From: Candidatus Limiplasma sp.
GTDB lineage: Bacteria; Bacillota; Clostridia; Christensenellales; Aristaeellaceae
Reading direction: 5' to 3'
Assembly: GCA_963675655.1 (NCBI GenBank)
Contig: OY776489.1
Location: 2,967,501 to 2,991,500 of the forward strand
Length of the DNA: 24,000 nt
In this document: piece by piece, positions 1-24,000 of the stretch
How the letters are laid out: the number at the start of each line of letters is the position of its first letter
Numbering within the stretch: position 1 is the stretch's first letter
Program-made: the position numbers and the translations under genes
Notes under the pieces: generated by a model
What the model saw: only the letters and a program-made list of their open reading frames with translations
Told to the model about the DNA's origin: nothing
Databases searched by the model: none

Positions 1-1251
1 CCACGAAAGCGACATCAGCGATACGATCGGGGTATTCTGCATCAAAAAGTTTACAATTAAAGAGAATGCGACAAAGGCAATACAAAGGGCACGCATCGTC
101 CAAACGGTTGTTTTTGGCTTCATTTTGGGCGCTATTACGCCCAGTAGATCGACGGAGATAACCGAGGAGGAGGAAAGCACCAACGCGGTTAACGTGGAAA
201 TACTGGCGGATAACAGCAGTACGACGAATAGTCCCAGCATTGCATCCGGAATGCCGACGACAGTCGTATCGGTTAGCATGGTCGGCATAATCTGATCCAT
301 TGCCATTTGCCCGCTCTTTACCAGCGCAGCCATCGTGGTGGTACCATCCGCAGAAGCAATTTTACTAAGCACAACACGCCCGAAGCTGCCGGCGAAGTAT
401 GCACCGCCCGCAACGATAAACGCAAAAACAGTCGAAATAACCGTTGCGCGGGTTACGCTTTTTTCATCCTTAATCGCAAAGAATTTATGAATCATCTGTG
501 GCATACCCAGTACGCCCACAGAGGTAAGAATTACGTTACTGAGCAGCCAAAGTTCTTTCCCTTTCGGCGGCATAAGCGTATTCATGTTCTGTCCGCCTAT
601 TTCTTCCGTACCCAGCAGATTCAGCGCTGTTGCAGTGCCCCCTGCAGCCTTTACAATATAAACAACAATGGCTGTGATGCCCACCAGCATAATCAGTCCT
701 TGAATAAAATCCGTAATCGCCGTGGCTTTGTATCCGCCCGCAAACAGATAAATGGAAGCAAGCAAGGCAATACCGATTACGCACCATGTATAATCAAAGC
801 CAAACGCTTTGCTGAACATATTGCCAAGTCCTTTATATACGCTTGCGCTATAAGGCAGCAGGAAGATGAAAATCATCAGGCTTGCTAATACCTTTAATGT
901 TTTGCTCTGGTAGCGCTTCTCAAAGAAGCTGGGCAGTGTGGCTACTTGTAGGCGTTCCCCCATGCGACGCGTTGGCCGCGCCAACAACGCCCACGCCAAT
1001 AGGCTGCCGATCAGCGCATTACCGATTCCCAGCCAGATAGCCGATAAACCGGCATTCCAGCCCATGGAACCTGCATAGCCAACGATGATAACGGCAGAAA
1101 AATAACTGGCCCCATAGCTGAGTGCGCTCATCCATGGGCCAACGCTTCTGCCTCCTAAGAGGAAGCCGCTTAATGTCAGGTTTTTTCGTGCTGTGAAGAA
1201 GATAACAACAATCAACATGATTGCATAAGCTACCAATACTACTAACTTCAT
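1..1251 (-). CDS. Sodium:solute symporter (SSF) family transporter; N-terminal 417 codons only, the C-terminus lies beyond the window edge
   Basis: Absent from the ORF track because it runs off the edge. Hand translation from the ATG at 1251-1249 stays open to position 1: MKLVVLVAYAIMLIVVIFFTARKNLTLSGFLLGGRSVGPWMSALSYGASYFSAVIIVGYAGSMGW... This shows the LGGRSxGP...AS..S signature of PutP/PanF-type SSF carriers and many hydrophobic helices. A GGAAGG SD-like element lies about 14 nt upstream of the ATG. Confidence 0.8.
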   Translation of the reverse strand, partial: MKLVVLVAYAIMLIVVIFFTARKNLTLSGFLLGGRSVGPWMSALSYGASYFSAVIIVGYAGSMGWNAGLSAIWLGIGNALIGSLLAWALLARPTRRMGERLQVATLPSFFEKRYQSKTLKVLASLMIFIFLLPYSASVYKGLGNMFSKAFGFDYTWCVIGIALLASIYLFAGGYKATAITDFIQGLIMLVGITAIVVYIVKAAGGTATALNLLGTEEIGGQNMNTLMPPKGKELWLLSNVILTSVGVLGMPQMIHKFFAIKDEKSVTRATVISTVFAFIVAGGAYFAGSFGRVVLSKIASADGTTTMAALVKSGQMAMDQIMPTMLTDTTVVGIPDAMLGLFVVLLLSASISTLTALVLSSSSVISVDLLGVIAPKMKPKTTVWTMRALCIAFVAFSLIVNFLMQNTPIVSLMSLSW

Positions 1252-1311
1252 CGTGTAATACCGCCTTCCATACTACTTTGTTTCTGTATGCACAGAAACA
1301 CTACAACTAGC

Positions 1312-1339
1312 ATTATACCTGATTTGGCGAAAAATGCAA
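1312..1339 (-). promoter_or_regulatory. Sigma-A-type promoter candidate for the SSF transporter (TTGCAT-16 nt-TATAAT)
   Basis: The minus strand reads TTGCATTTTTCGCCAAATCAGGTATAAT. The -35 is at 1339-1334 and the -10 at 1317-1312, about 60 nt upstream of the ATG at 1251. Confidence 0.5.
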
Positions 1340-1414
1340 CAGAAAAAGACAAGTCCAACCTGCTAAATGCTTGTCTTTTCTGTTGAAAGATCTGATATAT
1401 GCTTGCTATCAGAT
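1328..1414 (-). terminator. Two consecutive hairpins downstream of the MscS gene; the second is followed by a T-rich tract (probable intrinsic terminator)
   Basis: Hairpin 1 is ATCTGATA/TATCAGAT at 1390-1414. Hairpin 2 is CAGAAAAGACAAG/CTTGTCTTTTTCTG (13 bp with one bulge) at 1340-1382, followed on the minus strand by TTGCATTTTTCG. Confidence 0.5.
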
Positions 1415-1438
1415 ATTGCGAAAACCGAACTCGAAAAA

Positions 1439-2497
1439 TCAGCCTTTATCGTCTTTTTCAATAAAAAGGGTTTGCGTCGGATAGGCAAAATCAAACCCGG
1501 AATCGTCAAATTGCTGTTTGATTTTCAGGTTTACTTCCTGCTGCCTGTCCATAAATAAATTATAATCCGAGCTAAGGATGAAGTACACAATTTCAAAATT
1601 CAGGCTGGAATCGCCAAAGGAAGAAAAATGTACGCGTCCAAACGTCGTATCCGGTACGGAATCAATGATCTCTTTTAATATGCCTGGAATTTTTTTCAAT
1701 TCCTCTGCAGTGGTCTGATAGGTAACCCCTATATGAAATAGTACGCGGCGTTTCTCAAGCGTTTTATAATTTTGAATACGGGAACTTGTTAAATCTTTAT
1801 TGGACATTATCAACTGTTCCCCATCCAATGTACGAAGTCGCGTGGTTTTCACCCCAATGTGCTCAACCGTGCCGGACTGATCGCCAACAACAATATAATC
1901 CCCAATTTCGAATGGACGGTCAAAGAAAATCGTGAAATAGCAAAAAATGTCTTCCAGCACAACTTGTGCGGCAAAGGCAACCGCCAATCCGCTAATACCA
2001 AGCCCGGCGATCAGTGCATCGATTTTTACACCGATGTTTTGCAGGAAGAGGATAACGATGATGCTCCACATCAGGAACTTCACGATGCCAACAACCCATT
2101 GCACGGCAACTTTGCTGTCTCCGGCTGTTTTTTGTTGCCGCCAATATTGCTTGATCGCAAACGTGGCAATATGGGAGAAAAATAAGCCGCCAACGATCGT
2201 AGCAAATACACGGATCGCGATATTAAGCATCGTGGTAAGGGCTGCTGAAAGAGTCAGCATCCTCGCGCAAAGTACAAGCACTGTAAAGTACAATACCGGG
2301 ATAATGTACTTTTTCACACTGTGAATCAGCATCCCGACGATAGGTTTTTTGGATTTTTCCCAAATTGCCTGCAAACGCTTCATCCCCGCTTTGGTAACCA
2401 ACCGAAGGATAAGCAAGCTCCCCAGCAGCGTTGCAATGAAGATCAGGTATTGCTGTATGGTATTTTGAAAAATAACATAATTTAAAACGACTGTCAC
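1439..2497 (-). CDS. Mechanosensitive ion channel family protein (MscS-like)
   Basis: 352-aa ORF with N-terminal TM helices followed by the MscS beta-domain pattern ...DRPFEIGDYIVVGDQSGTVEHIGVKTTRLRTLDGEQLIMSNKDL... GTG start with GAGGAGG 6 nt upstream. Confidence 0.9.
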   Translation of the reverse strand: MTVVLNYVIFQNTIQQYLIFIATLLGSLLILRLVTKAGMKRLQAIWEKSKKPIVGMLIHSVKKYIIPVLYFTVLVLCARMLTLSAALTTMLNIAIRVFATIVGGLFFSHIATFAIKQYWRQQKTAGDSKVAVQWVVGIVKFLMWSIIVILFLQNIGVKIDALIAGLGISGLAVAFAAQVVLEDIFCYFTIFFDRPFEIGDYIVVGDQSGTVEHIGVKTTRLRTLDGEQLIMSNKDLTSSRIQNYKTLEKRRVLFHIGVTYQTTAEELKKIPGILKEIIDSVPDTTFGRVHFSSFGDSSLNFEIVYFILSSDYNLFMDRQQEVNLKIKQQFDDSGFDFAYPTQTLFIEKDDKG

Positions 2498-2542
2498 AAC
2501 AGGCCTCCTCTCGCAGAAGTTATTTATAATGTAATGCTTTCT

Positions 2543-2998
2543 TTACGCCTGCTCCAGGTATGCGATAATCTCCCCAGCATTTAAATCCGGTTTAACCTTT
2601 GCGTAGATCTTTTCAATCTTACCTTCTTCATCAATCAGGTATGTGGTGCGCACAACTCCAAAAGAGGTTTTCCCGTATAACTTTTTCTCCTGCCATACTT
2701 CATACGCTTTTATCGCATCCAAATCTGGGTCTGACAGAAGAATGAAAGGTAAACCATATTTTTCTTTAAATTTAGTATGAGAGTTTTGACTGTCTTTGCT
2801 TACACCAATCACTTCCACGCCATGGGATTGCAGCACATCATATGCCATTTTAAAGGCCTGTGCTTCGCGCGTACAACCCGGCGTATTATCACGCGGATAA
2901 AAATACAGTACAACTTTTTTCCCGATAAAATCAGTCAGACTATGGTGAATCCCTTTTTCGTCCGGCAAGGTAAATGCCGGCGCCTTTTGACCTTCCAT
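2543..2998 (-). CDS. bcp: Thioredoxin-dependent thiol peroxidase (Bcp-type peroxiredoxin)
   Basis: Contains the peroxiredoxin active-site block VVLYFYPRDNTPGCTREA. I place the start at the ATG at 2998 (MEGQKAPAFTLPDEKG...) because GAGGAG lies about 13 nt upstream. The 18-codon extension in the ORF track is basic and lacks an SD. Confidence 0.9.
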   Translation of the reverse strand: MEGQKAPAFTLPDEKGIHHSLTDFIGKKVVLYFYPRDNTPGCTREAQAFKMAYDVLQSHGVEVIGVSKDSQNSHTKFKEKYGLPFILLSDPDLDAIKAYEVWQEKKLYGKTSFGVVRTTYLIDEEGKIEKIYAKVKPDLNAGEIIAYLEQA

Positions 2999-3069
2999 TA
3001 ACAAAGTAACTTCTCCTCGCTTTCTTTTTTTGGCGGTGTGCCGATTTATCATTGCTATACATTACAAAT

Positions 3070-3098
3070 AGTATACCATAAACGACTGTTGGGGTTAA
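3070..3098 (-). promoter_or_regulatory. Candidate promoter for bcp (TTAACC-17 nt-TGgTATACT, extended -10)
   Basis: The minus strand reads TTAACCCCAACAGTCGTTTATGGTATACT, about 70 nt upstream of the bcp start. Confidence 0.4.
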
Positions 3099-3184
3099 GC
3101 GTCTTGAGGATTTTATAATGAGGTTTTAGCGATAGAGAAAGAAATTTAAATACTCAAATAGTGCTTTGATTCCCTAAAGCTTTG

Positions 3185-4633
3185 CTATATTTTACTGAAT
3201 AACTTTACAAAGAAATCATAGCAGCGGTTCACGTTTACAATGCTGATACATTCGTTTGCCCCGTGTATTTTTGATAAATCATCATTTTCAATTAAATATG
3301 GTGTAAAACGGTAAATATGATCGCAAACCGTTTCATACTTTCGGGCATCTGTCCCCGCCATCACCAGATATGGCGCAACAATTGCGTTGGGGCATACCTC
3401 GTGTATCTGCTCCGCTACAAAGCGATAAGCATCGCAATCTGTCGGAGAAATCGCGGAAGGATCGTCCAGTACGATCGGTTCCAGCATAACAGGCAACTTC
3501 CTCAGCACTTTACGGATATGGGCAAGAAGATCATTACCATTTTCGCCGGGCAATATCCTGCAATTGATATAAGCATTGGATTGTTGTGGTACCACATTGG
3601 GTGCCTGGCTGCCTTGCGCCATAGTCACGGCTACGGTTGTACGCAATAGTGCGCTGCCGGTTTTTGTTCTCGAAAAAACAGCGATAAACAACGGTTGAAA
3701 CAGCCATAGATTTGCAAGAATCACACGATCCAACCCCTGCATGTAAGGGCCTAACTGGTATAAAAAGGCTCGCGTTGCATCTGTAAGGCGAGGACGGAAC
3801 GGATGCGCTTCCAACTTGCATAGTGCTTTGGCTAAAATGCCCAGCGATGTATGGCGTGCAGGCATGGAGGCGTGACCACCGTCTTGATTCACCGTCAAGC
3901 GAATATTGGCAAATCCTTTTTCGCCTATCCCTACCATTGCAATCGGTTCTTGAATCCCATCCAGCACATTACGGACAATGCATCCGCCTTCATCCAGTAC
4001 AAATTCAAATTGCAGATGCTTTTCCTGCAAGTACTTTACAATTTGCATTGCACCGGCTTCGCCGTTAATTTCTTCATCATGCCCAAAGGCGAAGTATACA
4101 TCACGCTTCAGCACATTTCCTGATTGGAGGATGTTTTCCAGCGCTTCCATAGCGGCGATGAAATGCGTTTTAGTATCCAATGTACCGCGGCCCCACACAT
4201 AGCCTTCCTGAATATCGCCGCTAAAGGGTGGATAACGCCATTCATTCGCGCTGTTCGGTTCGATGGGGACGACATCCATATGCGCAGTAATGAGAATTGG
4301 CTTTTTATCTGCCTGTGAGTTGGGCGATGCATAATGATAAAGCAAGCTATATTGATTAATAACGGTTTTTTCGCATTGCTGATGCACCAATGGAAACATC
4401 GTTTCCAAAAGTGCATGAAGCTGTAAAAATGCTTCACCGTCTGTTTGCTTTCCATCCATCTTAGATATCGTTGCAATACGAACAGCCCTTGCCAGTTTTT
4501 CCGCAACCGGCATAGCGTTAGATTCTGGATAGCTTTGACCTTGCTGCTGAACTGCGGGTTTAAAGTGAATGGTACGAAGGGCAACAATGATTGCTAAGAT
4601 AAGAAGCATTACGATGAAAATAATAATAGGCAC
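3185..4633 (-). CDS. M20 family metallopeptidase (carboxypeptidase/dipeptidase-like) with an N-terminal membrane anchor
   Basis: 482-aa ORF with M20 metal-site blocks ILITAHMDVVP, WGRGTLDTK and FGHDEEINGEAGA. The N-terminus MPIIIFIVMLLILAIIVAL is a single TM helix. The GTG start has only a weak SD, so the exact start is uncertain. Confidence 0.85.
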   Translation of the reverse strand: MPIIIFIVMLLILAIIVALRTIHFKPAVQQQGQSYPESNAMPVAEKLARAVRIATISKMDGKQTDGEAFLQLHALLETMFPLVHQQCEKTVINQYSLLYHYASPNSQADKKPILITAHMDVVPIEPNSANEWRYPPFSGDIQEGYVWGRGTLDTKTHFIAAMEALENILQSGNVLKRDVYFAFGHDEEINGEAGAMQIVKYLQEKHLQFEFVLDEGGCIVRNVLDGIQEPIAMVGIGEKGFANIRLTVNQDGGHASMPARHTSLGILAKALCKLEAHPFRPRLTDATRAFLYQLGPYMQGLDRVILANLWLFQPLFIAVFSRTKTGSALLRTTVAVTMAQGSQAPNVVPQQSNAYINCRILPGENGNDLLAHIRKVLRKLPVMLEPIVLDDPSAISPTDCDAYRFVAEQIHEVCPNAIVAPYLVMAGTDARKYETVCDHIYRFTPYLIENDDLSKIHGANECISIVNVNRCYDFFVKLFSKI

Positions 4634-4660
4634 TTTAGCACCGGCTTTCTGCTTTGGTTA

Positions 4661-6136
4661 TTAAAAGGGACCGTATTGAATTGCGACGCCAATCAACAGA
4701 AATACACAAGCGAGTACCAGTGAAAATAACTGTAGCTTAATCGTCCACTTCATCCACTTGGTGTATGTTACTACGGTTAATCCCAGGCAGATGAGCAATA
4801 CAGGGTTTGTCGGGTAAATGATATTGGAAAATCCGTCACCAAAGCAAAATGCAAGCACTGATGTTTGCCGGGTGATTCCTACTAAATCGGATAACGGCGC
4901 GATCAGCGGCATAACTAAGAAAGCTTTCGCGGACGAGGAACCAACAAACAATTCCAGCAGCAGAATAAGCGCGTATACCAGCAAAATGGCGACATACGGG
5001 GATGTAGTCATAATCGCATTCGCTGTATAATACAAAATAGTATCCATGATTCCGCCTTCACTGATGATGTATTTAACGCTCATCGCCAGTAGAATCAGCA
5101 CAATACCAGGAGCAATGCCTAAAGCTGCTTTCCAAAGGATGGCCAGTCTTTCCAAAAGGGGTATTTTTACAATTTTAGCGGCAACCAGTCCCCCAACCAG
5201 CAATAAAATACCTAAGAGGGGTAAAATCAAATCCGAAAGCAGCGGCACAAAAGACGCTGCGATAATCAGAAGTAAGATGACAATAACAAATACAGTAAAA
5301 GTGATAGCGGCACGGCGAATCCGGGAATATTGCTCCGGCGTTTTTTCGCTCAGCATCATCTGCACGCTGTCTATATCCCGGTATTTTTCGCGCAGGTGAA
5401 CATCGTCACCGTATATTAATGATTTTGTCGGCTCCTTCTCGATTCTCTTTGCATATCGATACAGAAAGAAGAATACAACGCCGTAATAGATGAGGAAGAT
5501 GATTAACCTGTACCCAAAACCGGAATACAATGGTAAATCGGCAATTTCTTGCGTGATGGCGATTGAAAAAGGGTTGGATATTGCGGCCGTAAAGCCAAAA
5601 CAGGAAGCGAGTAAGCTCATACCGAGCCCAACCAGCGAATCCCAGCCAAGGCAATACGCCAGCGCGATAATCATCGGGACTAAAGCTATATTTTCTTCAA
5701 ACGTGCCTAAAACAGCGCCCATCAGCATAAAGAAAAATACAATGATCGCCATCAGCAGATATTTATAATTGCTGAAGCGATTCACAATTTTGATGATGAA
5801 CAGCGACATAATATTGCTCTTTTCCAGCAGTGAAAATGCCATGCTCACCGCTAAAAGAAAAAAGATAATCACGGCAATAACGGCGCCATCCGTGCTGAAC
5901 AGTACTTCAAACGGTGCGGTAAACCAGCGGTATACCGGCAGCCTTACAGCGCTTGTGAATTGAAAAGAGCCTTGTATCAATACCTCTTTTCCATTGACTG
6001 TGTCCCGTTGATAGCTTCCAGTAGGGATGATTTGCGTGAGAATTCCAACAGCGATAATAAGACAAAATAAAATAGAAAAAGCAATGAGAAATGTTCTCTT
6101 GCCAATTTTAAGCGACGCTTCTTCATGTGACTGCAT
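4661..6136 (-). CDS. yfcC: YfcC-family (DcuC-like) polytopic membrane carrier
   Basis: 491-aa hydrophobic ORF. Its C-terminal block SSSAKAFLVMPLIAPLSDLVGITRQTSVLAFCFGDGFSNIIYPTNP closely resembles the E. coli YfcC segment as I remember it (...[40 protein letters not shown]...). ATG start with AGGGAGGA 10 nt upstream. Confidence 0.85.
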   Translation of the reverse strand: MQSHEEASLKIGKRTFLIAFSILFCLIIAVGILTQIIPTGSYQRDTVNGKEVLIQGSFQFTSAVRLPVYRWFTAPFEVLFSTDGAVIAVIIFFLLAVSMAFSLLEKSNIMSLFIIKIVNRFSNYKYLLMAIIVFFFMLMGAVLGTFEENIALVPMIIALAYCLGWDSLVGLGMSLLASCFGFTAAISNPFSIAITQEIADLPLYSGFGYRLIIFLIYYGVVFFFLYRYAKRIEKEPTKSLIYGDDVHLREKYRDIDSVQMMLSEKTPEQYSRIRRAAITFTVFVIVILLLIIAASFVPLLSDLILPLLGILLLVGGLVAAKIVKIPLLERLAILWKAALGIAPGIVLILLAMSVKYIISEGGIMDTILYYTANAIMTTSPYVAILLVYALILLLELFVGSSSAKAFLVMPLIAPLSDLVGITRQTSVLAFCFGDGFSNIIYPTNPVLLICLGLTVVTYTKWMKWTIKLQLFSLVLACVFLLIGVAIQYGPF

Positions 6137-6294
6137 AAACGATTGCGTCCTCCCTTTTCCAGTTCATTATTTGGCATATTCATACAGAATAGCTGCTTTA
6201 ATAGCGCGTATAATCATGCCAATGAAACAACAAGCCATTGACAATACATACATAAAGCCGTCTGCACTACATGGATAATTATTCAATTATATGT

Positions 6295-6323
6295 ATTATA
6301 TCGATTCAAATTTCACACGTCAA
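6295..6323 (-). promoter_or_regulatory. Near-consensus sigma-A promoter (TTGACG-17 nt-TATAAT) for the yfcC/M20 peptidase pair
   Basis: The minus strand reads TTGACGTGTGAAATTTGAATCGATATAAT. The -35 is at 6323-6318 and the -10 at 6300-6295. This predicts a leader of about 150 nt before the yfcC ATG at 6136. Confidence 0.65.
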
Positions 6324-6372
6324 TATAAATTGAATATGAAAACAAAACAAATACGAAAAGCGAAACTATTCT

Positions 6373-8061
6373 TTAGTTAGGAAGCAAGCAGAAAGTATCG
6401 CATACGTCTCCGCTTTCATTATTCAGCTTCTCAATACAATAGATAAACGCTTCCACCGCTTCGGGATCGAACTGTGTCCCGCTGCAGCGTTCCAACTCAA
6501 TCAGCGCCTGTTTAAACGTCTTGGTTTTCTGATAAGGGCGAAGCGAGGTCATCGCGTCAAAAGAGTCGACAACAGCCAGAAGCCTGGCAAGATAATGAAT
6601 ATTCTCGCCTTTCAGCCCCAGCGGATACCCCTTGCCGTCATAACGCTCATGGTGCTGCAATATAATCGGCCGTATTTCTTCCATGGCTTCATTATTCTTA
6701 ATAATATCCACAGCGTATTGAGGGTGATTCTTTAAAATCTCCCATTCCTCATTGGTAAGGGGTTCGGTTTTATTCAATATCTCTTCCTTGATATTGATTT
6801 TACCAATATCATGCAGATAAGCGGAATAAACCAGTTTACGCTTTTCGTCAGGGCTGATATTCAGCTTATCCGCTAAAAGATTCGAATAGAATACGACGCG
6901 TTCTACATGCCGGTAGGTATACTTGTCCTTCGCGTTAATTACAGCGATGAGTGTTTTGATTTGGGTAATCACTTCCGGCGCAAAGTGGAATTCATCCAAA
7001 ATAGAGAAGTATAATTCTACGCGATTTTTGCACAGGAATTTTGCGCGGTAACAAGCATCATCTGCGCTCTTAATCAGCTCTGCGTCCGTTTTCACCTTGC
7101 TGGGGAAAGAGGATACACCTACGGACACCGTAAGATTGCCGCCTGGTAAATTTTCCTGCCCATCAAACGGATATTCCTGAACAGCACGGCGTAATTTTTC
7201 CGCCTCCGCAAAAGCTTGCTCCTCATCATAATAGCTGAGCAAGACGGCAAATTCTTCCCCTCCATATCGGGCGATGAACGTTTCTTTAGCGAAGGTTGCC
7301 TTCATAATCAAAGCGATAGACCGCAGTACATCGTCGCCTTTTTGATGGCCATACAGGTCATTGTAGTACTTGAAATTATCAATATCAATAAAAAGCAGAG
7401 AAACCGGAAAATGCTTTTCTTCCGCTTCGCGTATCTGACTTGAAAGGTACTCATAGAAATATCGATGGTTATACAGTTCGGTAAGCCCATCGATATTGGC
7501 GATTTCCTTCAAGTAATCGATGTGCTTTTTACGAATGTCGTCATAGTATCCCACGGTCCAGGAAATAATCAAAAATACGCAAGCCAGAATAATATCGCTT
7601 TCAAAGTAAGTATTGACTGCCCCTCTGGGAGCAAATATTAAATCTACTCCTAAAACTATAGTAGCGGAAAGACCTGCTACAGTCATACTTGTTTTTTGGC
7701 TGCATTCAATACTGGTAAATAAAATTACAAATATAAATAAAAATTTGTAGCTGCTTTCATAAGAGCCTGTCATAACCACAGAAACCAATGCAATTGACAT
7801 GGATACAACTGGATCAATTAATTTTCGCGTTACTGATTTATTCGCAATTTTCGATTGCAGATAAATCCACAGCATATAAATAACCAGAATGATCAGGAGA
7901 ATGGAAATTGTTAAGACCCCGTGCGTGACATAGGATAAAAAGCCGGGCATCTTTGAATAGTATTGCAAAAACGCGATCGCTGGGAAAGCAAGCGACGATA
8001 TTTTGATAATATTCAGTATTTGTTGAATTTGTTCTTTATTATCCTTTTCCAAGATCGTCAC
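6373..8061 (-). CDS. Polytopic membrane protein with a GGDEF (diguanylate cyclase) domain and an HD-GYP (c-di-GMP phosphodiesterase) domain
   Basis: About six predicted TM helices, then ...DGLTELYNHRYF...RYGGEEFAVLL (GGEEF at 7249-7263). These are followed by HDIGK (6798-6812) and HHERYDGKGYP (6622-6654). The start is uncertain: GTG at 8061 or TTG at 8052, with GGAAGG upstream, or the ATG at 7950. The 622-aa track ORF starting at 8241 is rejected because that stretch is agrD read in another frame. Confidence 0.85.
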   Translation of the reverse strand: MTILEKDNKEQIQQILNIIKISSLAFPAIAFLQYYSKMPGFLSYVTHGVLTISILLIILVIYMLWIYLQSKIANKSVTRKLIDPVVSMSIALVSVVMTGSYESSYKFLFIFVILFTSIECSQKTSMTVAGLSATIVLGVDLIFAPRGAVNTYFESDIILACVFLIISWTVGYYDDIRKKHIDYLKEIANIDGLTELYNHRYFYEYLSSQIREAEEKHFPVSLLFIDIDNFKYYNDLYGHQKGDDVLRSIALIMKATFAKETFIARYGGEEFAVLLSYYDEEQAFAEAEKLRRAVQEYPFDGQENLPGGNLTVSVGVSSFPSKVKTDAELIKSADDACYRAKFLCKNRVELYFSILDEFHFAPEVITQIKTLIAVINAKDKYTYRHVERVVFYSNLLADKLNISPDEKRKLVYSAYLHDIGKINIKEEILNKTEPLTNEEWEILKNHPQYAVDIIKNNEAMEEIRPIILQHHERYDGKGYPLGLKGENIHYLARLLAVVDSFDAMTSLRPYQKTKTFKQALIELERCSGTQFDPEAVEAFIYCIEKLNNESGDVCDTFCLLPN

Positions 8062-8079
8062 ATCGCCTTCCAAGATCGT

Positions 8080-8120
8080 GAATAGGTAAAGGAAGATGGG
8101 AGGCGACGCTATCGCCCCCC
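8080..8120 (-). terminator. GC-rich hairpin with a U-rich tail immediately after agrD (terminator or attenuator candidate)
   Basis: The minus strand reads GGGGGGCGA-TAGCG-TCGCCTCCC, a 9-bp stem with one G.U pair at 8098-8120, followed by ATCTTCCTTTACCTATTC. It lies between the agrD stop (8132) and the candidate starts of the GGDEF/HD-GYP gene. Confidence 0.5.
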
Positions 8121-8131
8121 ACTGCGTCTGC

Positions 8132-8254
8132 TTACTTGTTGCGCAGAGACGCGGGCTCCTGCGGCTGGTAGAAGAACCAGTAGCAGGCAGAGGAAGCGAC
8201 CAGCGCCGCAACAACGGTGCTGACAGCGGCGATAACGCCATAGAACTTCTTCAT
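8132..8254 (-). CDS. agrD: AgrD-type cyclic (thio)lactone autoinducing peptide precursor, 40 aa
   Basis: Too short for the ORF track; translated by hand codon by codon: MKKFYGVIAAVSTVVAALVASSACYWFFYQPQEPASLRNK*. The ATG overlaps the agrB stop (ATGA), and GGAAGGAGG lies 7 nt upstream. It has an amphipathic leader, a single Cys, a hydrophobic 5-residue CYWFF segment and a Pro/Glu-rich tail, which is the clostridial AgrD layout. Confidence 0.85.
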   Translation of the reverse strand: MKKFYGVIAAVSTVVAALVASSACYWFFYQPQEPASLRNK

Positions 8255-8898
8255 AGATGTGCCTCCTTCCTGAAGAATTTAGGTAAATCATTCAGCTTAT
8301 TGAGCAGAATGGCACCCAACGGTGTGAGCGTAAGGGATTGCCAAGCCGTACCCAATAAAAGGCTGGTCCCATAAGAATGAAATGCCGGGTACCGGCTTGC
8401 AAAATAGTAGAAAACAAGCTGCAAGGCAAAATACACAGACACAATAATTGTACTGCCTTTGCGCATGCGCTTGATTTTGTCTTTATTGGTTATCGGTTTA
8501 TTCGGTGAATCAATTGGTACATAGCGATAAATGATCCAGTACGTAAGCATATAGCAAATGATCATCACAATGAGTACAAGAACAGGATCGATAATCGTAG
8601 CTAATATACGCGATGCTAACGCCGCAACTGTACAGTAAATAACGCTGACCACTGTACAGAAATCAGCATCATATGCGTGTGCGCCTCCGCTGTATTTTCG
8701 AAAGATGCTAACCGCAAAACATACGATCATTGCTTCTACAGGCGCACCGACAATAAAACCAAAAATCAATGCAAGTATAATGGTAATTCCTATTTGGACA
8801 ATTGCCAATAAACCATAAGCTACAACCGCTTCGCGTTCCTCATCATATCCTAGAGAAACAGCAATTTTATTGGCCAGCCTCCTTACCATTTTCTCCAC
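8251..8898 (-). CDS. agrB: AgrB-family membrane endopeptidase (AgrD processing and cyclisation)
   Basis: 215-aa polytopic ORF with the AgrB signature FRKYSGGAHAYDADFCTVVS (conserved GG-H...C catalytic His/Cys pair). It sits immediately upstream of, and translationally coupled to, agrD. Confidence 0.85.
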   Translation of the reverse strand: MEKMVRRLANKIAVSLGYDEEREAVVAYGLLAIVQIGITIILALIFGFIVGAPVEAMIVCFAVSIFRKYSGGAHAYDADFCTVVSVIYCTVAALASRILATIIDPVLVLIVMIICYMLTYWIIYRYVPIDSPNKPITNKDKIKRMRKGSTIIVSVYFALQLVFYYFASRYPAFHSYGTSLLLGTAWQSLTLTPLGAILLNKLNDLPKFFRKEAHL

Positions 8899-9391
8899 TT
8901 TTTTCTACCTTCTTTTTATTGATTGCTTTAGAAATATAATATCCTGAGACTACAAAAATAGCCAAGAATATCGTTGAGGGTATCGCATAGAGGGCTTGTT
9001 CAAGCGGTTTTGCTGACTTGACAAGTAAATATGCCTGCTCCTTACCATACATCACATTAAGCAGTAAGGAATTAAGTATTTCTGAGACAGAATTAAATAC
9101 AAGAATGATAACTGCAGCAATTACCTCTCGAGGCATTTTTGATAATTCAATATGGTACATTCTTTGAAAACTGAATATCATCACAAATAATGATAAAACA
9201 GTATTAATCCCAAGCGTGATGGGTAAAAAACGGATTAAATATGTAATGACGATATAAAGTGAGCTGAGTAATAAATACTTTTTCTTGTCAACAGGGATCC
9301 CCACCAGAATATGCATAGCCCACGCTATTAAAAAACCTTCCGGAATACCCTTGAGTAAAAACATATGTAGAGTAACCGCAATGCTGTTCAT
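8867..9391 (-). CDS. Small polytopic membrane protein of unknown function (about 5 TM helices, Lys-rich C-terminal tail)
   Basis: 174-aa ORF with an ATG start and AGGAGG 8 nt upstream. Its 3' end overlaps the agrB start by 32 nt. I recognise no catalytic motif. Confidence 0.65.
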   Translation of the reverse strand: MNSIAVTLHMFLLKGIPEGFLIAWAMHILVGIPVDKKKYLLLSSLYIVITYLIRFLPITLGINTVLSLFVMIFSFQRMYHIELSKMPREVIAAVIILVFNSVSEILNSLLLNVMYGKEQAYLLVKSAKPLEQALYAIPSTIFLAIFVVSGYYISKAINKKKVEKSGENGKEAGQ

Positions 9392-9411
9392 CGTGCTTTC
9401 CTCCTAAAATA

Positions 9412-9969
9412 TTATTGCTTTTGTCGGTCCGTAAAACGTAAATTTACCGCACGAATCATTGAGTAAAGCATAATACATACGAACAAGTGTATTAGTACAT
9501 CCCCCGCACTCAGAATACAGTAGCCATAGTCGATAAAATCTGTTAAGAATTTCAGCTTGGTTTCCGGTCCGCCTAAAGTGTGCATCGTGTCTGCTGTGGA
9601 AACCATCTCCGGCGTAACATACCCTGTCAGATAAGATAGTGATGGGAAAACAGGCATTTGTCCATTGTTTTGCGCAATGGCCAGCTTGTTGAGCAATGTA
9701 CCGGCGCCAATACATACAGAACCTGCAATCGCTGGTTTATACAATTTAAAAACAAATATTGCAAATAAAAATGAAAGTATAACAGCAGGTTCGGTGTACG
9801 GTACCAGTTGCACAAACATATAATTCCTAAGAAAAATACTTGCCTGAAAAACGACCAGCACGCACTGCATGATTAACACCGGATAAAAGGTCCATGTTTT
9901 GAAGAGATATTTCAGTTTGTAATGCTTTAACTTTGCGATTATGCATACCAGAATGATTTCGACAACCAT
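9412..9969 (-). CDS. Polytopic membrane protein, DUF5317-like
   Basis: I place the start at the ATG at 9969 (AGGAGG 8 nt upstream) rather than the track's GTG at 9978. Blocks ...LLNKLAIAQNNGQMPVFP... and ...TKLKFLTDFIDYGYCILSAGDVLIHL... match my recollection of the DUF5317 family. The family assignment is from memory and is not verified. Confidence 0.6.
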   Translation of the reverse strand: MVVEIILVCIIAKLKHYKLKYLFKTWTFYPVLIMQCVLVVFQASIFLRNYMFVQLVPYTEPAVILSFLFAIFVFKLYKPAIAGSVCIGAGTLLNKLAIAQNNGQMPVFPSLSYLTGYVTPEMVSTADTMHTLGGPETKLKFLTDFIDYGYCILSAGDVLIHLFVCIMLYSMIRAVNLRFTDRQKQ

Positions 9970-10128
9970 GGTATGCACCTCCTGCCTGCGTGTTTTACGT
10001 CAACAAATCTAGCATACCAAATACATTCTGAAAAAACAACCTGTATATCCGGTATGTTTTCATGCCATTTTGATGTGTATTAATAGAACACATTTCTGAT
10101 AATGAATTATTCAGTGACTTTAGGTATT

Positions 10129-10137
10129 ATTATACCA
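10129..10137 (-). promoter_or_regulatory. Extended -10 element (TGGTATAAT), a candidate promoter for the agr-type operon
   Basis: The minus strand reads ...GGGATAATATGGTATAATAATACC..., about 160 nt upstream of the first gene, with no good -35. A second, weaker candidate (TTGTTT-17 nt-TGgTATGCT) lies nearer, at about 10008-10039. Confidence 0.35.
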
Positions 10138-10208
10138 TATTATCCCGATTATAATGTTGTATTATTTGATTTGGTTCAAATGCGAACCATGCGTATGTTA
10201 TAAAAACA

Positions 10209-10244
10209 GAAAAAATCCATCATACCAAATTATGATATGATGGA
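10209..10244 (-). terminator. Rho-independent terminator ending the polysaccharide operon
   Basis: The minus strand reads TCCATCATA-TCATAATTTGG-TATGATGGA (9-bp perfect stem, 10216-10244) followed directly by TTTTTTCTGTTTTT. It lies 32 nt after the stop at 10276. Confidence 0.85.
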
Positions 10245-10275
10245 AAACTGTAAATGTGCTGTTATTTGTATAACA

Positions 10276-12543
10276 TCATTTTAACACGCTACCCAATGCT
10301 GCGAATTGATAAGGATCGTCCTGATACTTCCTCTCCATTTCGCTCAGGTAGATATCCAATGCAGCTGCTGTATAGATGCTATTATCAGACATGTGCATAA
10401 CCAGTACTGCACCGCTCTTTGTATACTTTTTCAGGTTGCTTGCCAGTTTATCTGCGCTGGAGGCTTTATAATCCTGACTTGAATAACTGCCGGATACTGA
10501 GAACAGATAGCCACAATCAAACACCTTTGTTAAGCCGCTTTTACTTACAGCCAGCGTTGGCGGGCGGAACAAACGTACCAATGCAGGTTGTCCACCCACG
10601 GATACATCCCCGATAATGGCTTGAAGTGCGTCGTAGGAGTTAATCAATTCGCCTTCCAGCTCATCCAATTGTTCGTTGCTAAGTTCTGTAAACTTCTTTC
10701 CTGTGCCGACGTCGTTTGAAAGCTGGAAATGCGAATACGTATGGCTTGCTACATTGTGCCCCGCAATCGCAATGGAACGCAGCAAATTTGGATTATACTG
10801 CACATTCTTTGCCACGACAAAGAATGTGGCCTTAGCGTTATGAGCTTTCAATACATCCAGTATCTTTGTGATGGTTTCATCCGTTCCCCAGTCATCAAAG
10901 GTTAAAAAGACCATATTCTGATCGTTGGGTACAAGCCCGGTTTTATCCAGGCGCTTAATCTCATCCTTCGTAAACCCCGGCAGGAAATTGGACGAACTGA
11001 CCCAATCTACGCCGATATAGCGTGTTGCAATCGCCGTCATCACATCGCCGGTAAGCTGCCCCGGATATATTTTATCCTTTACCGCAGAGAGAATAGAACT
11101 ATCCGCCAAAGGGTACTGATACGTATATTCACTGTTGTTAGCAATCGCCGTAAGGGATTTCAGGCTATAGATATTACGGTTTTTCGCAATCAGACCGATC
11201 AGTTCACCTAGCAACTGATTGCTTTTTTGGTACTGGTTCATCTGAAAATGAATGATTTCGCCCCGCTGTAACATACCTTGATTTTCCGGCAGCAGGTCTT
11301 CCAGTATCGCTTCCGCATCCGTTGCGCGAATATCATTGGTACGTACGGCGTTTACCATCGAGGATGCAAGCATATAACCGCCTGCACCGCAAGCGCGTTT
11401 GAGCAAACTGTTCGCGTTGCCATACACAGGCCGTACCGCCATATCATCCGTGTAAGTATATAAAGTACGTATAGTTTCTTCGGTTTTCATGATCTGCAGC
11501 AGCATTGCCTCGGCATTTGAATAAAGAGAAGGCTGTATAGCGATACCCAGACTTTGTCCCGCGTCTAAAATCTGCTGTATTTCATCTGTATAGCGGGTTG
11601 CTTCATCCAACGTAACAAAGAAGGTTCCGGTACCTTTTACGGTTTTTAATGTTTGCAAAACACCGCTTAACTCCGCTTGATTGCCAAGTCCGGAAAAGGT
11701 GAACGCAACGGCTCTTTCTGTTGTGTACACCCTTATCATCGCATCAGCTGAATCATCGTTTTCCTGCAAAAGTGCTTCAGAACTCGCGCCTAAATCGGTT
11801 GAGGCTAATGCAGAACATATTGCAGAAACCGCTGTGGATGCGCCGGCTTCTTTTGCAGTAAGCTCTACACAGAGAATAGAACCTCTAACTAGGCCATCCA
11901 CAGTTTTTTTAGCTATTGTACTTGTTGGAATATCGGCAAGCGTAATGGTTTTTGTCGGTACAACCACCGTATCCATAGAGCTGGCGTATGCAGCGGCTAA
12001 AAGCTCGTCATTTGCCGATTGCGGTGATAAGACCTGCGAAGGCCATAGCCCCACCTCGTTTTGTATTGTACCGCCTGAGCGGACAAAATCAGACACAATG
12101 CTCTCGACCGATGCGGATGTTACCGTAGATCCGTTTCCTTCGTACACAACGCCGACTACATAACCGGCATTGGCAATCATCCCAAGGCTCTCCTTATACT
12201 CGGATGCATCTTGCCCAGAGATGAAGAAAGAGGCGATAACATCGTTGCTTTCCATGGCATTGATCAGATTTTGTGTGGTTTGGGAATCGCTTAAACCTTT
12301 AAAAACCAGTTCAACCTTTTGCGACGTATCGTCACTTGCGGTTGTTCTTAGTAAAGCGATATCATCCTCGCCACGGTTTTGGTAATTCGTGACCGCTTCA
12401 TTGATGCGAATAATGGTTTGCTCTGATTGAGAAACGGGTACGATCGCACGCTGATCATCCGATCGGTACATTTTTACCGCTAAAAAGCAGCCGGCGATTA
12501 CCAGGAGAAAGAATACGGTATGCCGTAATTGTTTTTTCCACAT
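10276..12543 (-). CDS. Secreted or lipid-anchored triple NodB-module protein; only the C-terminal CE4 polysaccharide deacetylase domain is intact (paralog B)
   Basis: The start is taken at the ATG at 12543 (MWKKQLRHTVFFLLVIAGC...), which aligns with the paralog's N-terminus and has AGGAGG 13 nt upstream. There is a possible lipobox, IAGC. The C-terminal CE4 motifs are intact: LTFDDWG (10888-10902), SHTYSH (10729-10743), LFRPP and LVMHMSD. Two upstream NodB-like modules have VFKGL and TFSGL in place of TFDDG and lack the His-His motif. Confidence 0.85.
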   Translation of the reverse strand: MWKKQLRHTVFFLLVIAGCFLAVKMYRSDDQRAIVPVSQSEQTIIRINEAVTNYQNRGEDDIALLRTTASDDTSQKVELVFKGLSDSQTTQNLINAMESNDVIASFFISGQDASEYKESLGMIANAGYVVGVVYEGNGSTVTSASVESIVSDFVRSGGTIQNEVGLWPSQVLSPQSANDELLAAAYASSMDTVVVPTKTITLADIPTSTIAKKTVDGLVRGSILCVELTAKEAGASTAVSAICSALASTDLGASSEALLQENDDSADAMIRVYTTERAVAFTFSGLGNQAELSGVLQTLKTVKGTGTFFVTLDEATRYTDEIQQILDAGQSLGIAIQPSLYSNAEAMLLQIMKTEETIRTLYTYTDDMAVRPVYGNANSLLKRACGAGGYMLASSMVNAVRTNDIRATDAEAILEDLLPENQGMLQRGEIIHFQMNQYQKSNQLLGELIGLIAKNRNIYSLKSLTAIANNSEYTYQYPLADSSILSAVKDKIYPGQLTGDVMTAIATRYIGVDWVSSSNFLPGFTKDEIKRLDKTGLVPNDQNMVFLTFDDWGTDETITKILDVLKAHNAKATFFVVAKNVQYNPNLLRSIAIAGHNVASHTYSHFQLSNDVGTGKKFTELSNEQLDELEGELINSYDALQAIIGDVSVGGQPALVRLFRPPTLAVSKSGLTKVFDCGYLFSVSGSYSSQDYKASSADKLASNLKKYTKSGAVLVMHMSDNSIYTAAALDIYLSEMERKYQDDPYQFAALGSVLK

Positions 12544-12676
12544 GGTGCAATTCATTCCTCCTGTTTTCATATGAAATGCGTCGTTATAGACTTTACATGG
12601 TGTTGATTTAATAAAGCGTAATGGGAAAAGCATGGTTGAGTAGGATCACTATTAGTATAGCTGTTTTTACCAGAAA

Positions 12677-14953
12677 CTACAACGCATCATTCAAGCCAAT
12701 AAACTGATAAGGCTCTTCAGCGTTTTCCGCTTCCATCACCGTCAGGTATAAATCCAGCGCTTCTGCGGTATACTGACTGGTGTCCGACATATGCATTAAA
12801 AGAATCGCGCCGCTTTTTGTATTCTTCTCCAAACTGGCGGCTAATTTCTCTGCGCTGACAGCATCATAGTCGTGGCTGGAATAGCTACCGGATATGGAGA
12901 AAGTAAAACCACAATCCAACACCGCTTCTATCCCTCTTTTACTTACCGCTAAAGTCGGCGGCCGAAACAACAGAGATAGCGATGGTTTATCCCCAGACTT
13001 TACATCACCGACAATATGCTGTAATACATTATAAGATGTCGTCAATTCCGCCTGCAATTCCGTCACCTGCTGCGAGGTTAAATCAGTATACTTTAGCTTG
13101 CTACTCTTTGTGTCCACATTTGCCAATGGTGTATGTAAATGGGAATGGCATCCTATTGTATGGCCCTCAACTGCAATGGCACGAAGTAAGTTGGGATTAT
13201 ACTTCACTTTCCCGGTAAGGATAAAGAAGGTTGCTTTTGCGTGATGCGCCTTAAGCACATCCAGTATAGCCGTTATCGTTTGGTCTGTGCCCCAGTCGTC
13301 AAACGTAAGAAATACCCTGTTAAAATTATTCACGATGAGTCCCGTTTTATCAAGCCGTTTAATCTCATCCTTGGTAAAACCGGGTAAATACTGCGAAACC
13401 GATACCCAATCCGTGCCAATGTATCTTAACTCAATCGAAAGCTCGGTATCACCGGTCATTTGCCCTGGATAGATTTTATCCAATACTTCGGGCAGAATAT
13501 CGCTGTCTGCGAGGGGATACTGATATACGTAATCCGTGTTATTCACGATCGCCAAGATGGGCTTTATGCTATAAATATTCCGCTCTGTAGCAATGAGCAG
13601 TACCAATTGGCCAAGCAATTCATCACTTTTTTGATACTGATTCATGAGGAAATGGACAATTTCTCCTCGCTGCAACACACCGGCGGCTTTTGGAAGAATA
13701 CTTTCGACAATCGCTTGAGCATCGGTAGCGCGGGTATCATCGCTACGTACTGCATTTACCATAGCAGAAACCAGCGTGAAGCCTCCTGCACCACAGGCTT
13801 GCTTAAGCATCTGGGTAGCATAGCCGTAAATCGTACGCACAGGCAACGCATCTGTATAGTGAAAAATGCAAGACAGGTTTTCCTGTATGCTTAGCATTTC
13901 TTCCAGCAGCGTAGCGGCATCTTTGCTTTCTGTGGTTTGTACTGCAATCCCCAAACTATGCCCATACAACAATACTTGTGATATTTCTTCCGGGTGATGG
14001 TTAATGTCATCCTGCGATACAAAGAACGTCGCTTTCCCGCTCACTGCATCCAATGCTTCTAAAACGCTTTGCAATTCAGCATCATTGCCCAAACCATAAA
14101 AGGTAAATGCTACTGCCCGTTCTGTGGTATATACCTGCGTAATCGGCTCATTTGCCTGTGTCTCTCTTGCTAATAGTTCTTTGGTATAAGCCTGCAGATC
14201 TGTATTCGCCAGTGTCAGGCAGAAAGCGGAAAAACCGTTTGTATTCCAGTTGGCATCTGTCTGGTTAGGCAACTCGATACATACAATTTCTTCGCGTTTC
14301 AGGGCCGCAACTTGCGTTTCTGCATCCTTTTGGGTGTCTATTGCATCCAATTGCAGCGTTGTACTTGGTATAACAATCGTATCCATATTGCAGGCAAACG
14401 CGATTGTTGCCAATGCTGTATCTTTAGTTGACTGTGCCATGATTTTTGCAGGCCAAATGCCGGTTAGCTGCTGTATTTGCTCTCCGGTCTGCACCAGCTG
14501 GGTAATCAGGCCCTCAGCTGTTTCATCATCCGTCACCGTACCTTGATCGATCGCAATGCCGATAGAATACCCAGATTCTACAATTTGCGATAAACTTGCG
14601 GGATATGCCTCAACATCACTCGCCGATACAAAAAAAGATGCGGTTAAACCATTTTGCGCAATGATGCTTAACATACTTCGCGTCGTGCGAATATCGCTTA
14701 ATCCCCGCATGACGATTTCGGCTTTCTCGCGGATGTTCTCTCCGGCTTTTTTCCGTAATATTGCCGTATCGCCAATACCATGCTGATGATATCGCTCAAT
14801 CGCCGTGCTAATTTGCTCGGTCAGCTGTTGCTCCGGTGAAGGTGTCGCCTCAGTATCGCGCTGCTCTGATGGGAACACTTCCGCCGCATATAAGCTGCCC
14901 GCAATCGCCAGCATCACGATAACAGCGAAAATAAGCTGCTTTTTCCACGCCAA
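12677..14953 (-). CDS. Secreted triple NodB-module protein; only the C-terminal CE4 polysaccharide deacetylase domain is intact (paralog A)
   Basis: 758-aa ORF with a TTG start and AAGGGAG 7 nt upstream, one nt after the preceding stop. It has an N-terminal signal/anchor. The C-terminal domain has LTFDDWG (13292-13306), CHSHLH, LFRPP and LLMHMSD. The two upstream modules are degenerate (IVMRGL, FTFYGL). By eye it is about 55-70% identical to the 10276-12543 product. Confidence 0.85.
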   Translation of the reverse strand: MAWKKQLIFAVIVMLAIAGSLYAAEVFPSEQRDTEATPSPEQQLTEQISTAIERYHQHGIGDTAILRKKAGENIREKAEIVMRGLSDIRTTRSMLSIIAQNGLTASFFVSASDVEAYPASLSQIVESGYSIGIAIDQGTVTDDETAEGLITQLVQTGEQIQQLTGIWPAKIMAQSTKDTALATIAFACNMDTIVIPSTTLQLDAIDTQKDAETQVAALKREEIVCIELPNQTDANWNTNGFSAFCLTLANTDLQAYTKELLARETQANEPITQVYTTERAVAFTFYGLGNDAELQSVLEALDAVSGKATFFVSQDDINHHPEEISQVLLYGHSLGIAVQTTESKDAATLLEEMLSIQENLSCIFHYTDALPVRTIYGYATQMLKQACGAGGFTLVSAMVNAVRSDDTRATDAQAIVESILPKAAGVLQRGEIVHFLMNQYQKSDELLGQLVLLIATERNIYSIKPILAIVNNTDYVYQYPLADSDILPEVLDKIYPGQMTGDTELSIELRYIGTDWVSVSQYLPGFTKDEIKRLDKTGLIVNNFNRVFLTFDDWGTDQTITAILDVLKAHHAKATFFILTGKVKYNPNLLRAIAVEGHTIGCHSHLHTPLANVDTKSSKLKYTDLTSQQVTELQAELTTSYNVLQHIVGDVKSGDKPSLSLLFRPPTLAVSKRGIEAVLDCGFTFSISGSYSSHDYDAVSAEKLAASLEKNTKSGAILLMHMSDTSQYTAEALDLYLTVMEAENAEEPYQFIGLNDAL

Positions 14954-14954
14954 G

Positions 14955-15980
14955 TTAATATTCTCCCTTTATATCAGGCGTAATAAGCTCACTTTTCCAG
15001 TCGTTTACATCGTTGCCGCCCAATCTGAAGAAATCAAACGAAGAAAAACCGTTTTGCACGCACGTGTCGCGCCATATCGCGAGCGTTTCCGCATCTGCAT
15101 ACCAAACTTCGTGCGTTTCCCCATCAAAATCATAAATTGCGCACAACGCGCCGCTGTCGGCATCCCGTATGGGCATTGCATCTGCTTCGCACAGGTTCTC
15201 TTCGGCTTGCTGCTGTGTTAGCGAAGTGATCTCATCCCCGTGCCAATCAAATCCCCCGGTTGCAAACGCCATACTTACATTGGGCAAAAGCGACTGGTAA
15301 TAAGCACAGGTCTCATCTAAAAAGGCAATGTCAGCTTTGGGCCCCGGGCCGCTGTGATACCCAAACAGGTTATAACACATTACACTGTATTCCGGTCCCT
15401 GCGGTAAATCAACATAGTTAGGAGCATTCCACGGCAGTACAATACGTAATTGAATACCATCGCGCTCGCAAACTGACCATGCCTGTTGAATAAAGGTTGC
15501 GTATTGTTGCCAAAGTTCCGTATCTGTGCGTATATTCTCATAATCCAGTTCAATCCCAGTAAGACTATATCGATCAATCAGGCTTATGAGTGCTTCCAGA
15601 TGTAACGCCATAGATTCTTCATCTGCAAAGAGACGGCGAAGCAAGTCGGCATTTTTATTATCATAAACGTTGGTCTCGATTTCGATATCATTTACCACAG
15701 ATAGGTAAACATCCGTACCGGTATCCATGCAGTCTTTTTGAAGCGCGCGCAGCATGGTTTCGGTTTCATCCAGCATCAACAAATCGTCATTCGCATCGAA
15801 GATACACGCAAAAGCGATCACTTTATCCAGCTTATCCGTAAGTGAATTCAATTCCAGTATAGAATCGTCATACTCCCAATAAGGCATCCATGCGCCGTAT
15901 TGATAATTCTCCGCTATTGCGCCGGAGTACACCCCCGCCAGCAGTATAAGAACTGCAAATAGGCAAAGTTTCTTCTTCAC
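14955..15980 (-). CDS. Secreted GH18-like (chitinase-fold) glycoside hydrolase
   Basis: GTG start with AAGGAGG 7 nt upstream. The signal peptide is MKKKLCLFAVLILLAGVYSGAIA. LTGIELDYE aligns with the GH18 DGxDxDxE block and retains the D-x-E catalytic pair. The overall pattern resembles YaaH/YdhD-type GH18 proteins. Confidence 0.65.
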   Translation of the reverse strand: MKKKLCLFAVLILLAGVYSGAIAENYQYGAWMPYWEYDDSILELNSLTDKLDKVIAFACIFDANDDLLMLDETETMLRALQKDCMDTGTDVYLSVVNDIEIETNVYDNKNADLLRRLFADEESMALHLEALISLIDRYSLTGIELDYENIRTDTELWQQYATFIQQAWSVCERDGIQLRIVLPWNAPNYVDLPQGPEYSVMCYNLFGYHSGPGPKADIAFLDETCAYYQSLLPNVSMAFATGGFDWHGDEITSLTQQQAEENLCEADAMPIRDADSGALCAIYDFDGETHEVWYADAETLAIWRDTCVQNGFSSFDFFRLGGNDVNDWKSELITPDIKGEY

Positions 15981-16063
15981 GCATGATCCTCCTTGGACGT
16001 GTATATTTCGCCATCACAAGACTATTGGTTCAAACGCCATGCATATTGATCGTATAATGCAGA

Positions 16064-18007
16064 TTAGAAGTGATCCACAAAGAACTGGGTAATCGACTTA
16101 AACCAACCGGTAACAATGGAGTTGATCGTTCTTCTTTCTGCGAGGTTATAGGAGTATAACACTTTATTCGCATCCTGCGCGTCATAGATGACAATATCTT
16201 TAAAGACCGCATCGTAGACATCGTCGAAAATATAGCGCTGTGTATATTGCTCTTCCGTATTTTCATACACTTTCGCTGCCAGGGATATCGCACCTAACTG
16301 CGTACCGGATACCTTTAGCTGGCTTACGATTGGTTTATCATCGACCCATACACTCAATCGGCTGCCTACCAAACGAATCCGCAGTTTACGCTCTTCCCGT
16401 GTGGAAGTATCGTTAACCGGATAATATGGGGTTCCGCCATCCTCCAGTGTAAGTACAGGGGTTAAATACAATTCCTGCAACTTTCGCGTTGCTTCCGCGA
16501 TCCGCTGCGGATCAGTATCGTATTGAATGATGGCCTGCTGAAGCGCAATTAAACCATTATGCTCATCTTCCTGCGTAGAAATATAGGGACCGCCGTCAAA
16601 TTCAAACAGGTTTTGGAAGAACAACTGCTCTTCGTCGTCGCCGACATCCCAAATCTCAAAATTATTATCTTCCAGGCGAATTTCGATACCATGATCCCAT
16701 TCGCGATCCGTACGAAGGCATATACTTTGCCGACCAACTAGATTACCCCGTACATAAACTGTCATATCCAAATCGGAGAACAGCTGTGTATTCATTGTTA
16801 TCTGGCCACGTCCTGCCGGTTCGGAGGTGACAATGATTTGGTTTCCTTTATACTCTGCTACGCCTTCATCCGAATACCAATGCGAAGCTTCATCTTCATC
16901 ACCGGTTACAAATTGTAGGGTATCGCCCGTATCGTCCCATATCCGCATCAGCATATGATTGGTTGAAAAATAGCTTTGCACTTGCAAACGTGTAAGGTCA
17001 TAAATGGATGAATCCAGTGTGTTTAAACAGGATCCTTCTCGATTATAGTTCATAGTGTACAAGTTCGTAATCCATTTCCGGTTCGCCTCGCTGGCAATTG
17101 CATCCGTACCGAAAGCGCCGGTATTGGCGTGCATTAGCACATACATTTCAGGTACATAGCCAATGGCATTGGTATACTCGGTACTCATCCCTTCATAATC
17201 TGCTTGAATCCGTTTTTCCAGTTCTTCGACGCTTTCAACCCGCAGCCGATCCTCATCACGGATAAAATCCATCAAATAATGGTTGTAGTCGCGCCACAGG
17301 TATTGACGGACGTCCAGAAACTCTTTTGCGTTCAACTGATCAAAGAAGTTATTATAACGGTCAAACACATTGATATAGGACAGTCGATAACCATTGCTGC
17401 CGAGTTCCCAATATGCGTTATTAATCTGCGTCTTAATATCGTCGGCCGTTATGTAATCGCTCTCTTCATCATCCAGATTATCAGCATACGTACACTCGGT
17501 CGCGCTGTAACCATGTTTTTTCAGCGTGTCAATCGCATAATCGGTTGTTTTTTTAATGCCGTCTTCAAAAAAGAGGAAGAGCGATTTTTCCGGCAGTGTA
17601 CTGTACCGCAAGTAAAAATCAGCAATATCCTGTTGTGTAATCGTTACATAACCGGATGCATGCAAAGCTTCAATCTGTTCTTTAAATGTTTCCAGATTAA
17701 CAATTTTGCTTTCCAGGCTCGTAGACGTAGTTAATCCCGGATAAGATATGGCGATAAAGCGCCGGTCTGCTCCCGCGTCCGATTGTACGGAGGGGCCGTC
17801 GCTATTGAAACTGGTATTGCTTTTACTGGTAGGGCCGCCGCTTGCCGATGTTTGAATGGAATGTACAATAGAATAGACGCCAACACCAACCGCAACGACA
17901 ATTAAAACAATCTCAATAATAGATCGCAGTAATTTTTTGCGGTTCGAGCGCTGCAAGCGTGCCTTGGATGCTCTAAAATCTTTATTGGGGTCATTTGATT
18001 CGGTCAT
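16064..18007 (-). CDS. Single-pass membrane protein with a degenerate PgaB/IcaB-like NodB module and a C-terminal beta-sandwich (lectin/LamG-like) region
   Basis: 647-aa ORF with an ATG start and GGAAGGAG 9 nt upstream. A TM helix lies at about residues 28-50. LFLFFEDGIKKTTDYAIDTLKKHGYSATE aligns with the LTFDDG...ATFF block of CE4, but the His-His motif is absent (ELGSNGYRLSY). The beta-strand-rich C-terminal half has no motif I can name; calling it lectin-like is a guess. Confidence 0.6.
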   Translation of the reverse strand: MTESNDPNKDFRASKARLQRSNRKKLLRSIIEIVLIVVAVGVGVYSIVHSIQTSASGGPTSKSNTSFNSDGPSVQSDAGADRRFIAISYPGLTTSTSLESKIVNLETFKEQIEALHASGYVTITQQDIADFYLRYSTLPEKSLFLFFEDGIKKTTDYAIDTLKKHGYSATECTYADNLDDEESDYITADDIKTQINNAYWELGSNGYRLSYINVFDRYNNFFDQLNAKEFLDVRQYLWRDYNHYLMDFIRDEDRLRVESVEELEKRIQADYEGMSTEYTNAIGYVPEMYVLMHANTGAFGTDAIASEANRKWITNLYTMNYNREGSCLNTLDSSIYDLTRLQVQSYFSTNHMLMRIWDDTGDTLQFVTGDEDEASHWYSDEGVAEYKGNQIIVTSEPAGRGQITMNTQLFSDLDMTVYVRGNLVGRQSICLRTDREWDHGIEIRLEDNNFEIWDVGDDEEQLFFQNLFEFDGGPYISTQEDEHNGLIALQQAIIQYDTDPQRIAEATRKLQELYLTPVLTLEDGGTPYYPVNDTSTREERKLRIRLVGSRLSVWVDDKPIVSQLKVSGTQLGAISLAAKVYENTEEQYTQRYIFDDVYDAVFKDIVIYDAQDANKVLYSYNLAERRTINSIVTGWFKSITQFFVDHF

Positions 18008-18124
18008 CTGTATCTGCTTCTCCTTCCGGATGGCAATGATTGGTCTTTATCAGTTCGGTTGATACTAAGTATAGGCAAGTATAATCTGTATGCAGTAATC
18101 CTGCTTTACCATAACGATTAACCA

Positions 18125-19909
18125 TTATGTTCCGCTGGCAGTCTTTTGTTTTTTCTTTTTCTTCTTGTTGCCGCGTGTACCCCAATCCGATACCCAGAAG
18201 GTGAACCAGGCATACGGCATTTGCCATAGTAAGATGGCTTCATAGTAGATTACAAACCATAAACCATAAATCCAAAGATTGCTCTTTTTGAGTCGAAGCT
18301 GTGCCAGGCTCATCAGCATGGCCATCATCAAGATACCCAACAAGAATGTCGTTGGGAAGATATGCTTTGTTATTGGAACGATGATCAGGTTGTACACCAT
18401 AATTAACGGCGCAATCAACGGTATTAATAGCCCCATATAAAACGACATAGACATCAACGGTTCTTTACGCCACATAAAAGAGCCGGCTTTCAGGCTTTCA
18501 CGCAGCCAAGAACGCTTCCAACGCATCTGCTGCTTCAAAAATACCTTTTGGCTCTTGGGAACCAGCGTAGAACAGATAGCCGTATCCTGATAGGATGTAC
18601 GGTAGTTTTTCACAACAAAGTTCGTCAAGCTGCGGTCATCACCAAAGGTTGCTTTCCGTCCAAGGAAGGTTTGGTTAACCCAGGGCTCCAATACTTCTTT
18701 TACGGCAGACAGCCGATAGCAGGACAGCGGACCGGACAGGCAGGTAACAGCATTGAAATAGGCTTCTGCTGCTTTAATAATACGGAAACTGATGTAATAA
18801 CGTACGCATTGCATCTTTGTCAGGTGGTTAGTATACGTGTTTACAACGTCTGTACGGCCGGATACACCACCCATTTTTGGATCAAACATCGGTTGTACGA
18901 GGTTGCGAATGGCATCCGGCTCCAAAAAGCTATCTGAATCCACAAAACCAATTAATTCCGTAGTTGCGTTTTTAATACCGAGTGCCATCGCCTCGCGTTT
19001 GCCCTGATTATGCTTTTGAATGAAGACGCGAATTCTGTTTTTAGTTTGGAATCGTTCATCCAAATTCCACAGCTTTGTTATGGTATCTTTTATCACTTCC
19101 ACTGAACGATCCGAAGAGCCGTCGTCTACAACAATGATCTCAAGCTTATCCAGAGGATAATCCTGATCGATACAGCTCATAATCGTACGGGCGATATATT
19201 CCTCTTCGTTAAAGCAGGGAATAACAATGGTAATGGATGGCGTATAGTTTGGATCCACCGGCACAGGTTTATACATGGAACCAAATAAATAACGCGATAA
19301 CAGGAACGATGCCGTCGCGATGGAGTATGCGTATAAAATGCTGTTTTGGTTGAAGTACATTACACTTTCCGTGCGCATCAGTACAATAACCAAGGTAACT
19401 AAAAACAAGAAGAAGATGGATATCGAAGAAAGCGCCGTATCTTTCTTTCTGCGGCGGGATATATACAACGGTTGATCAAACTGTACGGCAAAACTCTGTT
19501 TCTCAGGTGAATAGCGGACTACTTTACCTTTCACACGGTAATGATCTTCCGTACCTTCGTGCAATACGCCCGGTAAAAGCGAAAAGTCCAGCGTAAGGGA
19601 CTCGTCCATTTCTAATGCTTTGGCAAGTGCTGTTCGCGGCAACTTCATCTGTATGCCGGTTTGGGAAATATCCATACAGCGTGCAGGAAAACGCCGCCGC
19701 CCGTTTGAAGTAACAAGCACTTTAAAATTGGCAAAATAACGCTGCCCCGCATAATTTGCATACTGCGGTTTAGATTTATCCTGATGCAGATTATTACGCC
19801 GGTCCTCGGGCGCACGAATACTTGCCGGGTCGGGAACGTGAGACAGCAGCCTGCGATCCCGGCGCGGTTGAAGCATTACGTCTGTAAGGGTTGAATATTT
19901 CTTAGCCAT
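18125..19909 (-). CDS. Processive family-2 glycosyltransferase (HAS/NodC/chitin-synthase-like) with an N-terminal PilZ-like domain
   Basis: 594-aa ORF. Residues about 55-150 follow the PilZ beta-barrel pattern, with DISQTG (the D/NxSxxG motif, 19655-19672). Two TM helices follow. The GT2 core has VIPCFNEE, VVDDGSSD, FVDSDS, GDDRSLTNF (18623-18643) and QQMRWKRSW (QxxRW, 18518-18532). It ends with three or more C-terminal TM helices and a Lys-rich tail. Confidence 0.85.
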   Translation of the reverse strand: MAKKYSTLTDVMLQPRRDRRLLSHVPDPASIRAPEDRRNNLHQDKSKPQYANYAGQRYFANFKVLVTSNGRRRFPARCMDISQTGIQMKLPRTALAKALEMDESLTLDFSLLPGVLHEGTEDHYRVKGKVVRYSPEKQSFAVQFDQPLYISRRRKKDTALSSISIFFLFLVTLVIVLMRTESVMYFNQNSILYAYSIATASFLLSRYLFGSMYKPVPVDPNYTPSITIVIPCFNEEEYIARTIMSCIDQDYPLDKLEIIVVDDGSSDRSVEVIKDTITKLWNLDERFQTKNRIRVFIQKHNQGKREAMALGIKNATTELIGFVDSDSFLEPDAIRNLVQPMFDPKMGGVSGRTDVVNTYTNHLTKMQCVRYYISFRIIKAAEAYFNAVTCLSGPLSCYRLSAVKEVLEPWVNQTFLGRKATFGDDRSLTNFVVKNYRTSYQDTAICSTLVPKSQKVFLKQQMRWKRSWLRESLKAGSFMWRKEPLMSMSFYMGLLIPLIAPLIMVYNLIIVPITKHIFPTTFLLGILMMAMLMSLAQLRLKKSNLWIYGLWFVIYYEAILLWQMPYAWFTFWVSDWGTRGNKKKKKKQKTASGT

Positions 19910-19940
19910 GACTTAAAACCTCTTCGCTCGTTGCGTGCGG

Positions 19941-21611
19941 TCAGTTGGTAACATAGTTACGAATAAAATCAATCCACTTCTCGCAACCTTCGTCACTGAT
20001 ATGAAACCCATATGTTTCCGTATCCAAACAAAAATTCTCCGTTAGATCTCCTTTTGCATTTCGTAGCGGATACGCAACGTCTAAAAATGGAATGTCATAC
20101 TGTAAACAGAATTTGTACATTGCAAGATTGTAGCTGAATATTTTGCCGTTGTTTGGTTTGGTATAGCGATCTTCAATACCGGGCGGAACAGACTCCAGCC
20201 AAATGGTGATATCCGGGTTCGCCTGGCGAATTTCATAAACCAACAGCTTGAGATTGTCAATAAACTGCTCTGGTGAATAGCCGCTTATATCCGTTTGCCC
20301 CGGCATAATAATTGCATTCTTCGCGCCAAGCTGCTTCAGCCCTTGCGCAACTGTTACGCTTTCCCCATTAATTGTCGGATGTTCGACGTTGCTGTTTACC
20401 GGCAGCAAAGACAGCCCAATACTGAAGTTATTGGTAGTCAGGAATTGCGTATCTCCCAGATATTCCGGCTGTGTTAAACGGCGCCACTCTACATAATCCT
20501 GCAAGCCCATGGTAATCGAATCGCCGATAAACACGACATTTTGCGCTAGCTTTCCATCTACGACGGCTGTTTCGTCTGCTGTTGCTTCGGGGTCTGCGGT
20601 TACTTGCGGTTGTTTGGGTATATTCATCAAGGCACTGTCTGTAACCGGAAGGGTATAGTTATCCGCATCCAGCATCGCCAGTGTATCAGCATCCAGTTCG
20701 GCAGGATTGTCAAACATGGTAATATGTTCCCGTTGTAAACGCTGCGGCGTAACAATGGTGTAATCCATCTCGTCCAGTGCCTGCAGCAGCCAGCCAACCA
20801 CATTGGTTACATTGGCGTATGTATTGGCAATGGTGTCTTCCATCCGGTCGGATAACATCGGCGGCGGGTCTATCGCACGGTTGTCCATAATGTCCTCAAT
20901 ACCTTGATATTCATCTGCATCCAGCGCCTGACCCAGTTTGATGGTAATAATAGACCCACGAACCAGTTTTTGTACCCAGGCCAGCGCATCTTCATACGTG
21001 CCAAAGCTTGCATGGTTTAAAAACACGTTTGGTTGAACGCCTGCCTCCAAGCCGGTATAAGATGCTGCCTGCATAACCTCTTGCGTATATTCGGTTCCGT
21101 TACAGCGGAACAGGGTTGGCAGCTTACCGATTGCCTTTGAAATCAGCTCCTGTCCACGTTGAAACTGGTGTATATTCGTTAGAACATCATTGTCCTGCAT
21201 ATCTTTTTCGCCGTTCAAGCCGTAATTGCCAACCGTAAAGCCCTGACTGGCAATCTGCTTAACCGTCTCAGCATGCTCATCCGCAACAATGCCACTGATA
21301 AAGAATATAGCAGTTGCATTTTCTCTTTTCATTTCACTTGCAACAGTCTGCACCGTGTTATCGTCAATATAGCCTTCCAATATAATGCTGACGACACGTT
21401 TGTTGGTGATTACGTTCCCATACAACACGGCAGGTTCGTTTACCAGTGTTGGCGCTGGCGTCAGCGAAGCGTGAATCAGCTCCGGTGTAGCCGATTGGCT
21501 TATGGTATATCCTTGTTCCTGTGTACATCCGCTCAGAAACAACATACTGCCGCAAAGAAGAACCAGTATTAAATAGCGAAAGATTTTCAATGAAAATATC
21601 CGTTTCTTCAT
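19941..21611 (-). CDS. Lipoprotein fusing a degenerate NodB-like module to a C-terminal SGNH/GDSL hydrolase domain
   Basis: Signal peptide with lipobox LFLSGC. The N-terminal module VVSIILEGY...ATAIFFISG...GFTVGNYGLNG has the NodB pattern without the catalytic Asp and His residues. The C-terminal part has VVFIGDSITMGL (SGNH block I with the nucleophile Ser) and ...YGFHISDEG (block V His). The start overlaps the upstream stop (ATGA). Confidence 0.7.
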   Translation of the reverse strand: MKKRIFSLKIFRYLILVLLCGSMLFLSGCTQEQGYTISQSATPELIHASLTPAPTLVNEPAVLYGNVITNKRVVSIILEGYIDDNTVQTVASEMKRENATAIFFISGIVADEHAETVKQIASQGFTVGNYGLNGEKDMQDNDVLTNIHQFQRGQELISKAIGKLPTLFRCNGTEYTQEVMQAASYTGLEAGVQPNVFLNHASFGTYEDALAWVQKLVRGSIITIKLGQALDADEYQGIEDIMDNRAIDPPPMLSDRMEDTIANTYANVTNVVGWLLQALDEMDYTIVTPQRLQREHITMFDNPAELDADTLAMLDADNYTLPVTDSALMNIPKQPQVTADPEATADETAVVDGKLAQNVVFIGDSITMGLQDYVEWRRLTQPEYLGDTQFLTTNNFSIGLSLLPVNSNVEHPTINGESVTVAQGLKQLGAKNAIIMPGQTDISGYSPEQFIDNLKLLVYEIRQANPDITIWLESVPPGIEDRYTKPNNGKIFSYNLAMYKFCLQYDIPFLDVAYPLRNAKGDLTENFCLDTETYGFHISDEGCEKWIDFIRNYVTN

Positions 21612-22318
21612 GACAATACTTCCCCCGACTCCTCATGGGTCGCAGAGGGGTCTGCAACGCGGTTCAGCGACATGTGCGAATTATCAATCTGTTGCAGCAC
21701 ATCGATAGAAGCGTCCAATTCTCTTTCCATACCGCGGAATTGCTCGGCAAGGTCTTTTTTAAACTGCAAAGCGCTGTAGTAAGCTGCTCGGCAAGCAGAA
21801 ACCAGTTGCCTGCGCTGTTCATTGGCCTGCTGCATCATCCGCTCACTGTCCATATTAGCCCGGGCAACAATTTGATCTGCCCGTTGCACAGCTTGCGCCA
21901 CTACATCTTCAGCACTCTGTTTTTCCAGATAAGCAATTTGCTCGTTCATATGGTCGATCCGGTTTTGCAGGCGTGCCACCTCTGCGTTCAGCTGAGTGAT
22001 ATGCTCGCTTTGCGCAGTATTTTCTCCGCTGGCTTGGGTAAGCTCATCACCAATCGCAGCTAGCTTATGCTGTTGATTGGTGATGATGCTTTCCTGCTGC
22101 TTTGTTTTTTCGCGCAGGGAAACAAGCATCGCTTCCTGGCTTTTATTTGTATTAAGCAGTTGCTGGTATTGCGTTTCTAACTTTAACTGCTTGCTACGTT
22201 CAATTTCTGCTTCATCCGCCAGATCGTTCAAGTGGCGGTCAACCTCGTCAACCAGATAATATTTTCGCCGCTTTACTGTAAATCCGTAATCTGCGTAATC
22301 ATCAATCGTCTTGTTCAT
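21608..22318 (-). CDS. DivIVA-domain coiled-coil protein
   Basis: The N-terminus ...YGFTVKRRKYYLVDEVDRHLNDLADE fits the DivIVA N-terminal pattern (F..x.RGY..xEVDxfLd). The remainder is a long Q/E/A-rich heptad-like coiled coil. Confidence 0.7.
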   Translation of the reverse strand: MNKTIDDYADYGFTVKRRKYYLVDEVDRHLNDLADEAEIERSKQLKLETQYQQLLNTNKSQEAMLVSLREKTKQQESIITNQQHKLAAIGDELTQASGENTAQSEHITQLNAEVARLQNRIDHMNEQIAYLEKQSAEDVVAQAVQRADQIVARANMDSERMMQQANEQRRQLVSACRAAYYSALQFKKDLAEQFRGMERELDASIDVLQQIDNSHMSLNRVADPSATHEESGEVLS

Positions 22319-22342
22319 CTGGTGGATCGCCTCCTTGTTTGA

Positions 22343-23401
22343 TTAGAATAGCTTAGGAAGTAAGCCAAATTTGTATAATGCATAAGCTACGGAAATAATA
22401 GCGGCAATCATTAATATGCCGTTTAGCAGCGTGAAGAGCAAAACGGGTTTCCCAGAGTCCTTCTGCTTCCACTGTGAGTTGGGAGCCTGGATATAATCGT
22501 CCCATCTTGAGGCGCGTTTTTCGCCAGCATTCTCGACCGTTTCGGTTGCAGATGATTTGTTGTTTTTATCCATGTCAGGCGTCCACATATCTGTTTCTTC
22601 CGGATTATAATCCACTTTGTCAACGGCAGTGTCTTCTGCACTGCGGACCGCCTGTTTTACCTGCTGTGTATACGTTGTGGGTACGAACTGCTGTATATTC
22701 TCTTTTGCTACGTCGGATGATACCGTTACGCTCTCCATAGAAGGTGACGGACCGGAAAATTGGATTGTTACCGTTGTTTGCGGCTGAACCGTTCCCGGTA
22801 CAGAAACTGGTTGTACCGGCACAGCTACCGTGTTGCGCTGTTCCTGTATAACCACAGTTTCTTCTGCCTTTGGCGCTTCCTGTATGGCAGATGCTACACT
22901 CTGCTGCTGCGGTACGTTTACCACTGTGTTATTTACAGGCTGTGGCGGCTGTGTATACACAGGCTGATTGATCTGCGTAGCCGCAACGGGAACAGACTGC
23001 TGCCGCGTTATCGGTTGCGCCTGCAACGGACTATTTTGCCTTGGCAAACGGTTGCCGGCAACAGAGGTTGCCACAGGCTGCGCTACTCGGCGTTTGCTTT
23101 CATAACCACCCGTTGTAACCTGCTGTTTTACTGTTTGTACTTGTGTGTTTTGTGTATGACTATTCAGCTGCGCAAATAGTAAATTTACTTGTGCCGCTAA
23201 ATACATATCGCAATTTTTTGATAGGGTTCTATTGTGCGAATGCTCTCCAATATTTGAAAATACCTGTGCAGCGATACGGTGCGCTTCATTTGGTGAGTTT
23301 GTCAACTCCAATGCAGTTGAATAGACAAACAAATAATGTTCTTTTCGAAAGCGCTCCAATGCTTCGGGTGTATCTATGTGTATCAACCCATCTCCATTCA
23401 T
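22343..23401 (-). CDS. Tail-anchored protein of unknown function: small helical N-terminal domain, Q/P/V-rich low-complexity linker, C-terminal TM helix
   Basis: 352-aa ORF with an ATG start and GGAAGGAAGGAGG upstream. The C-terminus LLFTLLNGILMIAAIISVAYALY is a single TM helix. The N-terminal roughly 80 aa vaguely resemble a sigma-70 region-2-like helical bundle, but that resemblance is weak. Confidence 0.6.
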   Translation of the reverse strand: MNGDGLIHIDTPEALERFRKEHYLFVYSTALELTNSPNEAHRIAAQVFSNIGEHSHNRTLSKNCDMYLAAQVNLLFAQLNSHTQNTQVQTVKQQVTTGGYESKRRVAQPVATSVAGNRLPRQNSPLQAQPITRQQSVPVAATQINQPVYTQPPQPVNNTVVNVPQQQSVASAIQEAPKAEETVVIQEQRNTVAVPVQPVSVPGTVQPQTTVTIQFSGPSPSMESVTVSSDVAKENIQQFVPTTYTQQVKQAVRSAEDTAVDKVDYNPEETDMWTPDMDKNNKSSATETVENAGEKRASRWDDYIQAPNSQWKQKDSGKPVLLFTLLNGILMIAAIISVAYALYKFGLLPKLF

Positions 23402-23745
23402 GGGCTGTCCTCCTTCCTTCCCGGTGCCTGCTACTACAAATTGCTGCTTTGGGAAACAATGTTTTCCCGCCTACGCTTACACTTTTTGCATAACATTATT
23501 TACTCTGCAAAAAGTATAAAACTCCCGGTATCTCTTACGTGACAGAAGGAAAAGTTATGGCCGAACAACCTACCTGTTTATAAGCGAATAAACCCCCGCT
23601 GATAATGCCATATACATATACTCGGTGCGCTTCGTTCATTGATTGCAACAGACTGTATCCATATACAACCAAATCATTATAAACCGAATTGTCTGGCCTT
23701 TCGCCTCCTATACCGGCACGCTGATAAGCCTTGTTCTTCAATTTG

Positions 23746-23775
23746 TATTATAGTTCAAACAATGGTACTTTGACA
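23746..23775 (-). promoter_or_regulatory. Sigma-A promoter candidate (TTGTCA-18 nt-TATAAT) for the polysaccharide operon
   Basis: The minus strand reads TTGTCAAAGTACCATTGTTTGAACTATAAT. The -35 is at 23775-23770 and the -10 at 23751-23746. This implies a leader of about 340 nt before the ATG at 23401. Confidence 0.55.
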
Positions 23776-23915
23776 AGGGTTTCCATGCTATAAGCCCTCT
23801 CTGTAGCGATAAAACTGGTTATTTTTGAGTTCTATCTCAACATATTGTAGTGTTATCTTCCAGAAAATCAATAGATTTATCAAATAGTTACTTTCTAAGA
23901 TTCTCTGCTTCAGCA

Positions 23916-23951
23916 TTACATGAACAGTTGATAATCATCATGTTCATGTAA
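23916..23951. repeat. Perfect 11-bp inverted repeat TTACATGAACA-14 nt-TGTTCATGTAA
   Basis: Read directly from the sequence. It lies between the window's right edge and the polysaccharide operon promoter, and could be a terminator stem for an off-window upstream gene or a palindromic operator. Confidence 0.6.
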
Positions 23952-24000
23952 CGTTGATTGGCTTCGGGGTGTATAGTATTTCGCCGTCTATGCGCAATCC

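Follow-up and report, generated by a model that had tools for sequence, protein, structure and literature searches.

The window, by which we mean the whole 24-kb stretch of DNA analysed here, carries on its minus strand a cassette encoding, in order, a DUF5317 membrane protein, the membrane protein mem174, AgrB, AgrD and, beyond an intercistronic hairpin, a protein in which a six-helix membrane (6TM) domain is fused to GGDEF and HD-GYP domains (Table 1). All five genes were found in the order and at the positions that an earlier note on this DNA had given them. The agrD start overlaps the agrB stop, and AgrB and mem174 overlap by 32 nt at the mem174 3' end. The start of the DUF5317 gene at ATG 9969 agrees with those of its orthologues (MVVEII...), and the starts of sensor orthologues correspond to TTG 8052, GTG 8061 being also possible; a 622-aa version of the sensor ORF starting at 8241 was rejected as spurious, as it would overlap agrD and the hairpin. 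Upstream, the terminator of the polysaccharide-deacetylase gene marks the 5' limit of the cassette transcription unit. The candidate -10 element was not returned by our consensus promoter scan, which requires a -35 element. The hairpin lies in the 8062-8131 gap, directly 3' of the agrD stop, and a strong stem follows agrD in all ∼40 cassettes compared, the stem sequences being unrelated and the position kept. The probable role of this hairpin is that of a leaky terminator or of a 3' stabiliser, through which agrD RNA would exceed sensor RNA.

Table 1. Features of the agr-type cassette and of its surroundings in the 24-kb window
Feature	Position	Strand	Basis
Intrinsic terminator of upstream polysaccharide-deacetylase gene	10216..10244	-	12-bp stem then TTTTTT; inverted repeat
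Candidate extended -10 element TGGTATAAT, upstream of DUF5317	10129..10137	-	sequence reading only
DUF5317 membrane protein, first cassette gene	9412..9969 (alternative end 9978)	-	PF17248, E 2.6e-23
mem174, 174 aa, ∼four TM	8867..9391	-	membrane ORF, uncharacterised family
AgrB, predicted membrane peptidase/cyclase for AgrD	8251..8898	-	PF04647, E 5e-38
AgrD precursor, 40 aa	8132..8254	-	TIGR04223, 51 bits (cut-off 19)
Intercistronic hairpin	8096..8122	-	12 pairs, 7 G-C, weak T tail
6TM-GGDEF-HD-GYP sensor	6373..8061	-	PF00990, E 1.7e-42; HD_5 PF13487, E 1e-38
6TM sensor domain (aa 1-186), proposed AIP receptor module	7504..8061	-	AF2 model, HMMER family
GGDEF domain (aa 188-342)	7036..7500	-	PF00990, E 1.7e-42; GGEEF intact
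HD-GYP domain (aa 370-534)	6460..6954	-	PF13487, E 1e-38; HD + HHERYDGKGYP
GT2/chitin-synthase-like glycosyltransferase with N-terminal PilZ, in exopolysaccharide cluster	18125..19909	-	PF00535, PF03142, PF07238

The peptide-making part of the cassette is of the usual agr type. The AgrB sequence reads GGAH74...C81, with the spacing of His74 and Cys81 that characterizes the S. aureus catalytic pair, and the AgrD precursor, MKKFYGVIAAVSTVVAALVASSA-CYWFF-YQPQEPASLRNK, contains a predicted ring made of the cysteine and the four following residues (CYWFF). A scan of all ORFs of at least 100 aa and of the incomplete gene at the left edge bore out the claim that the window encodes no histidine kinase or LytTR regulator, and it returned no receiver domain either. 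A c-di-GMP riboswitch was not found in the window, nor is a regulator visible there that would close an autoinduction loop.

The last protein of the cassette has the motifs RYGGEEF, HDIGK and HHERYDGKGYP, in agreement with the earlier view that both catalytic signatures are intact, and its HD-GYP residues H417, D418, H446, H470, H471, E472, G476, G478, Y479 and P480 are invariant in 28 family representatives. The inhibitory RxxD site is indeed absent, although it is present in some relatives; the residues previously assigned to it (KETF) were misplaced, since the canonical position, which lies nine to six residues ahead of GGEEF, holds AKET. The roughly six membrane helices noted earlier appear as exactly six in an AlphaFold2 model of the TM domain alone (pLDDT 90.8, pTM 0.85), and the K+R counts of the protein are consistent with an N-in/C-in topology. 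Polar residues that are invariant in the family (K106, D140 and D156) are placed by the AlphaFold2 modelling at the outer ends of TM4, TM5 and TM6, and TM6 is predicted as one continuous helix (residues 151 to 188) that runs into the GGDEF domain.

The association of agrD with this type of enzyme is not limited to this locus. Loci retrieved with the TM domain alone as the query come from 13 GTDB species and 40 metagenome contigs and show TM identities as low as 26%. Among those of the GGDEF/HD-GYP type, agrD stands directly upstream of the sensor wherever 200 nt or more of preceding DNA is available (47 of 47 loci, which encode 39 distinct sensors). The adjacency, which the earlier note had asked to be checked across Clostridia, is therefore conserved in several genera. 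The five- or four-gene order recurs in Clostridium perfringens (L069), C. beijerinckii (L067), C. botulinum (L068) and Paeniclostridium/Paraclostridium (L065), next to carriers that include Ca. Limiplasma; the AgrD of the C. perfringens locus is exactly P0312, and its TM domain aligns with that of the window sensor at an hhalign probability of 100%. The DUF5317 gene is present in most cassettes (in the same order in L003 to L014 and others) and absent from some. The locus is a five-gene clostridial module, in which peptide-making genes are followed by a 6TM c-di-GMP enzyme in a conserved order.

The TM profile, used in an exhaustive HMMER search, yielded 137 representatives, one per 50%-identity cluster, and the 66 long ones comprise 39 with GGDEF, ∼30 with HD-GYP and 26 with HisKA and HATPase_c domains. 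PAS-HisKA-HATPase kinases with the same 6TM domain occupy the DUF5317/mem174-AgrB-AgrD cassette at four loci (L017, L019, L039 and L040), showing that kinases replace the output domain on one shared 6TM sensor domain. A comparison of TM profiles, as suggested earlier, did not detectably relate this domain, which sits where the sensor domain of AgrC would be, to the AgrC sensor of S. aureus (hhalign probability 0.3%), so that the 6TM domain would be AgrC-like in its working and falls outside the AgrC family. The domain has no solved homologue, and the best fold match of its model in Foldseek was Pseudomonas aeruginosa ImcA (PDB 8wcn; E 0.12, probability 0.99, TM-score 0.51-0.56, identity 14-15%). 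As for profile families, NF047874 recognizes the kinase relative P0021 with 574 bits, above its cut-off of 560, whereas P0058 remains below it with 495 bits; the window sensor matches neither NF047874 nor, at E values up to 0.1, Pfam 6TM_PilS (PF25323).

The ring and the 6TM sensor domain co-diversify. Across the AgrD family alignment, only the four residues after the cysteine vary, and the leader and the YQPxEP tail are conserved. Between close relatives with different rings, identity falls over mem174, agrB, agrD and the 6TM region and returns exactly at the 6TM/GGDEF junction. For instance, the DNA of L035 (ring CFYFM) and L043 (CYWYF) is 55-73% identical from mem174 through the 6TM region and ∼90% identical from the first GGDEF codons onward, with corresponding protein identities of 48% for mem174, 56% for AgrB, 36-70% for TM windows and ∼93-94% for the catalytic part; L036 and L046 display the same break, and their flanks are ∼96% identical. 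At the level of sequence, this break is the classic signature of an agr hypervariable region. Of the 11 close different-ring pairs tabulated, 10 have a TM part that is less conserved than their catalytic part, by 7 to 24 points of identity; none of the five same-ring pairs, all from one clade, does so (TM/catalytic identities of 81/81, 82/82, 81/78, 83/82 and 96/95). The ratio of TM to catalytic divergence reaches 1.79 in different-ring pairs versus 1.20 in same-ring pairs for the outer half of the domain, and 1.44 versus 1.02 for the inner half, the excess being larger in the outer half. A partial Mantel test relating ring to TM distances given the catalytic part gave r = 0.35 (p = 0.0002; reverse r = -0.09), a statistic that is not specific for the sensor, since AgrB, mem174 and DUF5317 gave similar values.

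Because the same 6TM domain occurs in the same cassette with a kinase output, because the identity break of different-ring pairs ends at the 6TM/GGDEF junction, and because same-ring pairs conserve the TM part as well as the catalytic part, we propose that the 6TM domain is the cognate peptide sensor and that the 6TM-GGDEF-HD-GYP enzyme is probably the missing receptor of the cyclic peptide. The comparative evidence (kinase swap, hypervariable block and TM divergence) hence favors the idea, put forward in the earlier note, that the c-di-GMP enzyme senses the AIP directly, and we are reasonably confident that the locus works as a self-contained quorum-sensing unit in which the peptide is received by a c-di-GMP enzyme and not by a two-component system. 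By homology with known agr systems, AgrB would cut AgrD on the C-terminal side of the fifth residue of the ring and form the Cys-linked five-residue macrocycle CYWFF, the leader would be cut off immediately before the cysteine, and the peptide would be released. The outer half of the 6TM domain, possibly together with mem174, would then recognize the extracellular peptide, and the AlphaFold2 model suggests that the signal may run along TM6 into the GGDEF domain, changing the balance between c-di-GMP synthesis by GGEEF and hydrolysis by HD-GYP. The altered c-di-GMP pool would act on effectors, a candidate for which is the PilZ exopolysaccharide synthase encoded ∼10 kb upstream. This glycosyltransferase possesses DISQTG and RxxxR-like motifs and is a possible local c-di-GMP effector; its synteny with the cassette is limited to the closest relative (L003). 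Our literature search found no paper linking agrD to a 6TM-GGDEF-HD-GYP gene.

The 6TM domain might instead read the membrane-embedded AgrD precursor or its leader, the AgrB-AgrD complex or the state of mem174, in which case c-di-GMP would report peptide synthesis or export and not the extracellular peptide, by analogy with the sensing of pilin by PilS within the membrane or with the TM contacts between ImcA and IsmP. Weak matches to 6TM_PilS in 9 of the 66 family members are in line with this idea, as is the need of ImcA, the best fold match, for TM contacts both to interact with its membrane partner IsmP and to be active (PMC10904736). The family of mem174, which has no Pfam, NCBIfam or PDB match, displays invariant G61 and E104 and near-invariant P17, R54, L56, P57 and I58 in an alignment of 37 members; mem174 falls within the hypervariable block and accompanies 6TM sensor-kinases even without agrBD. 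This protein may serve as a co-receptor or in maturation of the peptide, and, given its covariation, the peptide could in truth bind to mem174, or the sensor could respond to mem174 instead of the peptide. We nevertheless consider sensing of production unlikely, as AgrD is hypervariable in its ring but highly conserved in its leader and tail, the excess TM divergence follows ring changes and is stronger in the outer half, and the window protein itself lacks the 6TM_PilS match.

Alternatively, the peptide may be sensed by a kinase of the VirS/AgrC type whose gene lies outside the window, and the enzyme may answer another membrane or envelope cue, its place in the operon tying the amount of enzyme, or a c-di-GMP control of agr expression, to peptide production. 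The assignment of VirS as the receptor in C. perfringens (PMC7492741) makes two receptors possible there, but the same study contains an unexplained larger peptide-binding band of ∼75 kDa. Moreover, co-expression leaves unexplained an identity break located inside the sensor gene, the kinase-output version of the same TM domain fills the same slot after agrD, and the disproportionate TM divergence is confined to different-ring pairs; we therefore find this explanation quite improbable. A purely historical origin of the adjacency, in which a mobile or conserved gene block happened to bring together a functionally uncoupled peptide and enzyme, would fit the variable flanks of the cassette between genera, which indicate that it moves or is retained as one block, but is very hard to believe given that the gene order is kept at 96% down to 26% sensor identity (across Christensenellales-like MAGs, Clostridium sensu stricto, Peptostreptococcaceae, Eubacteriaceae and Acetobacterium), that the genes overlap or stand close together around a positionally conserved hairpin, and that the paralogous cassettes L039 and L040 on one contig each retain their own sensor.

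Among the known systems closest to the module is agrBDCA of S. aureus, with which it shares AgrB and AgrD homologs, a predicted Cys+4 macrocycle, a membrane sensor gene right after agrD, and a hypervariable block spanning agrB, agrD and the membrane sensor up to the start of the cytoplasmic signaling domain, a pattern well established for staphylococcal agr. In contrast to agrBDCA, the window has neither an HPK10 kinase nor a LytTR regulator, DUF5317 and mem174 precede agrB, the six-helix sensor is not detectably AgrC-like, the output is predicted to be c-di-GMP turnover, and no autoinduction regulator is evident. The Agr-like operon of C. perfringens (CPE1563-CPE1562-agrB-agrD) belongs to an orthologous cassette, with a DUF5317 protein, a mem174-family protein (hhalign probability 99.95%), AgrB and AgrD, the ring being CLWFT instead of the CYWFF of the Ca. 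Limiplasma-like window. These four genes were experimentally shown to be cotranscribed (PMC2706048), and the operon has been treated as receptor-less (PMC7492741). Its fifth gene, for which our literature search found no paper, encodes a 563-aa 6TM-GGDEF-HD-GYP protein 48% identical to the window sensor.

ImcA (PA1851) resembles the window sensor in having a six-helix membrane domain fused straight to GGDEF, and its activity depends on its own TM domain as well as on the membrane protein IsmP (PMC10904736); unlike the window sensor, it has no HD-GYP domain and no agr context and is regulated by IsmP, an iron sensor, rather than by a peptide. The families NF047874 ("MASE3 domain-containing" PAS histidine kinases of Clostridia) and PF25323, which match some relatives of the window sensor but not the protein itself, have not been described in connection with AgrD peptides. 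Conversion of a quorum signal into c-di-GMP turnover is known from Burkholderia RpfR, a PAS-GGDEF-EAL polypeptide that is both the BDSF receptor and the c-di-GMP enzyme, and from Xanthomonas, where DSF acts on an HD-GYP protein through a phosphorelay from RpfC to RpfG. Whereas the signals of these systems are fatty acids, sensed in RpfR by a cytoplasmic PAS domain, the module described here is predicted to couple a ribosomal cyclic peptide to c-di-GMP through an integral-membrane 6TM sensor in a Gram-positive bacterium.

The window appears to carry what is functionally an agr system in which AgrC and AgrA are replaced by a one-component receptor-enzyme, a reading supported by the comparisons described here. 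The earlier note had proposed that the autoinducing peptide is sensed directly by the GGDEF/HD-GYP enzyme encoded after agrD, so that the peptide would act on a c-di-GMP enzyme, and this proposal has strong, purely comparative support. The analysis confirmed all five genes of the minus-strand order that the note had read from the sequence (DUF5317, a 174-aa membrane protein here called mem174, AgrB, AgrD, and the 6TM-GGDEF-HD-GYP sensor), and the five genes are tightly packed (see the table). The claim that the 24 kb encode no histidine kinase or LytTR regulator was likewise confirmed, since neither HisKA, HATPase, or HATPase_c_5 nor Response_reg or LytTR domains were found in any window ORF of at least 100 aa or in the partial gene at the left edge. 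In AgrB, a His74/Cys81 pair (GGAH74AYDADFC81, read from the translation) has the spacing of the S. aureus enzyme, whose catalytic pair is H77/C84, seven residues apart. AgrD shows the precursor layout, with a hydrophobic leader, a Cys and four ring residues (CYWFF, hereafter the ring), and a charged proline-containing tail. AgrB and AgrD are a predicted agr-type autoinducing-peptide biosynthesis pair with a putative cyclic (thio)lactone or lactam product. The start position of the sensor orthologues corresponds to TTG 8052, three codons past GTG 8061, and the 622-aa ORF beginning at 8241 is spurious, its frame simply remaining open across agrD.

Features of the window and of related loci
Feature	Sequence	Position	Strand	Remarks
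Sensor, 562 aa	window	6373-8061	minus	GGDEF (PF00990, E 1.7e-42) and HD-GYP (HD_5, PF13487, E 1e-38) after a 186-residue hydrophobic N-terminus
AgrD, 40 aa	window	8132-8254	minus	TIGR04223, 51.2 bits against a cut-off of 19
AgrB	window	8251-8898	minus	PF04647, E 5.4e-38, match over full length
mem174, 174-aa membrane ORF	window	8867-9391	minus	no family assignment
DUF5317	window	9412-9969	minus	PF17248, E 2.6e-23
Terminator of upstream polysaccharide-deacetylase gene	window	10216-10244	minus	strong; precedes the five-gene cassette
Exopolysaccharide-type cluster	window	10276-23401	minus	four polysaccharide-deacetylase ORFs, GH18-like, GDSL+deacetylase, and DivIVA-like ORFs
GT2/chitin-synthase-like enzyme with N-terminal PilZ	window	18125-19909	minus	RRFPAR and DISQTG motifs
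mem174 gene(s) by 6TM-kinase genes without adjoining agrBD	L016	1287-1757
mem174 gene(s) by 6TM-kinase genes without adjoining agrBD	L019	1878-2366, 4421-4945, 6923-7402
mem174 gene(s) by 6TM-kinase genes without adjoining agrBD	L039	4517-4915
mem174 gene(s) by 6TM-kinase genes without adjoining agrBD	L040	3253-3720
mem174 gene(s) by 6TM-kinase genes without adjoining agrBD	L051	4509-4970
C. perfringens-type scaffold cassette part	L069	3290-6886		gene right after agrD encodes a 563-aa 6TM-GGDEF-HD-GYP protein

Related loci were retrieved with the N-terminal 6TM domain (residues 1-186, the proposed peptide receptor) as the sole probe, and agrD therefore had no part in their retrieval. A scan of one genome per GTDB species gave 13 loci, mostly from Candidatus Limiplasma (the closest 96% identical), the others from "Oscillospiraceae" and "Clostridiaceae" MAGs, Anaerofustis, and one Eubacteriaceae MAG. 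A metagenome scan added 40 further loci; its query consisted of seven sequences, the 24-sequence alignment having no stretch that was conserved enough. With ORFs annotated by iterative HMM, agrD was directly upstream in all 47 loci whose sensor is of the GGDEF/HD-GYP type and is preceded by 200 nt or more of DNA (39 distinct sensor sequences), and the adjacency persists down to 26% identity of the sensor domain. The pairing of agrD with a GGDEF/HD-GYP gene, which the earlier note had singled out as a check across Clostridia, is thus conserved and, far from being confined to this genome, is shared by Clostridium, Paeniclostridium, and MAG loci. AgrB and mem174 were found wherever the contig extends far enough, and DUF5317 in most cassettes. 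Judging by database names, the sensor family occurs in C. butyricum, C. botulinum, C. beijerinckii, C. saccharoperbutylacetonicum, C. chromiireducens, and C. taeniosporum, as well as in Paeniclostridium sordellii/Paraclostridium and Acetobacterium, and the cassette was verified in C. beijerinckii (L067), C. botulinum (L068), and Paeniclostridium (L065).

The Paeniclostridium/Paraclostridium cassette (L065/L066, 1100-6686) is without DUF5317, sits directly downstream of spoIIGA-sigE-sigG, and encodes a divergent AgrD (ring CTMIF, tail FEPEMP). An Anaerofustis sp. locus (L014, 4000-9174) has two tandem mem174 paralogues in the cassette and an additional 1100-aa GGDEF/HD-GYP gene directly upstream of DUF5317. 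On two metagenome contigs (L001, 1304-2967, and L029, 62-1311; proteins P0002 and P0003) the sensor is split, a TM-only ORF ending just past TM6 and the following ORF beginning within GGDEF, which could be a genuine deletion or split variant or an assembly error.

Some 55 AgrD homologues share a conserved leader (MKK...A[ST]SA), a conserved tail (YQPEEPxSLR), and a C-x4-YQPxEP pattern, and variation is confined to the four residues after the Cys (YWFF, IIFF, YFFM, YIFI, FFFF, LWFT, FWGH, and others). In staphylococcal agr, the specificity groups differ over a hypervariable block that extends into agrC and stops where the sensor part gives way to the kinase, and two pairs of close relatives with different rings show this same pattern. 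Between L035 (CFYFM) and L043 (CYWYF), DNA identity is 55-73% over mem174, agrB, agrD, and the 6TM region, rises to about 90% exactly from the start of GGDEF, and is 80-93% downstream; the encoded catalytic parts share about 93-94% of their residues, against 36-70% in TM windows, 56% for AgrB, and 48% for mem174. L036 (CIWGH) and L046 (CFWLI) are 39-63% identical in agrB/agrD and 61-72% in the first TM helices, versus 81-93% in the remainder of the sensor gene and about 96% in the flanks. In close pairs with different rings, TM identity was 7-24 points below catalytic identity in 10 of 11 cases, whereas TM/catalytic identities of same-ring pairs (n=5, all from one clade) were 96/95, 81/81, 82/82, 81/78, and 83/82. 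The TM excess is larger in the outer half, its ratio to catalytic divergence being 1.79 for different-ring and 1.20 for same-ring pairs. A partial Mantel test of ring against TM divergence, given catalytic divergence, gave r = 0.35 and p = 0.0002 (reverse r = -0.09), but as evidence for the sensor in particular it is unspecific, because AgrB, mem174, and DUF5317 score similarly. Given this, and given that the same-ring pairs come from one clade, we place the main weight on the junction-mapped identity profiles, and rank the comparison of same-ring with different-ring pairs, too, above the Mantel test. An evolutionary signature of this kind is as a rule confined to peptides and their receptors.

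In the AlphaFold2 model, the sensor domain has six helices (TM-only model, pLDDT 90.8 and pTM 0.85; full length, pLDDT 86.8), the last of which is continuous over residues 151-188 into GGDEF. Going by its Lys+Arg counts, the domain has its N-terminus, loop 2, and the segment behind TM6 on the inner side of the membrane, with loops 1, 3, and 5 facing outward. K106, D140, and D156, at the outer ends of TM4, TM5, and TM6, are the only family-invariant residues of the domain. An exhaustive HMMER search of 1.8 billion representatives returned 137 members, counted as one representative per 50%-identity cluster; among the 66 long ones, GGDEF occurs in 39, HD-GYP in about 30, and HisKA plus HATPase_c, frequently accompanied by PAS, in 26; a single one is a hybrid kinase. 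Kinase-type sensors fill the same slot, as in L017 (DUF5317-mem174-AgrB-AgrD-6TM-PAS-kinase) and the similar kinase cassettes of L019, L039, and L040; in Alkaliphilus metalliredigens the kinase is about 1 kb from a mem174-AgrB-AgrD trio. L039 and L040 represent one contig type that carries two agrBD cassettes with different rings, one with a GGDEF/HD-GYP sensor and one with a PAS-kinase, together with an extra mem174-kinase pair, and this type of contig is a natural system for tests of specificity and output. One sensor domain, retained after agrD and fitted with swappable outputs, is the arrangement expected of a receptor module dedicated to the peptide. The comparison with AgrC that the earlier note had suggested yielded no similarity: hhalign gave a probability of 0.3% for the S. 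aureus AgrC-I sensor against the 24-sequence 6TM profile, and homology is rejected at the sequence level for this one AgrC sequence, whose C-terminal (kinase) half agrees with PDB 6e52 and 4bxi.

The small membrane protein mem174 bears on what exactly the sensor reads. Pfam has no family that matches any of 37 mem174 members, and kinship with the sensor TM domain or with AgrC was rejected (hhalign probability below 1% for each); no solved sequence homologue was found for the 6TM profile, mem174, or DUF5317. Since mem174 genes also lie beside 6TM-kinase genes that have no adjoining agrBD, mem174 tracks the sensor and not the peptide genes, and it may be a co-receptor, or mem174 and the 6TM-kinases may form eavesdropping receptor pairs. 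The same association with sensor-kinases lends itself to the alternative that the sensor reads mem174 or a membrane-embedded intermediate, not the free peptide. By fold, the closest match is the 6TM-GGDEF cyclase ImcA, which relies on its TM domain both for activity and for interaction with a partner membrane protein (PMC10904736), and some relatives weakly match the PilS 6TM model (PF25323, 9 of the 66, best E 1.7e-8; the window protein has no match at E up to 0.1). This may be so, but the divergence of the sensor follows the ring and not the conserved leader. In AgrD, the leader is reminiscent of a lipoprotein signal peptide that is removed immediately ahead of the Cys, and this at first made an LspA-like reading of DUF5317 attractive. 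DUF5317 has the invariant residues N97, N104, G106, M108, S115, T118, G119, H133, D147, D150, S157, G159, and D160; its sole match to LspA covers 11 residues (NGQMPVFPSLS versus GDTVPLFPSLN, hhalign 3.6%, not significant), and a role as leader peptidase is unsupported and kept as a lead only.

Direct sensing of the peptide by the enzyme has a specific candidate in Clostridium perfringens. The exact C. perfringens AgrD (P0312, ring CLWFT) was located in L069, in the order DUF5317, a 153-aa protein, AgrB, AgrD, and a 563-aa GGDEF plus HD-GYP protein. The last, an orthologue of the window sensor, is 48% identical to it over its full length, and its N-terminus matches the 6TM profile with an hhalign probability of 100%; the 153-aa protein is a member of the mem174 family (99.95%). 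One C. perfringens AgrD carries the UniRef name "Putative lipoprotein". The first four genes correspond to CPE1563-CPE1562-agrB-agrD, shown experimentally to be co-transcribed (PMC2706048), and the fifth is by position CPE1560, which appears in that study only as a landmark. A synthetic five-residue ring peptide ("5R") serves as the signalling peptide in C. perfringens studies, and VirS is the published receptor in that species (PMC7492741). A VirS/AgrC-type kinase encoded elsewhere may sense the peptide in place of the enzyme, but this would leave the identity break inside the sensor gene unexplained, and the VirS paper itself reports a larger, unexplained peptide-binding band of about 75 kDa (PMC7492741).

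Both catalytic signatures, which the earlier note had judged intact, were found in the window sensor (RYGGEEF of a predicted diguanylate cyclase; HDIGK and HHERYDGKGYP of a predicted c-di-GMP phosphodiesterase), and the metal/GTP-binding residues D226, D228, N234, D243, and R265 of GGDEF are conserved in the family alignment. The note was also right that the RxxD I-site is missing, but the residues at that position, five upstream of GG[DE]EF, are AKET and not KETF; there is therefore no RxxD in the window protein, whereas two relatives have the site (P0023, RDGD; P0038, RDQD). Among 28 representatives, the HD-GYP motif residues are invariant and the GGDEF motif is degenerate in about seven, so that hydrolysis looks like the indispensable output of the predicted enzyme family, and GGDEF may serve in catalysis in some lineages and in regulation in others.

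By homology, AgrB would turn AgrD into a five-residue Cys-linked macrocycle; in clostridial peptides of this sort the N-terminal tail can be missing, and a rearrangement to lactams can occur (PMC8251862). Once freed, the peptide would bind to the 6TM domain on its outer side, possibly together with mem174, and TM6 would pass the change to the GGDEF/HD-GYP pair, whereupon c-di-GMP may rise or fall. A strong stem-loop immediately follows the agrD stop codon in every one of about 40 cassettes (L003-L069; 8096-8122 in the window), its position being conserved, its sequences unrelated across lineages and mostly without a U-tract; the 111-nt region that was folded has a dG of about -17 to -50 kcal/mol. 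From this we infer a leaky terminator or 3' stabiliser, by which precursor RNA would exceed receptor RNA. Searches of the window and cassette turned up nothing that would close an autoinduction loop, whether a transcription factor, a riboswitch, or a repeat: no c-di-GMP riboswitch or other known RNA reached its gathering score in the window or cassette leader (below threshold, the leader region gave just one match, a weak "Ocean-V" of 23 bits, against a gathering score of 75, on the opposite (+) strand), and no direct repeats for a LytTR-type regulator lie upstream of the window cassette. Some 10 kb upstream of the window cassette is an exopolysaccharide cluster that includes a PilZ-glycosyltransferase; the cluster is in synteny only with the closest relative, L003, and its PilZ-bearing exopolysaccharide/matrix synthase is a plausible local target of c-di-GMP. 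Two window ORFs have no Pfam match, one of 352 aa (22343-23401, minus) and one of 193 aa (307-888, plus); the latter overlaps, in antisense, an incomplete sodium:solute symporter gene (1-1272, minus) and may be spurious.

Taken more broadly, we lean slightly towards the view that Clostridia and their relatives possess a second class of autoinducing-peptide receptor, unrelated to AgrC, made of the 6TM domain and the small co-evolving mem174, with a swappable output (a bifunctional c-di-GMP enzyme or a HisKA kinase, possibly including orphan sporulation kinases). The "orphan" agrBD of C. perfringens, C. botulinum, C. beijerinckii, C. butyricum, and Paeniclostridium would then not be orphan; the receptor would be the unstudied gene right after agrD, and quorum state would be written straight into c-di-GMP without a two-component system. 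The receptor for the peptide of receptor-less clostridial agrBD loci has been an open question since about 2009, and reviews still call the downstream pathway unknown for C. difficile Agr1 (PMC11210211) and C. botulinum (PMC9229411). As a specific, conserved candidate receptor in genetically tractable species, the gene after agrD gives this problem a concrete and testable solution in several important Clostridia. If the proposal is true, a peptide-pheromone receptor would for the first time itself be a c-di-GMP enzyme, directly tying quorum sensing to decisions on biofilm, motility, toxin, and sporulation in Gram-positive anaerobes. The C. perfringens virulence circuit would gain a second receptor, the kinase-output paralogues would be candidates for peptide-controlled sporulation kinases, and gut commensals such as Ca. 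Limiplasma would fall into specificity groups defined by their hypervariable rings and sensor domains.

No paper linking agrD to a neighbouring GGDEF/HD-GYP gene was found in open-access full texts, and an earlier mention is possible. Canonical agrBDCA has an HPK10 kinase, AgrC, and a LytTR regulator, AgrA, whereas the scanned 24-kb window has neither, and its sensor is not a member of the AgrC sensor family as judged from the single S. aureus sequence. The nearest concept is RpfR of Burkholderia, a quorum-signal receptor that is also a c-di-GMP enzyme, and RpfC/RpfG of Xanthomonas provides a quorum route to an HD-GYP protein. Both systems sense fatty acids, neither senses a peptide, and neither does so via a membrane domain, unlike the 6TM receptor-enzyme that we propose here.

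Follow-up and report, generated by a model that had tools for sequence, protein, structure and literature searches.

The agr locus of Clostridium perfringens comprises CPE1563-CPE1562-agrB-agrD (Vidal et al. 2009, PMC2706048). Two ORFs upstream are co-transcribed with agrBD in this organism, and toxin production was restored only by a plasmid carrying both upstream ORFs together with agrBD (Vidal et al. 2009, PMC2706048). The published operon ends at agrD; the enzyme gene downstream, which by its position is CPE1560, has no described role; the one paper we found that mentions it uses it solely as a landmark. In the agr family AgrB cuts and cyclises AgrD, and AgrC and its peptide are known to pair a fast-evolving sensor with a hypervariable ring that it tracks. 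Quorum sensing is wired to c-di-GMP in Gram-negative bacteria through RpfR (a BDSF receptor of PAS-GGDEF-EAL build), RpfC/RpfG (DSF to HD-GYP) and ScrABC (S-signal to GGDEF-EAL).

We analysed a window of 24,000 nt (the whole stretch of DNA considered here) from Candidatus Limiplasma sp., in which all genes across 6373-23775 lie on the minus strand and a polysaccharide operon (10276-23741) adjoins an agr operon (6373-9978). With moderate confidence we read the region as two separate modules that are neighbours only in a Candidatus Limiplasma-like lineage: Module A would be a peptide-sensed c-di-GMP cassette and Module B a PilZ-synthase operon. The features of Module A, in the direction of transcription, are as follows.

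10129..10137, minus strand: TGGTATAAT, an extended -10 candidate proposed by eye for the agr cassette
9412..9978, minus strand: first cassette gene, encoding a 188-aa DUF5317 membrane protein
8867..9391, minus strand: X174, a multi-pass membrane protein of 174 aa from an unnamed family, its gene overlapping the start of agrB by 32 nt
8251..8898, minus strand: AgrB, peptide-processing membrane protease (PF04647, 130.6 bits)
8132..8254, minus strand: AgrD, 40-aa autoinducer precursor MKKFYGVIAAVSTVVAALVASSACYWFFYQPQEPASLRNK (TIGR04223, 51.2 bits, cut-off 19)
8096..8122, minus strand: 12-bp G+C-rich hairpin directly after the agrD stop codon, between agrD and the enzyme gene
6373..8055, minus strand: membrane c-di-GMP enzyme with a 6TM sensor (residues 1-186), GGDEF (145 bits) and HD-GYP (133 bits)

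A sequence-only reading of this DNA had named agrBD, a GGDEF/HD-GYP enzyme and a PilZ-synthase, and all three are present by family match. It had given the agr operon three genes; agrB, agrD and the enzyme stand, and the addition of DUF5317 and the 174-aa membrane protein brings the count to five. The first start codon, GTG 9978, is preceded by AGGAGG and lies 238 nt downstream of the polysaccharide-operon terminator, in agreement with the same-strand spacing of about 240 nt in that reading. The His...Cys pair of AgrB is present in GGAHAYDADFC. In the enzyme, GGEEF is intact in the GGDEF domain and the RxxD I-site is absent, and both the HD and the GYP motifs are intact. A 622-aa ORF at 6373-8241 that overlaps agrD was rejected as over-extended, the start being GTG 8055 according to the database protein P0001 and 16 orthologues. 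Neither AgrC, AgrA nor a c-di-GMP riboswitch was detected within the window.

We propose that Module A represents the agr peptide quorum-sensing locus in its clostridial form. The product of AgrB and AgrD would be a very hydrophobic thiolactone with the predicted ring CYWFF and, in the key step, this peptide would be sensed in the membrane by the N-terminal six-helix domain of the enzyme, which would shift the balance between its diguanylate cyclase activity (GGDEF) and its phosphodiesterase activity (HD-GYP). If true, cell density would be written straight into c-di-GMP, kinase-free. Comparative evidence suggests that the 6TM-GGDEF-HD-GYP enzyme is probably the long-sought agr signal receptor in clostridia; no paper naming it as such was found in the literature. 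A hairpin comparable to that after agrD, differing in sequence, is present in 25/25 related loci that were folded and in the C. perfringens contig. It is likely a partial terminator or 3' stabiliser, through which expression of the signal genes would exceed that of the receptor gene.

Scanning genomes with an alignment of the sensor domain yielded 33 species-level loci, all of which (33/33) link agrBD to GGDEF/HD-GYP. AgrB and AgrD lie directly 5' of the enzyme gene in all loci with enough flank, DUF5317 and X174 are also present in nearly all, and the five-gene cassette order (DUF5317, X174, AgrB, AgrD, hairpin, 6TM-GGDEF-HD-GYP) is found in 33 species and in the C. perfringens contig. Carriers include metagenome-assembled Limiplasma, Oscillospiraceae, Anaerofustis, Lachnospiraceae and Peptococcaceae as well as C. 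sporogenes, C. tepidum, C. caldaquaticum and C. niameyense. Three sensor paralogues occur in C. sporogenes, C. tepidum and Clostridium sp. FAM 1755, in the region that contains two agrB genes, and two each in C. niameyense and C. caldaquaticum. No canonical AgrC/AgrA pair was noted in the gene tables of 42 loci (33 from the scan, three with kinases, one from C. perfringens and five duplicates).

A search of 1.84 billion representative proteins with the sensor profile returned only 170 clusters, and among 68 long matches the output behind the sensor was GGDEF in 36 and HisKA/HATPase_c in 31. In Clostridium sp. USBA 49, DUF5317, X174, AgrB and AgrD are followed by a 6TM-PAS-histidine kinase in the slot of the enzyme. 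Alkaliphilus metalliredigens also has a 6TM kinase, at a distance of about 1.1 kb from its X174-AgrB-AgrD genes. Because the USBA 49 kinase carries a homologous 6TM domain in the same slot, the 6TM domain is likely the peptide sensor. A different reading is that the GGDEF/HD-GYP protein is not a peptide receptor: the 6TM domain would sense another membrane or envelope cue, the type of cue sensed by PilS-type 6TM domains, or would act as an anchor, a kinase elsewhere (e.g. VirS-like) would read the peptide, and linkage to agrBD would serve co-expression only, for example a change in c-di-GMP alongside signal production. Consistent with this, 11/68 members of the sensor family give weak matches to PF25323 (PilS-like 6TM), a few of them above the cut-off; the window protein has no match to PF25323 even at E = 10. 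In addition, a kinase locus with the same sensor (L039) has no agrB visible within 2 kb of available flank, and the constant neighbour of the sensor gene is X174, not AgrB. Since agrB is not seen at L039 and PilS-like matches occur, the 6TM fold is not peptide-specific in itself. The model of the sensor has six predicted membrane helices at moderate confidence (pLDDT 71), and its best match among solved structures is a weak one to the membrane cyclase ImcA (PDB 8wcn, E = 0.14, TM 0.52). In PilS-like PF25323 and ImcA, too, six predicted membrane helices joined by short loops precede a cytoplasmic signalling domain, whereas the window's sensor family has invariant motifs of its own (QIxxIxK..S, YKFLF and FE.D).

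The peptide itself bears on this choice. AgrD is invariant at SAC-x4-YQP-x-EP with four hypervariable ring positions, and sensor divergence is 1.35 times faster than that of the catalytic part of the enzyme. Ring distance correlates with sensor distance when catalytic distance is controlled (partial Mantel r = 0.35, p = 0.0004) and the reverse test of ring against catalytic distance gives r = 0.08, p = 0.25, p-values from a type of test that is too liberal on phylogenetically structured data. Judged by these alignment distances, the AgrD ring residues co-vary with the sensor and not with the catalytic part. C. perfringens, the sole cassette member with known genetics, lends weight to the non-receptor alternative in that its agr phenotypes are credited to the VirS/VirR two-component system, and we know of no role reported for its downstream enzyme gene; the 6TM enzyme might therefore be a second receptor, or no receptor. 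However, that the protein is not the peptide receptor seems to us somewhat unlikely, given a sensor-agrD linkage that holds throughout the scanned loci in several Clostridia families and is retained when the output is exchanged between GGDEF/HD-GYP and a kinase, a sensor whose evolution outpaces that of the catalytic domains and follows the hypervariable ring, and gene tables in which no canonical AgrC/AgrA pair was noted. The tie between agrBD and the c-di-GMP enzyme in the sequence-only reading is borne out by the linkage, by the kinase with a homologous sensor in the same slot and by the ring-sensor co-variation, and comparative data strongly support a putative link from agrBD to GGDEF/HD-GYP.

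Module B, again in the direction of transcription, contains the following features.

23747..23776, minus strand: promoter-like site TTGTCA-18-TATAAT (11/12 matches) upstream of the polysaccharide operon, a consensus match alone
23535..23741, minus strand: 68-aa ORF heading the operon, no family match, gene status uncertain
22343..23401, minus strand: first conserved operon gene, product of 352 aa, Q/P/V-rich in its central part, with one membrane helix at the C-terminus
21608..22318, minus strand: 236-aa coiled-coil protein, weakly DivIVA-like (26 bits, under the cut-off of 28)
19941..21611, minus strand: CE4 polysaccharide deacetylase-SGNH/GDSL hydrolase fusion, 556 aa, by family match
18125..19909, minus strand: synthase, 594 aa, N-terminal PilZ (residues ~57-146) and membrane GT2 of hyaluronan-synthase / NodC / chitin-synthase type
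16064..18007, minus strand: membrane-anchored protein, 647 aa, N-terminal region weakly CE4/PgaB-like by family match
14955..15980, minus strand: 341-aa secreted GH18-like protein, weak match under the Pfam cut-off
12677..14953, minus strand: 758-aa CE4 polysaccharide deacetylase, by family match
10276..12633, minus strand: 785-aa CE4 polysaccharide deacetylase, tandem paralogue of the 758-aa gene and last operon gene
10216..10244, minus strand: intrinsic terminator of the operon, a 12-bp stem followed by UUUUUUCUGUUUUU (hairpin and U run)

Promoter-like sites in the window sequence show no enrichment over shuffles. The terminator folds at -19 kcal/mol (z = -6.35; 0/200 shuffles equal). The 647-aa protein gene is invariably next after the synthase gene, and the tandem CE4 pair of the window (758 and 785 aa) corresponds to a single 755/756-aa copy in relatives. 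At the orthologous polysaccharide locus L037, the 236-aa coiled-coil protein is 44% identical and conservation of the 352-aa protein is confined to its N-terminal 70 aa. CE4 deacetylase matches extend to four proteins of the operon, one merely at threshold. The nearest families to the GT2 domain are hyaluronan synthases (E about 5e-36) and NodC; it scores under the cut-offs for NodC (197 against 550 bits) and PgaC (128 against 422 bits), and the synthase therefore belongs to none of these equivalogs. Family matches suggest that Module B is a synthase-dependent operon whose product would be a GlcNAc-containing polymer, probably partly de-N-acetylated.

The sequence-only reading had described a candidate c-di-GMP effector fused to the synthase; the PilZ fold and its DxSxxG motif are present, and the canonical RxxxR is absent. 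The PilZ domain could thus be degenerate and no longer bind c-di-GMP, leaving the polysaccharide operon blind to it, a reading in keeping with the reduction of RxxxR to one invariant Arg (R57) at its position before the first PilZ strand and with several orthologues that score under the stored Pfam PilZ threshold. Yet the window protein matches PilZ at 30.5-33.5 bits against a curated cut-off of 22.5, (D/N)xSQTG is invariant in 15 synthase orthologues (58-77% identical to the window protein), and an N-terminal domain that is strongly conserved although non-catalytic is likely to have a function. The N-terminal tail, where the c-di-GMP-binding arginines of PilZ proteins are located, also holds two invariant Arg pairs (D18-R19-R20 and R37-R38). 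We consider loss of binding unlikely; with PilZ retained, the domain would gate polymer synthesis by c-di-GMP, and a link from c-di-GMP to the PilZ-fused synthase is plausible from these motifs.

The two operons had been put forward as one self-contained density-dependent matrix module, in which the peptide would act on the adjacent GGDEF/HD-GYP enzyme and this enzyme would supply local c-di-GMP for the neighbouring PilZ-synthase. All three parts are intact and lie adjacent on the same strand both in the window and in a 96%-identical relative syntenic with the entire window (L004), but this relative is the only one of 26 informative agr loci with polysaccharide genes upstream, and none of 10 informative orthologous polysaccharide loci has an agr cassette. 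At least four related genomes carry both modules, yet two assemblies with both (GCA_034928535.1 and GCA_012729115.1) have them on different contigs, and in many clostridia with the cassette no such polysaccharide operon was found within 10 kb. Three other polysaccharide loci adjoin different GGDEF/EAL genes, so a local pairing with c-di-GMP enzymes could recur; GGDEF genes are, however, not significantly enriched near polysaccharide loci (3 in ~100 kb of flank against 6 in ~400 kb of empirical control, Poisson P about 0.14). The operons are also divided by a strong terminator and by a promoter region of the agr cassette's own. The two thus occur independently in relatives and the proposal of a single module did not survive the comparison; we find it improbable. 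Because adjacency is limited to a near-identical relative, there is no evidence for dedicated coupling, which the comparative data do not support. In the two-module reading, Module A may act on Module B via the c-di-GMP pool, and coupling through such a shared pool is possible.

The synthase resembles BcsA (cellulose) and Alg44 (alginate) in combining a processive membrane GT2 synthase with PilZ; PilZ is C-terminal in BcsA, whereas here it is N-terminal, ahead of the membrane helices, and RxxxR is non-canonical relative to PilZ-gated synthases. CE4 deacetylases beside the synthase are shared with the PNAG systems PgaCD and IcaAD. Each gene of Module A has an orthologue in C. perfringens: DUF5317, X174, AgrB and AgrD lie there in the order of the window (44, 32, 36 and 54% protein identity), its 188-aa gene upstream of agrB being the counterpart of DUF5317, and the next gene after agrD is also a 6TM-GGDEF-HD-GYP gene, 49% identical to that of the window. 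Its AgrD has the same design, SAC-x4-(Y/H)QPEEP, with rings CLWFT or CIWFT where the window has CYWFF. Staphylococcus aureus agrBDCA has the AgrB and AgrD families in common with the window, as well as a hypervariable ring and, encoded immediately after it, a multi-pass membrane sensor that evolves fast. However, it uses an AgrC-type kinase (HPK10, HATPase_c_5) and AgrA (LytTR), both absent from the window, where two extra membrane proteins precede agrB and the output of the downstream membrane protein would be c-di-GMP turnover, not phosphorylation. The logic proposed for Module A is that of RpfR, RpfC/RpfG and ScrABC, in which a secreted autoinducer tips a bifunctional or degradative c-di-GMP enzyme and no sequence relationship to the window is known beyond the catalytic domains. 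Those systems use fatty-acid or small-molecule signals with sensing by PAS or a periplasmic partner, whereas Module A would use a cyclic peptide and integral 6TM sensing in a Gram-positive organism.

Every long ORF from position 1439 to position 23741 is on the minus strand, and the interval that the sequence-only reading had joined into one possible signalling chain is filled by two clusters.

23741 down to 10276, minus strand: polysaccharide operon, encoding in order a 352-aa protein with a low-complexity middle; a coiled-coil, weakly DivIVA-like protein; a CE4 deacetylase-SGNH hydrolase fusion; a 594-aa PilZ-membrane GT2; a 647-aa protein with a weak PgaB-like region; a GH18-like protein; and two tandem CE4 deacetylases of ~770 aa
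19796-19855, minus strand: Arg-pair motif DRRLL...VPDP...DRR, residues 18-38 of the PilZ-GT2 protein
10244..10216, minus strand: operon terminator, a 12-bp hairpin and U run (-19 kcal/mol, z = -6.35)
from GTG 9978, minus strand: agr cluster, encoding in order DUF5317, X174 (a 174-aa membrane protein of no family), AgrB, AgrD (40 aa), a G+C-rich hairpin and the enzyme
8096-8122, minus strand: hairpin after agrD, with counterparts between agrD and the candidate receptor gene in loci L004-L034, L121 and L126
from 8055, minus strand: enzyme gene; the N-terminal third of the protein is hydrophobic, and GGDEF and HD-GYP domains come after it

The reported adjacency of the two operons is borne out, as the agr cluster begins 238 nt past the polysaccharide terminator, at a GTG preceded by AGGAGG. 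The agr operon is likewise present, amended here to five genes, with the enzyme starting at 8055 rather than 8241 and a hairpin inside the operon after agrD. AgrB belongs to its membrane protease family (PF04647, 130.6 bits vs a cut-off of 23) and carries the His/Cys pair in GGAH-x6-C. Directly 3' of agrB, behind a strong ribosome-binding site, lies the AgrD precursor SSACYWFFYQPQEP (TIGR04223, 51.2 bits vs a cut-off of 19), with a Cys followed by four ring residues. A search of the window ORFs of at least 100 aa for AgrC (HPK10/HATPase_c_5) and AgrA (LytTR) found no kinase, receiver or LytTR domain, and no c-di-GMP riboswitch or other Rfam element joins the operons at E <= 1. Two ORF calls on the minus strand were set aside as artefacts lacking orthologue support: the first 62 codons of a 622-aa ORF (8056-8241), which overlap agrD in another frame, and a 103-aa ORF (9404-9715) inside the DUF5317 gene. 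Downstream of the cassette (1439-6136, minus strand) are genes for a DcuC-type transporter, an M20 peptidase, a Bcp peroxiredoxin and an MscS channel, which are unrelated to either module and whose synteny is common only to L004.

The predicted enzyme keeps intact motifs of both catalytic domains. In GGDEF (PF00990, 145 bits) the metal and substrate residues are in place and RYGGEEF is invariant in 17 orthologues; in HD-GYP (PF13487, 133 bits) LHDIGK and HHERYDGKGYP vary little or not at all, and the HD, HHE and GYP motifs are kept. The RxxD I-site, which is optional for membership, is absent, with KETFIARYGGEEF at the position five residues before GGDEF.

The synthase of the polysaccharide operon has hyaluronan synthases as its nearest solved structures (E about 5e-36) and NodC as its nearest NCBI family, yet falls far below every equivalog cut-off (PgaC_IcaA, 128 against 422; NodC, 197 against 550). 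It does not qualify as a BcsA-type cellulose synthase, as its PilZ domain is N-terminal and TIGR03030 (CelA) reaches 49.7 bits vs a cut-off of 699. Because four operon proteins have CE4 deacetylase matches (one of them, in the 647-aa protein, just reaching the threshold), the simplest product would be a GlcNAc-containing, partly deacetylated polymer. The tandem CE4 paralogues (10276-12633, 785 aa; 12677-14953, 758 aa; minus strand) correspond to a single 755/756-aa gene in loci L037, L122 and L124; the pair is a lineage-specific duplication at the operon end that abuts the agr cassette.

Binding of c-di-GMP by the predicted PilZ domain is plausible but unproven. PF07238 scores 30.5 bits (33.5 with the isolated N-terminus) vs a cut-off of 22.5, and the (D/N)xSxxG motif reads DISQTG in the window, with SQTG invariant in 15 orthologues. 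In the same orthologues R57 is the sole conserved residue at the canonical RxxxR position, and invariant Arg pairs (D18-R19-R20 and R37-R38) stand upstream of it in the tail before the PilZ barrel. This Arg-pair motif may be a variant c-di-GMP-binding motif. Our literature search found no paper on the N-terminal PilZ-GT2 architecture.

As a conserved unit the operon pair does not stand. Among 26 species-level agr loci with at least 1 kb upstream of DUF5317, polysaccharide genes precede the cassette in one alone: L004, a Candidatus Limiplasma metagenome-assembled genome that is the closest relative, with an enzyme 96% identical and synteny across the whole overlap from the 647-aa polysaccharide gene through MscS. 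The 15 orthologous polysaccharide loci keep a core of deacetylase, PilZ-GT2, 647-aa protein and GH18-like protein, and none of the ten with enough downstream flank contains AgrB, AgrD, DUF5317 or X174. Adjacency therefore amounts to 1/26 agr loci and 0/10 polysaccharide loci. Two assemblies carry both modules on separate contigs (GCA_034928535.1, cassette on JAYFOV010000013 and operon on JAYFOV010000023; GCA_012729115.1, on JAAYDR010000019 and JAAYDR010000098 respectively), so that in some genomes they co-occur yet are unlinked. As far as adjacency goes, this is the outcome that the sequence-only reading had set as its own refutation.

Other, unrelated c-di-GMP genes adjoin three metagenome-derived polysaccharide loci and encode a TM-GGDEF protein (L040, 3566-4642), a GGDEF-EAL protein (L044, 14782-16164) and a large EAL...GGDEF protein (L045, 504-3608). 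As a sign of c-di-GMP control these neighbours are suggestive but not significantly above background: three in ~100 kb of flank vs six in ~400 kb gives P about 0.14, and with this empirical background control we rejected an enrichment of GGDEF/EAL genes beside the orthologous operons.

The sequence-only interpretation of a dedicated three-step module, running from peptide signal through c-di-GMP enzyme to PilZ-gated synthase, is supported in part: parts of the chain are in place, but the adjacency does not extend beyond L004. We consider such a module improbable; on functional coupling by way of the c-di-GMP pool, the data speak neither for nor against. The reading towards which we lean, with moderate confidence, is one of two independent modules; in the first, the 6TM-GGDEF-HD-GYP enzyme would be the likeliest reader of the agr peptide.

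The N-terminal 208 residues of 16 orthologous enzymes were aligned, and a scan of one genome per species with this alignment yielded 33 loci, whose flanks were searched for every window protein by tblastn and with profiles. Wherever the flank is long enough, AgrB and AgrD directly precede the enzyme gene; DUF5317 and X174 are also there in almost all loci, and a 6TM-sensor gene directly follows agrD in 33/33 scan loci as well as in L121 and L126. Hosts include metagenome-assembled Limiplasma, other Oscillospiraceae/Eubacteriales, one Lachnospiraceae and two Peptococcaceae, together with Anaerofustis, C. sporogenes, C. tepidum, C. caldaquaticum, C. niameyense and Clostridium sp. FAM 1755. Just 5' of the cassette, loci from Anaerofustis and a Lachnospiraceae metagenome-assembled genome have further GGDEF-domain genes (L024, 5164-7341; L025, 6283-6726; L026, 4557-5000), and L024 has two tandem copies of X174. 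In the Peptococcaceae metagenome-assembled genomes a weak GH18-like match (24% identity) lies 5' of the cassette on the opposite strand (L031, 6377-7033; L032, 4799-5455), probably an unrelated GH18 protein outside any polysaccharide operon.

The X174 profile search also found a C. perfringens protein, on a contig (L126) that encodes in order DUF5317, X174, AgrB, AgrD (SACIWFTHQPEEP), a terminator-like hairpin and a 564-aa GGDEF-HD-GYP protein (7325-9019) with 49% identity to the window enzyme and a sensor-profile match at E = 1e-47. By position these genes are CPE1563, CPE1562, agrB (CPE1561), agrD and CPE1560 of Vidal et al. 2009 (PMC2706048). In that study the two ORFs upstream of agrBD were co-transcribed with it, and toxin production was restored only by a plasmid with both upstream ORFs and agrBD; C. 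perfringens is the one species in which co-transcription of DUF5317/X174 with agrBD has experimental evidence (PMC2706048). The signal-production half of the window cluster is an agr family member, more precisely a C. perfringens-type cassette. CPE1560 itself is mentioned in the searchable literature only by Vidal et al. 2009 (PMC2706048), as a landmark, and the gene seems never to have been studied there, though the adjoining agr locus is a major virulence regulator.

X174 lies immediately 5' of agrB or of a 6TM-sensor gene wherever it occurs (window 8867-9391, minus strand; L029, L030, L033, L035, the sensor-kinase locus L039, L120 and L121). A locus can have as many as three copies, and some X174-sensor pairs lack an intervening agrB. 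Its invariant residues are P17, R54, L56-P57-I58, E104 and P138. It matches no Pfam family, and its model (pLDDT 80) has no match among solved structures (best E = 0.2, TM <= 0.34). A database label of one distant member, P0561, reads 'CPBP family intramembrane me...'; we did not adopt it, as that protein has neither a Pfam match nor a conserved His. Candidate roles are peptide maturation, export and that of a co-receptor.

A perfect stem of 10-15 bp directly 3' of the agrD stop was found in 25/25 loci folded, the kinase locus included, and in the C. perfringens contig. Because stem sequences differ among loci, the hairpin is conserved as structure and not as sequence; downstream U-richness also varies. 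It probably acts either as a leaky terminator or to stabilise the 3' end, which would uncouple expression of the signal genes from that of the receptor gene.

Three lines of evidence agree in marking the 6TM domain as the likely peptide sensor. First, the domain is rare and modular: its profile (residues 1-186) matches only 170 clusters among 1.84 billion representative proteins, and the 68 long matches carry GGDEF in 36 cases (27 also with HD-GYP) and a HisKA/HATPase_c kinase in 31, the latter with or without PAS, GAF or receiver domains. Second, the kinase forms also occur in agr loci. Clostridium sp. USBA 49 has DUF5317, X174, AgrB and AgrD in this order, followed, in exactly the slot of the enzyme, by a 6TM-PAS-kinase whose sensor is 32% identical to that of the window, and in Alkaliphilus metalliredigens ~1.1 kb separates a 6TM kinase from X174-AgrB-AgrD. 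Three species have three sensor paralogues, one enzyme and two kinases, among two agrB and three X174 genes.

L033, 3897-14468: multi-sensor region of C. sporogenes
L030, 5265-16174: multi-sensor region of C. tepidum
L029, 7853-18605: multi-sensor region of Clostridium sp. FAM 1755

The kinases of these regions are of HisKA type and have no adjacent response regulator. The three-paralogue arrangement agrees with that of agr-1/agr-2 in group I C. botulinum, as described in a review and a primary paper that cite Cooksley et al. 2010; the downstream pathway is termed undefined in reviews, and according to one from 2022 the C. botulinum quorum-sensing pathways 'remain to be defined' (PMC9229411). 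A counter-example is a sensor kinase that has X174 but no agrB within the available 2 kb of flank.

Third, ring and sensor appear to diversify together. The AgrD ring is hypervariable (CYWFF, CFLFF, CWWFF, CVWCV, CLFAA and others) with invariant processing motifs, and the sensor diverges 1.35 times as fast as the catalytic part. Ring distance correlates with sensor distance when catalytic distance is controlled (partial Mantel r = 0.35, p = 0.0004), a result that is supportive only, because the partial Mantel test is liberal on tree-structured data; with sensor and catalytic distances exchanged, there is no significant correlation (r = 0.08, p = 0.25).

The predicted sensor structure has six helices (pLDDT 71) and its best solved match, a weak one, is the membrane cyclase ImcA. 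The relatives P0257, P0336 and P0370 score 28.8-34.8 bits with PF25323 (PilS-like 6TM; cut-off 27), a family to which the window protein has no match at E <= 10. Homology among the sensor, X174, DUF5317 and AgrB was considered and dropped, since profile-profile comparison gave probabilities of at most 2.1% throughout. The agr phenotypes of C. perfringens are attributed to VirS/VirR. A link of the sensor to VirS or canonical AgrC was also dropped: in the clusters of 20 of the 170 sensor-family representatives no member is a named VirS, and the sole AgrC-type protein matching the profile, P0360, is a lone HATPase_c_5 kinase fragment on a short contig without genomic context (partial match, E = 1.3e-7, positions 69-178).

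In the most far-reaching reading, the orphan agrBD systems of clostridia (among them those of C. perfringens, and of C. sporogenes and C. tepidum as relatives of group I C. botulinum) would own a family of 6TM receptors unrelated to canonical AgrC, with swappable outputs. In one version the cyclic peptide would directly switch the bifunctional GGDEF/HD-GYP enzyme, turning a quorum signal into c-di-GMP without a kinase, and in the Limiplasma lineage the enzyme would adjoin and control a PilZ-gated synthase of a chitin- or hyaluronan-like polymer, giving a three-step circuit from cell density through c-di-GMP to matrix production. That all of these steps hold together is doubtful. The three-part module matters much less than the receptor, because it is a gene-order accident in one lineage; the importance of the locus rests on a conserved, testable receptor hypothesis rather than on operon adjacency. 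The receptor of agrBD-only clostridial systems is an acknowledged gap, for which the comparative data nominate as candidate the conserved gene right after agrD, with one sensor type shared by histidine kinases and c-di-GMP enzymes. Synthetic peptides and genetically tractable species allow a direct test of the hypothesis, which, if confirmed, would tie quorum sensing to the control of biofilm, motility, sporulation and toxins in gut commensals and pathogens. We know of no other agr-type peptide signal read directly by a c-di-GMP enzyme, so that a confirmed case would, to our knowledge, be the first.

Searches of non-subscription full text that paired agrBD or agrD with GGDEF, HD-GYP or diguanylate cyclase found nothing beyond reviews and one transcriptome study of C. 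difficile, and within that searchable literature this GGDEF/HD-GYP gene is nowhere described as an agr receptor. The window locus differs from canonical agrBDCA, because the AgrC/AgrA pair that defines the latter is absent. In the RpfR, RpfG and ScrC systems an autoinducer acts on a c-di-GMP enzyme; the proposed circuit would resemble these in logic only, as homology is limited to the catalytic domains.

Follow-up and report, generated by a model that had tools for sequence, protein, structure and literature searches.

Introduction

The agr operon of Clostridium perfringens (CPE1563-CPE1562-agrB-agrD) carries no agrCA within the locus, and the accepted receptor of its autoinducing peptide (AIP) is the unlinked VirS/VirR system. 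This AIP is a tail-free ring, CLWFT, followed by H in AgrD, and it is most active as a tail-free 5-mer. In C. botulinum and C. sporogenes, the published AIP cores of agr-1 and agr-2 read …ACYWCVYQP and …ADSACHLGI. Tail-free clostridial AIPs undergo an S→N acyl shift that converts them into homodetic cyclopeptides, and all the clostridial AIPs detected in the corresponding study were tail-less lactams (PMC8251862). A receptor is missing from many clostridial agrBD loci, among them loci of pathogens, and the way in which the signal is read is debated.

Quorum signals wired to c-di-GMP enzymes have been described with other signal molecules. In the DSF system of Xanthomonas, RpfC acts on the HD-GYP protein RpfG, and the BDSF receptor of Burkholderia, RpfR (PAS-GGDEF-EAL), unites receptor and c-di-GMP enzyme in one protein. 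A search of the literature on agrBD together with GGDEF, HD-GYP or diguanylate cyclase, on DUF5317 and on CPE1560 found nothing on a linkage between agrBD and c-di-GMP.

The window considered here, a whole 24-kb stretch of DNA from a Candidatus Limiplasma-like clostridial organism, carries an agrBD locus of this kind. Its layout matches CPE1563-CPE1562-agrB-agrD, in a unit bounded by terminator-like hairpins, the equivalence of its DUF5317 and P174 genes with CPE1563 and CPE1562 being presumed from layout only. The complete module has five genes in the order DUF5317, P174, agrB, agrD and 6TM-GGDEF-HD-GYP, with agrD as the fourth.

The agr locus

Judging from its profile match and its coupling to an intact agrB, the segment 8132..8254 on the (-) strand is very probably a functional agrD gene. 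A sequence-only reading of the same DNA had proposed here a 40-aa AIP precursor of the AgrD family, and the translation, MKKFYGVIAAVSTVVAALVASSACYWFFYQPQEPASLRNK, is exactly the one given at that time. The profile search suggested as a check matched the peptide to NCBIfam TIGR04223 along the full profile (positions 1-38 of 38), with E 8.9e-14 and a score of 51.2 bits where 19 is the cutoff; with the AgrD model of Pfam the 40-aa peptide had no match, even at E<=1. The peptide displays the feature pattern of AgrD, with a hydrophobic or amphipathic leader, MKKFYGVIAAVSTVVAALVASSA, a predicted ring C24-Y-W-F-F28 and a charged, Pro-containing tail for AgrB recognition, YQPQEPASLRNK.

Eight homologues of the peptide are 79-95% identical, several of them carrying the name AgrD or cyclic lactone autoinducer peptide, and its sequence recurs with 100% identity in L007, a Ca. 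Limiplasma sp., and L043. In Candidatus Limiplasma and related Clostridia, homologues of 79-100% identity follow agrB. Comparison with the gene of another relative (L001) gave 17 nucleotide differences, distributed as 6/0/11 over codon positions 1/2/3 in the agrD frame, and at the sequence level agrD is shown to be under purifying selection in its own reading frame. The profile score, the homologues and this codon-position pattern together exclude a chance match to AgrD. Taken alone, the peptide is an ordinary AgrD of the C. perfringens type.

The gene comes directly after agrB and is read from the same strand, an order common to all relatives examined. Its ATG (8254-8252) shares bases with the TGA stop codon of agrB (8253-8251) in an ATGA overlap, and the Shine-Dalgarno sequence GGAAGGAGG (8262..8270, (-)) is located 7 nt before the ATG, within the 3' end of agrB. 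Both elements, already claimed in the sequence-only reading, are seen in the sequence, and AAGGAGG is the equivalent ribosome-binding motif upstream of agrD in relatives. The same reading expected automated annotation to miss the gene, which proved true of a single contig. NCBI and JGI label near-identical homologues 'cyclic lactone autoinducer peptide' or 'AgrD protein', several of these having the CYWFF core, and an identical 40-aa agrD was called by the gene caller on L043; it was missed only on L042, a contig ending just past agrD.

The upstream genes are all on the (-) strand and encode membrane proteins. AgrB (8251..8898, 215 aa), a membrane cysteine endopeptidase/cyclase, matches PF04647 over profile positions 2-185 of 185 (E 5.4e-38), and a search with it against the PDB found nothing. 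Its stretch GGAHAYDADFC contains H74 and C81 at a distance of 7, which we take to be the same spacing as that of the H77/C84 catalytic pair in S. aureus AgrB. P174 (8867..9391) is a conserved polytopic membrane protein of 174 aa whose gene overlaps agrB by 32 nt and precedes it in most of the related loci. It has no Pfam or NCBIfam match, none of its 49 homologues has a name, and its AF2 model (pLDDT 78) has no fold match in the PDB. The first gene of the module, at 9412..9978, encodes a DUF5317 membrane protein (PF17248, E 2.6e-23); its position is conserved in relatives, and its start codon is uncertain, the gene callers giving a length of 185 aa.

Two hairpins were retrieved on the (-) strand by a terminator scan. 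The one at 10216..10244, upstream of the DUF5317 gene, is terminator-like with a T-run and delimits the agr transcription unit on its 5' side; promoter-like hexamers occur at 10305..10278 and 10246..10219. The other, a GC-rich hairpin at 8096..8122, has a 12-bp stem and a 3-nt loop followed by CTTCCTTTAC, and begins 9 nt past the agrD stop. Its RNA fold is of -33.7 kcal/mol (z -2.6), and compensatory changes accompany its conservation in 12-13 relatives. It resembles a terminator or attenuator set between agrD and the GGDEF gene, and the two genes may therefore be expressed differently. Only 44 nt separate this hairpin from the start codon of the GGDEF gene, so that read-through transcription is likely. 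Nothing relevant was found in Rfam around the agr locus.

A canonical agrBDCA locus has AgrC and AgrA beside agrBD, and these are missing from the window. Across its 24 kb, the ORFs of 90 aa or more gave no kinase or LytTR domain, and the flanks of relatives, over +/-5 to 10 kb, likewise contain neither domain.

The gene downstream of agrD

The sequence-only reading had drawn attention to a 622-aa ORF running across agrD in another frame, and the ORF list indeed contains it at 6373..8241 (-), with an overlap of 110 nt. On comparative evidence this overlapping ORF is an artefact, and the real gene begins at TTG 8052, past the conserved hairpin. In the 622-aa ORF, similarity to the orthologue (BLASTP) sets in at residue 64, and in relatives an ATG start stands at the position of TTG 8052 in the alignment. 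Comparison with these relatives indicates that the additional N-terminal segment (8053..8241, (-)) is a spurious, non-coding extension: its frame contains one stop in L007 and two in L003, and its ATG is missing in L001. An alternative start, GTG 8061, was rejected, being in frame here and out of frame in L001. A list of ORFs drawn from the first start codon can thus bury a signalling gene of 40 codons under an artefactual extension.

With its TTG start, the gene (6373..8052, (-)) encodes a protein of 559 aa, a candidate AIP receptor and c-di-GMP enzyme. Its N-terminal part, aa 1-185 (7498..8052, (-)), is a six-helix membrane domain (6TM). It is followed by a GGDEF diguanylate cyclase domain at aa 185-339 (7036..7500, (-); PF00990, E 1.8e-42; GGEEF motif) and by an HD-GYP phosphodiesterase domain at aa 367-531 (6460..6954, (-); PF13487 HD_5, E 9.9e-39, and PF01966; HDIGK and HHERYDGKGYP). 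Alignment indicates that the catalytic motifs RYGGEEF, HDIGK and HHERYDGKGYP are intact, and the protein is predicted to be both a maker and a breaker of c-di-GMP. No RxxD I-site was seen upstream of its GGEEF motif.

The 6TM domain is rare, with 109 matches among 1.84 billion representatives. The 54 longer matches divide into 32 GGDEF proteins and 22 HisKA kinases, and eight of them also match PF25323 (6TM_PilS). A profile search of the protein database gave only seven close matches, all in contexts already seen, while a search against PDB sequences returned noise only. With hhalign, the 6TM profile had no detectable similarity to the N-terminal domain of S. aureus AgrC (probability 0.3), the AgrC query having been validated over residues 207-430 against PDB 6e52. 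No structure of the AgrC sensor domain was found in the PDB.

Conservation of the module

Clostridia ranging from 24 to 61% GC share the five-gene module. Among the loci retrieved by the 6TM domain alone, and hence unbiased for agrD, agrD lies immediately upstream of every GGDEF-type or truncated 6TM gene (25/25). The output domain is exchanged in other loci, where a 6TM-PAS-HisKA-HATPase kinase closes the DUF5317 / P174-like / AgrB / AgrD module (L044, L045, L046 and L025:7120-9036). The last of these belongs to a locus of 24% GC with two agrD genes, one followed by a 6TM-GGDEF-HD-GYP gene and the other by a 6TM kinase. In Alkaliphilus metalliredigens, a 6TM kinase is found 1.1 kb from an agr locus, and two further 6TM kinases (L035, P0113) have no agrBD nearby. 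Overall, the 6TM family is tied to agrBD and not to pilin genes.

The membrane domain also varies with the predicted signal. Among pairs matched for identity of the cytoplasmic domain, those sharing the same ring have a 6TM identity close to the cytoplasmic identity, whereas it is about 11 points lower in pairs with different rings. A partial Mantel test gave r 0.25 and p 0.017, a modest correlation from a test that is liberal under phylogenetic relatedness; the reverse control was not significant. Positions correlated with the ring cluster at aa 35-55, in the predicted first outer loop and TM2. These comparisons modestly suggest that it is the 6TM domain which diverges together with the residues of the AIP ring, and not the cytoplasmic part of the protein.

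The predicted signal

The parallel with C. perfringens AgrD, drawn in the sequence-only reading, holds against the published ring CLWFT and the H that follows it. The pattern SAC-xxxx-[YH]QP[EK]EP..L is common to more than 25 AgrDs; in their alignment SAC is invariant and the four ring residues are hypervariable, before the conserved [YH]QP[EK]EP..L. By analogy, AgrB would use H74/C81 to remove the tail YQPQEPASLRNK and to close a five-residue ring from C24 to the carbonyl of F28. Cleavage of the leader would follow the invariant S-S-A that immediately precedes the Cys, leaving a tail-free CYWFF macrocycle. As other tail-less AIPs of clostridia do, CYWFF would then rearrange from a thiolactone into homodetic cyclo(CYWFF). 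We infer ring closure, leader cleavage and rearrangement from the AgrD family and from the C. perfringens precedent. The thiolactone and homodetic forms share the same mass, with a predicted [M+H]+ of 747.2959 for cyclo(CYWFF). The earlier proposal of a CYWFF thiolactone is therefore supported as to the five-residue ring, while the mature form may not stay a thiolactone (PMC8251862).

That reading did not recognise CYWFF as a described AIP, and the string has no match in the literature searched. CYWFF appears to be one more uncharacterised pherotype in a known family, from a lineage of gut and digester that is uncultured or poorly studied.

A candidate receptor

The position of a 6TM protein after agrD, its kinase or c-di-GMP outputs and a membrane domain that tracks the ring make it a concrete and testable receptor candidate. 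From these comparisons of loci and sequences, we give the 6TM domain a nearly even chance of being the AIP sensor. Binding of the peptide would shift the balance between the cyclase (GGEEF) and the phosphodiesterase (HD-GYP), and cell density would thus be read out as c-di-GMP. The exopolysaccharide cluster adjoining the agr module carries a PilZ-domain glycosyltransferase, and in the species of the window c-di-GMP could feed this cluster.

Going further, and more tentatively, the 6TM family might represent a previously unrecognised class of cyclic-AIP receptors, the missing locus-encoded sensor of agrBD of the C. perfringens/C. botulinum type. Its outputs would be interchangeable, either a PAS-histidine kinase or GGDEF-HD-GYP, and in the present locus a single protein would lead from peptide to c-di-GMP. 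If true, a peptide quorum signal would be converted to c-di-GMP by one protein, which may control the neighbouring PilZ-dependent exopolysaccharide locus. The module suggests a direct route from peptide quorum sensing through c-di-GMP to the control of biofilm and matrix in Gram-positive anaerobes.

Alternative readings

It is scarcely conceivable that the 40-aa ORF arose by chance and that the 622-aa ORF, with its long N-terminal extension, is the true gene. This ORF exists and starts with an ATG, but the extension is unconserved, relatives having stops or lacking the ATG in its frame, it would cross a stable hairpin, and similarity to orthologues runs only from residue 64. The agrD frame, for its part, matches the AgrD HMM and has substitutions biased to the third position. 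The comparative data already refute the 622-aa gene. We also consider it very improbable that agrBD is an orphan remnant which no longer produces a signal. AgrCA is absent from the window, yet AgrB retains its full length and its His/Cys pair, the Shine-Dalgarno sequence and translational coupling of agrD are intact, and in a relative an identical AgrD stands beside an AgrB of 93% and a P174 of 79% identity, which argues for selection. Granted a functional agrD, the mature signal could still differ from tail-free CYWFF by an N-terminal tail (SA-CYWFF or SSA-CYWFF), a six-residue ring or a lasting thiolactone. The N-terminal cleavage site of AgrD is not readable from sequence, staphylococcal AIPs have tails of 2-4 residues, and a six-membered ring is found in C. 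acetobutylicum. Such a form is nevertheless unlikely here: in C. perfringens, the nearest relative with a characterised signal, activity is highest for the tail-free 5-mer, the invariant S-A before the Cys would fit a cleavage site with small residues at -3/-1, and the AIPs detected in PMC8251862 were all tail-less lactams.

The AIP could be sensed by an unlinked two-component system, VirS/VirR-like or a remote AgrCA, the 6TM-GGDEF-HD-GYP protein being only a conserved neighbour or a co-regulated output that responds to another stimulus. In C. perfringens, with a related AgrD and the same layout, the AIP response is attributed to VirS/VirR; moreover, the 6TM domain is unrelated to the AgrC sensor, and some 6TM kinases have no agrBD nearby. 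A terminator-like hairpin also stands between agrD and the GGDEF gene, but its 44-nt distance from the start codon makes read-through likely. This possibility is rendered rather doubtful by the presence of the 6TM gene after agrD in 25/25 unbiased GGDEF-type loci spanning 24-61% GC, and by the 6TM histidine kinase that elsewhere fills the same slot, the usual position of the receptor in agr loci. The divergence of the 6TM domain with the ring residues, in which the cytoplasmic part does not share, further argues for a sensor encoded within the locus.

Relation to described systems

The only family resemblance of the 6TM domain in our searches is to the PilS-type 6TM kinases (PF25323), which similarly carry an N-terminal six-helix domain on signalling proteins. 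Eight of the 54 family members match PF25323 weakly, while the protein of the window has no match itself and belongs to a small family.

With agrBDCA of S. aureus, the locus shares the AgrB-AgrD pair, an AgrD made of a leader, a Cys with four residues and a charged, Pro-containing tail, and an equal His/Cys spacing in AgrB. In both, the ring is hypervariable between conserved flanks, and the membrane domain encoded by the adjacent gene diverges with the ring. On other aspects the two differ: AgrC (HPK10) and AgrA (LytTR) are lacking here, the adjacent protein combines an unrelated 6TM domain with c-di-GMP domains, and the AIP is probably tail-free.

The proposed reading of the signal resembles that of the DSF and BDSF systems, where a diffusible quorum signal directly governs c-di-GMP turnover, in the case of RpfR through one protein that is receptor and enzyme, as proposed here. 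There the signals are fatty acids and the sensors PAS or kinase domains of Gram-negative bacteria, whereas a cyclic peptide, a 6TM domain and a Gram-positive host are concerned here, with a link that is genomic only.

Within the clostridial loci, agr-1 and agr-2 of C. botulinum and C. sporogenes have AIP cores that conform to the same AgrD subfamily, in different species. The likeness with C. perfringens extends from the two membrane-protein genes ahead of agrB-agrD and the lack of agrCA in the locus to the AgrD core and tail (SAC-xxxx-[YH]QPEEP.SL), the five-residue ring, and even the fate of agrD, which went unannotated in the first C. perfringens genome too. C. perfringens belongs to Clostridium sensu stricto and the organism of the window to the Candidatus Limiplasma-like Clostridia; the ring residues are LWFT there and YWFF here, and in the present locus a 6TM-GGDEF-HD-GYP gene follows agrD.

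Identity of agrD and its overlapping frame

Judged by its sequence, the 40-codon ORF at 8132..8254 on the minus strand is an agrD gene. A sequence-only reading had derived its product by hand, and the same translation, MKKFYGVIAAVSTVVAALVASSACYWFFYQPQEPASLRNK, was obtained here exactly. The two signals then proposed were also found: the ATG (8254-8252) shares bases with the TGA stop (8253-8251) of the 215-aa ORF 8251..8898 (-) in an ATGA overlap, and a Shine-Dalgarno sequence, GGAAGGAGG, lies at 8270..8262 (-), 7 nt 5' of the ATG. A Pfam scan of the peptide returned no match, and assignment to the AgrD family was borne out by the NCBIfam model for cyclic lactone autoinducer peptides of that family (TIGR04223), which matched the whole length with 51.2 bits (curated cutoff 19; E 9e-14). 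A search of 5.8 billion proteins recovered eight homologues with 79-95% identity; several bear the same CYWFF core, and several are labelled 'cyclic lactone autoinducer peptide' or 'AgrD protein' by NCBI and JGI. An identical AgrD lies downstream of agrB in Candidatus Limiplasma sp. L007, where AgrB is 93% identical, and again with agrB on metagenome contig L043, apparently from the window's own species. Between the window and the related locus L001, agrD differs at 17 nucleotides, distributed 6/0/11 over codon positions 1/2/3, the pattern expected of a translated frame under purifying selection.

The 215-aa partner is matched over its full length by PF04647 (E 5e-38) and carries His74 and Cys81 within GGAHAYDADFC, spaced like the catalytic pair H77/C84 of Staphylococcus aureus AgrB. 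We regard both gene identities as established; agrD is translationally coupled to agrB, and its product adds an uncharacterised new member to a known family.

The 622-aa ORF seen earlier to cross agrD in another frame does appear in the mechanical ORF list (6373..8241, -), overlapping agrD by 110 nt. As a gene it was rejected as an artefact of first-start-codon choice, since orthologue similarity in BLASTP begins at residue 64, the TTG at 8052, and the extension frame contains one stop in L007 and two in the related locus L003. Its ATG is absent from L001, and the extension would cross a stable hairpin. In alignments the TTG falls where relatives have their ATG start (MEKDNK... versus MDNDNK... 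or MDKDNK...), and the true downstream gene is 6373..8052 (-), encoding 559 aa.

The expectation that agrD would probably escape automated annotation held in part. Gene callers predicted the 40-aa gene in L001-L006 and L043, and the peptide is publicly named; on L042, a contig ending just beyond agrD, an antisense 92-aa ORF (L042:5018-5296, -; window 8096..8374, +) was called in its place. The agrD of Clostridium perfringens strain 13 was likewise left unannotated (PMC2706048).

The predicted signal

In more than 25 distinct AgrD sequences, gathered from loci in genomes and metagenomes, a conserved ...VA[ST]SAC is followed by four hypervariable residues and then by [YH]QP[EK]EP[K].L.... The variable ring residues include YWFF, FWFF, FFFF, YIFI, ILFS, IWYL, WWAS and VWCV. 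This frame also accommodates the C. perfringens ring as published (CLWFT, then H) and published C. botulinum AgrD cores, so the parallel originally drawn with C. perfringens is upheld. The alignment predicts AgrB cleavage between F28 and Y29 with closure of the five-residue ring CYWFF, and we infer with good support that such an AgrB-dependent macrocycle forms. Invariant small residues (S-x-A) precede the Cys, which suggests cleavage of the leader right at the Cys and a tail-free signal, consistent with that of C. perfringens. Since tail-free clostridial autoinducing peptides are converted by an S->N acyl shift into homodetic cyclopeptides (PMC8251862), the stable product may by analogy be cyclo(CYWFF) instead of the thiolactone; the two are isobaric, with a computed [M+H]+ of 747.2959. 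The string 'CYWFF' was absent from the papers of the searchable library, in agreement with the earlier impression that it is not a described signal.

Transcription unit and flanking genes

All genes neighbouring agrD lie on the minus strand. A terminator scan placed the DUF5317 gene (9412..9978, -; PF17248), the gene of a 174-aa polytopic membrane protein, P174 (8867..9391, -), agrB and agrD between terminator-like hairpins at 10244..10216 and 8122..8096. The latter (8096..8122, -) stands 9 nt past the agrD stop and has a 12-bp GC-rich stem; its region folds at -33.7 kcal/mol (z -2.6), and its position is retained among relatives with compensatory changes, the U tract being weak. Its arms, GGGGGGCGA and TCGCCTCCC, are SD-like and anti-SD-like, and it may act as a terminator, as an attenuator or in stabilising the mRNA. 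With only 44 nt from this hairpin to the TTG at 8052, the next gene is probably expressed by read-through. Its product combines an N-terminal six-helix membrane domain (6TM, aa 1-185) with a GGDEF domain bearing GGEEF and an HD-GYP domain bearing HDIGK and HHERYDGKGYP, catalytic motifs that are intact in sequence.

Just upstream of the unit lies an exopolysaccharide-type cluster (10276..21611, -) with four polysaccharide-deacetylase-domain proteins, one of which (19941..21611, -) also bears a fused GDSL hydrolase domain. It further includes a weak, sub-threshold GH18-like match (14955..15980, -) and a family-2, chitin-synthase-like glycosyltransferase (18125..19909, -) whose N-terminal PilZ domain is a c-di-GMP receptor. 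The cluster adjoins the agr module only in the window's species and L007 and is absent beside it in the more distant relatives compared; within that range it is a plausible c-di-GMP output. The regions 21608..23401 (-) and 307..888 (+) hold a 236-aa ORF with a weak, sub-threshold DivIVA match and ORFs of 352 and 193 aa with no Pfam family, none with an evident link to the agr module. Downstream, housekeeping-type genes (1439..6136, -) encode a DcuC-family anaerobic C4-dicarboxylate carrier, an M20 peptidase, an AhpC/TSA peroxiredoxin and an MscS-type channel; the DcuC gene is found after the module in L007 too, so that local synteny with Ca. Limiplasma sp. reaches past the module.

A conserved module with exchanged outputs

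The order DUF5317, a protein of about 173 aa, AgrB, AgrD and 6TM-GGDEF-HD-GYP was found on all examined contigs bearing P0004, a close AgrD homologue, and likewise in eight GTDB species representatives. To avoid the bias of searching with agr genes, the 6TM domain alone served as query, and its family proved small (109 representatives at E<=1e-3 among 1.84 billion proteins). In domain scans of 54 sequences (53 longer matches and the window protein), 32 carried GGDEF, 23-24 of them also HD-GYP, and 22 carried HisKA/HATPase_c, often plus PAS; eight weakly matched PF25323, a PilS-like 6TM domain. A metagenome scan for the 6TM motif gave 27 loci of 24-61% GC, where an AgrD ORF directly preceded 25/25 of the GGDEF-type or contig-end-truncated 6TM genes, with AgrB, P174 and DUF5317 further upstream where the contig extends. 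The five-gene module is conserved.

In other loci the same slot holds a kinase. L044 (262-4076) and L045 encode DUF5317, a 153-aa protein, AgrB and a 41-aa AgrD followed by a 6TM-PAS-HisKA-HATPase_c kinase, and in L046 AgrD precedes a kinase of this type. The Clostridium-like contig L025 (9.3 kb, GC 24%) carries two agr loci, one with P174-agrB-agrD before a 6TM kinase (5814-9036) and one with agrD before 6TM-GGDEF-HD-GYP, with a third 6TM kinase between them; its cores, SSACVWCVYQP and ADSACVAGIYQP, resemble the published AgrD1/AgrD2 of C. botulinum. Alkaliphilus metalliredigens QYMF (L047, CP000724.1:1325098-1333513) has a 471-aa 6TM-HisKA kinase and, 1.1 kb from it, a locus encoding a 156-aa protein placed like P174, then AgrB and AgrD (…TSACAWGVYQPKEPKLLRK); this organism is cultured and fully sequenced and could serve as an experimental model for the receptor idea. 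From these architectures, the output domain is swapped between kinase and GGDEF-HD-GYP on a common membrane domain.

No agrBD was found near P0113, a marginal member of the 6TM family, or near two 6TM kinases (L035; L025:3732-5585) directly preceded by a P174-like gene (L035:4494-6845; L025:3253-5585). P174 itself matched no family or PDB fold and did not resemble the 6TM domain. Its relatives before kinases lacking agrBD lead us to speculate that it may partner the 6TM sensor instead of AgrB.

Candidate receptors and comparison with known systems

Receptors are normally encoded directly after agrD in agr loci, and the presence of one membrane domain in that slot with two outputs is the main argument for the 6TM domain as sensor. 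The 6TM-GGDEF-HD-GYP protein would sense the AgrD peptide and shift between c-di-GMP synthesis and degradation; more speculatively, the output may include the adjacent exopolysaccharide cluster. This role as a peptide sensor tuning c-di-GMP turnover is a tentative, moderately supported reading, to which we give slightly less than an even chance. Alternatively, and as the main rival reading, the signal may be read by an unlinked VirS/AgrC-type system, which is the accepted view for C. perfringens. Domain scans of the ORFs detected no histidine kinase or LytTR regulator within the whole 24-kb window.

Covariation bears on the 6TM domain as sensor. Among orthologue pairs at least 65% identical in the cytoplasmic domain, 6TM minus cytoplasmic identity averaged -0.002 when the rings were the same (n=23), whereas 6TM identity was about 11 points lower when they differed (n=69). 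The window protein, for example, shares 65% of its 6TM domain and 80% of its cytoplasmic part with L018 (FFFF), against 83% and 82% with L001 (YWFF). In a small sample, and by a test that is liberal under shared ancestry, a partial Mantel comparison of ring with 6TM distance given cytoplasmic distance yielded r 0.25 (permutation p 0.017), and the reverse control r -0.06 (p 0.67). Positions invariant in YWFF proteins and changed in at least three of six others are concentrated at aa ~35-55, where the first outer loop and the start of TM2 are predicted.

Public MAGs already contain labelled, near-identical AgrD copies, which makes the peptide alone of modest interest; the receptor hypothesis, if true, is the novel part. 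The searchable literature, whose coverage of older work is incomplete, yielded no description of a conserved link between C. perfringens-type agrBD and a 6TM kinase or c-di-GMP protein. Within the same limits of sample and test, the ring/6TM covariation resembles the AgrC/AgrD specificity pattern. Between a 6TM profile and the S. aureus AgrC sensor, hhalign detected no relationship (probability 0.3); the kinase half of the AgrC sequence used matched PDB 6e52 (E 1e-139). No solved structure covering either sensor was found in the PDB. The layout of the transcription unit is that of the published C. perfringens operon CPE1563-CPE1562-agrB-agrD, in which two membrane-protein genes precede agrB-agrD without agrCA.

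Follow-up and report, generated by a model that had tools for sequence, protein, structure and literature searches.

The founding CE4 deacetylase is NodB of rhizobia, whose NodC is a chito-oligosaccharide synthase; fungal chitosan occurs in yeast spore walls and in Cryptococcus walls, and Streptomyces CslA interacts with the polarity protein DivIVA. Hyaluronan synthase (HAS) systems, to our knowledge, have neither a PilZ domain nor CE4 deacetylases nor a GH18 partner. PilZ-gated processive GT2 synthases with an adjoining partner protein and a hydrolase are known from BcsA-BcsB with BcsZ and from the clostridial ccsABZHI system (PMC7710045). The window analyzed here (24,000 nucleotides from Candidatus Limiplasma sp.) contains an eight-gene operon that shares this last arrangement and that, like rhizobial NodC and NodB, pairs a NodC/HAS-type GT2 with CE4 enzymes predicted to de-N-acetylate a beta-1,4-GlcNAc chain. 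Neither the literature nor curated families yielded a paper or family describing it, in line with the original prediction, which had not recognized the gene set as a described system. We propose with middling confidence that the eight genes act as a single operon whose product is a secreted GlcNAc-based polymer, made by a synthase-dependent route, chitin- or chitosan-like, and partly deacetylated and trimmed.

All eight co-oriented ORFs (10276-23401) were present on the minus strand at the places first given for them, with intergenic gaps, in operon order, of 24, -4, 31, 117, 83, and 1 nt. The gap between genes 7 and 8 is 43 nt with the longest gene 8 ORF and 121 to 133 nt if gene 8 begins at M27 or M31 (12555 or 12543); the 133 nt listed originally is reasonable because the later start has AGGAGG upstream and matches the MAWKKQL start of the paralog. 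A Shine-Dalgarno-like site precedes every gene, the long form of gene 8 excepted. The operon is bracketed, as proposed, by a sigma-70-type promoter candidate (minus strand, 23747-23776; TTGTCA-18 nt-TATAAT, an 11/12 consensus match only) and an intrinsic-terminator-like hairpin (minus strand, 10216-10244; 12-bp stem, 5-nt loop, then the T run TTTTTTCTGT), each the top-ranked site of its kind across positions 9000 to 24000. Site totals in that region were no higher than in shuffles (28 versus 31.5 promoter-like and 15 versus 14.4 terminator-like sites), so that both candidates are suggestive, short of proof. Independent support for the upstream boundary comes from the related genome L003: the window's DNA homology with it starts at ~23879, just upstream of the promoter candidate, placing the candidate inside the syntenic block. 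The 5' leader of ~345 nt between promoter candidate and gene 1 (minus strand, 23402-23746) is 76% identical to that of L003 and has a folding z-score of -1.9; an Rfam search of it gave no family match. In the same site scan, the three larger intergenic gaps contained no promoter-like and no strong terminator-like site. The eight genes are a real operon, presumably co-transcribed, and it is kept in hundreds of gut and environmental Clostridia. Co-conservation was counted in 80 related genomes or loci, where gene 5 directly follows the synthase in 69/71 cases, a GH18 gene follows the synthase in 63/66, and 47/51 have a multi-CE4 protein, a strong co-conservation of the core; the system ranges over Christensenellales, Oscillospirales, Clostridium, Lachnospiraceae, Eubacteriaceae, Erysipelotrichales, and Negativicutes. 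The sister lineage L004 has the same order of genes 1 to 8, with a synthase 77% identical.

Domain calls were checked by Pfam/NCBIfam profiles and structure prediction, and the earlier domain content matched both apart from corrections on CE4, PilZ, and DivIVA. Gene 4 (minus strand, 18125-19909) encodes a processive membrane GT2 synthase with an N-terminal PilZ domain which, judged from its sequence, is of the HAS/NodC/chitin-synthase type, as predicted, and not of the PgaC/IcaA or BcsA type. It matched the Pfam families Glycos_transf_2 (115 bits) and Chitin_synth_2 (99 bits, cut-off 27); its best NCBIfam equivalog was NodC (197 bits, cut-off 550; model positions 41-394 of 395 aligned), ahead of PgaC_IcaA (128 bits, cut-off 422) and CelA (50 bits, cut-off 699). 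Scores under the equivalog cut-offs for NodC, PgaC/IcaA, and BcsA alike agree with the proposal that the system is distinct from PNAG and cellulose systems. A PDB sequence search gave HAS as the best match (5e-36), and the motifs DSD, GDDR, QQxRW (here QQMRW), and WGTR, invariant among 16 homologs, together with a HAS-like C-terminal membrane region, recall class I HAS (Streptococcus HasA; Chlorella virus and vertebrate HAS). Fungal chitin synthase and chitin deacetylase offer the same expected sequence of a membrane GT2 step and CE4 de-N-acetylation outside the membrane, but the similarity is distant (Chs1, 6e-4), and the operon is bacterial, with PilZ and other accessory proteins. Unlike the rhizobial Nod system, the operon lacks a NodA acyltransferase and includes gene 5 as well as a GH18 hydrolase and CE4 proteins with several domains; unlike NodC itself, gene 4 combines the N-terminal PilZ domain with the HAS-like membrane region and is expected to make a polymer rather than a pentamer. 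The synthase would convert UDP-GlcNAc into a beta-1,4 chain threaded through its own transmembrane channel.

The PilZ domain scored above the Pfam cut-off (30.5 bits) and keeps DxSxxG, upholding the PilZ-GT2 assignment, but the canonical RxxxR is absent and control by c-di-GMP is for that reason something we infer: the domain probably gates polymerization in response to c-di-GMP. Across homologs, D-[IV]-S-x-T-G is kept in at least 90% (Asp in 60-90%), and the family also has two invariant DRR motifs. A membrane GGDEF and HD-GYP protein (minus strand, 6373-8241; Pfam GGDEF 145 bits, HD_5 133 bits), encoded in a separate unit 2 kb downstream of the operon with synteny kept in L003, might make or degrade c-di-GMP acting on the synthase. 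The putative gating domain also separates gene 4 from BcsA, whose PilZ domain is C-terminal and whose arginine motif is canonical. Cellulose systems differ further in that gene 5 is unrelated to BcsB, an amino-sugar polymer is expected here, and deacetylases are encoded.

Gene 5 (minus strand, 16064-18007) encodes a membrane protein with a single transmembrane pass. Outside the membrane it carries a PgaB-N-like pseudo-deacetylase domain and a CBM66-like beta-sandwich (AF2 model with pLDDT 84; Foldseek matches to PgaB at 6e-12 and CBM66 at 3e-8). Precomputed Pfam domains were absent among the matches of its family. The CE4-like domain keeps FEDG and lacks both metal-binding histidines. Like the partner in cellulose systems, gene 5 is single-pass, extracytoplasmic, and, by prediction, carbohydrate-binding; by analogy with BcsB for BcsA, its inactive PgaB-like domain and lectin-like beta-sandwich most likely take up and pass on the nascent chain. 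Gene 6 (minus strand, 14955-15980) encodes a secreted GH18-fold hydrolase with a predicted signal peptide. Its sequence match to GH18 falls under the Pfam cut-off, but the predicted fold (AF2, pLDDT 90; Foldseek closest to SleL at 6e-20, and also to chitinases) rescues the assignment, and the catalytic E144-x-D146-Y-E148 is invariant, with [DE]xDxE in 56/56 homologs; the predicted GH18-like hydrolase is thus retained. GH18 enzymes use the N-acetyl group of the substrate in catalysis and cut beta-1,4 bonds after GlcNAc. Gene 6 would trim or free chains, a cognate-hydrolase role analogous to those of BcsZ, PgaB-C, PelA, and CcsZ.

Of the operon's eight CE4-like domains, catalytic motifs are intact in two. 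Gene 7 (minus strand, 12677-14953) is membrane-anchored with three CE4-like domains (three stretches of Pfam Polysacc_deac_1), and its paralog, gene 8 (minus strand, 10276-12633; likely true start 12555 or 12543), has the same layout. The motifs occur only in domain 3 of each: TFDD550, HSHLH603, RPP664, and LLMH718 in gene 7, and TFDD578, HTYSH631, RPP690, and LVMH744 in gene 8. The triple-NodB architecture put forward for these proteins therefore stands, but with one intact domain apiece, and 65/68 homologs likewise have exactly one intact motif set. The nearest relatives of the active-type domains are peptidoglycan-GlcNAc and chitin deacetylases. Gene 3 (minus strand, 19941-21611) is a lipoprotein (lipobox LSGC) with a CE4-like domain (Polysacc_deac_1, 44.9 bits) and an SGNH/GDSL domain (Lipase_GDSL_2, 47.9 bits), whose GDS motif in 27 homologs keeps Gly and Asp in at least 90% and Ser in 60-90%. 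A motif check of its CE4-like domain recovered none of the CE4 catalytic motifs; the NodB-like domains originally given to genes 3 and 5 are both degenerate, as are the first two domains of genes 7 and 8. Genes 7 and 8, both membrane-anchored and with one active CE4 domain each, would strip some N-acetyl groups, which would make the polymer cationic and chitosan-like, and the degenerate domains of genes 3, 7, and 8 probably act as binding modules.

The PNAG systems (pgaABCD/icaADBC) resemble this locus in combining a synthase-dependent GlcNAc polymer (predicted here) and partial CE4 de-N-acetylation with a protein of the PgaB fold and cognate hydrolase activity, and the operon could in principle be a divergent Gram-positive version making beta-1,6-GlcNAc, with gene 5 as the PgaB/IcaB equivalent. 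The PgaC_IcaA match of gene 4 and the PgaB/IcaB/BpsB fold of the first domain of gene 5 point that way. PNAG-like operons and two-domain PgaB proteins of an unusual kind have also been reported from Clostridia in a survey of operons, which may or may not concern the same loci (PMC7112194). We nevertheless regard such a system as very improbable: the PgaC score lies far below its own cut-off and also below the NodC score, the invariant C-terminal WGTR and HAS-like membrane region mark a different GT2 subgroup, that of HAS/NodC/chitin synthase, PgaD/IcaD, PgaA, and IcaC are all absent from the operon, gene 5 is without metal-binding histidines, and the cognate hydrolase is a GH18 enzyme. The known PNAG hydrolases belong to GH153 or GH20 and not to GH18. 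Control differs as well; the E. coli PNAG system is c-di-GMP controlled, whereas the putative c-di-GMP input here comes through a fused PilZ domain. It also seems unlikely, if somewhat less so, that the extracellular enzymes remodel peptidoglycan or the spore or septal wall while the synthase makes a wall-bound glycan or short chito-oligosaccharides. The closest structures to gene 6 are the spore cortex-lytic SleL, which acts on peptidoglycan, and YdhD, the CE4 domains match best the sporulation models PdaB and PdaA and the peptidoglycan deacetylase PgdA, NodC is an oligomer maker, and a DivIVA-like gene lies within the operon; yet the sporulation-model scores are all far under cut-offs, the DivIVA match is sub-cut-off and confined to one lineage, and hydrolase and deacetylases are tied to the synthase in nearly all loci, including those of the non-sporulating Pseudoramibacter, Absicoccus, and Selenomonadaceae.

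Pfam/NCBIfam annotation of the window revealed no Wzx/Wzy, ABC exporter, priming transferase, or nucleotide-sugar gene, as reported originally, and, unlike HAS systems, no UDP-glucose dehydrogenase. The common precursor deduced from this is less certain, since a TviB-like UDP-HexNAc 6-dehydrogenase is encoded inside 31/80 related operons, in all clades and including L004. Instead of plain chitin, the product may thus be a polymer with N-acetyl-hexosaminuronic acid, and a pure chitin/chitosan product is not secure. Tentatively, the same machinery could make an acidic, glycosaminoglycan-like polymer, perhaps alternating or mixed GlcNAc/GlcNAcA (like hyaluronan with GlcNAcA for GlcA) that partial de-N-acetylation would turn into a polyampholyte, and any dehydrogenase of the source genome might be encoded outside the window. 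The dehydrogenase (~440 aa) ranks fifth in frequency among the gene families of the 80 loci, and in 27 of its 31 loci it has the orientation of the synthase. It usually opens or closes the operon, and its carriers are scattered over the whole synthase tree; moreover, the solved structures nearest the synthase are hyaluronan synthases, makers of a heteropolymer. The best equivalog of the dehydrogenase is TviB (UDP-GlcNAc C6 dehydrogenase; 428-443 bits, versus 120-145 bits for TuaD, the UDP-glucose dehydrogenase model), under the cut-off of 592, which leaves the substrate assignment putative. Against an acidic product, the 6-10 kb around the operon in L003, L005, L006, L007, and L013 contain no dehydrogenase, and of the 40 loci with 8 kb or more of sequence on each side, 23 are without one. 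We know of no HAS-type enzyme that uses UDP-GlcNAcA.

Under the preferred chitin- or chitosan-like reading, genes 1 and 2 would be lineage-specific cytoplasmic accessories that may position the machinery. Gene 2 (minus strand, 21608-22318), whose stop overlaps the start of gene 3 by 4 nt, encodes a cytoplasmic coiled-coil protein found in 15 related loci. The resemblance to DivIVA that had been noted is there, but weak: Pfam gave 26.0 bits against a cut-off of 28, with no rescue by fold. A GT2 synthase and a DivIVA parallel are shared with the Streptomyces CslA-GlxA tip glycan synthase (10.1101/2023.11.20.567928), from which the operon differs in that CslA is cellulose-synthase-like and a copper oxidase is missing here. 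Gene 1 (minus strand, 22343-23401) encodes a tail-anchored protein that Pfam and NCBIfam searches did not match; it consists of a conserved N-terminal domain (~80 aa), a Q/P-rich linker, and a predicted C-terminal TM helix (residues 320-338). In Christensenellales/Oscillospirales loci, proteins built the same way (clusters 8, 10, and 20) are encoded upstream of the synthase.

Gene 4 (18125 to 19909; like every gene of the window described here, on the minus strand) encodes a 594-amino-acid synthase with Pfam matches to the PilZ, GT2, and Chitin_synth_2 families. Two features were taken to define the subgroup of hyaluronan synthase (HAS), NodC, and chitin synthase: a score above the gathering threshold for PF03142 (Chitin_synth_2), and the motifs DxD, G(D/E)DR, QxxRW, and a C-terminal (S/T)WGTR. 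The synthase had both, as the original prediction of a HAS/NodC-type enzyme implied: it scored 99.4 bits against PF03142 (cut-off, 27), and D324-S-D326, G423-D-D-R426, Q460-Q-M-R-W464, and W576-G-T-R579 were invariant in 16 homologs and lined up with their counterparts in HAS structures. Among sequences of solved structures in the PDB, hyaluronan synthases were the best relatives (5e-36), with chitin synthase 1 at 6e-4. The best curated model was that of NodC (TIGR04242), which was covered over its whole length at 197.3 bits (equivalog cut-off, 550); the PgaC/IcaA model (TIGR03937) gave 128.4 bits (cut-off, 422.3) in a match that ended at model position 335 of 407, and the BcsA model (TIGR03030) gave 49.7 bits (cut-off, 699.1). 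By these curated cut-offs, the system lies outside the NodC, PgaC/IcaA, and BcsA families. A cellulose or mixed-linkage-glucan synthase (of the BcsA/CcsA type or like the GT2-PilZ enzyme of Romboutsia) was ruled out by the family scores and by the WGTR and GDDR motifs. No curated NCBIfam model names gene 4, 5, or 6, and the source annotations go no further than “glycosyltransferase,” “hypothetical protein,” or “hyaluronan synthase,” the last assigned automatically by JGI.

A profile search with gene 4 recovered at least 560 loci in GTDB representatives (one genome per species), the closest being from Candidatus Limiplasma at 97% identity, which places the window in Christensenellales. In the best 80 of these loci, to which all neighborhood counts refer, gene 5 came immediately after the synthase in 69 of 71 cases, and gene 6 followed in 63 of 66. 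A protein with multiple domains of the NodB-like deacetylase family CE4 was encoded in 47 of 51, with its gene on the downstream side in Christensenellales-like loci and on the upstream side in, among others, Clostridium. The loci spanned Christensenellales, Oscillospirales, Clostridium sensu stricto, Lachnospiraceae, Eubacteriaceae, Erysipelotrichales, and Negativicutes, and cultured species of Clostridium, Pelosinus, and Pseudoramibacter carried the same core. One Bacillota MAG (locus L053) carried the complete module twice in tandem (7330 to 14572 and 15016 to 21720), each copy with a gene-3-like gene, a CE4 gene, the synthase, gene 5, and gene 6.

The product of gene 5 (16064 to 18007; 647 amino acids) belongs to a family of about 2,000 sequence clusters; none of the matches listed carried a precomputed Pfam domain, and nearly all were named hypothetical. 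Its AlphaFold model was confident (pLDDT 84) and comprised an N-terminal transmembrane helix followed by two domains. In Foldseek searches with this predicted model, the first domain matched the fold of the deacetylases PplD, IcaB, and BpsB and of the N-terminal domain of PgaB, and the second was a CBM66-like beta-sandwich. The family has retained an F-E-D-G motif but lost both metal-binding histidines: the protein in the window has N205 and L209 instead, and an HxxxH at that position was seen in only 1 of 66 homologs. Against the PgaB model, gene 5 fell well below the cut-off (27.6 versus 321.9 bits).

Gene 6 (14955 to 15980) encodes a 341-amino-acid protein with a predicted signal peptide. 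Its score against the GH18 family (PF00704) was below the cut-off (25.7 versus 29.6 bits), with some homologs carrying a precomputed match, yet the earlier description as a GH18-like hydrolase held: the confident model (pLDDT 90) had the GH18 (beta/alpha)8 fold, and the catalytic E144-x-D146-Y-E148, corresponding to the DxE of the GH18 DxxDxDxE motif, was invariant, with the motif present in 56 of 56 homologs. The nearest structures were the cortex-lytic SleL (Foldseek, 5.7e-20; TM score, 0.72), a Chromobacterium chitinase, and class V chitinases; chitinase 5jh8 gave a TM score of 0.75.

Genes 7 (12677 to 14953) and 8 (10276 to 12633) are tandem paralogs encoding three CE4-like domains each. 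They had been described as triple-NodB proteins with intact deacetylase domains; when an active CE4 domain was required to have all of TFDD, H(S/T)xxH, RxP(Y), and LxH, this proved correct for the C-terminal domain of each, which alone kept TFDD, H(S/T)xxH, RPP, and LxH in the domain alignment, but not for domains 1 and 2 of either protein, which lack the catalytic motifs. Exactly one full motif set was present in 65 of 68 homologs, and the intact domain was nearest to peptidoglycan-GlcNAc and chitin deacetylases. Six domains (those of genes 3 and 5, and domains 1 and 2 of genes 7 and 8) carry substitutions of the Asp-Asp pair as well as of both histidines. Gene 3 (19941 to 21611) encodes a lipoprotein that combines its degenerate CE4-like domain with an SGNH domain whose catalytic serine is incompletely conserved among homologs. 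Genes 7 and 8 (10276 to 14953) share about 65% DNA identity, seen as cross-matches to locus L003 of the closest related genome, and most relatives have a single such gene. In L003 itself, gene 7 was intact and the gene 8 ortholog was broken across several reading frames (17337 to 19629); the latter could be a pseudogene or reflect long-read assembly errors.

The remaining two genes were limited, among the 80 best loci, to the Christensenellales/Oscillospirales group. Gene 2 (21608 to 22318) encodes a coiled-coil protein; its supposed likeness to DivIVA fell just short of the Pfam cut-off (PF05103, 26.0 bits; cut-off, 28), and its remaining matches were to generic coiled-coil families. Gene 1 (22343 to 23401) encodes a conserved N-terminal domain of about 80 amino acids, a Q/P-rich linker, and a C-terminal transmembrane helix, and matched no family. 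Gene-1-like proteins at other loci (L007, 6737 to 7573; L011, 6912 to 7610; L022, 6956 to 7687) shared this architecture, diverged rapidly in sequence, and likewise fell into no Pfam family. A resemblance of the N-terminal domain to sigma-70 region 2, noticed by eye, was dropped when Pfam searches with three homologs were empty even at E = 10.

All eight ORFs are co-oriented (10276 to 23401), and the intergenic gaps from gene 1 to gene 7 were the predicted 24, −4, 31, 117, 83, and 1 nt, with a Shine-Dalgarno-like site before each of these seven genes. The last gap is 43 nt with the longest gene 8 ORF and reaches the predicted 133 nt only with a later start: translation from M27 or M31 (12555 or 12543) gives 121 to 133 nt, and this later start is preceded by an AGGAGG site and agrees with the start of the paralogous gene 7. 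The best promoter-like site in positions 9000 to 24000 was at 23776 to 23747 (minus strand; 11 of 12 consensus positions), and the best terminator-like hairpin in the same interval was at 10244 to 10216 (minus strand). Both are candidates only, because neither class of site was commoner than in shuffled sequence. The DNA homology between the window and L003 (83% overall) sets in near position 23879, shortly before the promoter candidate, and no promoter-like or strong terminator-like site was found in the larger internal gaps of the operon; the homology boundary and the signal-free gaps fit a single transcription unit. The 345-nt 5′ leader (23402 to 23746, minus strand) was 76% identical to that of L003; a 14-bp hairpin was predicted in it, some 100 nt before the start codon. 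A riboswitch in this leader was rejected: Rfam was empty at the gathering score for the whole window, the leader gave only a spurious snoRNA match (E = 4.7), and it folded only slightly better than shuffles (z = −1.9).

Together, these gene products point to a secreted, beta-1,4-linked, GlcNAc-containing polymer that would be partly de-N-acetylated outside the cell. This reading follows from the tight linkage of four components: a HAS/NodC/chitin-synthase-type enzyme, a GH18-type hydrolase, chitin/peptidoglycan-type deacetylases, and a membrane-anchored carbohydrate-binding partner. GH18 enzymes need an N-acetyl group at the cleavage site. That the chain is a GlcNAc homopolymer we consider about evenly balanced. 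A rather unlikely alternative is that it also contains an N-acetyl-hexosaminuronic acid, as suggested by a linked nucleotide-sugar dehydrogenase. In a clustering of all ORFs in the 80 loci, this protein of about 440 amino acids formed the fifth commonest family: it was found in 31 loci (L004, 459 to 1760; L078, 5915 to 7237; L022, 5634 to 6968; L075, 14730 to 16166; and 27 others), was co-oriented with the synthase in 27, usually as the first or last gene of the operon, and occurred in every clade of the synthase tree. Its best equivalog model was that of TviB, a UDP-GlcNAc C6 dehydrogenase, at 428 to 443 bits (below the cut-off of 592, yet far above the UDP-glucose dehydrogenase models); we refer to it as a TviB-like, putative UDP-HexNAc 6-dehydrogenase. 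In L004, from a sister of the window's lineage, it immediately precedes a gene-1-like ORF; that operon has one multi-CE4 gene and is similar in other respects. No such dehydrogenase was found near the operon in the window, in L003, or in several close relatives, so the reported absence of a nucleotide-sugar gene stands for the window but not for the 31 homologous operons.

Comparison with known systems bears on further alternatives. A hyaluronan (has) operon differs in having HasB, a UDP-glucose 6-dehydrogenase, linked to the synthase; none is present in the window, and the dehydrogenase of the relatives fits TviB far better than UDP-glucose dehydrogenases. The PgaB fold of gene 5 recalls PNAG synthesis, but the pga/ica system has a small PgaD/IcaD partner and an active PgaB/IcaB deacetylase built around an Asp-His-His metal site, and this operon has neither: no PgaD/IcaD-like ORF was found in the window, and gene 5 lacks both metal histidines. 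The scores against the curated families, together with the WGTR motif and the presence of a GH18 partner, likewise make a PNAG-type product unlikely. The kinship of gene 6 to SleL and of the CE4 domains to peptidoglycan deacetylases could suggest a purely peptidoglycan or spore-wall role; such a role is made unlikely by the steady association of the enzymes with the synthase, also in lineages not known to sporulate. The operating logic resembles that of BcsA-BcsB-BcsZ and PgaC-PgaB, and the chemistry of the proposed GlcNAc polymer parallels that of NodC-NodB and of fungal chitin synthase with chitin deacetylase.

Making polymeric chitin or chitosan is considered a eukaryotic trait; in bacteria, HAS/NodC/chitin-synthase-type enzymes have mainly been linked to Nod-factor oligomers and to hyaluronan capsules. 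The present system is a real, widespread, and uncharacterized member of the synthase-dependent exopolysaccharide kind with a putative product chemistry. We tentatively propose, while leaning slightly against it, that in many Clostridia and Negativicutes, including gut Christensenellales, a HAS/chitin-synthase-type enzyme gated by an unusual N-terminal PilZ domain and served by a dedicated gene 5 partner makes true bacterial chitin/chitosan or a previously unknown GlcNAc/GlcNAcA glycosaminoglycan. If so, it would join cellulose, PNAG, Pel, and alginate as the fifth major exopolysaccharide system of the synthase-dependent kind. The operon is conserved in no fewer than 560 species-level genomes, a good many of them from human and animal guts, and would specify a new polymer of the matrix or capsule, with possible effects on aggregation, recognition by host lectins and chitinases, and immune signaling. 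The system also offers a new PilZ variant and a new synthase partner family for study, and its pseudo-deacetylase domains may represent a new type of module for binding GlcNAc polymers. The proposal is directly testable, since cultured Clostridium, Pelosinus, and Pseudoramibacter carry the core. A full-text literature search found no description of this gene set; an operon survey reported PNAG-like operons and unusual two-domain PgaB proteins in Clostridia (PMC7112194), and those loci may overlap with ours as an earlier computational sighting.

Regulation of the synthase by c-di-GMP is plausible because of its PilZ match (PF07238, residues 57 to 146; 30.5 bits, above the gathering score of 22.5), the preservation of DxSxxG, and the presence, 2 kb downstream of the operon, of a gene for a GGDEF/HD-GYP protein; it is unproven because the arginine motif is noncanonical. 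The [D/N]hSxxG motif is present as D80-I-S-Q-T-G85, with S82, Q83, T84, and G85 invariant in 16 close homologs; among 74 aligned synthases (the window and 73 loci), Ser and Gly reached at least 90% conservation, and Asp 60 to 90%. No conserved copy of the RxxxR motif was found just before the first strand in the aligned synthases; in its place were two invariant DRR motifs (18 to 20 and 36 to 38) and R32, 40 to 60 residues before DxSxxG. The PilZ domain had no significant match among PDB sequences. Directly after the terminator candidate lies a second conserved unit (6373 to 9978), syntenic with L003, that encodes a DUF5317 membrane protein (9412 to 9978), a 174-amino-acid membrane protein of no family (8867 to 9391), an AgrB homolog (8251 to 8898), and the membrane GGDEF/HD-GYP protein (6373 to 8241); no AgrD-like peptide gene or AgrC/A was evident in it. 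Over roughly its first 60 residues, the longest GGDEF/HD-GYP ORF has a high content of Ser, Pro, Arg, and Leu and is not protein-like, and the true start is probably further downstream.
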